A stretch of 64,000 bases of DNA from Pseudogymnoascus verrucosus (lineage: Eukaryota): assembly GCA_001662655.1 (NCBI GenBank), contig KV460283.1, one strand, 5' to 3'. The notes under the pieces were generated by a model. It was not told the DNA's origin. It saw only the letters and a list, made by a program, of their open reading frames with translations, and searched no databases. Each line of letters begins with the position of its first letter. The first letter of the stretch is position 1. Shown here piece after piece: positions 1-64,000 of this stretch. The translations under genes and the position numbers were made by a program.

Positions 1-1244
1 TTTAAGTAAGAGAGAACATTCTGTGGTTCGTACGGAACTAGCCCTATAGCTCGGAATCCGCTCTTAATGTTCTGCTCTGTAAATGTAGCTTTAAATGCTT
101 CTTTGAATGCAGAGAGGAACTCAAGCTTTGTGATGTGGTTTAGCTAGTTTCGTACGAAGGTTTCAATCTGCTTTCCGTATGAGAGCTTTAGTGGTGCAAA
201 GCAGCTCACATCAAGAGGCTAAAGAATATGCGACGAGTGTAGTGGCATACAGAGGGTAATTATCTTCCGTTCTGTGCAGTAGTGTTGAAATTAAGCAGAG
301 AGGTGGCTCTCATGCCCATCAAGAATAAGAAGGCGATAGGTTCCAACCGTACGAGCATTTGTATGTCGATCGAAGTGTTGAATCCACTCGTACCCAATTG
401 AATTTAAAGTCCACCCATTCTCACTTAGCGTAATCACCTAGTCTTCTAGTAATCCTAAGTCCTCGTACTAAGCAGAGAGGTGATTCTGTGCTTTGAAAAT
501 GATAAATGGCGGAAGGGCCCATCCGTACGAATTAACACCTTAGATAATTGACACCCACTCTCTATTCCCTAGCTGTATAGTCTTTAGACGACTCTTTGCT
601 TCCGAGCTTGTGACTACCTTTACAGTAGCAATAACTCCCATTACAAAACCTACTTCATCAAAGTTGTAGATATCTTGCTCTAAGATTCCGTATTTTACAA
701 CTGTGTTTCGTACGAGGGAGAACCACCCTTTAATTATCTTAGGATCTTCGCATTTTGCTCGTTTATAGTCGTACTTCCAACTAAACTTCGATTTGATTTC
801 TATACGACGCTTTATAAAGCTAGTAGCCCAGTTTATCCCAACAGGGCTCTTGCCTCGTTTAGAGAGTAGAAGGTCTGCCATTTCTTACACAGCTTGTAGC
901 TGGGGTAGAAACCCACGTGAATCTAGGTCAAGGATATATTAAACAAGAGCTAACTCTTCGTACGAAGTTAATTTTCGTAAGTTAGGAGTAGAGTCGCGTC
1001 GAGAAGTAACACCGTTAAGTCGTGCACAGAGCGACTTAAATGGGACGTCGTACGACATTACAGCAGCTCGAATACTCTTAATATTGCCTTCTTTAAGTGC
1101 TGTAATAGCCAATAGTATTCTACCCTCTTAATTAGAGGATTGGTCTTGTGTTGGTTGTGGCATTGTTAACTACAGATAGGTTGACGCGTTTTGGTGTTTT
1201 AGTGACCCGCTCGCTCGTGTGACCCGCTCGCCCGTGAAATACGT
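1..1244 (-). mobile_element. Fot1/pogo-like DNA transposon (Tc1/mariner superfamily), RIP-degraded, truncated by the window start
   Basis: Minus-strand transposase from ATG ~1163 (HTH, then ...EMADLLLSKRGKSPVGINWATSFIKR...IYNFDEVGF...) with premature stops. The TIR ends ...GTGAAATACGT at 1244, followed by TA, and contains an internal 17-bp direct repeat. Confidence 0.92.
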
Positions 1245-1261
1245 TAATATATCTAATTACG

Positions 1262-1390
1262 TGAATTCTCTTCTAGGAGAGTTCCTCTCCTAGGAGAGTT
1301 CTTCTAGTAGACTAACTCTTCTAGGAGAACTCTTCTAGGAGCCTATTGCTTCTAGGAGAATTCTTCTAGGAGACTTCTCCTAGGAGCGTT
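1262..1390. repeat. Degenerate tandem array of TCTTCTAGGAGA / CTCCTAGGAG-type units
   Basis: About 8 imperfect CTAGGAG-centred units read directly in the sequence. Confidence 0.7.
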
Positions 1391-1947
1391 TCCCTAAGCG
1401 AACCTATAACCCTATAATCTACATCTAAAACACTACAACCTAGATTACTCTATTTAACAATGTATTAGTATAGGGGTTGTAGAAACCTACTATAACACTA
1501 TGCCTTATAACTAGTAGGAGGTTAGTACATAGCCCTAACTTATAGCTAAGTTAGTAGGGGCCTAACTCTAAAGTAGTAGATAAGAATAGCTAAACCCCTT
1601 ATAGAGAGGGCTTAGAGATTAGTCTATTAAATGCTATTTTAGTTACCTAGGCCTATAGCTATAGCATGCTTCTACTAAACCCTTACACTATTAGAGGGAC
1701 ATTCTTTATATATAGAATTTACGTTATATATTATATCTATAACTATACTATATATCTTATATATTAAGAGAGTACTTTATCTATAGAGGTAGTAATTTTA
1801 ATTTAGTACTATATTACCTCTATTTAATATATAAGACTATAATTCCTTTATTTAATTTTCTAATTATATAGTAGGGTCTAGAATTAGTAGTAAAAGGGGT
1901 CTAATCTAGGTAAGTTACTAGAGAGTATTATTATAAAAGGGTAGTAG

Positions 1948-2478
1948 TGTTATAGCTAGAACATACAACCTATATACTATAAGATATAGTAATAAGGTAA
2001 AATAGCTTGTAGCTAATTAGCAGCAGGAAACAGATGTAGAGACTATAGGTAGCTTAGTTAATAAGGGCACCTTTAGGAAAAGGTACCTTTCTAGAAACGT
2101 ACCTAGTAAAAGGAAGGTGCCTACTAGGAAAGGCACCTATATAGAATAAGGTGCCTCCTTAGGAAGGCACCTATGGGAATCGGTACCTATAATAAGTGTA
2201 GCACCTCTTATAGGACACACATGTAATTTAGATTAGTAGGAATAGTAAGAATAGTTAGAGAGTCTACTATTCTAACTATTCCCCTTAGTATAATGCTACT
2301 ATATAAGTAGATAGATAGTTCTTAGATAGGAGCTTTATGCTTAACTTAATATAGTATTTGTTATATACTAGTAACGTGTTTTATAAAAGCCTTTATGTCT
2401 AATCCCCTACCTCCTCTATTAAGTAAACTAATGTAATAAAACCTCTATAAGTCTTATAAGTTAAGACCTAGCGTTATA
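1948..2478 (+). mobile_element. Solo LTR of the Gypsy family at 49837-56901
   Basis: TGTTATAGC...CCTAGCGTTATA (terminal CA mutated to TA), 531 bp, 5-bp TSD AGTAG on both sides, collinear with the other LTR copies. Confidence 0.9.
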
Positions 2479-2860
2479 AGTAGCTATACCTACCTAATTT
2501 AGGCAGCTTTATTATAAGCTAGAATATAAGGCTTTATCTACTTCTTATTGTTTGTCTCTATAAATAACGCTAATAACCCCTTCTCTAAGACTAGTAAGTA
2601 GCTCCTCTAGATATATAGTAAGATGCTAATTAATTAATTAGATATAAAAACAATTCTAATAAACTAGTAGATAATAAGGATACGTTAGTATAGAGGTAAT
2701 AACTTAAGCTAGGCTAATAGGAATTATAGATCCCTAATTTTAAAGATGCTAGTGCCTATGCCCTCTAGGGCCTTTATAGCTACCTTCTATATACTCTATC
2801 TATACTACCTTTAGGCTAAAGCCTATAGGATCTAGTTTTATAACTATATCTAGTCCTTAG

Positions 2861-4955
2861 TATAATGCTAGGTCTTAAACTTATAAGACTTATAGAGGTT
2901 TTATTACATTAGTTTACTTATTAAAGGAGATAGGAGATTAGATATAAAGGCATTATAAAACATGTTATAACGTATTTTATAGGCGAGTTGCCTATATAGG
3001 TGAGTCGCCTACTAGAACACTAAAACACGTCTATTACTACTACTACTACACTACCACCCTACATAATGACCCTTATTTAATTGAAATTGATTCCTAGCGC
3101 CTCTTATACGTATAGGAATTATGTCTAATCTTCTTACATCAGCTATAGCGCTTCTATTAGCCCTTAGAACCTACCTGCCAACTACTCTTACTTACTACCT
3201 CTATATGGATTTAAGCATTAACCTTAGTAGTATGAAGGATATCCTCTCCCTCCTATATAGAGAGGCTTCCCCCTTACATTATATGTCTCTTACGCTTCCT
3301 TTCCCTCCTCTTTTTCTGTTCATTTGCTGCTTATAGAGCCTTAACTTCTACCTTAAGCAGAGTAGCAGAATGCATTATAACCTAAGCTCCTTTAGCAAGC
3401 TAGCTTAGTACGTTAGTAATTAAGCTAGGAGAGCTATTCTAATGCTGTATAATGCAGTTCCTAACGTGCTCTGTTTAAAAGTCAAGCTCCCTTATAGTTT
3501 AAGGAGTCTTTAAAGTCTAATTATTACTCTTAACTATAGGAGGAGTTAGAGTTCTTAAGTGTAGATTTAAGTAAGAGAGAACATTCTACAGCTTGTATAG
3601 AACTAGTCCTATAGCTTAGAACCTACTCTTAATATTCTGCTCTATAAATGCAGCTTTAAATGCTTCTTTAAATGTAGAGAGAAACTCAAGCTTTATAATA
3701 TAATTTAGGCTGTTCTATATAAAGCTTTTAATCTAACGTCTATACAAAAGCTTTAGTAGAGCAAAGCAGCTAACATTAAGTAGCTAAAGAATGTACGAGG
3801 AGTGTAGTAGTATATAGAGGGTGATTATCTTCCGTTCTATATAGTAGTGTTGGAATTAAGCTAAGAGGTGGCTCTTATGCCTATTAAGAATAAGAAGGCG
3901 ATAGGTTCTAACTATATAAGCATTTATATGCTAATTGAAGTGTTGAATCTACTTATACCTAATTGAATTTAAAGTCTACCTATTCTCACTTAGCGTAATC
4001 ACCTAATCGTCTAACAATCCTAAGTCCTTATACTAAGTAGAGAGGTGATTCTATGCCTTAAAAATAATAAACGGTAGGAGTGCCTATCTATACAAATTAA
4101 CACCTTAGATAATTAACACCTACTCTCTATTCCCTAGCTATATAGTCTTTAGACAGCTCTTTACTTCTAAGCTTATAACTACCTTTATAGTACTAATAAC
4201 TCCTATTGCAAAACCTACTTCATTAACGTTGTAGATGTCCTGCTCTAAGATGCTATATTTTGCAACTATATTTTGTACAAGAGAGAACTACTCTTAAATT
4301 ATCTTAGGATCTTTACATTTTGCTCGTTTATAATCGTACCTCCAACTAAACTTTAATTTAATTTCTATACAACGCTTTATAAAGCTAGTAGCCTAGTTTA
4401 TCCTAATAGGGCTCTTGCCTCGTTTAGAGAGTAGAAGGTCTGCCATTTCTTGCACAGCTTGTAGCTAGGGTAGAAACCTATGTAAATCTAGGTTGAGGAT
4501 GTATTAAACAAGAGCTAACTCTTCGTATAGAGTTAATTTTCGTAAGTTAGGGGTAGAATCGCGTTGAGAAGTCATGCTGTAAATCCAATTACATAAGGTT
4601 GTTTAGGGGATATTGTACAATGCTGCAGCTGCTTAAACGCTTTAAAATTAGCCTTGCTTAATTACATAGATAGCTAATAGTATTCTACCCTCTTAATTAG
4701 AGGATTAGGCTTGTGTTAGTTGTAGCATTGTTAACTATAGATGGGTTGACACGTTTTGGTGTTCTAGTAGGCGACTCGCCTATGTAGGCAACTTGCCTAT
4801 GAAATACGTTAATATATAATAAAATACTATATTAAGTTAAGTATAAAGCTCCTATCTAAGAACTAACTATCTACTTATATAGTAGTAATATACTAAAGGG
4901 AATAGTTAGAATAGTAAACTCTATTACTATTCTTACTATTTCTACTATTCTATTA
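2861..4955 (-). mobile_element. Partial LTR (same family) interrupted by a Fot1-like element
   Basis: LTR sequence runs 2861-2969 and resumes at 4812 to ~4955, after the inserted transposon. Confidence 0.8.
2970..4809 (-). mobile_element. Full-length Fot1/pogo-like DNA transposon, RIP-inactivated
   Basis: Matching TIRs (ACGTATTT..ATAGGC..GTTGCCTA..TAGG..GAGTCGCCTACTAGAACAC), TA on both sides, 1840 bp. The transposase remnant is collinear with 1-1244 and 13635-15458. Confidence 0.93.
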
Positions 4956-5060
4956 ATAAGGCTTTCTATTCTCTAGTATCTATAACCCTTCTAGTGCCTA
5001 CTCTATCTAGTGCCTAATACTTATTAGGTACTTATTTAGATTCTAGTGCCTACTTATTAG

Positions 5061-5252
5061 TGTAACGCTAAGGTCCTAAGGCTAGGATATTATAAAGGTT
5101 TTGTTATGTTAGTTTACTTAATAGAGGAGGTAGGGGATTAGATATAAGGGCTTTTGTAAAACATGCTACTAGTATATAACAAATACTATATTAAGTTAAG
5201 CACGAAGCTCCTATCTAAGAACTAACTATCTACTTATATAGTAGTGTCGTGC
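5061..5252 (-). mobile_element. Truncated LTR fragment (same Gypsy family) at the island boundary
   Basis: Starts TGTAACGCTA and matches the first ~190 bp of the LTR at 48913. Confidence 0.8.
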
Positions 5253-5870
5253 CTATTGCTATAAAGGACTATTATAGTCCATTATAGTCCTAACCTACAT
5301 AGGACCATTGTGGTCCTGCGTAGTCTATCACGTGATACTAGAATCCCCCTAGCCTCTTTTTAACTAATGGTTGCCTGTTCTCGTATGCAGTTCCACATCC
5401 AATCCCCTTGTTGACACTAATGGTGGGGCTAGCCGTAACATTAAGGTGGGCAGATACTTTATGGCTTCCATTGTGCTTTGGTCTGGTGGGATTTTTATGG
5501 GCCCTTTTTTATAGCATGCCAAGAGACCCGCAGTTGCCGCCCCACACATACTACAGTATCTTGTAACCCATATAGCCGCATCTGTCTCTCGGGTACGGTA
5601 GAATCAGCTTTCCGCCGCCGGTAATGTCTAGACTTATCTTCGGTTATTGCGAGGTGGAATATTGGAAAGGCAACAAAGTCTTTACGGGTCAGGATTATGC
5701 TGGTAACTATGGCCCGAGGCCTGGAACCCCGAACTCTACGACTTGCGTCGTTGTTGATGCCATAAATGATGCCTTTCTACCTTGTTTCGTGAGCAATTGA
5801 TTATGATTCTTATCGTTAAGCATCATCTCTGGTTTGCCAAGTTGGTTGGTCACCGTCTAGCCTATTTCTC

Positions 5871-7037
5871 ATGGGTTCTTTTATACCAGGTAGTATGAGG
5901 GCAGTGGTCTTCAAAGGCCCCTTTGAAGTCGAAGTTGTGACCAGAGCAACTCCTCATATTCGCGAGCCCACCGACGCGATTCTCAGGGTCTCCTCCACGG
6001 CTTTGTGCGGCAGCGACTTGGTACGTGATTCTAAAGTGACTCTTACACTGTAGAGACTGGCTTTACTGCCCTCCAAACTTCTCGGCATCTCACTTACTCG
6101 TGCGTAGCACTACTACCGAGGCCATCAGAAGTCAACGCCAGGGTTTGTCTGCGGGCATGAGACCGTCGGATACGTAGTGGCACTAGGCGATTCAGTTCGG
6201 AATTTTCAGATCGGTGACCATGTCGTCGTTCCATTCTCTACTGCCTGCGGCGACTGCTTTTATTGCAAGCAAGGCGAATCTAGTCGATGCTCAAAGGGCG
6301 TACTCTTCGGTTGCATCACACCCGCATTCACCGTCGATGGAGGACAAGCGGAATACGTCCGCGTGCCGCATGCCGCATCGTCGTTGGTAAAAGCCCCGCC
6401 CGGGATTCCAGAAGACATGCTCGTCCTGATGGCAGATGTCTTCCCGACAGGCTATTTCGCTGCTAGTCGCTTCCTCAAAGACCTACCTAAGACACAACAA
6501 GAAGATACTATAGCCGTAGTACTCGGCTGTGGGCCTGTAGGTATCTGCGCCATCGCATCAGCTATCTATCTCACAGGCGGCCAAGCCAAGGTCTTTGCTG
6601 TTGACTCTATCCCAGAACGGCTGGAGGCGGCTAAGAAACTAGGTGCAATCCCCGTCAACCTCTCCGACAATCCAGTCGAGAAGATCAAGGAAGCCTCGTC
6701 CGGTCGCGGTGCAGACGTCGTGATGGAAATTGTTGGCCATGCTGATGCCCTCGAACTCGCCTTTGATCTGGTCCGTCCTTTTGGCAAAATTTCGAGTGTG
6801 GGAGTGCACAATGAACAGATCAGTTTCCCGGGGTTTGCTTTATACTCGAGAAATGTAACGATGGTCTTCGGGCGGTGTCCTGTACGGAGTATATTTGACG
6901 AGACTGCTGCTGTGCTAGAGAAGTTGAAGGTCAAGCTTGGTTTTTTGTGCCAGAAGAAAATGTCTCTTGAAGAGGCGCCGGAGGCTTTCAAGTTGTTCGA
7001 GAAGCAGAAAGTACATAAGATTTTATTTAGCATATAG
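5871..7037 (+). CDS. Zn-dependent alcohol dehydrogenase (MDR, formaldehyde-dehydrogenase-like subgroup); exons 5871-6020, 6108-7037; 359 aa
   Basis: A GTACGT...TAG intron joins ALCGSDL to HYYRGH...GHE. Structural Zn motif CGDCFYC...C and Rossmann motif GCGPVG are present. Confidence 0.93.
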
Positions 7038-7338
7038 GGAATGCAGGCTCTTGGTTCAGAAATAGAAATCATGTAGTTAAGATCCATTACCTATGGCAGT
7101 TCTATGATAAGTTCATATGATGAGGGTCGACGATCAAGGAATAATTAAGCACCGTGCTTTCAGTCGAAGCAGTTGAGATTCAAGGCTAAGGATTGATCGA
7201 TAGTGTAATAGGTGGTTATCACTGTAAAGTTTGTCGGACTTGGTTCTACGACACATGATTAAACAGAAAAGAATAGGATTCTTTGTATTTACTTTCAGCA
7301 GTGCCATTCTAAACGCAATTAAGCGGGATACAGAACAA

Positions 7339-8367
7339 TTAAGAAGCAACTGCTGCTCCGTAGCCTTTGAAATCGCCCTTTTCAGCTAGTATAATGGGTA
7401 ACTCTTCCGATAACAAAGATTCGAAAGTCGACTTCTCTTGGGGCTTCCACCCAAGAGCGCGCAATCTGTTGGCGCGATTCCTTGCATTTTGCCCAATGAC
7501 TGCAACGGACCACTCTTGAAAAAGATCACTATAGAGATCACTTGAAATCTCCCTCGGTGTTGGATCTTGGATTTTGCCTCCCTGCTGAAGCGCCTTCCCA
7601 ATCTCCTCGGCACATCTCTTCCATGAATATTCATCTCCGTTCTCGATGAAGAAATATGGGTTCTCGAGGACCTTCTCCCCAGACGTGGATTCCATATAAT
7701 GCAGGATGGTCATGTAACCCCTTGCCAGATCAGAGACGTGAATTTGACCCCAGACTGATTTGCCTTTTCCAGCAAAACCGGCGTAGCCGTGCTTGAGCGC
7801 GAATCGAACCATTGTTGGGATCTGGATCGATAGGCGGTGTTCCTTACCAACCCCATAGATTACGGGCGGAAGCACAATCGAGATCTTAGCTTTGGCTCCA
7901 AGGGCGTCGCGACGCTTGAGGATGGCTAGGTCAATGGACCGATGTGGTGCGTCGTCAGCTACGCTATCAACCGTTTCTGGCTTGTCGTCCTCATATATCT
8001 TCTCACTGACATATTCACCGTTGGAATCGTCAGTGATGAGACTACAGCCGCTAGTATGGATGTAGATAGAGCTTTTTCCAGTCTTGGCACGCGCTCCGAT
8101 ACCGTCGAGGATAGAAACAGCTGATGGTTTATGGTCAGCTGTTGCAGTGTGTATAACGATATCGGCAGCGGCAGCTGCTTCGCGGATAGTGTCGCCATCG
8201 TCTAGCGATCCAAGTATAGTTTTGGATCCGAGCTTTTCAAGATCTGCCCTTGCTTCCTCTCTTCGAACCAGTATTGTTACCTGGTACCCTTCACGAAGGA
8301 GCTCTCCTAGGATTTCGAGCCCAATGAAACCTGGGCCAAGGAGGAAAACGGAGCCCTTGTCCGCCAT
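7339..8367 (-). CDS. NAD(P)-binding epimerase/dehydratase-family (atypical SDR) oxidoreductase, 342 aa
   Basis: Uninterrupted ORF with N-terminal LLGPGFIG and IHTSG / PPVIYG / IHVSDLARGY segments typical of the fungal extended-SDR family. Confidence 0.88.
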   Translation of the reverse strand: MADKGSVFLLGPGFIGLEILGELLREGYQVTILVRREEARADLEKLGSKTILGSLDDGDTIREAAAAADIVIHTATADHKPSAVSILDGIGARAKTGKSSIYIHTSGCSLITDDSNGEYVSEKIYEDDKPETVDSVADDAPHRSIDLAILKRRDALGAKAKISIVLPPVIYGVGKEHRLSIQIPTMVRFALKHGYAGFAGKGKSVWGQIHVSDLARGYMTILHYMESTSGEKVLENPYFFIENGDEYSWKRCAEEIGKALQQGGKIQDPTPREISSDLYSDLFQEWSVAVIGQNARNRANRLRALGWKPQEKSTFESLLSEELPIILAEKGDFKGYGAAVAS

Positions 8368-9028
8368 AGTGAGTAGAATGAGGGGTTGATGGGGAGTGGA
8401 TGAGTTGATGAGAATTCGCTATGAACTTTTGGCTGTGATTGCAATACACCAAGACTGTTATATCGACTGAATTTCAAAAAAGTTCACCCAGCATACAGCT
8501 ATATAGTTTTGGTAGGCTACGTCACGGACGATTATACGCTAATAAATCCCACATATCTCTCTCATCCGATTTGATGGGTCTTAGAAGGAGAATATGATTA
8601 ACAAGCACAGGTGGATATATATGGAGCAACACCGAATGATTTACAAGCGCTGCCTAAGACACTGTGGTCAGGTCAGACTTCAATGCGCATACCCGTAACC
8701 ATCTGCCGCCCAACCGGCCCGAAAAATTCGGGGCTAGAGCAGGTAGGTAAATTCGGCAATTATGTAAGCTCGTAAAACAGAACGGAAGAAGCGGAGTGAA
8801 GTACAGGAATAAGCTCAAATAGCTCCGAAAGAATACCACTGCCACGTTAGCTTAGCAATCAAGTGTGGAGACAACTGACTACCCATGAAGTAGAAATAAG
8901 TATAATCGTCATGGTTCCGGCATGATTTCTTACACAAATTATCTACTGCATAGCCATACGTCCGAAATTTCTACTACTTATTATATTAGCCAATTCTTTG
9001 CTTTGGAAAGAGCTTCGCTATCGCTACA

Positions 9029-9497
9029 ATGGGAGGAATTATTCATGTCGTCCAGCTTCAGTTCAAATCAGATGTTGGCAGTGAGAAAATTGATGATGTG
9101 CGTCCTTCTTTCCTCGTCGTGATGATACACGTATACGATCACTAAATCCCAATAGGTACTTGCGCAGCTAATAGCGCTGAAGGACAAGTGTGTTCTCCTA
9201 GACACCCAAAAGCCATACATCAAGTCAATCAGGGCCGGACCGGACAACTCAATTGAAGGAATGCAGGTATGTAGCCCGATAGCACAGCCTACCTTCAATT
9301 CTCGAGACCATTGGTTGGCGTTCGGTGAGCTGACTATGAAATCTTAAAAGAACGACTACACTCATATGATCATCACCGAATTCGAAAGTGTTGCGCACCG
9401 AGATTATTATGCGAAGAAAGACCCTGCCCATATGCTTTTGGCTACATCCCTGCCTCCATTCGTGAAGGGGTTGCAGGTACTCGACATCGCTGCATGA
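9029..9497 (+). CDS. Stress-responsive A/B barrel (Dabb) domain protein; exons 9029-9097, 9156-9266, 9351-9497; 108 aa
   Basis: Manual splice gives MGGIIHVVQLQFKSDVGSEKIDD|VLAQLIALKDKCVLLDTQKPYIKSIRAGPDNSIEGMQ|NDYTHMIITEFESVAHRDYYAKKDPAHMLLATSLPPFVKGLQVLDIAA*. Both introns are phase-0 GT-AG. The IxHxV..F and THxxxxEFES..RDYY..DPAH pattern is Dabb-like. Confidence 0.88.
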
Positions 9498-10045
9498 TCA
9501 TTTGAGTGGGTATTTTCTCTTTTTGGGGCGGGGGGGAAGGCGAGAATAAAATTAAGCTGCACTATCTCTATGGCTCTCAGTATATTGTGCAATAGTTCTA
9601 ACAACACTAGAGCTATACTGGCAGGCTTGGCTTAAGTCGCTTGTAATGTAGCTTCGAGCTATATGTTGGCTCCTAATGCGGATCATCATATTCTAGTTCT
9701 TCAATATGAAATCATCGTTCTGTCTATGATTGACTTAAACAACCGAACATTATGAACCACATGAGGAGATAATTGCGTTATGATCCTGCTACGAAAGTAC
9801 AACTCAAATCCTTTTTAATAACTCGATTGGCGAGGGTGATAATAGAACGTAACGACCTTCAATAATTGGTCTCAAAATGGCCCTGGGTATGCAGAAATGC
9901 GTTCTCATGCTATGAATCTATCTCTAAAGCCTTAGCTAGACAGTCTAGGCCACAATATATACATCGAGGAATTGATAACTTTGCACAAACTCGTAGAGGC
10001 CTTCACATCAATAAACACCGTTAATCTCTCAACAGAATCGTAACC

Positions 10046-11841
10046 TCAAAACCGCTTGAAGCCCTTCATGTCATCCTCTAGAATCTTCTGCACTGTCTTT
10101 CTGTACGGACCCAACCCACCAAACCAAAACATAGAAGTAGTCTTCTTACCCTGAATGTTGGCGCCAAATATCCAGGAATCGACTCTGCGGAACAGACTCT
10201 TCGAGCTCATCTCGTCACATAACTCTGTCCACTGCTTTTCTGCGTGAGGTTCGGCCTCTATAATGCCATTCTCGCAGGTGATACTGTTTGTGAGTCCGTT
10301 CGCGTGTCTGTTAACACCATTGAAGCTATTGTTGCCATCAGTGACTTTAGTATCATTTACTCCGTTGGCAACATTAGGAGCCCTGATCAGGGTTGAGGAA
10401 CTCTTCTCTGCAGTGGCAATCAGGTCGGAGATGATCTCGACGTGACATTCGATCGCAGGAGGAAGGTTTGAGAATGGTCCATTTGGGCCGGTGATCATGA
10501 AGAGGTTGGGAAACTGGGGTACAGAGATTCCCAGATATGATGTCGGTCCGGTTTGAGCCCAATGGTCTTTCAAAGTGTGGCCGTTTCGCCCCTGAATCGC
10601 GATACGTGTGTAGTTACCATCAACGGCATCGAAGCCCGTTGCACAGATGATGACATCAAGTTCGTAAAGCGTGCCGTCCGCGGTCTTGATACCGGTTGGT
10701 GTTAGCTCGGTGATTGGGTTCGTCTTGATATCGACGACGTCAACATTATCACGGTTAAACTGCTCGTAATAACCAGTGTCACATAGAGGTCTCCTGGCAT
10801 ACCAGTCCGTGGGACAAAGCTTCCGAGCCTTCTCTGGATCCTTGACCGTCTGGCGAATCTTGTTCCTAATAAACTCACAGGCCACCTTGTTCGCTTCCTC
10901 ATTTACAGTGATATCGCTGAAAGTCCAGAACATAAAGCGGAAACCATTCCCTTTCTGCCAAGCATCTTCGAAGATTTGCTCGCGCTCTTCGGGAGTGACG
11001 CTAAAGGTCGGGCGTTTGGTCTCCTCGAAACCATACGCAAACAAGCTGTTCTTAGCTTGGTCCCAAATTTCCCTATATGTCTTGTTGACGTGATTGCGGT
11101 GCTCGGCGGAGACTGGTCCATTTCCAGCGGGGACGCTGTATTGGGGGTTGCGTTGGAAGGAAATCAGTTGCTTGACCTCCTCAGCTTTTCCAAGTGCGGT
11201 TATGACCTGGATACCCGTGGAGCCGTTGCCAATGATTCCTACACGCTTCCCTTTGAGGTTCGCGTTCTCGGGCCATCTAGCTGTGTGGTAGAGTTCTCCT
11301 TCATATTTGTCGAGGTTGTGGATGTTTGGGAAATTGGTTTTTGATAGGAGGCCGAGCCCTGTCACAAGGTATTTGACTTTGAGGACTTCGTTCGTTGACA
11401 GCGTAACGAACCATTTGCGCTCCTCATCGCTCCATTGTGCAGCTAGTAACTCTGTTTTGAGTTGAAAGTGCTTCCGCAGGTTGTATTTCTTAACAACGTG
11501 CTTGAGATATCCTAAGATCTCATCGGCTTGGAGATAGTGGCTATCCCACGGGTACGTCTCAAGATCTTCCTCGTCCCAGGAATATCTGTAGAGGAATGAT
11601 TGGGTACTACTTATATTAGCTGAATACTTTGTCGTGGAGACAGCAGCACAATGCAGTGCCCCTAGAAGTGCGCTTACTCGGACATGGCTCCTGGATATCG
11701 GTTCCAGTACCAAGTGCCTCCGACATCATCTGCTATATCAATAGCCCTAACATTTAAACCCTGATCAAGAAGTTTTTTAAGTTGGTAGATGCCGCCAAAG
11801 CCGGCACCAACAACTAAAGCATCAAGATACTGTGGCTCCAT
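10046..11841 (-). CDS. Type I Baeyer-Villiger monooxygenase, cyclohexanone-monooxygenase-like; exons 11841-11678, 11606-10046; 574 aa
   Basis: GAGFGG FAD motif, GGTWYWNRYPGA, BVMO fingerprint YEGELYHTARWP, NADPH motif GNGSTG, RPLCD, ATGFDAVDGNY, GPNGPFSNLPP and SWIFGANI. The 71-nt intron has a GCTAAT branch site. Confidence 0.95.
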
Positions 11842-12545
11842 TGTGATCGCTGTCTCAATGGTCGATTAATGAATTTGACTATTAAATGACGAGAGAGTGT
11901 GAGAGGAGATGGAGAAAGGAAGACGAGAGAAACGGGATGGACCACCGTGCGAGTCATACCATAATATATCCTAATACATAAAGTGATATCGCCCTACACT
12001 CGGGGCCGCGCGCGGGGAAGTCCCTGTTTGATGGGGTAGATATCTGCTAATCGCTTTTTGTCCGTCTGTCTCGAGCATGGGAAACTAAATGCAACCCCCG
12101 CTTTCGAGAACGCTGGTGCGGCGTTCTCCAAAGCGGGGGTTCTCCAAGGCTGGGGTAACGCTTAAGCAATAGTGCCAGCGCACGCGGGACAGCCAAGATT
12201 CTACTTCCGACTCCACTTAACCCGAACTGCTTCGGCTGTGTCATTTAGCCGACGCTTAACTGTTTGCTGAGAGCATATAGCCGTTGCTTCATTCTTCACC
12301 CGTGACGCTGCGAAGGCCGCGACGGTGACAGTTGCATGCGTGAGAATCCGGCGCTAGGGTACGACAAAGTTGCGAATAAAGAGGTTACGTCGTTGTTAGC
12401 GCATTATCAGAATGGTAGAAGGTATCTAAGACTCCACGTTGGCCTGTGCAGATTATATATGAGTACACCATTCGACACGAAGCTAGCCATAGAATAATGT
12501 CAGTGCCATCGTTGCCCTTTCACGCCGGAGAACGGCCGGCTTAAG

Positions 12546-13460
12546 ATGCCATATCCAGATATGTTGCAAGTGCCTCAGCCTTGCTGGACATGCACATCCT
12601 GCCGGGCGCCACGACGGACCAATAGAAACCAGAGCCTCACTAGCTTCACGGCCATCTTTACTGATGACTGGAACCGATCCTTTAACTCTAAGAATCATCG
12701 GCCGCGGCGGCGGAGATTTGCCAGAAGCGGGGAAACGATCTCATGTTTCGCTCCCGTCTTCTGTGAAGACTGGAAAGATGACGAGGATGAAGTTGAAGCA
12801 GCTGCACCTGCTTATGAATATGTCCCTCCTCAGAAATGCCGCCCTTTCATAAGGGACATCGGCTGTAAAAGAAAAAGCGGTGCCGACGACTTCGCGGGTT
12901 CCCTGACCTCAATATGGCGTCCTGATAAAGGACAGTATGAAGAACACTATAACTCGTGGACGGCCACATCTCCCACGCCCCAACAAAACCAATTCGAAGA
13001 GTCCGCGCCGTCATCACGAGCGACTCCGGGATGTCTCACCCCACCATTCATAATACCCGTCAGCGATGAAGAAACTTTCGTGGAAGGACGCGCAAGACCA
13101 GAACATCCATCGCAAAGCCTGCCAAGCTTAGTGCACCCCGGGTTTATCGACATCGCAACTGAAATGGAGAGATGTCCGTATCCGACGTCAGTAGCAGATG
13201 AATCAGGAGACCCTTTTCCTGCGCTCACGGACCCGTTCATCAAGGGCGAAGACATTGTGGTACCCCTAAGAGATGATATACCTGACCAACACTGGTTCCT
13301 GGGGGATGACAGTGGGGCTGGAGACGGGGGGTTCGACCATTGGGACCGATTTATAGAATGGAGTATTAGGGCTCGTGGCCGCCGTGAACGTGAGGACTTT
13401 CAGGATTTGAGTACTTCGCGGGAGATGAGCGTCGAGCATGATTTTGAGGAGTTTATTTAG
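12546..13460 (+). CDS. Hypothetical protein, 304 aa, Pro/acidic-rich with no recognised domain
   Basis: Long ORF with normal (non-RIP) composition, divergent from the BVMO gene. No motif recognised. Confidence 0.45.
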   Translation: MPYPDMLQVPQPCWTCTSCRAPRRTNRNQSLTSFTAIFTDDWNRSFNSKNHRPRRRRFARSGETISCFAPVFCEDWKDDEDEVEAAAPAYEYVPPQKCRPFIRDIGCKRKSGADDFAGSLTSIWRPDKGQYEEHYNSWTATSPTPQQNQFEESAPSSRATPGCLTPPFIIPVSDEETFVEGRARPEHPSQSLPSLVHPGFIDIATEMERCPYPTSVADESGDPFPALTDPFIKGEDIVVPLRDDIPDQHWFLGDDSGAGDGGFDHWDRFIEWSIRARGRREREDFQDLSTSREMSVEHDFEEFI

Positions 13461-13634
13461 TATTAGCTAGTTATCCATCTTCTACAATACACTAGTATCA
13501 AAGGGAAAAGCAGTAGATAGTCCTTTAACTAGGCGAACTTTGCAAAAGACAAATATAAGAGATTTGACACGCTAGATCAGGCCTTAGAGACATAGAATAT
13601 TTAAAAAAAAAGATATCTGTACTTTACAGAGATA

Positions 13635-15458
13635 ACGTAATTCACAAGCGAACGGATCACTAAAACACCAAAATTGACTATTACTGCCTACTACTACACT
13701 ACCACCCTACATAATAACCCTTATTTGATCGCAATTGATTCCTAGCGCCTCTCGCACGTACGAGCATTATGCCCCATATTACCACATGTGCCACATCGTC
13801 GCTGTCGGCCTATAGAACCCCCCTGCCGAGTAGTCTTACTTGCCACCTCCGTACGGACTTAAGCATTAACCTTAGCACTCTAAAGTATATCCTCTCCCTC
13901 TTATATAGAGAGGCTTCCCCCTTACATTATACACCTCTTACGCTTCCTTTACCTCCTCTTTTTCTGTTCATTTGCTGCCTATAGAGCCTTAACTTCTACC
14001 TTAAGTAGAATAGTAGAATGCATTATCATTTCCGCCCCTTTAACAAGGTAGCTAACAGCATTATTAATTAAGGTAGGAGAGCTGTTCTAATGTTGTATAA
14101 TGTAGTTCTTAATGTGCTCTATTTGAAAGTTAAGCTCCTATATAGTTTAAAGAGTCTTTAAAGTCTAATTGCTACTCTTAACTATAGAAGGAGTTAGAGT
14201 CCTTAAGCGTAGATTTAAGTAAGAGAGGACATTCTAGAGCTTGTATAGAACTAGTCCTATAGCTTAGAATCTGCTCTTAATGTTCTGCTCTATAAATGTA
14301 GCTTTAAATGCTTCTTTAAATGTAGAGAGGAACTTAAGCTTTATAATGTAGTTTAGCTAGTTCTATATAAAGGTTTTAATCTACTTTCTATATAAAAGCT
14401 TTAGTAGCGTAAAGCAGCTTACATTAAGAGGCTAAAGAATGTGTAATGAGTATAGTAGTATATAAAGGGTAATTATCTTCTACTTTATATAGTAGTGTTA
14501 AAATTAAGTAGAGAGGTAGCTCTTATGTCTGTTAAGAATAAGAAGGTAATAGGTTCTAATTATACAAGCATTTATATGCTAATTAAAGTGTTAAATCTAC
14601 TTATACCTAATTAAATTTAACGTCTACCTATTCTTACTTAGTGTAATTACCTAATCGTCTAGCAATCCTATGTCCTTATACTATGTAGAGAGGTAATTCT
14701 ATGCTTTAAAAATAATAAATAGTAGGAGTGCCCATCTATACAAATTAACACCTTAGATAATTAACACCTACTCTCTATTCCCTAGCTATATAGTCTTTAG
14801 ACAGCTCTTTGCTTCTAAGCTTATAACTACCTTTATAGTAGCAATAACTCCTATTGCAAAACCTACTTCATTAAAGTTGTAGATATCCTACTCTAAGATT
14901 CTATATTTTACAACTATGTTTTGTACGAGGGAGAACTACCCTTTAATTATCTTAGGATCTTCGCATTTTACTCGTTTATAATCGTACTTCTAACTGAACT
15001 TTACTTTGATTTCTATACGACGCTTAATGAAGTTAGTAGTCTAGTTTATCCTAATAGGGCTCTTGCCTCGTTTAGAGAGCAGAAGGTCTGCCATTTCTTG
15101 TACACCTTACAGCTAGGGCGGAAATCCACGTAAATCTAGGTTGAGGATATACTAAACGAGAGCTGACTCTTCGTATAGAGTTAATTTTCGAGAGTTAGGA
15201 GTAGAATCGCGTCGGGAAGCTACTCTATTCAACCGTCTATAGAGAGTTGTATATAGGACATCGTACGACATTGCGCTTGCTCGAATACTTTGAATATGTC
15301 CTTCTTTAATTGATTGAATAGCTAGAAGTATTCTCCCCTCTTGATTAGAGGTTTTAGCTTGAGTTGGTGTTGCTATAAGTTGAATTCTGTTAAGTTGACG
15401 CGTTTTGGTGTTTTGGTGATCCGTTCGCTTGTGTGATCCGTTCGCTTGTGAATTACGT
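13635..15458 (-). mobile_element. Full-length Fot1/pogo-like DNA transposon inserted inside the gene island, RIP-inactivated
   Basis: TIRs ACGTAATTCACAAGCGAACGGATCAC, TA on both sides, 1824 bp. The transposase remnant ends in a CCHC knuckle (RRCGTCGNMGHNARTC). Confidence 0.93.
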
Positions 15459-15682
15459 TATAGTCTCGTTCGAGGCACGTTCTTTTTTGTGATTTTGGCT
15501 GGCCATATACTGCGCTACATGTTATGAGCGCTTTAACAGTCTCCTACGTTAGCTATAAAAAATGGTAACTAGTTAAGTACGTGATTTATATTGCTACAAG
15601 TCTATGAACAAGCACCGAAAACCTCCCCAGTGACTATCGACACTATGATGTCTTAACAACATCGGCCTACTGATTTGCACGT

Positions 15683-17464
15683 TTACAACCTTGCAAGAAT
15701 TGCCTCGGACTCCGCAAGCGCCATCGCTTTCAGATCCTTTCTTAAGATCTTTCCACTCGAATTCTTTGGAATCTGCTCTACCAATCGAATCCCACCTCTC
15801 AGCTTCTTGTGGTTAGCTACACGACTGCTAAACCACCTCTGTAACTCTTGTATATCCAGCGGCTTCAATGGATTTTCTGTGACGACGTACGCTCGTGGAA
15901 CTTCGGTGGCTAGCTCTTTGTTGTAGATACCTATCACGGCGCAATCGACTACGCCTGGGAAGTCAACTAGGTAACCTTCGAGCTCCGCAGGCGGCACTTG
16001 GAACCCCTTGTACTTAATGAGTTCTTTAACTCGGTCGGTGATGAAGAGATTACCCCGTTCATTGATGTAGCCTACGTCTCCTGTGCGGAACCATCCGTCA
16101 GAGGAAAGGCATTCGGCTGTGGCTTTAGGATTACCGTGGTAGCCTTCGAATACGTTTGGGCCCTTCACGTGCAGTTCTCCTGTCTCACCTAGTCCGAGCT
16201 CCCGAGGTATGGCTGCCGCAGCGTCCCCGCTTGAATTGTCGAAGGGCTCGCATATTTTGACCATCAAATTGGGCAGTAGGGCGCCACAAGTGCCAATGTC
16301 AACATCCCAAGAATCCCATGCACCCTGGTATAAACAAGGACTGGTCTCAGATAATCCGTAGCCCTGCTTGATACGGATACCTAGCCTCTTATAGACCTGT
16401 TCAATAAGCTCGCGGGTTAGGGGAGCGGCGCCTGATTGGGTCATGCGTAGACTGGAGAGGTCGTACGATGAGACAGTAGGATGCTTAGCTAGGTACAAAA
16501 CAATGGGAGGCACTACATAAGAGTAAGTGATCTTGTGTTTTTGTACCAACTGGCACCATGTGTCAACATCGAATCGAGACAACACAATAGTAGTAACACC
16601 CGAGTAGAGGGGACTAAGGGCGAGAACGTTCAGCCCGTAGATGTGGAAAAACGGGAGACATGCCAGGATCTTGTCGCCTCCCGTCCTTGGTTCTGGCAGC
16701 GGAATGTCCCTAGTAGTTTGGCTTCCATCCCAGGTCAGATTGAACCTTTCCGCTACCTGCAGCTGGAGGACGTTGGAAGTAATATTGTAATGGGAGAGTT
16801 TGACACCTTTCGGTTTGCCAGTGGTTCCCGACGAATAGACGAGAAAGGCAGCGTCGTTCTTGGGATCCAACTTCTGCGCTGCAAACCGCGTTGCCTTGCC
16901 AAGATCGCAGACACTCGTCCAATGTTTGAAGCGCCCCGTCGAGTCTTTCTTGTCTCCTAGGATGATAATGTGGTCGTCTGCAATGCCTACGGTACCACAA
17001 GCTTCCTTGACTGTCTCGATGTTGGAATAGTGCGTGACGACACATTTGGCGCCGCTATCTTGAAGCTGGTGAGAAATCTCTCTGACAGTGTACCCTGGGT
17101 TTGCAGTCGAGACTGTTCCTCCAGCCCAAAGAGTCCCAAAGATTATAGGAGGCATGTCGATGTCGCTTAACGAGGAGATCGCTAGCACATCTCCCTTCTG
17201 CCAATCATATTGAGACCTCAATCCCTTTCCGAAATCTTCGGCAAACTGCTGCACATCGCCAAAGGTATACGTCTTATCGGTGAGACCGTCGCGAAAGATT
17301 GCTGCGCGCCATATAAGTCAGTGTCAAGCTCAACACGGTGTTTCCTGGGGAGAGATAAACCTACGGTGACTATCTGGAAACTTCCGGTTTGTACGCTTGA
17401 ACAAGAAAGTGAAGATATCAACGCTCGGAAGGTCTAGATCAGAATGGCGACTTTTGGTAACCAT
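15683..17464 (-). CDS. AMP-dependent acyl-CoA ligase (4-coumarate/phenylacetate-CoA-ligase-like) with PTS1-type C-terminus; exons 17464-17365, 17301-15683; 572 aa
   Basis: YSSGTTGKPKG, QGYGLSET, GWFRTGD, DRVKELIKYKGFQVPPAELE and SGKILR motifs. The protein ends in -ARL. Confidence 0.93.
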
Positions 17465-17702
17465 TGCAGCTTCAATGCAGAGTGTTTGTGTGATCTGGGG
17501 TTTCAATGGGTACAGAACTGTTATGTGTTGAAGGTGACAAAGAGTAAAAGAGATGTACGTGAAATCGATCGAATGTTATATTCTAGAGAAAATGCCCCGT
17601 CAAGAAGTAAATAAGTCTTCCAAATATTAAATCCACACGGTTCTTCATGGCTAGTTTGGGACACATTAACCATGCAGCTTACAGTCGGCTATATGGTGGA
17701 TT

Positions 17703-17750
17703 CCCCAATCCCCAATCCCCAATCCCCATCTTCCCGCGCTCCCCGCAATA
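17703..17750. promoter_or_regulatory. (CCCCAAT)n tandem plus TCCCCGCA CreA/Mig1-type site upstream of the CoA ligase
   Basis: CCCCAAT occurs three times, and CCCCGC (reverse complement GCGGGG, fits SYGGRG) lies at 17741-17746. Confidence 0.45.
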
Positions 17751-18575
17751 AGCGGACGGCTATTGGTAACTTATGACAGCAAAGTTCCGACGTTGGGGGC
17801 TCTGACCGGGTCGCCGAAAGGCCCCAGATGAGACTCAATGCACTGTAGCTGCTCACTATAGGCGCTGACGGAACAGTATTGGATTATATTAATCGCTTAC
17901 TAAATAGGTCACGCATCAGTAACGCTTGGCTGGCCGGCTCCTGGGCGCAATGCAATGGGCCCTGACCCTACGCGGCTCCAGAGCTCTCCCCGAAGCTCAG
18001 GCGGCCTCGGCGATACCAGCCTGCAGAAGATGCTTAAATTACGGATGCGACATGTGGAGTTCGCTAACTCTCGGTGCTGTAAATTGAAATCCTTGGGGAT
18101 CTTTTGCGTGTCTGTGTGCTAGCCATGCATTTAGGCCACTTAAGATCCCATAGTCCCTACCAGAGCAACTCGCACACCCTCCGTAGCCTCCCTAGAGCTA
18201 TCTTCCGCAAATACTACGGGAGCAGCCCGTGCCATCGAGGCCCTGCCGGCGGACCGCCTCCACGAGCCGCAACTGGTATGACCGGTCCCCATCACGGTGT
18301 AAACATACGATGCCCCACGATATCCTTCAACGAAGAAACGATAGTCGGTCGCTATGTAGATTGCAGGAACTAAACACGGAGGACGGCCTAAGGATGACCC
18401 GAGGATTATCTGAGGACTGTAATCGTGCGCCATTAAGTTGGGGTATGACGCTGGGTTAACGATCTGGCGTAGCTTTATTTCTAGAGGATGCCGCACCTCC
18501 AAATCCACCGAAAGTCACCCGGGTCCCGGGTCACAATTCATTATGCCATACCGGTCCCATTCAAGCCGAACTGCC

Positions 18576-20789
18576 CTACATCGGCATGAACGAAGAGTCT
18601 CCTAGGGGCATGGGCAGGAATTTAGACATCAGAAAGAACTCGTTGGGCATCGAAGCCATGCCTTGATAGGTTGGCGAGTCAAAATCAATAGAGTGCAGGA
18701 TGTCGTCTTCCGGCATCATATTTGGAACGTAATCATCGCCCGAAACAGGCATCGTGTCTAGCCCCTGAGAGGTATTGTCCACCGTAGGTTTATTCCAGGC
18801 TATTTGCGCAGTTGTATCCGTATTGTTGACGCTGCTAGACAGCAAGAAATCAAATATTCTCATCACCCAATTTGCTGGATCCCATCTCTCGCTTGCTTCA
18901 CTAATCACCATTTGACAGTTATCTAGCGCCGACCTGGGCAGACCAGCCAAAAAGTCTTGCGGTTGCTTGATCCCCTGGTAGAAAACGATGCCTGCCACAA
19001 AGAAACCCGAGAATATCTCATGGGGCATCACACCAAGCATTGAGTTGGCAATGATTGTGATAGCCGTTGATGAGATCATTTGCGCTGCCGATTCAACAAT
19101 CTGAAACGATGAAGTGAAGCCGTTCGACAAGCCTGTAGTGGCATGAGCGGCTGTCGCTTCCGCTTCGCCTGGTTTATCGAGATGGATGAGGATAAGTTGT
19201 AGGTGGAAAATTATTTTTAAGCTTATAGAAAGGATATCAGTCGTCCGCCCCTGCTGCCGCCACCAGCTCAGAGACGGCGGCAGCTCGGATTGCCACATGT
19301 CCATTGTGTTTTGGAGATGAGCTGTCTGGTTGGTATTCTTCCCTAGACCAAATCGCGCTATGATGATGCTCCGAAGAATGAGTGAGAGCTTCGAGACTTG
19401 GATTTGATAGTGGCCATGTGACTGGCACTTTGTATGGTCTTGTCTCGGGCATAGTTCATCATGGTCGAAATCGTCTAGGGTCAGCGGTTCCGTGTCGCAC
19501 TGAGCTATGTTGAGCCGGCAAGGACGACCTAACAACGCCGCACAATACGCATCCCGGACGGCAAGAACCCAAAACAACCGTTTTAGCAAGCTCCTCCGCT
19601 TCGCATCCATGTCGGTAGACGTGTTTATCCTATGAATCCCTAGAGATTCTGCAATGGTAACACCAAAGCCAATCCAGGAACATGGATTCCAATAACTCTT
19701 CATCTGTGGGCCCCAGAACGAGAGCATAATAACAGTTTGAAGTAGTACAATCTTGTTCGTTTCGTAGCCAATATCAAATAATAATTTTGCCTTATCGTAG
19801 AAGTGACGTCGTGCATGCAAACGCCCTTTGAAGCCACCTCGGTGGATCACGCTCAAGTCACAGAACGTAGCTCCAATAAAACAAACTGCGTGGAGCAAAC
19901 TCCAAGGCGGGGTTCCTGCCTTAAACGACTCTTTGAATCCGCCAAGATCAACGATAGAGTATGAGGGATAGAATCTCTCTACGAAAGCTGTAACCATTGC
20001 ATCCCTGACCTCGCTCGTCGGACGTTGAAAGACACCTTTCACTTTAAGATAGCCTATATCCTGCGGTGACAGATGTGACGGATGGGCGTCATCCTCGATT
20101 GTCCCTATGTCATCGCCCTTGGGAAAATGCGAGCCAGCATCATGTAAAGCTGCCTTGTGGTTGCTACGTTGGGCCCCCTCTAGCGCAAAGGTCAGAGGAG
20201 ATGCCCCGCTCATAAAAATGATGCCACACTTGGTAGAGTCCTCGGGATTCTGGCCTTGCTGTTCCATAAACCTTTCGAACATCGATGTGAGTGAGTCTCG
20301 ATGTTGCTGTAGTATTGTTGGCGTCGCAAAGCTCTGACTTTCAAATGTGTTCATCACGTTGTCCGGTTTGTCAAATTCCATCGTTTCCGAATCGGTTGGT
20401 TGAGTTGAATCTTGGCATGTTGCGTTGGAGAACTCTGATGGATAGGTCACGGGATTCGGCTGGGCCGACTCCACCGATGATATGCTCCTACGTGTCGAGT
20501 GTGCATCGTCGGAAGATGGGTAGCGTGTGTTGCTCGACTGCGCATCGATTTTCACACTCGTGGTCCTCTCGTAGGGACTCGTGAGGCGAGTCTGCCTTCT
20601 TGCGTATGTTCCTCGTTTCGATGAAACCAGAACGCAGTTGGGAGACTTGTCTACGCGACAACGGCTACAGGGAAGTCCGACCTCTGTCGCATCGCATCGC
20701 ACCTTTCGCAGACTACATGTCTGGCAAGCCCGCGATGCGCGTAACCGGACAGGGCCATTTTGGCCTTCGTCTGGCATCTTCGCATCCAA
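18576..20789 (-). CDS. Zn(II)2Cys6 transcription factor with fungal-specific TF domain (CTF1-beta/FarB-like), 737 aa
   Basis: ACQTCSLRKVRCDATEVGLPCSRCRVDKSPNC cluster. Middle homology region KAKLLFDIGYETNKIVLLQ...GIHR...KRLFWVL. Confidence 0.92.
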   Translation of the reverse strand: MDAKMPDEGQNGPVRLRASRACQTCSLRKVRCDATEVGLPCSRCRVDKSPNCVLVSSKRGTYARRQTRLTSPYERTTSVKIDAQSSNTRYPSSDDAHSTRRSISSVESAQPNPVTYPSEFSNATCQDSTQPTDSETMEFDKPDNVMNTFESQSFATPTILQQHRDSLTSMFERFMEQQGQNPEDSTKCGIIFMSGASPLTFALEGAQRSNHKAALHDAGSHFPKGDDIGTIEDDAHPSHLSPQDIGYLKVKGVFQRPTSEVRDAMVTAFVERFYPSYSIVDLGGFKESFKAGTPPWSLLHAVCFIGATFCDLSVIHRGGFKGRLHARRHFYDKAKLLFDIGYETNKIVLLQTVIMLSFWGPQMKSYWNPCSWIGFGVTIAESLGIHRINTSTDMDAKRRSLLKRLFWVLAVRDAYCAALLGRPCRLNIAQCDTEPLTLDDFDHDELCPRQDHTKCQSHGHYQIQVSKLSLILRSIIIARFGLGKNTNQTAHLQNTMDMWQSELPPSLSWWRQQGRTTDILSISLKIIFHLQLILIHLDKPGEAEATAAHATTGLSNGFTSSFQIVESAAQMISSTAITIIANSMLGVMPHEIFSGFFVAGIVFYQGIKQPQDFLAGLPRSALDNCQMVISEASERWDPANWVMRIFDFLLSSSVNNTDTTAQIAWNKPTVDNTSQGLDTMPVSGDDYVPNMMPEDDILHSIDFDSPTYQGMASMPNEFFLMSKFLPMPLGDSSFMPM

Positions 20790-21757
20790 GGGTCCACAAG
20801 TGCCGCGATAGGGAGACTTTGTATCGCGTGCGTGGCTAAAATTGAAAAATTTCGATCGTGAGCGCGGCTGATGCGAGAAGTTACTCTCCCGCGAAAGAAA
20901 TAGAAAACGAGCACTGTTATATTATGTATGAGCGTAGGACGGTGTCTGCTCTTGTTTACCCCGGTAAGGATGGATCTCGGGTTGAACAGGGCAGTATACA
21001 GTCACGTTATCGGTAGTTATGTCGAATGTAATGTCTGTATTACAAAGATAAGGTCTGTATTACAAAGTCTAAACGCTGACTTGGGTGAAGGTCCGCGTTC
21101 CTACTATGTACTTGACCCAGTTTGTGACAACCCCACACCTAGGTATATCTCCGCTTTGTTGGAGATTCGGGGAGGGCTTGGGATTGCCAAGGAATATGCC
21201 CTGTTTAGGGAGTTTCCCTAGGGTATCCCATTGGCCACAGCTCGTGTGGCGGCTGTTGCTAAGCCAACACGTAAAACCGGTTAAGACTCCGCATTTTGGC
21301 CACTCCCCCCGAATCACCAACTACGAAGTACGTAGACCATTTAGAGAGTGTGGATCTCCGTATTCCGGAACTCTCTTTCCCCCCAACAACCTTCGTACCA
21401 TTACTTGTCGACAGTTGAAAGTAATGAGTACTATGTAGGAGCAACGCCGAACGATAGACCGAATTTACTGCGATCTCTAGCCAAAACAGTTCCAAGACGC
21501 AGCGAATTGATCTACGATATATAATATACAGCGTGACCGTCCACCATAGAACCAAAATAATGAACGTTTCGCAGTTAAGATCAGCAGTGTCCCAGAGGAC
21601 TTGGCCGCGAGTCAGCGACTTCGTGTTTACCAGTCAAGGGTATTCTTTTATGTATAGTATGGTGGTTCTTCGTATTTGTTGTGGTATGGAGGAGAATCTA
21701 CTCAAGCTAGCTCTCCAAAAAAAGATCCAACAGTTTTATCCACTACCACCAACAATA

Positions 21758-22411
21758 TCACTGCTTGTCATCAAGCTTCCGTACTCCTCTGCCCCAAACG
21801 AACCATGCATCTTTCTTTAGTTCCTCGAGTTTCAATACCGGAATCTGGATCCCGTGAAGGTCGTCACACTTCACGTACTCGCTCTCCTCCTTCAGCACGT
21901 TCGTTTGTGCAGTGGGGAAGAATGCCGTCGGCTCTTCATACTCAAAGACCGCTGTGAACTTTCCCTCGGAGACAATCTTCTCGTCCTTGGAGACTCCGAC
22001 TTCCTGCAGGTCTAGGCCGGGCGGGCAGGCTGTCCATGTGTGAGGCACGCCAGGACCTATGAGAACCATTGTGTTCGGTGGAATAACATATATTTCACCA
22101 CTAAGCTCTGCAAGTGCGACGCCGTTCAGGACCAAGATCTTCTCCACAATGTACCGCTTGCCATCCCCAGACGACTTGGGGGACATATGGACATGTCGAG
22201 GCATCCTAAGTTTGACGTCGAACTCGAAGACGCCGTGGGGGCCACAAAACGTTGGAGTTGTGGAATCGGCGTTGTGGCCAGGACTGTAAATCTGAAGCTG
22301 GCCTGGGATGTTCAAATCTGGAGGATACGCGTCCTTCACCATGACGCCTTCGCCGTGGATGACTTTCGTTCCATTGGGTAGGGTGAAGCCATATTCAAAG
22401 GATGATGCCAT
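21758..22411 (-). CDS. Cupin-fold protein, 217 aa
   Basis: Motif 1 PRHVH...EKILVLNG and motif 2 IPPNTMVLIGPGVPHTW give a His/His/Glu/His metal-ligand pattern. Confidence 0.75.
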   Translation of the reverse strand: MASSFEYGFTLPNGTKVIHGEGVMVKDAYPPDLNIPGQLQIYSPGHNADSTTPTFCGPHGVFEFDVKLRMPRHVHMSPKSSGDGKRYIVEKILVLNGVALAELSGEIYVIPPNTMVLIGPGVPHTWTACPPGLDLQEVGVSKDEKIVSEGKFTAVFEYEEPTAFFPTAQTNVLKEESEYVKCDDLHGIQIPVLKLEELKKDAWFVWGRGVRKLDDKQ

Positions 22412-23175
22412 CTCCTTCGTGTCGTGTCACTAATTCGTGCTTGTACGATAGCTTGAGGCGTCGAATTTGTAATATCGATAGAAATTTCAGCGTCACTCCC
22501 TTTGATAAGCGTAGTTGTAGATGATTTTAAGATTTTAAGCGTTCGACATACGGCGATATCAATATACAGTTGCAGTGGGGAGTCGCGATGGTCACGTAGC
22601 TTCGGTTACTTGGAGATCCCAGGTTCCAATAAGTCAGTTTGCAAAGCTCAGCACACTAACACAGCCCTCAGACTCCCCGGTAGATCCTTTTCGCGTGCAC
22701 ACCCCTCAAGAACCCGTTTTTCTCTGGCAGAAGTGCAGATCAAGGATTCAAGCCGGGGAACTAATTATGTTCACTAAGCTAGATGTATCGTCAGCCCAAC
22801 GATTGGTCAAGGGCAATACGGCTCGGCTATATGCCACGATCAATAGTGCGACGTGGGGAAATGCGGTGCTGAGGCGACGTTCCCCAGAATCCCCGCGTTT
22901 TTACCCCATACTCGACTTACTTTAGACTAGCCGTAACTATGATGTAGAAGTAAGCAAGATGGAAATTGATGTTGCTCATTGCCCGAAAAGGAAGCTTGGG
23001 GAGGGGAGTATATGTATTCCATGGCTAAGGATATATAAATCCCCGAACTTCGCAACTGCATTTCCTTTCTTAACCAAAATTTATCACATACTACACTGAA
23101 AATCTCTTTACAAGACCTACTTGATAAGCCTACCCAATTTGTAATATATCTTGACGCCCGTAGCGTCTATCTAGT

Positions 23176-24732
23176 ATGATCAAAGATGACGAAGGACGTG
23201 TTATGCACATGGAGTCGTCAGACGTGGCTATCGACCTTGACCTCAAGACGGATATCGTTGAGTATGACGAGAAGTACAAGAAACGCGTCACCCGGAAAAT
23301 CGACATGCGCTTAGTGCCACTATGTGCCTTTATCTACTTGCTCAACTACCTTGATAGGACCAACATCGGGAATGGAAAAATCCTCAACCAAGAAACCGGT
23401 GACTCCTTTCTGCAGAAAACCAACATGAGCTCTATAGATTATTCCGTGGTATTAACTATCTTTGGTGTCGCCTACACACTGTTCGATGTCCCGGCCAACT
23501 GGATTATGAAGCGATATGTCCGCCCTTCGCACTGGCTTGGCTTTCTTATGTTGTCTTGGGGAATCCTCACACTAGGGTTTGCGTGGTCTAAGAATTTCCA
23601 CACAGTTGTTGTGTTGCGGTTTCTGATTGGGGTCTTCGAAGCTGGCTTCTTTCCGGGTAATTAAAAGCCTGACATCCTCCTAACACGGCATTAATTAACC
23701 TTTATCATGTAGGTATTGTATACCTCATTACCTTTTGGTATACCCAAGAACAACGATCTCTACGCATTGCTCTCGTTCTGGCGTCTGCATCTCTCGCTGG
23801 AGCCTTTGGGGGCTGCATCGGATATGGCGTTGGGTTCATGAACGGTGATGGAGGTCTCGAAGGTTTCCGTTGGCTTTTCATTATTGAAGGTCTCATCACC
23901 ATTCTTTGCGTGCCACTGGTTATAGTGTTCTTGCCAAACTGGCCAGCTGTGGCGAAATGGCTCAGTGATGACGAGAAAAATTGTATTACAATTCAGCTTG
24001 AGGCACAAGCAAGTGGCTTCACCAGAGAGCGTGCAAGCCGACGAGAAGTTCTAGAGACATGTTTTACTCCTCGCATGGTCGCTCACTACTTCGCATACGT
24101 AAGTCCATGCCGTCACTCCACCTACATCTGTCAATGCTAAAGGCTGCAAGTTGACCAACACTATTGTTCTCAACTCGCTTGCATACTTTACCCCCACCAT
24201 CGTCGCACGTCTAGGATACACATCCATCACAGCTCAACTTATGACCGTTCCTCCTTGGGTTATTGGATACGTCGTTTCTCTTGGCCTTGCATATTCTGCG
24301 GACCGTTTCAATGCGCGCGGTATTCACGTTGCATGCGCCACCTTCTTGAGCGGTGTTGGATTTCTTGCCTGTACTTTACTGCCTGCCAATGCCTACCTAA
24401 AGCGTTACGGATGTCTGATTCTCATTGCTTGCGGAGCTTTTCCCAGCGCTTCCCCAATGGTAGGCTGGCTTACGTGCAACGTCCCGAGCCAAAGAACTAT
24501 GGGTCTAGCTGCCGCCATCAACAATGGAACAGTGGGAATTGCGTCGATCATCTCAGTTTGGATTTGGCCAGCGACAGACGCGGCTCGCGGTTTCCCTATA
24601 GGTAACATTGTGTGTTCAACTGCTAGCTTTTTAACCACGGCTATTATGGTGGGGTTGAGATTTCACTATGGTAGGATGAACAAGAACGGCAAACCCGACG
24701 CAAGCGGGGTGCAACGAGTTTGGGCTTATTAG
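23176..24732 (+). CDS. MFS transporter, anion:cation symporter (Dal5/Tna1) family; exons 23176-23656, 23713-24098, 24151-24732; 482 aa
   Basis: RKIDMRLVP, NYLDRTNIGNG, LRFLIGVFEAGFFPG|IVYLITFWY and GFRWLFIIEG motifs. Two introns restore the frame. Confidence 0.93.
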
Positions 24733-25222
24733 TGGTAGAAAGTGTTACCTTCCACGATATGCTGTTGAATGCACAAGCGGCAAGGGAATACCTTGATGTC
24801 TTTAGACAGTGCAGAAATCCCGAAAGGGGGTGTTGAGGCAGAGATATATTTGAACGATATTTGTTTTGTAACCTAGCTCTAAACGCCGAAATTGAAGCTT
24901 CAATCATGCTATTATATCAGTTCTGACACAGCTAATTGCATAATCAAACCCATAATGAGCAACTTACACAATTGGCTTGCTACTACATCTTTAACAGACA
25001 CATCGCCACCTATCTAGCTCGAATATATATCTCTCGGCCTGTAAATTACACAATAGTCATGTCACAACATCCCTCGACAGGAATGCAGATCCATTCCTGT
25101 CTGAAGCATGACGCAATAGGAATACACATGAATGCGCCTGTACTTTGGACACCCACGGGGTGTAGGGCGTGCTTTTTCCCATACAAAAAGAAACTTATTT
25201 ACTACAATTCGTGCACAGACAG

Positions 25223-25290
25223 ACCCTAAGGAAACTTATAATGTCTGTACCTTCAAACCCAAAGGAAACTTATGATGTCTGTACCTTCAA
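25223..25290. repeat. 34-bp direct tandem duplication upstream of the SDR gene
   Basis: ACCC(T/A)AAGGAAACTTAT(A/G)ATGTCTGTACCTTCAA occurs twice, with 2 mismatches. Confidence 0.85.
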
Positions 25291-25630
25291 CTACCAGAAT
25301 CCGGGTACATGCTCTGGGTATATACGCAGCATCGGATAACTCGGTTACATGCCCCGCACAATCCATATCCCTAGCTTCTAGAAATGATGGTATTCGTCGC
25401 CATGTACATTGCGGTTATATTGATACAACAGCAACACAGCTGAGAAGTGCGGCAGTTTTTACGTTCATCTCCATTCCCCGCATTTTTACCCCCTCTGGGA
25501 CCCCTCTCCCTCCCTTGCTATATTTATCTTAGCTACCAGAGCACTGGAATCCAGGCTTCTTATATTACGTGATTTTGTTTTCTTTCCTACATGCCTTTCT
25601 CGTATGCTCTACTGTCCAGCACAATCAAAA

Positions 25631-26670
25631 ATGGCGTCTATACAGCTTGACCCTACCCTGCTCAACAACATCAAATTTAAAACGGTCGTGGTGACTGGAG
25701 CAGCGGGAGGGATAGGTCTGGAGATCGTACGACTGTTTGAGAGTCATGGAGCGAATGTAGTGATGGCAGACCTCGAACGCGCGCGTCCAGCAGCAGAAGC
25801 ATTGATAGCTACACTACCGGATCCATCACGTGTCATTTTCGTCCCGGCCAACACTCTTGTCTGGGCCGAGATGAAGGAAATGTTCAAGACCGCCATTAAA
25901 ACATTTGGGGGCGTGGATACGGTCATTGCAAATGCGGGAGTGATGGAAAGCCATGCGGTGTTGGACGTCGAAACCGTTGATGCGAATGGAGATCTTCTGG
26001 AAGCAACGGAGGCTTCGAAGGTCATTGATATCAATCTGAAAGGCACACTGAGTAGTAAGTCTTTATATCCTCACCTTTGGTGCTTATTATCATTTACAGG
26101 ATACATTAGCATTGAGACTCGGTTTACACCACATAAAGGACAACGATAAACACCCAGACGGGTCACGAGGCTCTATTGTCTTGATCATCTCCACTTCTGG
26201 ATATTTCGGTGGCACCGGTGTAGCGGCATATATCTCTTCTAAGCATGGTATAACAGGATTACTGCGGGCATCTCAGCTTGAAGCAACAAAACACGGTATC
26301 AGGGTGAATGCCGTAGCTCCCTTTGTCACGCCTACTAGTATGGTTGGTGGTTTCGCATCGCAATGGGCTGCCAGTGGACTCCCGAGTAATACGACACAGC
26401 AGGTCGCGCAAGTAGTCGCAACTATTTCTGAGGATCCTAACAGAAGGGGTGCCTGCTACTTGGTACGTCTACATTTCTCAATACTAGGCTGAGCTAATGA
26501 AATCCAAATAGACCTGCGGTCCTATCATTAGGGAAATGGAACTTACCCGGAATGCTCTTCTCAGCCAGTGGCTCGGCAATGATGTTGCACAGCTAATGGC
26601 GGGTGCAGGTAGCTTCTTTGCAAGTATGGGTGGATATCCTCTACCTAGGTTGGAAGCGCTGCAATCCTGA
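25631..26670 (+). CDS. Classical short-chain dehydrogenase/reductase; exons 25631-26054, 26110-26462, 26512-26670; 311 aa
   Basis: TGAAGGIG, ANAG, catalytic S...YISSK and IRVNAVAP. Two GT-AG introns restore the frame. Confidence 0.9.
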
Positions 26671-27598
26671 AGAAGGGCAACAATACACACAGTGTACAGA
26701 TTCCAGGACCACGTCAGCTGCTCTAGAGGTTTCCATTGTCATGCTTGGGAATATAGTATTGCTTGAATGAGATGATGACGTTTGAAGTTCTGCTTATAAG
26801 AGGGTTAGATATAGTTTTGGTATCTTGATGTTTGGTAGTATGTCGATATTTAAAGTGTACCATAGAATCCAACCTCGATGTTTCCTATGAAGGAGGCTAA
26901 ACTCATACAGTGAATAAGATAAAACGTGTTGTCTACCTTCAATTCGTAAAAGCAAATATCTTGTGCAGTTGTTGCCACTTCTTTCACATTGCACACATTT
27001 ACTGGGACACATGTGATATGTCTGTAAATAGCGGTTATTAATTGACAGATAACGTCGACGCATTATTGATTCTCCGCCAGTTTTTGCCACTTCACGTAGG
27101 GTGGCCAGACTAACGTTCATGTTTCAAAATTTTGTGATGAGTTTGGGAGAGATGGTGGTGAGGTATGAGTGACACCGAGGTGGGCCTGTTCTACGGGGTG
27201 TAGTGAGGACTGAGAAGCTGTATTCCCCATTGCCCCCCCCCCGCCTTCGCTCCGCTAGCAATCACCAATAAAACTAATAACCCTAGGAATACTGTACACT
27301 TCAATAATTCTACTGTTAGCCGATTTGAAATGGAATCCGGGTCTTTTTCGCACCATATCATGAGGACATGTCGCATCTCGCCCGGCTATATCCATTTCTT
27401 GAGAATATAGCCGAGAGTTTGATCCGAGACTTCTCACTTTTGTCCCTCTGTTTAAGCAGGCAGTAAAAAGTGAGCCACAAGCGTTTAGCATATCATAAGT
27501 ATAACTGCATACTTCAAGAAGATCACAGTCAGTCCGAGAGTCTACTCATTTCAAAATTTACGTCCATCTATACGAAGCTAAGCTTTGAAAGTTTCACT

Positions 27599-29092
27599 AT
27601 GAGGGAGGCTCTCACATCTTTTGTGCACCCAGAGAGCATCAAGGCGGCTCTGAAAGACAAATCCCTCTTATATGAAAAATCATTTATCGGTGGCGAGTGG
27701 GTTGGCGGGAGCAGCACTTTTCCCGTCTATGACCCTGCCACCAACAAAGTCATCGCCAACATCCCAAACCTCTTAACCAAAGATTTCACAAAGGCAATTG
27801 AACATGCTCACATAGCTTTCAAGACATTTAGGAGAACGCAAGAGACCGCTCGAGCAAAGATGCTACATAGTTGGGCGGCGCTTATTCGTGAACATGCCAA
27901 AGACCTCGGTGTGCTCCTGACGATGGAGAACGGAAAGACTCTAGCGGAGGCGGAGGGCGAGGTCGAGTACGGCGCCTCATTCATTACCTGGTTTGCGGAG
28001 GAAGCAGTGCGATCGTATGGGGATGTGATTCCTTCTCAACACAAAGGCAGCACAAACCTCGTTATACGTCAACCCATCGGCGTCTGCGGTATCATTGCTC
28101 CCTGGAACTTTCCCATTGCTATGATTACGCGGAAGCTAGCGCCTGCAATAGCAGCAGGATGCACAGTCGTTGTAAAGCCGCCGAGTGAGACGCCACTGTG
28201 TACTCTGGCACTAACGGCCCTAGCCATTCAAGCGGGCATTCCACCAAATGTCATCCAAGTCGTCACGACAAAAGATCGGAATGCTGTGACAGAGCTGTAT
28301 ACGCATCCGCTAGTGAAGAAAGTCAGCTTCACAGGCTCAACCGGAGTTGGAAAACTCATCACAGAAAGGGCAGCAGGGACGATGAAAAAGGTTAGTATGG
28401 AGCTCGGTGGAAATGCTCCATACATTGTATTCAACGACGCTGATGTTGATATTGCTGTTGATGGCGTGTTGACGTGTAAATTCCGCTGCAGCGGACAGAC
28501 ATGCGTATGCGCAAACCGGCTCTATGTTCAATGCGGGATCCACGACGTGTTCGTGAAGAAGTTACAAGAGCGCATGTCTACCTTCAAGATTGGCAGCGGG
28601 CTCGACCCAGCTGTCACACACGGCCCGCTAGTGAACATGGCTGGAGTGAAGAAGACAAAGGAGCACATCGAAGATGCCGTATCTAAGGGGGCCACACTAG
28701 TCGCCGGCGGGACAAGTCCAGACTCCGAAGGCTATCTGATCCAGCCGGCCCTGCTCACAGGCGTCACCTCCGAGATGCTAGTCGCACGGGAGGAGACCTT
28801 TGGGCCACTCGCGCCCGTGTTCAAATTTGAAACGGAAGAGGATGTCATTAAACAGGCAAACGATACGGAGTTTGGACTGGCGAGTTACCTCTTCTCGAAC
28901 GACCTGAGACGGATCTGGAGGGTGGCAAACGCCCTGGAAGTGGGCATGGTTGGGGTCAACACTGGAATGATCAGCGCGTGTGAGACGCCCTTTGGTGGGA
29001 TTAAGGAAAGCGGACTGGGGAAGGAAGGGAGCAAGTATGGACTGGCTGAGTTCCAGGTCATGAAAAATATCACGTTAGGAAGCTTACACTAA
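27599..29092 (+). CDS. Aldehyde dehydrogenase, succinate-semialdehyde-dehydrogenase (GabD/Uga2)-like, 497 aa, intronless
   Basis: PWNFP, KPPSETP, SFTGSTGVG, MELGGNAP, catalytic FRCSGQTCVC, EETFGP and PFGGIKESGLGKEG. The first ATG in the ORF is at 27599. Confidence 0.94.
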   Translation: MREALTSFVHPESIKAALKDKSLLYEKSFIGGEWVGGSSTFPVYDPATNKVIANIPNLLTKDFTKAIEHAHIAFKTFRRTQETARAKMLHSWAALIREHAKDLGVLLTMENGKTLAEAEGEVEYGASFITWFAEEAVRSYGDVIPSQHKGSTNLVIRQPIGVCGIIAPWNFPIAMITRKLAPAIAAGCTVVVKPPSETPLCTLALTALAIQAGIPPNVIQVVTTKDRNAVTELYTHPLVKKVSFTGSTGVGKLITERAAGTMKKVSMELGGNAPYIVFNDADVDIAVDGVLTCKFRCSGQTCVCANRLYVQCGIHDVFVKKLQERMSTFKIGSGLDPAVTHGPLVNMAGVKKTKEHIEDAVSKGATLVAGGTSPDSEGYLIQPALLTGVTSEMLVAREETFGPLAPVFKFETEEDVIKQANDTEFGLASYLFSNDLRRIWRVANALEVGMVGVNTGMISACETPFGGIKESGLGKEGSKYGLAEFQVMKNITLGSLH

Positions 29093-29783
29093 AGTACCTT
29101 GGAAAACAATCTGCTTTCGAAAAAGTAGATTTAATGTAAATTGCTCACGAGTTTAGTTCCCGTGAAAAATCCAATGCTTGTTTCCAGTGATGATGATAAC
29201 ACAGAGTCTACTGCTAACCCCCTTTTTGCTTTATTTACCTTCTGGTCCTGCAAATTAAAAGGGAGAGCCCTATGTTACCTCGCCCCAAAACGACCCAAAC
29301 AACGACACTACCATTACCAGATCAGCGCTCGAAGGTTGCTTATGGCTGCGTCCATATCTTCATAACTTGGCCGCATAATGTTTAATTCAGTACATACACT
29401 AACCCTTTAGGCCTCCTGGTGTTGTGGAACAGGCCGTGACATAGGTACGACAGCCTCAGAGGATCTGTTTAAGTTCTGACGGGGACCTCAATTCTTTTCC
29501 CGGACCCTTTAGGATTATGCCCGTAGGACTTGTGTAACTAAGGATTTGCTGTCTAAAAGGAACTGCACGGGGACGCTAAACACTTGGGAATATTTGCTGT
29601 GCATTATAAGTTAGACAATATTATTTCCGTTTCATCCTTTCTTTAATAAAGTAAGCTAGGTGACTATGGTGACCCTCCCAGGATATGATTCGGGATAACC
29701 ACATCTATTTTATTATTTGCGTTATAAGATAGACTTGTAGAGAAAAAAAGCCATCAACAGCATCGGCCATCGGATCTAGGCTT

Positions 29784-31479
29784 CTAATCATCCATTCCCG
29801 TCTCACCAAACTCGCTATGAACAGTAGCACTGCCATGCAAGATCTTCTCATGGGCTGCTATCTTGTTCTGGGCAATTTCTTCCTTTGCTAGACGCGTTGC
29901 TTCTTTCCAGGTCATCCCCCTGCCGCCTTTGTAGTGGATCTCGAAGAGCTTGTCGATCTCCTCTAGAGAGAGGCCCGCCGTCTCGACATAGAAGTACCAG
30001 ATGAAGGGCAACCAAGCAATGTTCAGCACGGCAAAGATGATATAGAATTTCCAGCCGATGTTGGCAATACCTGTGGTGTTTTGTTAGCACATATACAGAT
30101 ACTTTTCATATTAGACGAAAGAAGGAGGCGCTGGCGATAAGTACATGAGAGGAGAACGTACCGATTGGTGTGATGAGAACAATGACGTAGACGAAGAGCC
30201 AATTTGTGATCATGGCAATAGAAGCACCCACGTTGCGCATGCGTTGAGAGTTGATCTCGGAAGGATAACAGAAGGGGATGGATAGGAAGGATAGACCCTA
30301 CAGAGTAAAGTTAGCCGCATTCAATGGGGTGGATGGCTTCGAAAGGCACGAAGGACTTACGAAGAATACATGGTAAACAAATATAGCCGTGACAGCAACG
30401 GCCTCGGAGGCTTTCGTCCCAATTCCCAGGCCGGCAGCAGCAACACCAAAGGAGATTCCCTGAGCCAAAGCGCCCACGAGCATAAGATTCTTACGTCCCC
30501 ACTTGTCAATGACAAGCATGACGATACTGCCCCAGAACATCAGCGAGATGAAGTCGCATGCCGAGAGGATCAAGGCCGTGCGATCACTGAAGCCAAAAGA
30601 AGTTGTTAAAATAACTGGCATATAGTAGACCACGACATTGATACCACCCATCTGTTGCATGATCGAGGTTCCGGCGCCCAAGGCGACTCGTCGGAAGGTT
30701 TGTTGCTCCCCGTTCGAGAAAATTTCGCGCCAGCCGACCTTGGCAAGCTCTTGTTCGTGGGTGACCATGGCGACGATTAGCTGCAAGGCCTCGGTAACAG
30801 ATTCATCGTCTCTATGCTTTGCCTGGAGGCGAGCAATGATCGTTTGGGCTTCTTCGTGTCGACCTTTCATGCAGAGCCACCTAGGAGACTCAGGCATGCA
30901 AGCAACAAGAAAGATGGCGAGCAGTGCGAAAAAGATCTGGAAGGCGATAGGGAATCTCCAGCTGACATCGTTGTCTTGAACGTAGGTGAAGCCGAGATTC
31001 ATCCAGTTGGTGAGCATGATGCCGCCAATCACGAGCACGAGCTGTAGAGCGATAAGCTTGCCGCGATGCTCGGGCTTGCACGTCTCACTCTGCCAGATAG
31101 GCACGGCGGCCGAGTTCATGCCTACCCCAAGACCAGCGACGATCCGCCCAACGATCATTTGGGCAATATCGTACGAGGATGATTGGATGGTGCCGCCAAT
31201 AATGACAAAGACGCAGCCCAGGGCAATAGTCTTGCGTCTGCCTAAGACGTCGCCAACGAAGATTGACATAAGAGCTCCAAGGATGCAGCCAATGTCGAAG
31301 GTTGATACGATCTGGCCCTGTATGCTAGGCGAAGGATTATTGAATGTTGAGAGGAACATCATGTTCCCCAGGATGCCTCCGAACACTCCTTGGTCAAAGC
31401 CAAAGAGCAGAAATGCGGTTCCGCATGTTGCGGTGATCCCCAGGGTCAAAGCACGCCCCTCGAGTTGAGCGAGCCACAT
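29784..31479 (-). CDS. Sugar-porter family MFS transporter (STL1-like sugar/polyol:H+ symporter); exons 31479-30361, 30297-30162, 30070-29784; 513 aa
   Basis: FGFDQGVFGG, GRRKTI, PIWQSET, WRFP, PESPRWL, QQMGGINVVVYY, YPSEIN and VETAGLSLEEID motifs. Confidence 0.93.
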
Positions 31480-32168
31480 GATTAAGGGGGTTCGAGATGT
31501 CTAGACACCTAGATCATTAGGGATTTGATGCGATCAGAATAAGAATTTGTTGGAATATTTAGTTATTATTTGTCAAAAACTTCGACTAGCATGGAAACAA
31601 GTCCTACTAATATAGTAAACGTGTAGGTAGAGCAGGTGGTACCTCCAATGCATATATATCAGTGTTTAACGTCCAGTAGCAAAAATACACTACCCGTTAA
31701 ACTTCCGAGCTAAATGAACCATGCCGAACCATTGTCCGGGGTCCCCACTCCTTAGCTGGGGCCCAGATTCGGAGAGTTCTCTAACAGCATTTAAACTTGA
31801 TAGCATATAACCGACCCTAGCCTCAGCAATGGCTTTCAATTCTTTCGGGACTTGCTCCAAACCTTGCTAATGACATCATGAAATAAGATATTATCTGAGT
31901 CTGGTATCTCGGATGAAGGGTGGCTTAGACTATTGAAATCAATTATGCGTTTGCATGTAGACCCTCCGTTCAATTCTGAGAACAAGAACCCGACTAACGG
32001 TTTACGGGACACCAGTTAGTCCACAGTTCAGACTCATGTCTATAGCAGAAGCTCTCACAACATGATGGCTAGATTAGGTTGATTTTCAAAGCGATGTCGT
32101 TCAAGCATCTGTGATACTATACTACCAGTAAGAATACTTTAGAATACAATCAATTCCTTTCAAATTCT

Positions 32169-33360
32169 CTAGACTTGATGCGCAGACTTTGAGGGCTGGA
32201 TGAGAATCTTCACATGCTCCGCCCTGTTGTGGATGAGCTCTAAGAAGCCACCTTGAATAGCCTTCTCAAGTGGTACAATCGATGTTATCATGTCCTCAGC
32301 GGCCATCTTTCCGCTCGCAAGGTCTTCGAGAACGTCCTCAAAGTCTTCATTCGTGTAGCAAATACCGCCCATAAGCTTGACCTCTTTAAATGAGAAACTG
32401 TTGGGGTTGATGAGCAGCGGTTTTTCGTGGATTGCTACGTTGAACACAATACCGCCAGGTTTAACCACGGCCATTGCAGTGTCCATAGTTGATTGAATGC
32501 CTGTAGCATCGAAGACAATGTCTGCTCCATCCACTATAATGCCGTGCATAGCGTCTAGAACTGGGTTCCATGTATCGAAATTGTCTCCATCCGGTGATTT
32601 TGCGAGCGGATTAACTACCAGGTCGGCTCCAAATTTCTCCGCTTGACGCGATCTTAATTCGGTCACTTCGCTGATAATCACTTTCCTCGCGCCCCGAGAC
32701 TTCAACAGGAGAAGTAGAGAGAGTCCGATTGGGCCTGCGCCTAGTATTACTGCGTCTTGGCCTTTCTTGAATCCGGAAATTCGAATCATGTGGGAGGCGA
32801 CAGCCAAAGGCTCCGCTAATGCCCCAACCTTGAGCGATACGCCCTTTGGGAGCGGGATGCAACTGACCGCCCTCACCACGATCTCATCAGCAAATCCTCC
32901 TCCATGAGCGCTTAGCCCGTAACATGCCCAATTTTTGCAGATGTTTGGCCGCCCTGACTCGCACGTCACACAACGTTCCTTGCCATGGTGTCTGTCATCC
33001 ATAGATGGATTTATGGCCACATTCTGGCCGACCTTAACTTGGCTGATATTAGAACCAACCTCGACGATGGTGCCGGACATTTCGTGGCCCATGACCACAG
33101 GCAGTTCGGCACCAGTGTGAGGGTTGCTTTGGCCTGGCTGAGGCGGAAAGATTGGTCCCCCAAGATACTCGTGGACATCTGTGCCACAAATGCCACAGTA
33201 TGCAATTTTGACTCGTACATCATCGTTACCACACGCCCTTCTCCACGGTCAGTTACAACTGTGTAGATACTACTAAGCAGGGCTGCACGTACTGTATCGT
33301 TACATCCTCGACCCTAACATCATTCTTAGCATGAAAACGGAGTGCTCTGATGTTTGCCAT
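32169..33360 (-). CDS. Zn-dependent (2R,3R)-2,3-butanediol-dehydrogenase-like MDR; exons 33360-33293, 33237-32169; 378 aa
   Basis: Spliced N-terminus MANIRALRFHAKNDVRVEDV...AYCGICGTDVHEYLGGP...GHE, plus GALAEPLAVASH and LGAGPIG: the BDH/sorbitol-DH-type pattern. Confidence 0.9.
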
Positions 33361-34130
33361 TGTAATCCGTACGTTCTGTAAGTGAATTCGCTGTCTGACG
33401 GAGCTGTCACCATGAAGGAGACTTAAGGTGGGAATGCATCACAATCCCTCGTTTCATTAGCTCCACAGGAGCGGCATTGTGGCGGTTAGAAGCTAGATCG
33501 AGCGAGCCGGGGTTGTTCATTCTCGGAAAAGGTGCATTAGAAGAGCACGTCTGTGCATAGGAGCCGAGGAGGCGCGGATGTAGAGAATGAAAGTATGGAG
33601 AGAGGGTGAGAGAGGGGATCAGTTGCCCACCCATCGGGATGTGGAGTTACGAAACTGGCTATCTTGGCTTTATCTGGACTAGCATGTCCATTCTCTCAGT
33701 GCTCTGTTTCGGGAAATGATTCCCCGCACCGGTTCCCCACATCAGATCAACACAGCTACGCCATAGCATATACCCGAGCCGTTGATGAGGTGTGTGGTTG
33801 CCTCAACATCATAGCAAGGCCAAATGATCCTCCCCCTGAGTAAAACTGCTTATAGACTCCTACAAATATTCATTCGCTATTTCCCCGCACCCGGCCGCGC
33901 GACCGGGTATATACTAGATCCCACGACGCGTGATCCTTAAACTTGGAGCAGCATTTTTCTACTGAAACAAGTTCAGATCCTAGTTTGCTTGCTCTAAATA
34001 TCTAGCCACTTATCAATCCATCTATCCGCCGTGTAAACTATGTAGTGAAAGTCAAACGACACTCACTCCTACCTTCTAGACTCTACTATAGTCTCGAAGT
34101 GTTGATACTCTTTCTGATCTCTACGTCACC
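33361..34130. promoter_or_regulatory. Bidirectional promoter between the BDH-like and acetoin-reductase-like genes
   Basis: Head-to-head genes. TCCCCGCA at 33721 and 33882, CCCCAC at 33735, CCGAGG at 33564. Confidence 0.55.
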
Positions 34131-35142
34131 ATGGAGTTCCACTATAGTCGCATGCGTCTGCCCCTTTCCATGCTTGCTCGGCGCTGGGCACAACCTGTGG
34201 TGCAACCTATGGTACAACCTATGGCTCGCCGCTGTATCGGAATTGAAACGGCGAAAAGGAACTCGCGCCAAAAAAGAACAGCCATTGTGACCGGCTCAAG
34301 TCGTGGAATGTATTTACGCCTCTATCCCAAATCCCAGACACAAGTGCTTGTGCTAACTTGAATTCAACATTCTCAGTGGTGAAGCCATTGCTCGTAGACT
34401 AGCAGCAGAAGGCTATGCCGTCACCATCAACGACATCGCAGCCAACAAGGCTGGCGCGGTCAGATTGGCCGCCGAACTGAACGAGACCTATGGGGACGGC
34501 ACCTCCACGGGAATTATCGCCGACGTGACCTCAGCATTGGAGGTGAAGTCCATGATTGAAGAATCGGTTAAGCAGCTCGGCCCCCTGACGGCTATGGTCG
34601 CAAATGCAGGCATTGCCAGCGTCGGCGCTGCGCTCGACTTGTCAGACGAAGACGTGGCGCAGACAATGAACGTCAACTTCACTGGCGTCTGGAACTGCTA
34701 TACTCATGCCGCCCGGCAGATGATCACACAAGGCCCCGTTTCCGAAGGCAGCACCGGGTACAAGATCCTAGGCGCGTCGTCAATCGCGGCGTACAAGCCT
34801 TTCCCTCTTCTGGCACACTACTGCGCCTCGAAGGGGGCCGTGAGGAGCCTGACGCAGGTTTTCGCAATCGAGATGGCCCAGCACAAGATCAACGTTAACT
34901 GCTACGCACCCGGTATCGTGGGAACGTCAATGTGGGACCGCATTGATGAGACGCTAGGCAAGATGCAGGGCCGCCAAAAGGGTGAGACGGTTCAGAAATT
35001 CGTCACGGAACTAACGGCTATGGGTAGAGTCAGCGTGCCAGAGGACGTCGCCAAGGTCGTTGGAGGCTTCCTCTGCGGGCCTGACTCGGAGTTCGTGACA
35101 GGGCAGAATATCGTCGTCGATGGTGGAATCGTCTTCTCGTGA
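34131..35142 (+). CDS. SDR, acetoin(diacetyl) reductase / meso-2,3-butanediol-dehydrogenase-like; exons 34131-34309, 34377-35142; up to 314 aa (start codon uncertain)
   Basis: TAIVTGSSRGI|GEAIA across the intron, ANAGI, ASSIA, YCASK, NCYAPGIVGTSMW and TGQNIVVDGG. Confidence 0.9.
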
Positions 35143-35299
35143 GGCGTCTTTATAGACTAGCTTACTTCTAAATTAAATCAGTAACTAGTCCAAGTGTCAT
35201 CAAAAACACCTAGATATCCGGTTTTAATTTAAAGTCTGAGAAGATTCTGTATCGTTTTAGCAAATAAGGTGAGCCATTTGTAGCAAATCGGTTGGCGCG

Positions 35300-36010
35300 A
35301 GCAGAATACAATATACGGTTATGGACCATTGTGTTGCCTGCAGATCTTTGGAATGGCAGGATCGATCATAGTAACGATAGGCGTACAGCGTAGACTCGGT
35401 CAGCACGTTTGGTATCTTTCGCCAGCAAGTGTCCCTAAGGTCATCATATTTTATTACGTGACGCAAGCCTTAAGCCTCAGTGCGTCATGCCCAGGGCGAG
35501 TGGCATTCACCATCTACTTTCTTCAGCTTCTTGGATCTTGATTGCAACGCAAGTGGTCACAAATGTTGTATCCATGCTCATCATGTTTTTGCAGTGTCCA
35601 GGACATGGCCCCGCCGTTCGGGATCAGCCAGATCAAGCAAAGTGCTTGGGAGTTCACATTCAGGCATACTTTGGCTTCTTCCAAGGATGTGAGTAAACCT
35701 GTTCCTCACTGTCGACAAACTGTCGCTGCTCAAGTACTAACATCTCGACTTCACAGCCGTTAATTTAGTAACTGATCTCTACCTTGCCGTCTTCCCAACT
35801 TACATCATCTGGAACTTGAACATGAAACTGAAGGCAAAACCCGGATTAATGGCTCTCAGTCTAGGAGTATTGTGAGTTCTATATTCGTACCTCATTCAAG
35901 AAGCTGGCTCACAAGTTAATACGCTGTTTCTACTGTTCCAGTGCCATAGCCGCATCAATTTGTCAAAACGGTTGAAGTCCGTGTTCTAGCAAACCCAGAT
36001 GACGATCATT
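35300..36010 (+). pseudogene. Decayed PTH11-like (fungal rhodopsin-domain) integral membrane protein fragment
   Basis: Hydrophobic segments LGQHVWYL, RVAFTIYFLQL, MFLQCP and DLYLAVFPTYIIWNLNM lie in different frames with stops. No intact start found. Confidence 0.6.
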
Positions 36011-36864
36011 GAATTATAGGCAGTATTTACCAGAAATCAAAATTTGCCAGTTGACCATATGCAGCATTTGTGATTCCCGTGAATGAAGTCCCAATACCAG
36101 TGGAGAAAGAATGCCATAAGCCAACAACCGACCAATTTCTGACTGAATCTTAATACGACGGGCCTGCCCCTACCTTGAAATTGCTAAAACACCATGTAGT
36201 GAGAAGATGGAAAATCTCATGCATGAGCGTCTCGTATGCTGTGTCGTCCATGGTGTATTCGATCTTGTGCTCCAGTTGGTTCGAAAGCAAACGTTTCTCT
36301 CTAAGCAGAGCTTCGATCATGGCCTCCTGCCTCAATCTCTCCTTATCGTGTAAGTCATTTAGCCGTCGGATCTTTTCGTCCGCAATGACGAGCTGAAATT
36401 TTTTGGCGACATTTCCCCTTATAGTGTCAAACATTTGCTTTCGAGGCCTGCCCTGACTCGAATGATGGCGGAAGAGCACGTGGTTACCTAGGTAGTTTGA
36501 GTAAGCCGCCTATATGGGGTCGGGCCGGCTATTTGCCCCCTTGTCTCCAGGACCAATTGCAGCAAGGAGCGGCTTCCAACTATGCTGAACAAGTGATGAC
36601 GGCCTTTGAGTTGGTTGGCTCCATTGCCCGCGGGTTATTGCAGCACGACCCTCTGGAACCATAGTGGCAAAATATCGGACCCCATCAATTACCGAGAACC
36701 TGGCCGGATGATTTGTAGGCTGGATGATGACAAGATCTCAGAAATAAATCTCTCCATTTTCATTGAAAAGGACTGAAGATTGAACTGCTAGACCGGATTG
36801 TTGACAGAGCGTGAGCGGCGTGCCATCTCTCCCAATCGTTGTTTTCTCGACAGCTACTTCCACT

Positions 36865-38655
36865 ATGTCGGCTTCACTGCTGTCGCAAGCTGGGGTCAGA
36901 GGCGACAACGACGGTGTGAGTGTCCGAATCAGTGAAAAGGCCGAGTTCGAAGGCTTTATTTCCGCTCTAGGGGTGGCCCATTTTCTCGGCGTCCAGTTCG
37001 CGCGTATCCCTGCTCGTTTCCGTCAGGCTCAACTCCTTCCCCCCGAAAGTCATTGTGCCACAGTGGATGCCACAGAATATGGGCCAATCTGCCCTCAGGC
37101 TCCTGACAATCTTCGCAGCATTCGGCAGCACCTCTTTGCTGGTGCGCCTGCCGCGAACTTGGCACAATCCGAGTATGATTGCCTCCGGTTGAATATATAC
37201 GCGCCTAAATCGGTCATTTCGTCCGGGAACAAGGTGCCTGTTCTTGTGTGGATTCATGGAGGTGGGTGGTCAATTGAAAACGGGAACGCTGACTTCTGTA
37301 AGCAAGCAAATCCTTCTATCAAAGACACATCCCCCCCCATTCTCTCTCTCTCTCTGCACCTGGTGGTCTACTGATGAGGTCACTAGCTGGCGACTTTCTA
37401 GTACACCACTCGATTGAGACAGGTAAGCCGATAGTGTTTGTATCCATAAACTATCGGATGGGGTCCTTCGGGTTCTTGTCTTCATCAGAACTCGCAGCAG
37501 AGGCAGTCAGTCATGGAGAAGCAGGATGGGCAAACCAGGGTCTCAACGACCAACGTATTGGGCTTCAATGGGTTCGTCAATTGTCTTCTACCCGATATAC
37601 TCCTCGTCGCTCACCACTTACAGGTCAAAGACTACATTCACATGTTCGGAGGTGACGGCTCTAACGTAACGATTGCCGGAGAGTCCGCCGGAGCCTGGTC
37701 TGTCCTAGCTCATCTGCGATCAAACCAGGCCCTTTGTCAGCGCGGGATCATGCAATCAGCTCCATCTTGGTCCATGCTCCGACCAGAAGAGGCACAGGGG
37801 AAATTCGACCGACTAGTGCAGCGTGCCGGGATCCCTCTCACTGCCACGGCTTCGCAGAGGATTGCTGCATTACGGACAGCCTCCACGGAGGACTTGATTG
37901 CATGGAACGGGCCGCTGACATCTCCGATTTGGGATCCAAAATGGTTTGTCGGCCATGCCTTGCCAGAGGCTCCCCTCGACTGTGTGGAGCCATTTCCCAA
38001 CTGGGTTCAGGCAATCGTAACAGGTACAATGCGAGACGAAATGTCGGTATTTGGGTTTGAAAAGTTTTGGCAAACCAAGGTATCCGTGATCTCCAGCCTA
38101 CGTAATGTCCTGTCTCTACCAAGCGACCTTTCCTTCGGTTCCGAGATACTGGAAGAATATGGCGTCCTGGAAGCCAGGTCAGACACAGCGGCAGTGCAAG
38201 CACTTACTAGTCTCCTTGGCGATGCTTGCTTCTCGCGTCTGCCGTTCAACGTTGCCAGCGCTTGTAGTAACCCCAACTCACCATCACTGTATATTTACCG
38301 ATTTGATCAGTCCGATGAGGAGGAGGGTAGTCTGCTCAACGGAGCTGCCTTCCATACGCTGGATAACACTTACTTGTGCCGTTACCCCGCGGTCGCTGGC
38401 TCTGCAGCCCCACGCTCCTGTCAAATTACAGCGGATATGTTCTCGCAGATGGTTCTCCGCCACACATACGGCGAGCCTCCCTGGCAGGCGTACGGCATTT
38501 CGCATGCACAAAATGTCTTTGATGGAGCATACACTCGACTTGAGACCGTCAGTCATGATTGCCAGCGCTGGAGGAAGCTGTTGACCAGTCAAGACCGAAC
38601 GAACAGATTTGCGAGATTGTTTTTTGATTTTATCACTCAAGGACCGGGGCGGTGA
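36865..38655 (+). CDS. Type B carboxylesterase/lipase (alpha/beta hydrolase), no signal peptide evident; exons 36865-37297, 37387-37571, 37624-38655; 549 aa
   Basis: YGPICPQ, SEYDCLRLNIY, oxyanion VWIHGGGW, INYRMGSFGF, NQGLNDQ and nucleophile elbow GESAG. Confidence 0.92.
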
Positions 38656-39883
38656 GGTATTCATAAGCCGAGTATGGGCCATGACCTTCGAAACGTTTGC
38701 GAGAAGCTTTTTCTCGATCTCGGGGATGATGACAAGAAGCCATTTGTGGCATTGTCTAGGGCGCAAAGAAGAGTTACAGAAGGAGCAAGGGAAGAGTCAA
38801 ACATGTCCCTTCCCCCACAATTGCCCAGTTCTTAATATTATAAAATAATGTCTTGTTTCTGGATAGGAAATTTGATCAGGATTGGCACTTGCGGGTTGTG
38901 TTTCTCAAAACTGTTTGCTCCTTCCTATGATCTGTTTCAGTGGAAGAGGAGGGAGACTCTGTGGAGTACGTGACGGATCGTAGTGTGGAGGAAGCCATTT
39001 TTGTCCCCGCATTTTTCTCAGCGGGGGTACGACTACGCTCTTCAGTAGTAAATTGAAGCCGACGTTACCCTGTGACCAGGATATATAGCCGTTGGGAATT
39101 GGCGCCATAATATCATATCTCCGCATTTGATCACATCCTTCTACAATCAGTCCAGGAAACTGCGAGTGGGCTATCGGTCAAAACAACCTAAGTCTTCCAA
39201 GATTCAAGTCTGTTCGCTTACCTAATCTTGTAGTGCCAGACAACCGCTTTTGGCAGTTCTGGGGCTTTGACATAGCAAACGAAAGCACACTAAAAACCAT
39301 GTTAACTGGCAGTGTGCAGACGAAATATGCACAGAGTGCTCTATGAATTATATGTTCGTGCCACAAACCGGAGTGGATAGCAACTGTTGTTATAGAAGTG
39401 TCACACTATCTGCTTGACTGTTTATCCTGGGCTTGCATTTGGGCAAAATGTGCCATCACATGTAATGGTTGGTTGTTCAGGGCCCTTGCGGAAAATGCCC
39501 ATATATATACTTCGAAGTCGCGAGGTGCTTGCAGGGAACCTAAACCAACCGCCGTTTGGAACTTCCGAAGGCCCTAAACCTCAATAACCAATGATAGCGC
39601 GGTAACCCTGTTAGTCATCTCAGGCTTCCACCGAATAACTAACCGACCAACCAGAGCCTTAGAAGCCTTAGCCTTAGAAGCCTTGGCCTTTCTATTTTCA
39701 GTTCCCAGTTCCACTCATTTTCGTTCCTAGTCCAAACCCAAATGCGGGGAACAGAGGACGACACCGAAGCAGATGGCACACCTAGGGCACCCCTAGGGCA
39801 CCGTGAACTATTATCCTTGGCCAGAGTTTCTTCAAAGCACCACATTCGATCGCGGACGAAACACCTCTCTCCCACGGACCAGC

Positions 39884-42094
39884 ATGGTCTCTCCAGCCGG
39901 CGGGAAGCAGCGGCTGCGAGCCTTCAAGGCTTGCCAGAGATGCAGCGCGCGCAAGGTTAAATGTGATGCCGCCGAGCTTGGCTGTCCTTGTAGCCGATGC
40001 TGCTTGGACAATGTCGCCGAGTGTACACTGGTTACCTCCCGCCGAGGCACTTATGATCGAAGAACTTTCCGACGGCAGGTGGCGAAGCCTGGTGCATCTT
40101 TACGATCATCGCCACCACCATCAGCGTTACAGCCCTTATCTCATAGTCCGTCAACTGCTCAGGTTAGCCCCCAGTCGCGTTTAGATGCATCCAGCGGCCG
40201 CGGTAGAGTTGAGGCTGCTACCTTACCCCAGTTCGTCGCAAGGGAGACAACGACGATCTCCACTCCTACGAGATATCCACAGGAAATAGTTTCGAATTTA
40301 GATCAACCAGCCAGTGACCCTCATGCCGTGGATCTAAATCGCTCACCTTACAGTTTACCCTCTACCTCCTTGGCTGATTCCTTAGGCAACCAGTCACTGG
40401 CGACCATGTTCGAAGATTTCCTCGACCAGGCGGGCCACGAAAACTTGTGCAAGGCGAAGCTAGTTCTGTTCGGGGAGCCTTCGCCCTTGACTTTTGCCCT
40501 ACAGCTACGGAGGGACATGAACTCGGGCCTCCACGATGCCAACCAACGTCACTTGACTAGTGATTCGCTGGCCGTCGTTGAAGAAGATGTCCATCCGAAG
40601 CACCTACGCCCGCATGACATTGAGTGTCTGAAGGCGAAGGGGGCGTTCGTTTACCCAGAAACGGAATCTTTGGAGGAGATAATTAACGTCTTCTTGGATC
40701 GATTCTATCCCCTATACTCCGTCGTGAATCCGACGGAGTTACGCAAGGCGCAGCAGGATAAAAGGCTACCATGGATCTTGCTCCATTCCATTTGTTTTAT
40801 TGCGATGACTTTCTGCGAGTCTGCCACAATCTACAAGGCTGGGTTTAATTCTCGCGCACAAGCACGTCAGCTCTACTATGATCGAGCCAAGGCTCTTTTT
40901 GATTTTAATTACGAGAATAGTAAAATAATCCTAGTCAAGGTGGCAATCCTGCTCAGTTTTAAGGGCCCGCAGATGGATTTGTACTGGAACCCATGCTCGT
41001 GGATCGAGATTGGGGTGACGATGGCCGTGGCCCTTGGAATGCACCGCAAATCTGTTGCAGTTGATGGGGAATCAAATGATCGGGGCCTGCTCAGGCGGTT
41101 ATGGTGGACGTTAGCCGTCCGCGATGCCCACTGTTCCGCGCTGTTGGGACGACCATTCCGTATCAATATGGCCCAGTGCGACGTTGAAGCGTTAACGGAG
41201 GCTGACTTCCCCGACGAGCACGCGTGTCAATCCGCGACGGTACCCTTAAGCTGCAGCTGCCGCGAGTCGTTCGAGTACCAGATTCAGGCTACGAAGTTAT
41301 CACTTATCCTCCGAAATATCATGTACTTCCGGTTTGGGCCGACCAGTGTAAGTTCTACAACTGATCTAATCCACGAGCAACTCGCCGCCTGGAAAGCAAA
41401 GCTCCCAGCCGCTATGCAATACCTGCCAGGCAAATCCTCTGTGTCGACATTGGCCGTGCAACTCGATGTCCTGCTCAATTATCACATTATGCTCCTCCAT
41501 ATGGACCAACCCCGACAATCGAGACCTAATCCGTCGTCGCTCTCGACCTCGCTGCCCGGAGGCTACGATTGCACTGCCATTACAGAGTCATCGGCCCTAG
41601 CGGTCTCTTCTAGCGCATTCAAACTCACGACGCGGACTTCTATCTGCAACATCCCCCACGAAGTGTTCCCTGGGTTTTTCATGGCAGGAATCATTCTCTA
41701 CCAAAAGGCACAACAGGCGCAGAACAGTCATCTAGCGAAAATGATCCAAGCCAGCTTCGACAACTGCCAAATGCTATTGATTCAAGCGCAGAATACCTGG
41801 GACCCGGGGGTCTGGGCAATGAAGGCTTTTGAATTTATTCTGTTTCCTACAGACGCATCTGATGCTGCAGAAGCTCAGGTGCCGTCAGGGAGCAGTCATC
41901 GCTACCGAATGAGTACGCCGTCCTTGGGCGTTAATAACGCTTCCTCGACCCAACCCCAGGCTTCAGGATATTCAAATATCGAAAATTACGCTTGGTCGGA
42001 GACTGACGCCATGGGTTTTGATGGGAACGTGCCGGTGGACTTGGCAGACTATATGCTTCTGCCCAATTTTTTCGGCCCACCATTCGACACCTAG
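39884..42094 (+). CDS. Zn(II)2Cys6 transcription factor, paralogue of 18576-20789 (CTF1-beta/FarB-like), 736 aa
   Basis: ACQRCSARKVKCDAAELGCPCSRCCLDNVAEC cluster. Shares SPLTFAL, HPxHLxPxDI, GPQMxxYWNPCSWI, VRDAxCxALLGRP and PHExFxGFF with the first TF. Confidence 0.92.
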   Translation: MVSPAGGKQRLRAFKACQRCSARKVKCDAAELGCPCSRCCLDNVAECTLVTSRRGTYDRRTFRRQVAKPGASLRSSPPPSALQPLSHSPSTAQVSPQSRLDASSGRGRVEAATLPQFVARETTTISTPTRYPQEIVSNLDQPASDPHAVDLNRSPYSLPSTSLADSLGNQSLATMFEDFLDQAGHENLCKAKLVLFGEPSPLTFALQLRRDMNSGLHDANQRHLTSDSLAVVEEDVHPKHLRPHDIECLKAKGAFVYPETESLEEIINVFLDRFYPLYSVVNPTELRKAQQDKRLPWILLHSICFIAMTFCESATIYKAGFNSRAQARQLYYDRAKALFDFNYENSKIILVKVAILLSFKGPQMDLYWNPCSWIEIGVTMAVALGMHRKSVAVDGESNDRGLLRRLWWTLAVRDAHCSALLGRPFRINMAQCDVEALTEADFPDEHACQSATVPLSCSCRESFEYQIQATKLSLILRNIMYFRFGPTSVSSTTDLIHEQLAAWKAKLPAAMQYLPGKSSVSTLAVQLDVLLNYHIMLLHMDQPRQSRPNPSSLSTSLPGGYDCTAITESSALAVSSSAFKLTTRTSICNIPHEVFPGFFMAGIILYQKAQQAQNSHLAKMIQASFDNCQMLLIQAQNTWDPGVWAMKAFEFILFPTDASDAAEAQVPSGSSHRYRMSTPSLGVNNASSTQPQASGYSNIENYAWSETDAMGFDGNVPVDLADYMLLPNFFGPPFDT

Positions 42095-42549
42095 ACCGAA
42101 CTTGTGGTTCTCTATATCTTGTCGGCTTATAGTTAACTATAGTGTGATTGTATTTCAAGTAATTGGCACATAACAACAATAAACTGGTGATTTGATTCTG
42201 ATATTTAAGATTCCGGGGTGGAGGATCATTAGGTGGAGGATCGTTCGGTTTCTCGTAGTTCGAGAGCTTTTTCTAGGCGCCATGTATTTCCTCTGTGTCA
42301 CGTGCATGGAAAAGGCAAATCACATGGTGATAGAGAAGATAAAATAAATTTGAGGCGAAGCCAACTATCAACTACTTAACCCTAGCTTTGTGAATAACTA
42401 TGTCATTTCTATGTTGGTAGAGCTCCTTCGGAATCCAAACATGATACTTCCTCCCCGAGAATCGCTAGCCGGCTCTTTTATACCTTTCATGGCGTCTTTT
42501 TCAGCCCTGGAAAATTAGCTAATAGAGATAAATGGGCTACAATTTTAGA

Positions 42550-45500
42550 AAGAGCAGCTATCTGCTGGTTACTACCTGATGATACCAGTAAACATAGCCC
42601 TTAATTTTCTACTACAAAGTGTCACTACGCATAGGTATAGGCCATAGGGTTAAGTTGTTAAAATTCTATTCTTATTTAAGTATAGTATAGCGCTCTTCTA
42701 GGGGCTAGATTTAGAGTCATCCATTCGTTCCCTAGTAGTCCCTCTAGTTAGCAGTGCGTTCTAGCTAGTTACGCTAGAATTAAACATACTAAAATAGGCT
42801 TAGATTAACACATCTAGCTGTTCTATGTTAGCTTTTAGTAGATTTCTTCTTATATCTGTCTTATATAGTAAATCTCATAGCTAATCTATAAGGACATAGG
42901 GTACTATATTATAAGAAGTTGTATATAGGAGTGTAAGTTAGATAGAAGTTAGTGTAATCCTATAGGTCTACTATAAAGGATATAAAAAAGATAAAGGGGG
43001 AACCCTCTGTTCCTGTTTCCTTCTATACCTAAAACCCCTCTAACTTAACTAACCCCCTATTTACCTAAGGCTTCCTTACGCTATATACCTAAGGCTTATA
43101 GTTGTAATTAAACTATAACTGCCCTAAGTCTTAGGGGCAGCATGTAACGACTATAACTAACCTAAGTAAGGAGGTATCCTTATACTACCCCCTACCTTTA
43201 AAGGGTGCTTTGTCCTTAAAGTATACATATAGAACTCTATGTTTAGTTTATTATATAAGTTATAGGTGTTATAGCCTAAGTTGTTGCTAAGGAGGGTAGA
43301 GGAGTAGGTATTTCTTTATTTAAGGTAGTAAGTTATATGTGAGGGTCTAGGTTAGTATTAAATTAAGTCTAATTAGGGCTATAGACTCTAGATTGTTTGT
43401 ATAAGGAGAGATAGATTGCACTAAACCTAATTTAGACAGCTTTATTATAAGCTAGAATATAAAATTAAGGTTTACCTACTTCCTATTGTTTTCTTTATAA
43501 CAACATACTAAATGTTATAGCTAAAACATACAACCTATATACTATAAGATAGAGTAATAGGGTAAAATAGCTTATAGCTAACTAGTAGTAGGAAATAGAC
43601 ATAGAGATTGTAGGTAGCTTAGTTAATAAGGGCACCTTTAGGAAAAGGTACCTTTCTTAGAGGGTACCTAGTAAAAGAGAGGTGCCTATTAGGAAAGGCA
43701 CCTATATAGAGTAAGGTGCCTCCCTAGAAAGGCACCTATAGGAATTAGCACCTACAATAAGTATAGCACCTCTTATAGGACATATATGTAATAGAACTAT
43801 AAGAACTATTAGAACTCTTATAGTTCCTATAGTTCCTTATAGTCCCCTTTAGTACAACGCTACTATATAAGTAGATAGTTATTCCTTAGATAGGAGCTTC
43901 GTGCTTAACTTAATATAGTATTTATTATATATTATAACGTGTTTTATAAAAGCCTTTAGTGTCTAATCCCCTACCTCCTCTATTAAGTAAACTAACGTAA
44001 TAAAACCTCTATAAGTCTTATAGTTTAAGACCTAGCGTTATACTAAACCCCCCTCTAAGACTAGTAAGTAGCCTCTCCTAAACAAAGAGAAGGATACTAA
44101 TTAATTGTTTTTAGATATAAAACCAATTTAAACGATTTAGTAGGTTAAGGAACTACGCTAGCATAGTAGTAATAACTTAGGCTAGGCTAATAGGAAATTA
44201 TAGATTTCTAATTTAAAGATGCTAGTTCCTATGCCCTCTAGGGCCTTTATAGATGCCTTCTACATTATGTACATCTACTGCCTTTAGGTAATTTCCTATA
44301 GGGCTATAGCCTATACTTATATCTAGTCCCTAACTAGCTTAAAGTGTAGTTACTATACTTTATAGCATTCTATATATGTTCTAGTAGGTTTCCTATTACT
44401 CTTTAGTTTTGCATTTAGCTTCTTTTTAGGTTCGTTTAGTATTAACTTAGTAGGAATAGCTACCTTAGTTTATTAGGCCTAAGTTTACTAACCTCTTTAC
44501 TACTAAAGCAGCTACCCCCCTTGTCCTAAACAACGTTGTTGCTACTGCTATTAAGGCTAACTACATCCTATTACTTACTACTACCTCTATCCCTAAGTTC
44601 TAGAACAAGGCAACTTAAGACCTCTATAAGGAGGCCTATGTAACTTACATAGCCCTTAAGTCTCTTAATTTAAGACTTAAGGTAAGTAAATCTCCTTTCT
44701 TAGTAGGGTATTAGTACTAGCCTAGGTTAAGTTGTTTATTTGTTACTATACTGTCTTTAAATAGAGTAGTTAGAGGTTCCTAGCCTCCTAAAGGAGGTAG
44801 TAAACGTAGTAGAGGTAGGTACTGCTATTGTTGCTACTACTATAAAGTTAGTCCTAGCACCTACCTCCTATAGGAAAGAGAAGGAGAAGGAGAAAGAGGT
44901 AGAGAATAGGGTTAGGGCCTCCTATAGAGAGTAGGGGGTAGGCCCTATATTAGAGGGAACTTAGGTGTAGTCTTTTATATAGGGTTACTTTAACCCTTTG
45001 TCTCTTATAGTAGTAGCTGCTTGTTATAACGCTAGTAAGACGTTTAGGAAGGGTAGCTTCTATAAGGGCTATAGCTCTAAGGGTGCCCTAGCTTAGAGGG
45101 TGTTTAGTTAGTGTTATAGGTAGTAACAATGCTATTTTCCTCTACTTTACTATGCCTCTTATTATAAGGGTTTAGTAGAAGCGTGCTATAGCTATAGGCT
45201 CTAGTAATAGAAATGGTATTTAATAGACTAATCTCTAAGCCCTCCCTATAGGGGGCTTAGCTACTCTTATCTACTACTTTGTAGTTAGGTCCCTACTAAC
45301 TTAGTAGTAGGTTAGTAGTACATGCCACCCTCTTACTAGCTATAGGGCATAGGGTATGTAGGTATATAGGCATAACTACTATAGAATGCCTAAGGCACTA
45401 GTCCCCTAGCCCTAGTCCCTAGGCCTACATTGCCCCTAAGTTAGGCCTCTTACTATACCTATAACAAAACTCCTAATTTAACTCCCCTCTTTTACTAGAG

Positions 45501-46010
45501 ATAGTGTTTAGTTATTCTAGTTATTAAATAACTACTACTTAGCTAGGGTAACATCTATTAGACTAAATTAGCTCTACTATTAGAAATTTATACTCTAAAG
45601 AATATTATCCTAATTACCTATTAACTTTACTATAGCTATCTTAGTACTTAGTAGAATATATCTCTTTTTATAGTAAAGATATAGCTATATATACCTATAA
45701 AATAATAGCTTAAGGTAAGGATAGTATATCTTCTACTAAAAGGGATTTAGAATAACAGCTACTACTAGGTAGCTTACTATTAATAGCTATATATAACATA
45801 GTAGATTGTTTATTTAATTAACTAAGGTTTTTGCCCCTTATCTAATAGTCTAGTTATACTAGATCTTTAGATAGTCCCTAATATAAAACAGTTATAGTAG
45901 GGAACCTAGGTATAATATAATTAAGGGTTACCCTACTCCTACTATTATAGTTAAGATAAGTTGTATATAGGTAAGCCTTACTTATAATTTAGGTATATTT
46001 TACTAGCTAT
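42550..46010. repeat. Heavily RIP-degraded repeat remnants of unresolved family
   Basis: TpA-rich DNA without ORFs. 43425-44330 matches 2492-2860 directly, and 45165-45360 matches ~1490-1690 in inverted orientation. Confidence 0.7.
43513..44042 (+). mobile_element. Solo LTR (same Gypsy family)
   Basis: TGTTATAGC...CCTAGCGTTATA, 530 bp, TSD CTAAA on both sides. Confidence 0.9.
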
Positions 46011-46016
46011 TACATA

Positions 46017-48411
46017 TGTTCTAGGCCACTTACAAATAGATTGAATTTGCAAATGGTCTAGGCCACCTATAAATATCTATGTTTGTAAATGGCCTAGGCT
46101 ATTTACAAATAGTTAGATCCACCTAGGCTACTTGCAAATCGTAGGAGTAGCAGTGTAGAAATATATACCTATTATCACCTATTCCTAATTCCTAATTCCT
46201 AGTTCCTCATTCTAAACTATTAACTGTTAATATAGATAATTCGATTTCTTCTATTAATCCATTTCCTAACGATGTACGTATTGCATTTCAATCCTATATC
46301 TAGAGGCCTAACTACGTCAATTAAGAACGAATCCTATATGTAAAATAGCGCTAGTTGCATATATTCATTAACAACCCTAATCTTAAGCTAGAGAATCCTA
46401 CTAAGTCTAGATTAAAGCATCGTGCACTTACTAAATTCCAACTTATTAATAATAGGCTATATTAAAAGCCTAATTCTAAGTTTCAAAACCTAAGATATGT
46501 AGTTCTAGAGAGTAAGGCCTTTAATACTATTACTAATAAACACCTACAACTACTCTATGTTAGTTAAGAGAAGGCTTAGGCAGCTATTTAATAAAAATAC
46601 TATGGAATTAATCGCTAGGAAGTTGCATTTATACTAAAGCTATGCAAGAACTGTGCTTTAAATAGGCTAGTAGCAACTAAAGCACCATTAGTCCTAATTA
46701 TTACTAAATGGGTGTAGGAACAGGTTTAAATTAACTTAATTAATATGTAGCATAAGCCTTTAGGCTAATTTAAATGGATTCTACATATTAAAGACTACTT
46801 TTTAAAATATACCTAGCTATATCCATTAAAGAGCAAGCACGTAGAGCTAATTACAGAGGCCTTTACTCTCTTTATTATAGCATTCTTACCACCTAAGATT
46901 ATATAATCTAATAACGGAAAGGAATTTAAAGGGGCTCTACTTATTCTATTGTGAAAGTATAGGATTTAGATTATTAATAGAGCACTATAGTCACTACAAA
47001 CACAAGGCTTAGTTAAACAAGTAAATAGAGTTGTTAAAGTAAAGATATAAGCTTAGAAAATGGATAACGGATTAACAGAGTAGGTAAATGGGTTGCTAGA
47101 AGTTATACTAGCAATGAACACTTAAAAGCATTCTATAATTAGGTGTACACTAGTAGAGTTGCTATTTTAAGAGCGTACATTATATATCAACTAGCTTAAT
47201 AGCTAGAAGCAGAAGGATCTTACTATTAGGATTGCTTAAGAAGACTCTACTTAAGCTCTAATATACGCCCTAAGCCTAAGTCCACTAGCCTAAGCTAGCT
47301 TAAGAATTGATATTAGAATTCACTAAGGGAACTCTTAAATTACAATGCAAATTAGCCTAGACGCTGGCTTAGAAATCAACCTACGAATTACACTACTGAT
47401 TTAGAGCTCTCTAATTAATGAGTGGTTTGACATTAATGCCTATAAACCCTAGAGCAAACCCTAGAGCAAACTACAGAGCGAACTATAGAGCAAACCACAG
47501 AGCGAGCTATAGAGCGAGCCTAAGAGCAAGCTATAGAGCGAACCACAGAGCGAGCCTAAGAGCGAACTACAGAGCGAGCTATAGAGCGAACCACAAAGCG
47601 AGCCTAAGAGTGAGCTTAAGCTCTAAGCTCAGCTTAAGCGTAGGAGCAGGAGCTAGGCTTAGGCATAAGATCTAGTAATTCAACAGGCTATAGAATCTAC
47701 CTAGAAAGCAAGAGCCTAGATAGTGCGAAAGTACACAAAGAAGCATGATATTAAGCACTTTAATATTAGGGCAATAGTCTCCTTAAAGGTTCTAAGAGAA
47801 GATAGAACATTAACTAATAATAAGCAGCTCTTTGCACGTATATTAGATGAACCTTACTCTTATAGGTATAAGGTTGTAACCTTGTCTAGTATTATTAAAC
47901 ACCTTATTCCTACTAAAGAGCTAGGGGTTGTAGAGCAAGCTCTATAGTTAGATATTATTATTCCTAATTCTATAAAGAAAGTTACACTTATGCTAGCTGT
48001 AAGAGAGGCTTCTATAAGTGTATAGGTAGGAATATATGTTAGTATAAGGGGGACTGTAATACAAAGCAGTGTAGGTGCTATAAGGAGGGCAAACAGTGTA
48101 GCGTACACTGCTATAGAGATGAGCATAACTATAGTAACTTATTAGGTCTAGCTATTTAGATAGAAATAGCTCTAGTTAAGAGACCTAGGAGGAAGTGGGC
48201 TAGAGCTGATACATTTAGAAACACAGTTTAGATTAATATAATATTTCTACCTTCTTACTACTCCTACAATTCACAAGTAGCCTAGGTAGATCTAACTATT
48301 TGCAAATGGCCTAGGCCATTTACAAACATAGATATTTATAGGTAGCCTAGGCCATTTGCAAATGGCCTAGACCATTTGCAAATTCGATCTATTTGTAAGT
48401 GGCCTAGAACA
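46017..48411 (+). mobile_element. Ginger-type DNA transposon (retroviral-like integrase with TIRs), RIP-inactivated
   Basis: TGT...ACA termini, ~130-150 bp TIRs, flanks CATA/TATA (a 4-bp TSD with one RIP-type change). The remnant ORF has LCKNC, FKWILHIKD, DNGKEFKGAL-like and QTQGLV segments and a Cys-rich C-terminus. Confidence 0.8.
47445..47640 (+). repeat. 12-bp tandem repeat (about 15 degenerate units) inside the Ginger-type ORF
   Basis: Units of the form (C/T)A(C/T)AGAGC(G/A)A(A/G)C read directly. Confidence 0.85.
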
Positions 48412-48912
48412 TATATATAGAGTCTATTACTCCTTAATTCACCTTATTACTCCTTAATTTACTTTATTATCCTAATAATGTCTAAATTATAATTAAGATA
48501 GAATAGTAGTAAGGTCTTATAACTAAGGGAGCTATATTTAAAATCTTCTAATATATTAACACTAATGCTTACTAAGGCATTTAACTTTAATATAACAACT
48601 CCTTAACATAGGATAAAGAATGTTGTTAAGTGTTAACTATAAATTATAAGAGCTAAGCTTAAAGAAGGTAAGGTGCTCTTACTATCCTATTAACTTTACT
48701 AACTAAGCATATAAAGTATTCTAGTAACATTAGTAGAATTAGTAACACATATACCTTATAATCTATTAAATGAGGTAAGTGTATATTTTATACCTAAAGG
48801 CATTATATCTAATAGTACTAGGGAAATTCCATTTAGAGTGTACTAGAGTTAAACATCTTTATTCTATGCTATCCCCTAGAGGGTAACATTCTAACTATAG
48901 GTAGAAGTAAGT

Positions 48913-49437
48913 TGTAACGCTAGGTCTTAAACTATAAGACTTATAGAGGTTTCGTTAGTTTACTTAATAGAGGAGGTAGGGGATTAGACACAAAGGCTTT
49001 TATAAAACATGTTATAGTATATAACAAATACTATATTAAGTTGAGCATAAAGCTCCTATCTAAGGAATAACTATCTACTTATATAGTAGTGTTGTGCTAA
49101 AGGAAATAGTTAGAATAGTAGACTCTCTAACTATTCCTACTATTCCTACTATTCTAATTACGTGTGTGTCCTATAAGAGGTGCTATACCTATTATAGGTA
49201 CTAATTCCTATAGGTGCCTTTTCTAAGGAGGCACCTTACTCTATATAGGTGCCTTTCCTAATAGGCACCTCCCTTTTACTAAGTACCTTCTAAGAAAGGT
49301 ACCTTTTCCTAGAGGTGCCCTTATTAACTAAGCTACCTACAATCTCTACGTCTATTTCCTACTGCTAATTAGCTATAAGCTATTTTACCTTATTACTCTA
49401 TCTTATAGCATATAGGTTGTATGTTTTAGCTATAACA
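48913..49437 (-). mobile_element. Solo LTR inserted in the left TIR of the pogo element
   Basis: TGTAACGC...GCTATAACA, 525 bp, TSD TAAGT on both sides. Confidence 0.92.
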
Positions 49438-49836
49438 TAAGTGTATATACTTGCTTAAAAGTAGAAGTAAGTGTATACGTTTACAACTATATATGTTTAT
49501 TGCTACTTCTTACTAAAACCTTTAACATTCCCTTATATAGCTTTTTATATAGTAATTAAATGTAATTCATTTAATAGAAGGGACTCCTTTATTAAATGCC
49601 TATAAATAGCTTATAGTAAACCCCTCTAAATCTATTAAAATAGTAAGTTGGATTTTTAAGGTTCCTAAGTTAACAATATAGTTAAGAATCACCTAAGTAG
49701 CTATAAGGAAGCTGCCTTATAGAGGTTATAATAAGGTGCTTTCTATAGCTTAAATAGAAGCCCTTAAGGAATAGATTATAGAGTAGTATTACCTAGGCCT
49801 AGGAGCTAATAAGCATATGGTTTATAAGGTAGTATA

Positions 49837-52800
49837 TGTAACACTAGGTCTTAAACTATAAGACTTATAGAGGTTTTGTTACATTAGTTTACTTAATAGA
49901 GAAGGTAGGGGATTAGACATAAAGGCTTTTATAAAACACGTTATAGTATATAACAAATACTATATTAAGTTGAGCATAAAGCTCCTATCTAAGAAATAAC
50001 TATCTACTTATATAGTAGCGTTATACTAAAGGGAATAGTTAGAATAGTAGACTCTCTAGCTATTCTTACTATTCCTACTAATCTAATTACATATGTGTCC
50101 TATAAGAGGTGCTACACTTATTATAGGTACTGCTTCCTATAGGTGCCCTTCTAAGGAGGCACCTTACTCTATATAAGTGCCTTTCCTAATAGGCACCTCT
50201 CTTTTACTAGGTACCTTCTAAGAAAGGTACCTTTCCCTAAAGGTGCCCTTATTAACTAAGCTACCTATAATCCCTACGTCTATTTCTTACTGCTAATTAG
50301 CTATAAGCTATTTTACCTTATTATTCTATCTTATAGTATATAGGTTACATGTTTTAGCTATAATACTAAGTCCCCTCCCTTAAGGCCTAGTCCTATAGGC
50401 CTTTGCTAACTAAGAGTCCTACTAGCCTACTTAAGCATAGTAGGTCCCCTATATTTGTAGGGTAGGCAAGGCCACAACTATGTCTTCCTCTAAACACTTA
50501 AAAATTAAAGAATGCAAACTACTTACTAATTACATAACCTATAAAGGGGTTAAAATGCCTCCTTATTCCTACTATAAGAAATGAGGTCTCTACTACCTTG
50601 CTTCTACTTCCTCTAAGCAATGTAATAAATGTGTTTATATAAATTCCTATAACTATAACGTCTCTAGTCCCTTTACTAGCAACTAGTAGTTGCTATAGAA
50701 AGAAGAAGATCGTCTTTGCCTTAAAACCTATATAACTTATAAAGCTATAGCAACTGCTATAGTATGTCTTAACTACCTTAAGTAACAGTAGGATCTTCTT
50801 AAGACCTAAGGTGCTAAGATGCTTCGTTATAGTCTAAAGACCCTTAATGAACTAGAGGAGGTAGAGGAATGTAAGTAGTAAGAAACTAAAGCTTACGCTT
50901 ACCTTACTAGTCCTTCTATAACTAACCCTAGGAGTACTGCCCCTAAGCCTAACTACCTGTTAGCCCTTTCCCCTAGGTTCTTTAACTACTAGGGTGTTAA
51001 TAGTAGAACTCTACTAGCAACTCTAGGCAGCTAAGGTTCCCCCTTAACTCCTATAAGTTGTCTATAGGTTTGTAATCCTTCTATTTTATTAAAAACTCTT
51101 CTTAGCGTCCTACTAACCTTTTATCTAGGATTGCCTTAACCTTATATTTAATGATCTCATTCTTAGGTTAAAGTTTAGTATCTGTTGTAATTAGGGCGTC
51201 CCCTCTTACTAGTTCTAATAATAAGATATAAAACACTAGGTAAAGTCTAGAGTTCTTAGGTAGCTATAGCTTGTAATTAACTAAGCTAACTTTCTCTAAT
51301 ATCTTAAATGGTCCCAATTTCTTAAAGTCTAACTTTGTACTTAGTCGTTTCGTTTTAATGTACTTTTAGAGTAGGTATACTTTATCCCCCTCCTTAAAGG
51401 TAGGTTCTATACTACACTTCCTGTTTATATATATAGTAGATTGTTCATTTAAGAACTAGATGTCTATTGCAAGTTGTTTTTAGAAGGAAAGTATCTTTAA
51501 TACTTCTAACGTTCCTTCCTTAGAACAAAATTTATCTAGTCTTAGTATCTTATACACCTCTAGTTGCTATCTATTGTTAGTAAAGAATAGTAAGACTTTT
51601 GTTACTTTTAATAGTGCTAAGTTGTATGTAAATTCTACTAAATGTAGGTACTAAACCTAGTTATCCTGTTTAGTGTTAACATAGCTTTGTAAATATACTT
51701 CTAACATCTAGTTAGTTTGTTCTGTCTATCTATCTATCTATAGATAAAAAGCTATAGACAGCTTATAGTTTGTTCTAAGCTACGCTATAACTGTTTGCTA
51801 GAATTTAGATGTAAAGAGCTTGTCTTAATCTGAAATTATCTCGTCTAGTAGTCTATATGCTATAACGATGACTTTTAGGAAGATATATGCTAATGCCTTT
51901 ATGTCTAATGCTTCTATAAACAGCGTAAAGTAGGCTTCCTTTATAAGTTAGTAGTTAGAGACTATAATAAAGTCTATAACAAATCCTATCATTAGTTCTT
52001 TTAATGGTAGCAACTTAATAATGAAGTTAATTACTATTAAGGACTATACTTATCCTAGTGTTAGTAGTGACTTTAAAAGTCTATATAGTGCATGTCTATT
52101 TGCTTTTGACTTTTAGTAAATGTTACATCCTAACACAACTGTTTCTACTTGCTTTTATAACCCTAGGAAGTAGTAGTGTTGTGTAATTCGTTTAAAGGTT
52201 TATGTTACTCCCTAATAACTATATACTAGTAACAAGTGTTATTCTTACACTAGTAGGTGTCTCATTTAACTTAGGACATACACTAACCCTTTAAATTGAA
52301 TTAACCCTTATTCGTTAATAGAGAAGTTTCCTTTAACCTTGTTTAAGGTTTACTTTGCTATTTCGTCTGTTACGTAAGCGTTCTTAAGTCTCTACTTAAG
52401 TTCTATATCTTCTATAATAGCGATTATAGCTAGTAGTTCATTATATTACATTCCTACGTCTGTTTTCTTTAATATTGCTCTAGGTCTTTTTTCCTTTAGG
52501 CTAATATAGTTAGTCCTTCTGCTAAGGGCATCTGCTCTTGCATTCTTAGAGCCTTTGTAATAGGTTATTATAAAGTTGTAGGCTATAAGGGTTTCTGCCT
52601 AGTAGACTTGTCTATAGTTTAAAACCTTAGTTGTAGTAAAGTATATAAGGTTCTTATGATCTATCTACACTTACATAGTATAGGTAGATCCCTTAAGATA
52701 TATGCACTACTACTTAAAGGCAACAATAATAGCTAGTAGCTCCTTATTATAGATGTTATAGTTAAGCTCTATAGGTAATAGTTTCCTAGAGTAGTATACA

Positions 52801-55800
52801 ATTAGTTTGAACTTACTGTTCTTACCTAGCTAATTTAGACATGCTCTAATTGCGAAATTAGAAGCGTCTATCTTAAGGACAATCTTCTTTATAGGGTTAA
52901 ATGTTGCTAGGATAGGTGCCTCTATAAACTTCGTTTTAAGTTCTTAGAAGGCAGCCTCTACTTTATCTGTCTATTTAAACACAAGATCCTTCCTAGTAAG
53001 CTCTATAAGTAGTTAAGCTACCTTAGAATATCCTATAATAAACTAATAGTAGAAGTTAGCAAAGCTTAAGAAGGCTTATACTTCCTTAACTATAGTTAGT
53101 GTTAGCTATTCTAACACTGCTATAACCTTTACTTAGTCTATCTTAATGCTGTGCGTTCTAATAATGTAGCCTAAGAATTCAACTTAGTTCTTATAGAACT
53201 TACATTTCTCTAGCTTTAATAGTAGGTTGTATTCCTTTAGTTTCTAAAGGACAAGCTTAACATACTAAGCATGTTTGTCCTTATTTGCTAAGTATACTAG
53301 TATATCGTCTAAGTAAACGATAGTGAATATGTCTAGATATTTATATAAAGCGTTATTTATTAAGCGTTATATAGATGTAAGGGTGTTAGTTAGCCTAAAG
53401 GGCATAACTTAATATTCGAATAGGCTATAGTAGGTGTAGAATGCTGTTTTCTACTCCTTGCTGTTAGCTATCTAGATTAGGTTGTACACGCTATATAGAT
53501 CTAGCTTAGTGAAGATCTTAGCTCCTTAGAATCTATTGTGTAACTCATTAATTAATAGTAAGGCGTATTAATCCTTTATCGTTATGTTATTTAATGCTTA
53601 ATAGTCTATGTATAGTCGTTTGCTTCTATCCTTCTTAGGAACCTATAACATTAGGCTTCCTATAGGAGATTTAGACAGTCTAATAAATCCTTTCTTAAGG
53701 TTATCGTTAATATATTCTTTTAGCAGTTTTAACTCATCTACTAACATCTAGTATATTAGTCTAAACAGTAGACTCTTTCCTTCTTCTAAGGGTATTATAT
53801 AATCCTATAGTTAGTGCTTAGGAAGCGCCTTGTTCTTAGGGCCTTCTTAGAATAGCTGCTTATATTCCTTATACTCTACTAGTATATTCATTAGTAAGGG
53901 TGCCTAGGCTAGGTTACTAGGCTCTATAGAGGTTGCATACACCTTACGTTAGCCCTAAGAGGGTTTCTCCTATTATAGCGTATCTGTTTGTTGTTTATAT
54001 ATATACTAGCTTATTATAACTTTCTCGTTCTACTAGTCGATCTAAGGGTTGTGTTTCTTAAGCTATAGTACATTAAGGATACATGTATAGTTGTCTATGT
54101 ATATAATATTAAATTAGATCGTTTCCTTATGTCTATGTAGTATAACTATTTCTAATAGGGCTGTCTTATAGGTTACTATCCCTTTATTAGTTAAGATAGG
54201 CTCTCTATCTACTACTATTAACAGGTAAGGATCGGTTTTTAATTACGTCTTAAAACCTTAAGTGTCTGCTACTTTCTTTATTATAAAGTTGCCTATTACT
54301 CCTAAGTTAATTATAGCTTAGAGGTGTTGCTGTTGTATCTTAGCAACTATATATAGTTGTATGCTGCCTTCTATAGCACATAGCTACTTTATATTAGGCC
54401 TCTCTTTGTTACTTACTAGTAGCCTACTATTAAGGACTCCTAGTTTTTTAACTTGTCTAAGGAGTAATAGTAATGTTTATTATCCTCTATAGGTGGTCCT
54501 TAGGAAGATTGTCCTCCTTATCCTTCTGCTTCATTTAGTAGGTGTAGGTATTTCTTATATACCTATTATTGTTTCTTTAATAGTAGTTCTCCTTTAGACT
54601 AACTTTGTCTAAGGGCATGAATTTAGTCTATATCTATAAAGTAGACCTAAGGTGCAATTTTTAGAAATAGTTGATACTAGGTCTTTTTCTATAGGTAACT
54701 CTTATAGTTATTGTACTTATAGTGTTCCTAGAATATATATAGGTGCTAGGGGTAATTAATCCTTAATGCATCTAACTTTGTTAATTCCTATTCTTCCTTT
54801 GTCTTACCTATAAGCTTAGATTTCTCTATAGTTACACATAACCTTTCTACATCTCTATTAGTAGGTTTATAGTCTATAGCAGCTTAGTCTACTTGTAGTT
54901 CCTAGGGTTTAGGTCCCTAAGTGTCTTCCTACTGTTCGTCTTACGCATTATATTCTGTAAGCTTGTATTTTAACTATATAGTGGCTTCCTTAGAGGTATA
55001 GTTTACTCTATAGGGCTCCCTTCTTAGTGGGTACCTAGGGCAGCACCTTATAGTACAAACTACAACTTCCTAGTCTTATTAAGTGCCTGTCTATCCTATT
55101 AGGGGTAGTAGTATAGGAATTGCTTAGGGGGTTCCTTTATAGAGCATGCTCTACCTATAGATATCTACTACTTCTAGTAGGTTCTCCTTAAACGTAATCC
55201 CCTTTATGTCTTCTTTAAACTCTTTTAACCTAAGTTTCTAAGATTCTATTAATCCCTTGTTTAGGCGTTCATTTTTGATTTTAAGCAATGTATTAAACTC
55301 GTTAAGATCCTTATTGTCTAAACTCTGTCCTTCTAGGGTGCTAACACTGTTAATCCCCTAATTAGGTTTGTTTATAAACGTAGCGTTTAGTTGTCCCTTC
55401 TAAGTAGCATTAAGTTGTCTACTAAACTTACATCTACCGTTCCCCTTTTTAAGTTGTTTGCAATCTTAGGCTATATAGCTAGGTTTGTTATAATTGAAGC
55501 ATAGCTACTCCTTAAGCTGTTGCTCCTTATTAGGGTTATAGTGTCTTCTACTAGGCTTAAACGTAGCGTTAAGCTCTATAGGTTAGGGCTAATAGCTCTT
55601 TAGTGTCTTCCTTTTCTAAGTCTATTAGTAGCTAGATGCTCCTCCTTGTCTTTTAAGTTAGCGTTTATAGTAACGATTGTTAATTTTCTATACTATCTTA
55701 ATGAGTTCTTTAAGGTCGTTAGGTTTGTTAGATTAAGAGATCTTATCTTTTACATAATCCTTTAATCCTTTATAATACTAGTTGTATATAGCCTTATCTC

Positions 55801-56901
55801 CCTAATAGGTAAGAGGGGTATGCTGCTAAAACTTAGCAGTATATATAACTATAGACCCTTTCTGTCTAAGGGCCTAAATTGCTTGCACTACGTTCCTTCT
55901 CTTATTAACATCTCTAAAGTTTGCCTTAAGTTGCTTAACAAAGCTTACCTAAGTGATAAAGATGTCCTTAGTACCCTAGTTTACTATTATAGTAACCCTC
56001 CTATTAGTAGCATAGTAGCTTATGTAGTTAGTTAGGTAGTTAGCAATCTAGTCTAAGGCAGTACCCCTTAAGAGGGCTATAGCCTATAAGACTTACTATA
56101 CTTTAAAGGCAAAGTGTTTAGCGTTAAAGGCTATCTACAACTCTGTCTAAATAAGGAAACTCTTAAGCTTCTTACAATCTCCGTTAAATGTATCTAGGAA
56201 TGTAATCTTAAGCTTGTCTAAGGGGTAAGGCCCCCTAGGTATAGGCATAGTAGTAGGTAAAGGAATAGGCTCTATAGCTACTTTTCCCTTTGTCCTAACG
56301 TTAGAAGTGGAATTGTTTCCTACTATGTTGCTTTGTATATAAGCTAGTACCTTGTAGAAGTGGTGCTTAAAGTGTAACACTAGGTCTTAAACTATAAGAC
56401 TTATAGAGGTTTCATTACGTTAGTTTACTTAATAGAGGAGGCAGGGGATTAGACATAAAGGCTTTTATAAAACACATTATAGTATATAACAAATACTATA
56501 TTAAGTTAAGTATAAAGCTCCTATCTAAGAAATAACTATCTACTTATATAGTAGCGTTATGCTAAAGGGAATAGTTAGAATAGTAGACTCTCTAGCTATT
56601 CTTACTATTCCTACTAATCTAATTACATGTGTGTCCTATAAGAGGTGCTATACTTATTATAGGTACTACTTCCTATAGGTGCCCTTCTAAGGAGGCACCT
56701 TACTCTACATAGGTGCCTTTCCTAATAGGCACCTCTCTTTTACTAGGTACCTTCTAAGAAAGGTACCTTTCCCTAAAGGTGCCCTTATTAACTAAGCTAC
56801 CTATAATCCCTATATCCATTTCTTACTACTAATTAGCTATAAGCTATTTTACCTTATTATTCTATGTTGTAGCATATAGGTTGTATGTTTTAGCTGTAAT
56901 A
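49837..56901 (-). mobile_element. Full-length Ty3/Gypsy LTR retrotransposon, RIP-inactivated (LTRs 49837-50365 and 56373-56901)
   Basis: Paired ~529-bp LTRs with TSD GTATA, and a polypurine tract (AGGGAGGGGA on the minus strand) next to the left LTR. RT motif VYLDDIL lies at ~53300-53320, with a gag knuckle remnant at ~55460-55500 and gag-PR-RT-RH-IN order. Confidence 0.94.
50480..51034 (+). pseudogene. RIP-degraded antisense accessory ORF of the Gypsy element (Cys-rich N-terminus plus coiled coil)
   Basis: ATG 50480 to TAA 51034 is in frame (185 codons). Surviving segments include KEEDRL, DLLKT, KMLR and LKTLNELEEVEE. Internal stops are of the type RIP produces. Confidence 0.55.
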
Positions 56902-57399
56902 GTATACTACCTATAGAAGCTACTACTAGCACCCTTACAAAACTAGCTTAATAAGCTTATAAAGTAAGAGCTTAAGGATTTTCACTTTATTACTATAAAG
57001 CCTATTGCTTAGTAGTGTACATAAGCTTAAGAGCCTTCTATTATTATAGAGTGGTTTAAAAAGTATATAGAATTAGTACTATAATATTATATAAATCTAC
57101 AGTTACTCTAGAATATAGATGAAACTAGGTTTAGGATTAGAATTCTAGGAGGTAAGTAGGTTATAGTCCCTAGAGTAGTAAAGCAGCTCTATATACTAAG
57201 CCCTAAGAATAGTCTTTCTATTACAATTATAGAGGCAGTATCTACAGCTAGACAGAATATTCTACTAGTACTTGTTATACGAGGTAAAACTTATATAGAG
57301 GCGTAGTACCCTAAAAACCTCTCTAGTAATGAGCTGATATTACTATTAGAGACTAGCTATTCTAATAGCTAGCTTGCTTTATAGTGGCTATAGCACTTT

Positions 57400-58443
57400 A
57401 TAGAGCATACTACTCTACATAGCCCTGAGAATCTCAAGCTTCTACTCCTTGATTCTCATATAAGCCATAGGAGCGATGAGTTCCTCACTCTAGCTGCAGA
57501 AAGCTACATTGTCTTATTAGCCTTCCCTAGCCATCTTACACACGTTTTACAGCCATTAGATGTGGGGATATTCCAACCATATAAGTACTGGCATAGGCAG
57601 GCTGTGCTCCGTGCCATACGAGAAGTGGACATTACCTACAACCTACCTCTATTTATGAGAGATCTCCCCCAAATGCGGGAGCGAACCTTCAAGGATTCTA
57701 CTATACAATCAGCATTCCAGAAAGCTGGCATCTGGCCTATAAGCTGTAATACAGCACTCGATAAGCTACGTACGTACTCACAGCCTACGAAGCCTACTAC
57801 ACCTACCCTACCTCGGGCTATAACCCCTATTCCGTCTACACTACAGGGTGTAGAACAGGGCCTACAGCAGTGGAAGGAGCGGGTTCCACAGGCCTTTAGT
57901 AGCCCCTCAAGGCAGAGCTACGGCAACTGGCTTACTGGGACTGAGCGGGTTCTAGCTACTAGCCAGCTACAGGAACTCGACCTGCAGGCTGTTCGGCAGC
58001 AGGTCAAGAACTCGAAGAAGAAGCAGGGGGGCCGGGGCCGGCTCCAGTATGGAGGTGAGCTCCGGGCTTCTGATGCCTACGAGATTCAGGCCCAGAAAGC
58101 TGAGCTTCAGGCCCAGAAGCTCGCTGCTACAGAAGCCCGGAAGCTGAGCCAGGCCCAACATAGGGCCCAGAAGGTCGCTGCCACAGAAGCCCGGAAGCTG
58201 AGCCAGGCCAGAAATAGGGCCCGGAATCAGCTCAAGCAGGCAGGAATTAAAGCACGGAAACAGGAGCAAGCCCGGAAGAAGAGCCTAGCTCAGCTTACTG
58301 AATTAGGCCTCCCAATTCCTCCGGAGTTAGAAGACCCAATTACCGACCCAGAAGCTGAGCCTGAGAGCCAGTATGAGAGTGCCAGTGAGGGTGGGAGTGG
58401 GCGTGGGAGTGAGAGTGGGAATGAGGAAGTGATGATTTTGTAA
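57400..58443 (+). pseudogene. C-terminal part of the pogo transposase, still open (DDE tail, coiled coil, acidic tail)
   Basis: ORF-track 57562-58443 continues from QPLDVG and includes an 18-aa tandem duplication (AQKLAATEARKLSQAQHR / AQKVAATEARKLSQARNR). Confidence 0.85.
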
Positions 58444-58892
58444 TTTGGAGTTTTGAAGTACTTTTACATATAAATTACTATGGTCAGGTACTTACGTCGC
58501 AATTTGAACGCGCGCACTTGCTTCCACTTTTAAGCGAGTGCGCGCACTTGCTTCCACCCACGGTTACTAGTTAACTAGTGTAAATAATCTATTATAAAGG
58601 GTAGTTACCTTATAATGGTGGTCTAGTTAATGGAATGACCTACTCTTGGCCTTGTCTAAGTCTGTAATAGGGAAACCGGCCAAAAAGCGATCTTTCCTCT
58701 CGCGAGGATATGTCGATTGCGTTGAATTGAAATATTATTTTTAACAAAGGAAATATTAAATGGTGCTGTGCTAGCTAGCGTAATAGTTAAGTCTAATGAT
58801 GCTCCTATTGCCCTTGTTCTATCTTCTCTTTCTATACTATGTCAGTCTAGTTTTCATTCCCTCCTTTATCCCTCTCTCTCTATCGTCCCCTC

Positions 58893-61800
58893 TCACTTCT
58901 TCTCTTGTTTTACTTCCTTCGTCGCCCTTTTCGCACCCTTGGGCACTCTAACCGCCCAATACAAAACCAAAGCCATAACAGCATTGAAAATAATATACAC
59001 CCAAAGAAGCCCGAAGTTGCGCCATCTATGGTCGTACGACGAAGAAATAGACTCCAAAAACTGGTTTGTCGAATCCAGGGCGCAGTAGCTGCAATCCGCG
59101 GTGGCCGAAGGGTTGAGCACTTGCCCGCCAGCGACGGACATGAAATCGCTCATGTATTCAAGGCAGGTTTGGTTTGCGGACGGGTCAAAGTGGAGCAGTT
59201 CGTTTGCGGCACAGACCACTTTGGTGTTGGCGACTCCGACGGATAACATGGCGTCGACGAGGTATGTGAATGGCGAGAGGCGATACATGAAGATCCAAAA
59301 GCGGGGGAAGACGTCGGGGGACGCGAGGACACCGCAGAAGATAAGCGTCATCATGAACATGAGGTTAGCGATGTTGCCTCCGGTCTCGGCAGTTTCGATG
59401 GCTGCGATCACCATGTTGGTGAAGGTCGATGTGAAGAGGAGGAACTCCCAAATCAGCAAGAACATGAGTCCGCCGCGCTCATGCACCGTGCCCGTAGGCT
59501 CGGCGTTGCGGTAGAGCCCAATGGGATAGTACCAGCAGAAGAATATGAGGACGGCCATTAGACTGTTCCAGGGCAGCTCGACTATGATGTTCGAGAGCAT
59601 GAATGTCTGCCAGGAATAGGTTTTCGACGGGCGCTCGCGAGCTTCGTAGAGGGAGCGCTGAGTGACGAAATGCGGCATGATCTGCTGAACTAGCTGGCCA
59701 AATATCGTGAAGAGCATGAAGATGGAAAACATTTGGTTCTGCAGCTCTTGTCTATTAGTCCCTGCTTTGAAGAAGGAGAAGCCGATGAAGAGCGCCTGAT
59801 GAAAATTAGTGACTCGAAATTTCTAGATGGAGAGTAAGGGAGCAACATACCGACGAGACGCATAGTGCTGTCTTGGAGTATATGTAAGAAGGCGTACGCC
59901 AATATTGCTCGAAGACACGCTTGGTGACCTCTATTAGCTGGAAAGTAAATGGAGCTGCAAATTCACGATAGCTGCCCTCCCCAACCGGCGCCGATGAAGG
60001 CTGCGAAATTGGGGGCCTTTCGTCCTTGAGGCGTTGAAGCTCGCGATGCACGTCTTGGTACTCAGGGCTATCCCTCCAAGTTGAAGCCCAATCGACTTCA
60101 GTAGTGGAGCCTGGTGCCGCACCGATAACCTCTAACATCCATTCGGCCGGGTTTGCATCCTCCGGGCATGCAAACGCTCCGTTTCGCTCGAAGTAGTTGC
60201 TAAGAATCGATGCGTTTTGTCCGACTTCGCCAAAATAAACGGTCCTTCCTCCTTTGGCAAGAAAGAGCAATCTGTCAAATCTTTGGAAAAGCATCGCGGA
60301 GGGTTGATGGATCTATATCAAGTATCAGGTTATTGAACACCAACAATAGACTGTTTACTTACTGTGCACAAAACTGCTTGGCCATTCTTGGTTAATTTTT
60401 CCATCAAGTCACAAATCGCCCACGAGGTTTGACTGTCTAAGCCTGAAGTGGGCTCGTCAAGGAAAAGAAGCAATTCCGGCTTCGCAGCGAGTTCGACGCC
60501 GATTGTCAAGCGTTTGCGCTGTTCAACGTTGAGGCCTAAAGTCTTATGTTAGGAAAGTTCATCCCATTGAGTATGCAAAAACATCACCTTCACCAGGCAC
60601 ACCGACAATAGCATCGGCATACTCTTCCATATCTAGCAACTTGATCACATCGTTTACATAATCGAGTTTCTCTTGGCGAGGAACCTTCGCAGGTTGGCGG
60701 AGGAGGGCACTGAAGTTCAAGGCCTCGCGAACAGTCGACGTGGACAGGTGAAGATCTTGCTGTTGGACATAGCCAGTTTTACGTTGGAAAGAGGCATCAC
60801 GTTCGCTACCGTCGACAAACATGCCTCCAGTAATAACGCCCATAGTTGTGCGGGTAGCCAGAACGTCAAGTAAGGTGGTTTTACCAGCACCAGAGACACC
60901 CTTTCCGTTGTTAATAACTTGATGTGTTGGAAGGGAGTGGAGTAAGACATACCATGAGCGCTGTTAATGTACCAGGTTTTACCCAACCGTCAACGTGATC
61001 TAGAATCCGGCGAGGTTCGCCTTTAATCTTGATATCGTAACAAACATCCTCCCAATGGAAAATGGCCGTTTGTTTCTCAATCATTGTTGATATATGAGTA
61101 GCTGTTCTGTCTATCGTAGCAGCTTCGCCACTTGCAGCTTCCTCATCACCAGTAGTGTTCTTAAGTAGAGCTGAAGGGGCATGTCCTCGTCGGAAGAGAA
61201 GGACTTCACCCTTTGATTTCTTCGCCGAGATGTATTCGGTTGCAGCTATGTAGGTAGCGCAGAGTCCAACCATGAACGCGACTAAGATGCCAAAGTTTCT
61301 ATTAACAAAGAAGTCAGTAATTGGGCATGAGCTAGTGGCTAAGTTGTTTTCAAACATACCTCCATTTATGAGATGGATCGTACTGAAAGGCAGACATGAT
61401 GTAAGCTGTCCCATCAACCGAACTGGCGCCAGGCACGGCGCCAACAGACGCACAGATTTTTTGAGTCGATTCCAAATTCATATATGAAGGTCCACTTGGC
61501 ACGAACATGGAGGGAGGGCATTCGAATTTGCGTCCAGCAAACTCATTAATCATGAGACTTTCGAAGCCATAGGCAACAGGATCGAGATAGTTAATCCATC
61601 TGGCCCAGCCCCGCATATTCGGAACTGGGAGAGCAAATCCAGTATAAATAACGATAGCCAAGATCAAGAGAGCTGCTGGAGCCATGGCCTGAGATAGAGT
61701 TCGAGAGACCGAAGCAATTGTTCGGAACAACATGGACATTACCATTGTCAGCATAAATGATATCAACAGGAAGAAGAAGAAGTTTCCAGGCTCTCGGTTT

Positions 61801-63976
61801 AAATTTGTCATGAAGTAGATGATGAGATTGAAGATGATGGTGTTGCATATTTTGTAGGGCATGTCTGTAAGCATAGAAGCAATAGCCTCACAGGACGGGT
61901 GGTAGAGAGCGTATCGAGAGTGCTTTTCAACAATGGGACGTTGAGCGTAAAGTGTCAGAATCTGGTTAAATCATTAGGAGTTTGTCAGGACAAATAATGG
62001 GTTAGTAGACGTACCTCTAAAGCACTACTAAAAGCACTCATTAATATGGCGAAGAATAAAAGCGCGCTTCTCGTGAAGAAGCTATCGCTAGTGGACGAAA
62101 TGTTGTAGAAGATACTGCTGATAATAAGACCCATTATGGAGTTACCAAAAAGTTGAGTGAGAGTTAGGCTTGGATCGCCCTTCAGCCTCCAGAAACCACG
62201 CCGAACACAAAGTGCAATCTGTCCACCATATGACAATGTGAAAGGACTGGTAACTCGCTGATTCTTTGATTGCTGAACCCTTCGAGAATCTTTGAATTCT
62301 TCTAGATGTTGGCCACCGGGAGCATACTTCTGATTGTAGCTGCCAACGTCCTTGAGTAACGCAACTCGCTCGGGGCTGTTCCGCCAAGCTTGAGCAAAAT
62401 CGTCAGGAGTGCGCGGAACTCTGTTCTCAAATCCCCGTCGTACAATACGCTCTTGGGGACTTGTCATAGACGTCAGGAAATCCGCAGTCGTTTGCCGATC
62501 TGGGCAATCAAAGCCAAGATTGACGAAGTATTCCCTCGCCTCAGTGGTCTTGCCAAAGTAGATTTGACGGCCCTCATAGAGCACAACTACTTTATCGAAG
62601 ATCTGTGTAACATTTAGTACTAGAGCAAGGCAGCTTAGAAGATAATTGTGGGAAATCATACATCGTAAGCACTTTGAGGCGCTTGATAGATAGCAACCAC
62701 CGCAGTGGATCCGGCAAGATCGGTCGAAAGCCGAAGAGTTTTGCAGAATTCAATGGCGTTCGCACTGTCCAGTCCCCGAGTACTATTATCCCAACATTGA
62801 AGCGGCGCGCCACTAAGGGCTGCTTCGGCAATGGTGACACGCTTCCGCTCACCACCACTCACGCCACGGATAAAGTCGTTCCCAACTCGAGTGTTGACAG
62901 TGTGGCTGATACCGAAGACGGCCATCATGACATCGCGAAGGTATGCAGCGTATTGATTTCGCGCTAAGCCGCCAGGTATATGTCGAGGGGATCTTGCTTG
63001 AGCCGCAAATTCGAGGGTTTGGCCAACGGTAAGCATAGGAAAGTGCACGTCGACCTCTGCAGTATAGATGGCTTCGCCTCGAAAATCGTTGTGCATTTGC
63101 TTCGGTTCGATTCCTTGATAGTTGATTTGCGATTTGTCGTCGATGTAGAAACCATGGGTTTCTCCCGCAATGGTTTTGAGAAAGGTTGAACATCCACTAT
63201 ATTAGATATGAGTCCATGTATAACAGCGGTAACCACAGATAGATGTATCTTACCTTCCGGGAGGACCGAGTACAACCAACATTTCACCATGATTCACAAC
63301 ACCATCCATATTCCGGAGGATGTCGATCTTTCCGGGCTTCCCTTGACCGAAAAGTTTCTTAGCCATGCCAAAGGCCTGGAGCAAGACGTTTCCCTTTAAC
63401 TATTAGCAGCCATACTAAAATTTGCAACCGCATGGTAATAACATACCACAGTCTTCTGGTAATCAGTCCCTGAACCAAAACCATATACGTTCAGGTCTTT
63501 GAAGGCGAATCCGGCCGTCCGTTGCTTCCATTTTTCCGGATCGCGTGCTTGGAGATTAAGCACTGACTTTGTGAATGCTCTTGGTTGGAAGTTTGGCGAA
63601 TTTGGATTCAGGATCGAATCCTCGTCGGACTCGAAAGGGTTCTTGTCGTACACAGATGCACGGGACTGCCTGGTGAACCTTCTTGCCAGCTCGTGGAGCT
63701 CTTCATCTTGGGCCTTCTCTTCTCTCTCTTGTTTTGTGAGAGTCTTCTCGAGTTGGCTGAAATCGATGTCGGTGTGACTCTGGGCAGTAGGATACCTTAC
63801 GCTTTCGGTGCGAGAAGGGGCTGCGGTGGATTCAAAAGACAAGGTTTCTCCGTCTAGGTTCCCTGTTTCTTTATGAGTTACTAAGATGTTATTTAATTTA
63901 AATAGGTAGATTCTGCAGTGAGGTCGGCGCATTAACTGAATTCTTTCACCATTTCGATGCACTTACGGGTTGACAT
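58893..63976 (-). CDS. Full-size pleiotropic drug resistance (PDR/ABCG) ABC transporter, multi-exon; start tentative (ATG 63976, 10-nt first exon)
   Basis: NBD1 has [20 protein letters not shown] and [13 protein letters not shown]2 has [24 protein letters not shown] and [11 protein letters not shown]. Two TMDs with [13 protein letters not shown] and WRNFG; (NBD-TMD)2 topology. Confidence 0.95.
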
Positions 63977-64000
63977 TGTAACGGGGACTATGGCTCAAGT

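Follow-up and report, generated by a model that had tools for sequence, protein, structure and literature searches.

The ~36-kb island described here, which lies in a 64,000-nucleotide stretch of DNA from the soil fungus Pseudogymnoascus verrucosus (contig KV460283.1; the window), appears to be a co-regulated catabolic cluster built around a cyclohexanone/cycloalkanone-type BVMO, a reading to which we assign a probability of roughly 0.6. The gene grouping exceeds chance, because a promoter 9-mer is enriched within it and part of the gene set is linked in other fungi. The evidence supports the island as a coherent unit around a CHMO-type BVMO, without a secondary-metabolite core enzyme.

The island sits between RIP-like AT-rich blocks on both sides. 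A Pfam scan of 19 ORF pieces assigned a family to 16 of them (none to pieces 12498-13460, 21758-22426 and 24103-24732). Contigs of run X1 (one sample), which we read as transcripts of six genes, carry correct-strand GT..AG joints in MDR1, Dabb, BVMO and MFS, and also span the NmrA-like and cupin genes. Along the window, the features are as follows.

1..5300: left AT-rich block, RIP-like (GC 0.35, TpA/ApT 1.76, (CpA+TpG)/(ApC+GpT) 0.57)
5871..7037, plus strand: MDR1, Zn-dependent medium-chain dehydrogenase, 359 aa, exons 5871..6019 and 6107..7037 (GT..AG joint 6019>6107 present in X1 contigs); Pfam ADH_N and ADH_zinc_N on ORF piece 6108-7037
7339..8367, minus strand: NAD(P)-binding epimerase/NmrA-like protein, atypical SDR, 342 aa, one exon; Pfam Epimerase and NAD_binding_10 (ORF piece 7339-8418)
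9029..9497, plus strand: Dabb (stress-responsive alpha/beta-barrel), 108 aa, three exons (GT..AG joints 9097>9156 and 9264>9349 found in X1 contigs); Pfam Dabb on exon 3, E 8.4e-7
10046..11841, minus strand: BVMO, CHMO/CAMO-type, ~574 aa, intron 11607..11677 (joint in X1); Pfam FMO-like (ORF piece 10046-11725)
12546..13460, plus strand: orphan ORF, 304 aa, divergently oriented from the BVMO; no family
13900..15650: RIP-like transposon relic within the cluster (GC 0.35, TpA/ApT 1.65)
15683..17464, minus strand: acyl-CoA ligase, 572 aa, C-terminus ARL (PTS1-like), one heuristic intron 17302..17364; Pfam AMP-binding, E 7e-76 (ORF piece 15683-17317)
18576..20777, minus strand: TF1, Zn2Cys6 transcription factor; Pfam Zn_clus and Fungal_trans (ORF piece 18576-20921)
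21758..22411, minus strand: cupin, 217 aa, with an invariant HxH...E...H metal-site pattern in homologue alignment A1; family without a Pfam model
23176..24732, plus strand: MFS_1 transporter, introns 23656..23711 and 24099..24150 (joints in X1); Pfam MFS_1 (ORF piece 23164-24140)
25604..26670, plus strand: SDR1, classical short-chain dehydrogenase, heuristic introns; Pfam adh_short on both ORF pieces (25424-26492)
27599..29092, plus strand: ALDH, succinate/glutarate-semialdehyde-dehydrogenase type, 497 aa, one exon; Pfam Aldedh, E 1e-163 (ORF piece 27467-29092)
29950..31479, minus strand: sugar-porter-family MFS transporter, 3' exons uncertain; Pfam Sugar_tr, E 7e-72 (ORF piece 30298-31500)
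32169..33360, minus strand: MDR2, butanediol/polyol-dehydrogenase-like Zn-ADH, 379 aa, heuristic intron 33241..33292; Pfam MDR Zn-ADH (ORF piece 32169-33248)
34200..35142, plus strand: SDR2, acetoin-reductase-like SDR, start uncertain; Pfam adh_short_C2 (ORF piece 34357-35142)
36865..38655, plus strand: type-B carboxylesterase, 549 aa, exons 36865..37297, 37387..37571 and 37624..38655 (splice sites from DNA); Pfam COesterase (ORF piece 36805-38655)
39884..42094, plus strand: TF2, Zn2Cys6 factor; Pfam Zn_clus and Fungal_trans (ORF piece 39797-42094)
42200..57300: right AT-rich block, RIP-like (GC 0.33, TpA/ApT 1.94), in which ORFs of at least 70 aa are almost absent

All gene classes listed in the original prediction are present and intact by Pfam, motifs and gene models, and its MDR1 start at 5871 agrees with the spliced model. 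Its list lacked the NmrA/epimerase-like gene, the spliced Dabb gene (overlooked by the ORF scan as well), the cupin and the orphan ORF. Also absent from it was the transposon relic, which has a weak HTH_psq match at 15152-15457 and whose orthologous spacer in the metagenomic fungal locus L001 is only ~650 bp.

In a PDB search the BVMO matches solved cyclohexanone monooxygenases (E 2e-165); it contains the motif YEGELYHTARWP and is 94% identical to a P. australis protein. In a comparison with the SSADH subfamily TIGR01780 the ALDH reaches 645.4 bits, just under the cut-off of 646.35, in keeping with the semialdehyde-dehydrogenase type originally proposed. A second SSADH-family protein of P. verrucosus, VE01_01388, is just 60% identical to it and is taken to be the housekeeping enzyme; by sequence, the two are separate paralogues. 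The top PDB match of MDR2 is the (R,R)-butanediol dehydrogenase 6ie0 (E 1.4e-50), and SDR2 reaches 207.6 bits against TIGR02415, under the cut-off of 304; none of the island's enzymes attained an NCBIfam equivalog cut-off. TF2 is a paralogue of TF1 (37% identity over 683 columns, E 3e-159). The family of the cupin is rare (86 representatives at E<=1e-3 among 1.84 billion proteins), and the AF2 model of the island's cupin (pLDDT 94.3) matches only the generic cupin fold. For the orphan ORF, Pfam and NCBIfam gave no match and all Atlas leads were below 0.9, and a 50% homologue occupies the equivalent place in L001.

Fungal biosynthetic clusters typically use Dabb, cupin, NmrA-like, SDR, BVMO, MFS and Zn2Cys6 proteins for tailoring and regulation. 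The island has all of these and is an accessory-type region between RIP-like repeats, so it could be a biosynthetic cluster without a canonical core enzyme, in which the ligase, BVMO, SDRs, cupin, Dabb and esterase produce or modify a small lactone or ester that an MFS exports. We regard this as improbable: the scanned ORFs gave no domain of a PKS, NRPS, terpene synthase or prenyltransferase, in line with the missing backbone noted originally, the BVMO most resembles catabolic cyclohexanone monooxygenases, GCGGGG-type sites occur, and the conserved partners (semialdehyde-type ALDH, importer-type sugar porter and PTS1 ligase) suit degradation.

The promoters are one line of evidence for the co-regulated catabolic cluster. 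In the window the 9-mer ATATAGCCG (motif A) has 8 copies where 0.63 are expected, a count reached in 0 of 100 shuffles, and all 8 fall within the island. Seven of them lie in intergenic DNA, which makes up 37.5% of the island; in the 13.8 kb of island intergenic DNA, motif A ranks first among 9-mers by unbiased count, and none of 500 order-2 Markov simulations matched the intergenic count of 7 (maximum 6, once). When one mismatch is allowed there is no overall enrichment (24 copies against 18.45 expected). The exact copies, followed by those of a second motif, TGCGGGGA (motif B), are:

5570..5578, plus strand: motif A, 301 nt upstream of MDR1
12275..12283, plus strand: motif A, divergent BVMO/orphan-ORF promoter, 434 nt from the BVMO ATG
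17686..17694, minus strand: motif A, ~220-260 nt upstream of the acyl-CoA ligase; site kept in L001
22824..22832, minus strand: motif A, divergent cupin/MFS promoter
27383-27391 on the minus and 27405-27413 on the plus strand: motif A inverted pair, ~200 nt upstream of the ALDH
30381..30389, plus strand: motif A within the sugar-porter coding region, the sole non-promoter copy
39083..39091, plus strand: motif A, ~800 nt upstream of TF2
33721..33889, minus strand: motif B, two copies in the divergent MDR2/SDR2 promoter
Starts 17740, 25475, 39004 and 39743: motif B, the remaining four copies

One promoter element is therefore common to BVMO, SSADH-type ALDH, PTS1 ligase, MDR1, anion-type MFS and one regulator. 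Exact copies are missing from the promoters of the esterase, SDR1, SDR2/MDR2, the sugar porter and NmrA. Motif B, with all 6 window copies in island intergenic DNA, marks SDR1, MDR2/SDR2 and TF2. Exact motif A also stands upstream of BVMO homologues in the metagenomic fungal loci L001, L006 and L009, and of the ligase in L001; one-mismatch copies occur in the TF-BVMO spacer of L004 and, in L006, in the promoters of MDR2 and the sugar porter.

Linkage was compared between 19 window pieces and 32 loci. L001 (BVMO 85%) keeps the order TF1-ligase-orphan ORF-BVMO, with homologues of TF1 at 74% and of the ligase at 86%. L006, a marine fungal contig (BVMO 57%), has homologues of NmrA-like (54%), MDR2 (61%), sugar porter, TF1 (47%) and BVMO in that order inside 10.3 kb, followed by housekeeping genes, and in L004 (BVMO 53%) a TF 41% identical to TF1 adjoins the BVMO. 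BVMO neighbours in L010 are only weakly ALDH-like and sugar-porter-like. In four genomes, orthologues of ALDH and BVMO lie on one contig, 5-7 accession numbers apart: Hypoxylon crocopeplum (ALDH 89%), Halenospora varia (83%), Hyaloscypha finlandica (79%) and Hyaloscypha sp. PMI_1271. For Hypoxylon the distance is 7, as many as there are genes between BVMO and ALDH in the window, accession order being a proxy for gene order (the P. verrucosus BVMO-esterase gap is 7 by accession and 12 by locus tag). In Penicillium angulare, 11 locus tags separate a cupin homologue from a BVMO homologue (54%), and in Neonectria ditissima a cupin homologue is joined to a Fungal_trans factor in the gene model.

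That unrelated accessory oxidoreductase and transporter genes came together by chance is very improbable, given that promoters have a 9-mer in common and that the linkage recurs in distant fungi. The families are all large and common in ascomycete genomes, and BVMO homologues do occur without partners: no window homologue stands beside the BVMO of L003 (56%) in either 10-kb flank, and in Phialocephala subalpina the homologues of BVMO, ALDH and cupin are spread over three separate contigs.

Co-occurrence across fungi, the check originally proposed, holds for the BVMO with a Zn2Cys6 factor, sugar porter, MDR2-like enzyme, ALDH and ligase, but not for the esterase. The latter has a GESAG motif and an N-terminus without a hydrophobic stretch, with no signal peptide, as had been described. 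Among 4005 candidates it has 26 matches at E<=1e-20, ordered from Pseudogymnoascus through Aspergillus (62-73%) to 35-41%, with one partial Aspergillus match at 49%; in this set, close relatives outside Pseudogymnoascus occur in Aspergillus only, and none in any genus with a 72-76% BVMO orthologue. Its promoter has one-mismatch copies of motif A only. Because this phyletic pattern differs from that of the BVMO, the 'full functional equivalent of chnABCDE' is genus-specific, seen within Pseudogymnoascus only, the esterase being the proposed ChnC. The conserved core may do without it.

These data bear on a composite origin, in which the BVMO, TF1, ALDH, ligase, cupin, sugar-porter, MDR2 and NmrA-like genes form an ancestral BVMO regulon and lie next to later additions for other small-molecule redox tasks (esterase with TF2, SDR2, and perhaps SDR1, MDR1 and Dabb), the match of one enzyme per chn step being partly coincidence. 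The esterase's distribution, its adjacency to the TF1 paralogue TF2, the promoters lacking exact motif A, the placement of motif B on SDR1, MDR2/SDR2 and TF2, and the RIP-degraded transposon inside the island with RIP-like blocks at its flanks are all consistent with such an origin. Yet TF2 too has an exact motif A copy, and at least three Pseudogymnoascus species preserve the whole BVMO-to-esterase span. For MDR2 and the sugar porter the sites are motif B or only variant motif A, yet their L006 homologues adjoin the BVMO, and therefore the motif groups do not split cleanly into two modules. Overall, we consider a composite island unlikely, though it is the most credible of the alternatives.

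Returning to a co-regulated catabolic cluster, we infer the enzymatic assignments, step order, substrate, element-binding factor and catabolic rather than biosynthetic direction as follows. A neutral cyclic (or secondary) alcohol, diol or ketone would enter through the sugar-porter-family transporter, and an acidic relative possibly through the MFS_1 transporter, which by its motif we take to be of the anion:cation-symporter type. A dehydrogenase would convert the alcohol to a ketone or alpha-hydroxyketone, the conserved candidate being the butanediol-DH-like MDR2; SDR1, SDR2, MDR1 and the NmrA-like protein could also act here, and no finding assigns SDR1, SDR2 or MDR1 to the ChnA or ChnD steps. 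Oxygen insertion by the BVMO would yield a lactone or ester, opened by the carboxylesterase in Pseudogymnoascus or spontaneously with a 2-hydroxyketone substrate. The semialdehyde-type ALDH would then oxidise the omega-oxo acid to a dicarboxylate, which the PTS1 acyl-CoA ligase may activate for peroxisomal beta-oxidation. One or both paralogous Zn2Cys6 factors would induce the genes through (C)ATATAGCCG, with CATATAGCCG as a candidate binding element for their DNA-binding domains. Motif B can be read as CreA-like (SYGGRG), and the GCGGGG-type sites suggest glucose repression of the cluster.

To our knowledge, pathway genes for the breakdown of cyclic alcohols and ketones are known so far only in bacteria. 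The original prediction, too, knew of no described clustered fungal version; a literature search found no fungal cluster of this composition. A physiological precedent for the proposed pathway is provided by Fusarium oxysporum, which degrades cyclohexanone via caprolactone and 6-hydroxyhexanoate to adipate, no gene being named in the passage that describes this conversion (PMC11204954). Since its genes have a promoter motif in common and recur together in distant fungi, the P. verrucosus island probably encodes a genuine route for degrading cyclic alcohols or ketones.

The 36-kb stretch of the window at 5.9-42.1 kb (the island) is best read, with a probability of roughly 60%, as a co-regulated catabolic gene cluster with a cycloalkanone-type BVMO at its centre; that it encodes specifically a complete cyclohexanol pathway is held with less confidence. 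The island is of normal composition (GC ~0.49) and is flanked and interrupted by AT-rich blocks, which in an ORF scan are nearly devoid of ORFs of at least 70 aa and which show a RIP-like dinucleotide bias, with TpA/ApT ratios of 1.65-1.94 as against 0.72-0.75 in the gene regions. The blocks, delimited by composition, and the features past the right one are as follows.

1-5300: AT-rich block flanking the island on the left
13900-15650: AT-rich block of 1.75 kb interrupting the island
42200-57300: AT-rich block flanking the island on the right
57394-58443: DDE_1 transposase relic or fragment with a long low-complexity tail, past the right AT-rich block (Pfam)
58893-63962, minus strand: PDR-type ABC transporter adjoining the transposase relic, its domains scattered across nine or more ORFs that differ in frame

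The scattering of the transporter domains points either to many introns or to a decayed gene. The internal AT-rich block contains a weak HTH_psq (pogo-like) relic and is without counterpart in the orthologous spacer of a metagenome locus (L001); its edges are the break points of contigs from two related sequencing runs, X2 and X3.

Pfam, applied to 19 ORF pieces and a further 12 ORF pieces of the window, recovered every gene class named in the original prediction, with the enzymes intact at motif level. As that prediction had also stated for PKS, NRPS and terpene synthase backbones, no core synthase domain (PKS, NRPS, terpene synthase or prenyltransferase) is present in these 19 + 12 pieces. 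Both SDRs carry TGxxxGxG and YxxxK, both MDRs carry zinc ligands, the esterase has GESAG plus Glu and His candidates, and the catalytic Cys/Glu context of the ALDH is intact. The ligase contains SSGTTGKPKG and ends in ARL, which fits the PTS1 consensus, a C-terminal (S/A/C)(K/R/H)(L/M); it is the sole cluster protein with such a tripeptide. Four further genes extend the predicted set.

7339-8367: NmrA/epimerase-like protein
9029-9497: Dabb protein of 108 aa in three exons, detected solely via spliced contigs
12546-13460: orphan ORF
21758-22411: cupin of 217 aa, with no Pfam family

Candidates for the cycloalkanol and omega-hydroxy-acid dehydrogenases are the two MDRs, the two SDRs and the NmrA-like protein, none of them at an equivalog cut-off. 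The closest solved relative of MDR2 is (R,R)-butanediol dehydrogenase, and the top NCBIfam model for SDR2 is acetoin reductase, with a score under the cut-off. In the NCBIfam search no cluster enzyme reached an equivalog cut-off, and the esterase, cupin and orphan ORF had zero matches; the gene models of SDR1, SDR2, the sugar porter, MDR2 and the ligase derive from an intron heuristic. The ALDH scored 645.4 bits against TIGR01780 (cut-off 646.35) with a query ORF that included 44 untranslated N-terminal residues. It is 60% identical to VE01_01388, a second SSADH-family protein of P. verrucosus and presumably the housekeeping enzyme, from which the cluster ALDH is distinct as a paralogue. The identity of the cluster ALDH to a protein of Hypoxylon crocopeplum, a fungus of another class, is 89%, as against 60% to the same-genus VE01_01388.

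The alignment of the BVMO to solved cyclohexanone monooxygenases spans both domains (6er9, E 2.2e-165, 554.6 bits; 3gwd and 5m0z score similarly) and is broken by one insertion of ~44 residues. This insertion, rich in Asn, Gly and Thr, lies at 10264-10396 between two aligned stretches, and since a contiguous contig of a sequencing run labelled "RNA?" (X1) keeps it, it is not an unrecognised intron. BVMOs have the fingerprint consensus FxGxxxHxxxW[P/D] and two dinucleotide-binding GxGxxG motifs. Exon 2 encodes the fingerprint YEGELYHTARWP, in which Y replaces F, together with GNGSTG, and the N-terminal GAGFGG was read in a 94% homologue whose alignment to exon 1 is 92%. The protein has the full-length similarity, the fingerprint and the GxGxxG motifs of a CHMO-type type I BVMO, and its predicted activity is the NADPH/FAD-dependent lactonisation of cycloalkanones. 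Its top match is a Pseudogymnoascus australis protein (94% identity), whose 90%-identity cluster includes nine named Pseudogymnoascus isolates among the 15 members listed of 23; this places the source organism in Pseudogymnoascus or close to it. Elsewhere, 90%-identity BVMO clusters unite proteins of Helotiales with those of two rock fungi, Elasticomyces and Cryomyces. Inheritance in patches, transfer or contamination of assemblies could each be the cause.

Part of the cluster appears in spliced form in X1, the contigs of which were compared with positions 5500-25400 of the window and were at least 99% identical to it in 19 of 20 pieces. Six GT..AG joints, each on the gene's own strand, fall in MDR1, Dabb (two), the BVMO and the MFS transporter (two); they fix these introns and indicate that spliced transcripts of the joint-bearing genes existed in one sample. 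The contigs also span the NmrA-like and cupin genes, but not TF1 or the greater part of the ligase and the orphan ORF.

Co-regulation is suggested by a 9-mer, ATATAGCCG (motif A), which was found by comparing the BVMO upstream regions of the window and three related loci. It occurs eight times in the 64-kb window against 0.63 expected, a count matched in 0 of 100 shuffles, and all eight copies are held by the island. One lies within the sugar-porter coding region and the other seven are in promoters, at the following sites.

MDR1: 301 nt upstream
BVMO and orphan ORF: the spacer between these divergent genes
Ligase: ~220-260 nt upstream
Cupin and MFS: the spacer between these divergent genes
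ALDH: an inverted pair ~200 nt upstream
TF2: ~800 nt upstream

When the 9-mers in the island's 13.8 kb of intergenic DNA were counted without bias, motif A ranked first with seven copies, and none of 500 order-2 Markov simulations gave any 9-mer with that number. The sequences that flank its copies are unrelated, which shows that the motif is not a dispersed repeat. With one mismatch it is not enriched overall (24 copies against 18.45 expected); the island has 13 such copies, of which 10 fall between genes, and the promoters concerned are those of NmrA, BVMO/orphan ORF, cupin, SDR1, sugar porter, MDR2/SDR2 and esterase. A second recurrent word, TGCGGGGA (motif B), has six copies, all in island promoters (ligase, SDR1, MDR2/SDR2 twice and TF2 twice), and it contains GCGGGG, which we take to be the CreA/Mig1-type catabolite-repressor consensus. 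The two Zn2Cys6 factors, TF1 and TF2, are paralogous over their full length (37% identity, E 3e-159), their zinc-cluster spacing is almost the same, and motif A could be read by one or the other.

Several smaller features of these promoters were also recorded. One copy of motif A precedes the orphan ORF, at 223 nt from its open frame and 271 nt from its ATG. In the ligase promoter, CCCCAAT forms a tandem run of three to four units (17705-17727) directly beside the motif A copy, and the ggggaatcca neighbourhood of that copy is also kept in L001. The sequence GCGATTAGCA, present as a single copy in the window, is common to the BVMO upstream regions of the window and of two metagenome loci (L001 and L004), while CCAATCCCC and ACCTTCAA were rejected as shared motifs, being local tandem and partly coding.

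The original prediction had proposed co-clustering in other genomes as a check, and the BVMO is indeed linked to cluster partners in the metagenome loci L001, L004 and L006 and, through the ALDH, in four named genomes. In named genomes, linkage was judged by shared contig, locus tags and accession order, the last being imperfect (the BVMO-esterase gap of P. verrucosus is 7 by accession and 12 by locus tag). Orthologues of the ALDH and the BVMO lie on the same contig, 5-7 accession numbers apart, in Hypoxylon crocopeplum (ALDH 89%; proteins KAI1371671-KAI1371678), Halenospora varia (83%; KAH6683412-KAH6683417), Hyaloscypha finlandica (79%; KAH8790652-KAH8790657) and Hyaloscypha sp. PMI_1271 (KAH8780503-KAH8780508). 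The Hypoxylon gap of 7 equals the gene count from BVMO to ALDH in the window, where the promoters of both genes have motif A. The omega-oxo-acid-type ALDH and the BVMO appear from these linkages to have been kept together in evolution. In Penicillium angulare (N7478_001345-001356) a cupin homologue and a 54% BVMO homologue are 11 locus tags apart, and a gene model of Neonectria ditissima (AK830_g136) has a cupin homologue fused to a Fungal_trans regulator. The BVMO, ALDH and cupin homologues of Phialocephala subalpina are on three separate contigs, and Fusarium lateritium, F. solani and F. vanettenii have 72%-class BVMO orthologues. A search of the main texts of articles gave no occurrence of the locus tags NECHADRAFT_48101 (F. 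vanettenii), VE01_10318, VE01_10330 or AFUA_1G03300 (Aspergillus fumigatus).

A metagenome search with the BVMO gave 32 loci, with all of which the 19 window ORF pieces were compared. L001 (BVMO 85%) carries TF1 (74%), ligase (86%), orphan ORF (50%) and BVMO in the window's order, and no window homologue is found in the 6 kb past the BVMO; the orphan ORF keeps its position there at an identity of 50% as against 74-86% for its neighbours. On the marine scaffold L006 (BVMO 57%), a span of 10.3 kb takes in homologues of the NmrA-like gene (54%), of MDR2 (61%) and of the sugar porter (41-64%) as well as a TF (47%) and the BVMO, with housekeeping genes coming after the cluster genes; window genes up to 20 kb apart are direct neighbours in this locus. 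In L004 (BVMO 53%) a TF adjoins the BVMO. Exact copies of motif A stand upstream of the BVMO in L001, L006 and a further locus (L009) and upstream of the ligase in L001, and one-mismatch copies occur in the TF-BVMO spacer of L004 and in the MDR2 and sugar-porter promoters of L006. Both 10-kb flanks of another locus, L003 (BVMO 56%), are without window homologue, and L010 has weak ALDH-like and porter-like neighbours alone.

On its fold and His/Glu metal ligands, the 217-aa protein is predicted to be a metal-binding member of the cupin superfamily. Its predicted model has a pLDDT of 94.3, and in fold it comes closest to cupins, namely WbcA (Z 9.7) and FdtD (Foldseek E 3.8e-4). In an alignment of 25 sequences H73, H75 and H124 are invariant and E90 nearly so, and the family pattern PRHxH...PHxW is invariant with a nearly invariant Glu between. 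The family is rare, with 86 representatives in 1.84 billion proteins, and as to specific subfamily or function Foldseek, VIA-align and Atlas gave generic cupin matches only. The orphan ORF may be a fast-evolving cluster-specific protein; in an Atlas search with it every lead was below 0.9.

A full equivalent of chnABCDE, as originally predicted, stands only in part: the linkage of BVMO and ALDH in four genomes and the presence of motif A in both promoters bear it out, but the esterase has close relatives only in Pseudogymnoascus and Aspergillus. Among 4005 candidates in a search with the esterase, 26 proteins passed E<=1e-20, with identities of 79-94% in Pseudogymnoascus, 62-73% in Aspergillus species and then 35-41%, plus one partial Aspergillus match at 49%; none of the 26 matches is from Hypoxylon, Halenospora, Hyaloscypha, Ilyonectria, Fusarium or Phialocephala. 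Upstream of the esterase there are variant motif A copies only. The conserved core is, as judged from these sequences, without the esterase. In Pseudogymnoascus, BVMO and esterase are on one contig in three species (11-12 locus tags apart in two and 11 accession numbers in the third), and the added esterase and further dehydrogenases could widen the range to plain cycloalkanols and lactones. Aspergillus, the sole source of close esterase relatives (62-73%) outside Pseudogymnoascus, includes AFUA_1G03300 among them. In Pseudogymnoascus sp. WSF 3629 the BVMO (366 aa) and the esterase (204 aa) are both truncated and bear the consecutive tags VE00_09556 and VE00_09557. This suggests an internal cluster deletion of ~25 kb, which would make the strain a natural knockout.

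Bacterial chnABCDE with ChnR, and cpnABCDE, are cyclohexanol and cyclopentanol clusters with known gene roles. Like the island, they have a central CHMO-type BVMO with dehydrogenases, an ester or lactone hydrolase candidate and an omega-oxo-acid-type ALDH nearby, and the end product is in both cases probably a dicarboxylate destined for beta-oxidation. The island, however, consists of separate intron-bearing eukaryotic genes with Zn2Cys6 factors and a common promoter motif, whereas chn/cpn form an operon with an AraC/NtrC-type regulator. It also goes beyond them in its transporters, PTS1 ligase, cupin, Dabb and NmrA-like protein, and its hydrolase candidate, a type-B carboxylesterase, is not conserved with the BVMO. 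The bacterial relatives obtained from a contig search with the BVMO were 23-39% identical, characterised chn/cpn loci not being among them. We examined the neighbours of prokaryote-type BVMOs in 15 bacterial loci and in 23 metagenome loci taken as prokaryotic (G+C 0.57-0.73, BVMO identity at most 43%). Window-like neighbours, found in 7 of the 23 metagenome and 7 of the 15 bacterial loci, belonged to the SDR, MDR or ligase families only, at 27-34% identity (SDR2-like in 11 loci, MDR-like in 1, ligase-like in 2), and no ALDH, esterase, porter or TF homologue lay beside the BVMO in any of these 23 + 15 loci. Neighbours of so few families and such low identity argue that the cluster is not a transferred bacterial operon. 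Since the proposed working resembles chn/cpn but genes and regulators are fungal and the conserved core is unlike chnABCDE, the island is a variant of the chn/cpn theme.

Among fungi, a point of comparison is CAMO of Cylindrocarpon radicicola; Ilyonectria robusta, of a genus of the former Cylindrocarpon, holds a 74% homologue of the window BVMO. CAMO, from strain ATCC 11011, is a characterised CHMO-type fungal enzyme (PMC5225235, PMC4498894, both in excerpt), grouping with CHMO-type BVMOs and acting on cyclic and linear ketones (PMC5225235). In the excerpted text of PMC5225235 it is studied as a single enzyme without genomic context or regulon, whereas the island BVMO lies within a gene cluster. 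Fusarium oxysporum degrades cyclohexanone and cyclohexane, with cyclohexanol, caprolactone, 6-hydroxyhexanoate and adipate found and the genes unnamed in the consulted sections (PMC11204954); these metabolites are the ones expected from the proposed island pathway, the work being, in those sections, physiological. In Aspergillus terreus, the carbon-source-induced genes ATEG_10004 and _10005 together with ATEG_10008 encode a BVMO, an aryl-CoA ligase and an SDR, and they neighbour a 3-hydroxyanthranilate cluster (PMC7842363, in part). By gene family they resemble the island, in that the setting is catabolic and a fungal BVMO stands by an SDR and an AMP-forming CoA ligase, but they serve aromatic (salicylate) catabolism, and the ALDH, sugar porter, cupin and motif of the island do not figure in the portion of that article used. 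The original prediction knew of no clustered fungal version, and our literature search, which covered articles outside supplements and subscription journals, likewise found no fungal cluster of the island's composition.

In the pathway that we propose, where every enzymatic assignment derives from family membership, uptake would be followed by oxidation of an alcohol or diol to the ketone, the BVMO would insert oxygen, the ring would open, the semialdehyde-type ALDH would oxidise the omega-oxo acid, and the PTS1 ligase would provide CoA activation for peroxisomal beta-oxidation. In a variant, a vicinal diol or 2-hydroxyketone would be the starting substrate, and the BVMO product of a 2-hydroxycycloalkanone is a hemiacetal lactone that opens by itself to the omega-oxo acid. 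Davey and Trudgill reportedly described such a hemiacetal-lactone route in 1977 for trans-cyclohexane-1,2-diol in an Acinetobacter. The self-opening route would need exactly the conserved set, namely diol dehydrogenase, BVMO and ALDH. According to the part of PMC13042536 consulted, cyclic diols and hydroxyketones are substrates for butanediol dehydrogenases.

Taken jointly, these observations could define, for the first time in genetic terms, a catabolic Baeyer-Villiger regulon in a fungus, a reading that we offer tentatively and at clearly less than even odds. A Zn2Cys6 factor would act via CATATAGCCG on a core of sugar-porter importer, vicinal-diol/butanediol-type dehydrogenase, CHMO-type BVMO, semialdehyde-type ALDH, PTS1 CoA ligase and new metal cupin. 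By ring opening, and without a dedicated lactonase, this core would turn alicyclic 1,2-diols or 2-hydroxyketones (alternatively cyclic ketones of plant or fungal origin, e.g. terpenoid or cyclopentanone compounds) into dicarboxylates. Its distribution would be patchy, perhaps through transfer, across ascomycetes of soil, roots, wood and the sea.

Fungi are able to break down cyclohexanone and its alicyclic relatives, and BVMOs of fungal origin serve as biocatalysts; the genes, regulation and transport of fungal alicyclic degradation are undescribed in the literature searched. The locus supplies a concrete gene set, a candidate activator with a predicted binding element, and a conserved core that can be traced, and it gives a rare cupin family its first functional context. 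If the reading is true, the cluster would help to explain the use of cyclic ketones, alcohols or lactones, whether natural or pollutant, by fungi of soil and by those associated with plants, and would provide a natural enzyme set (BVMO, dehydrogenases and ALDH) for the conversion of cyclic feedstocks to dicarboxylic acids.
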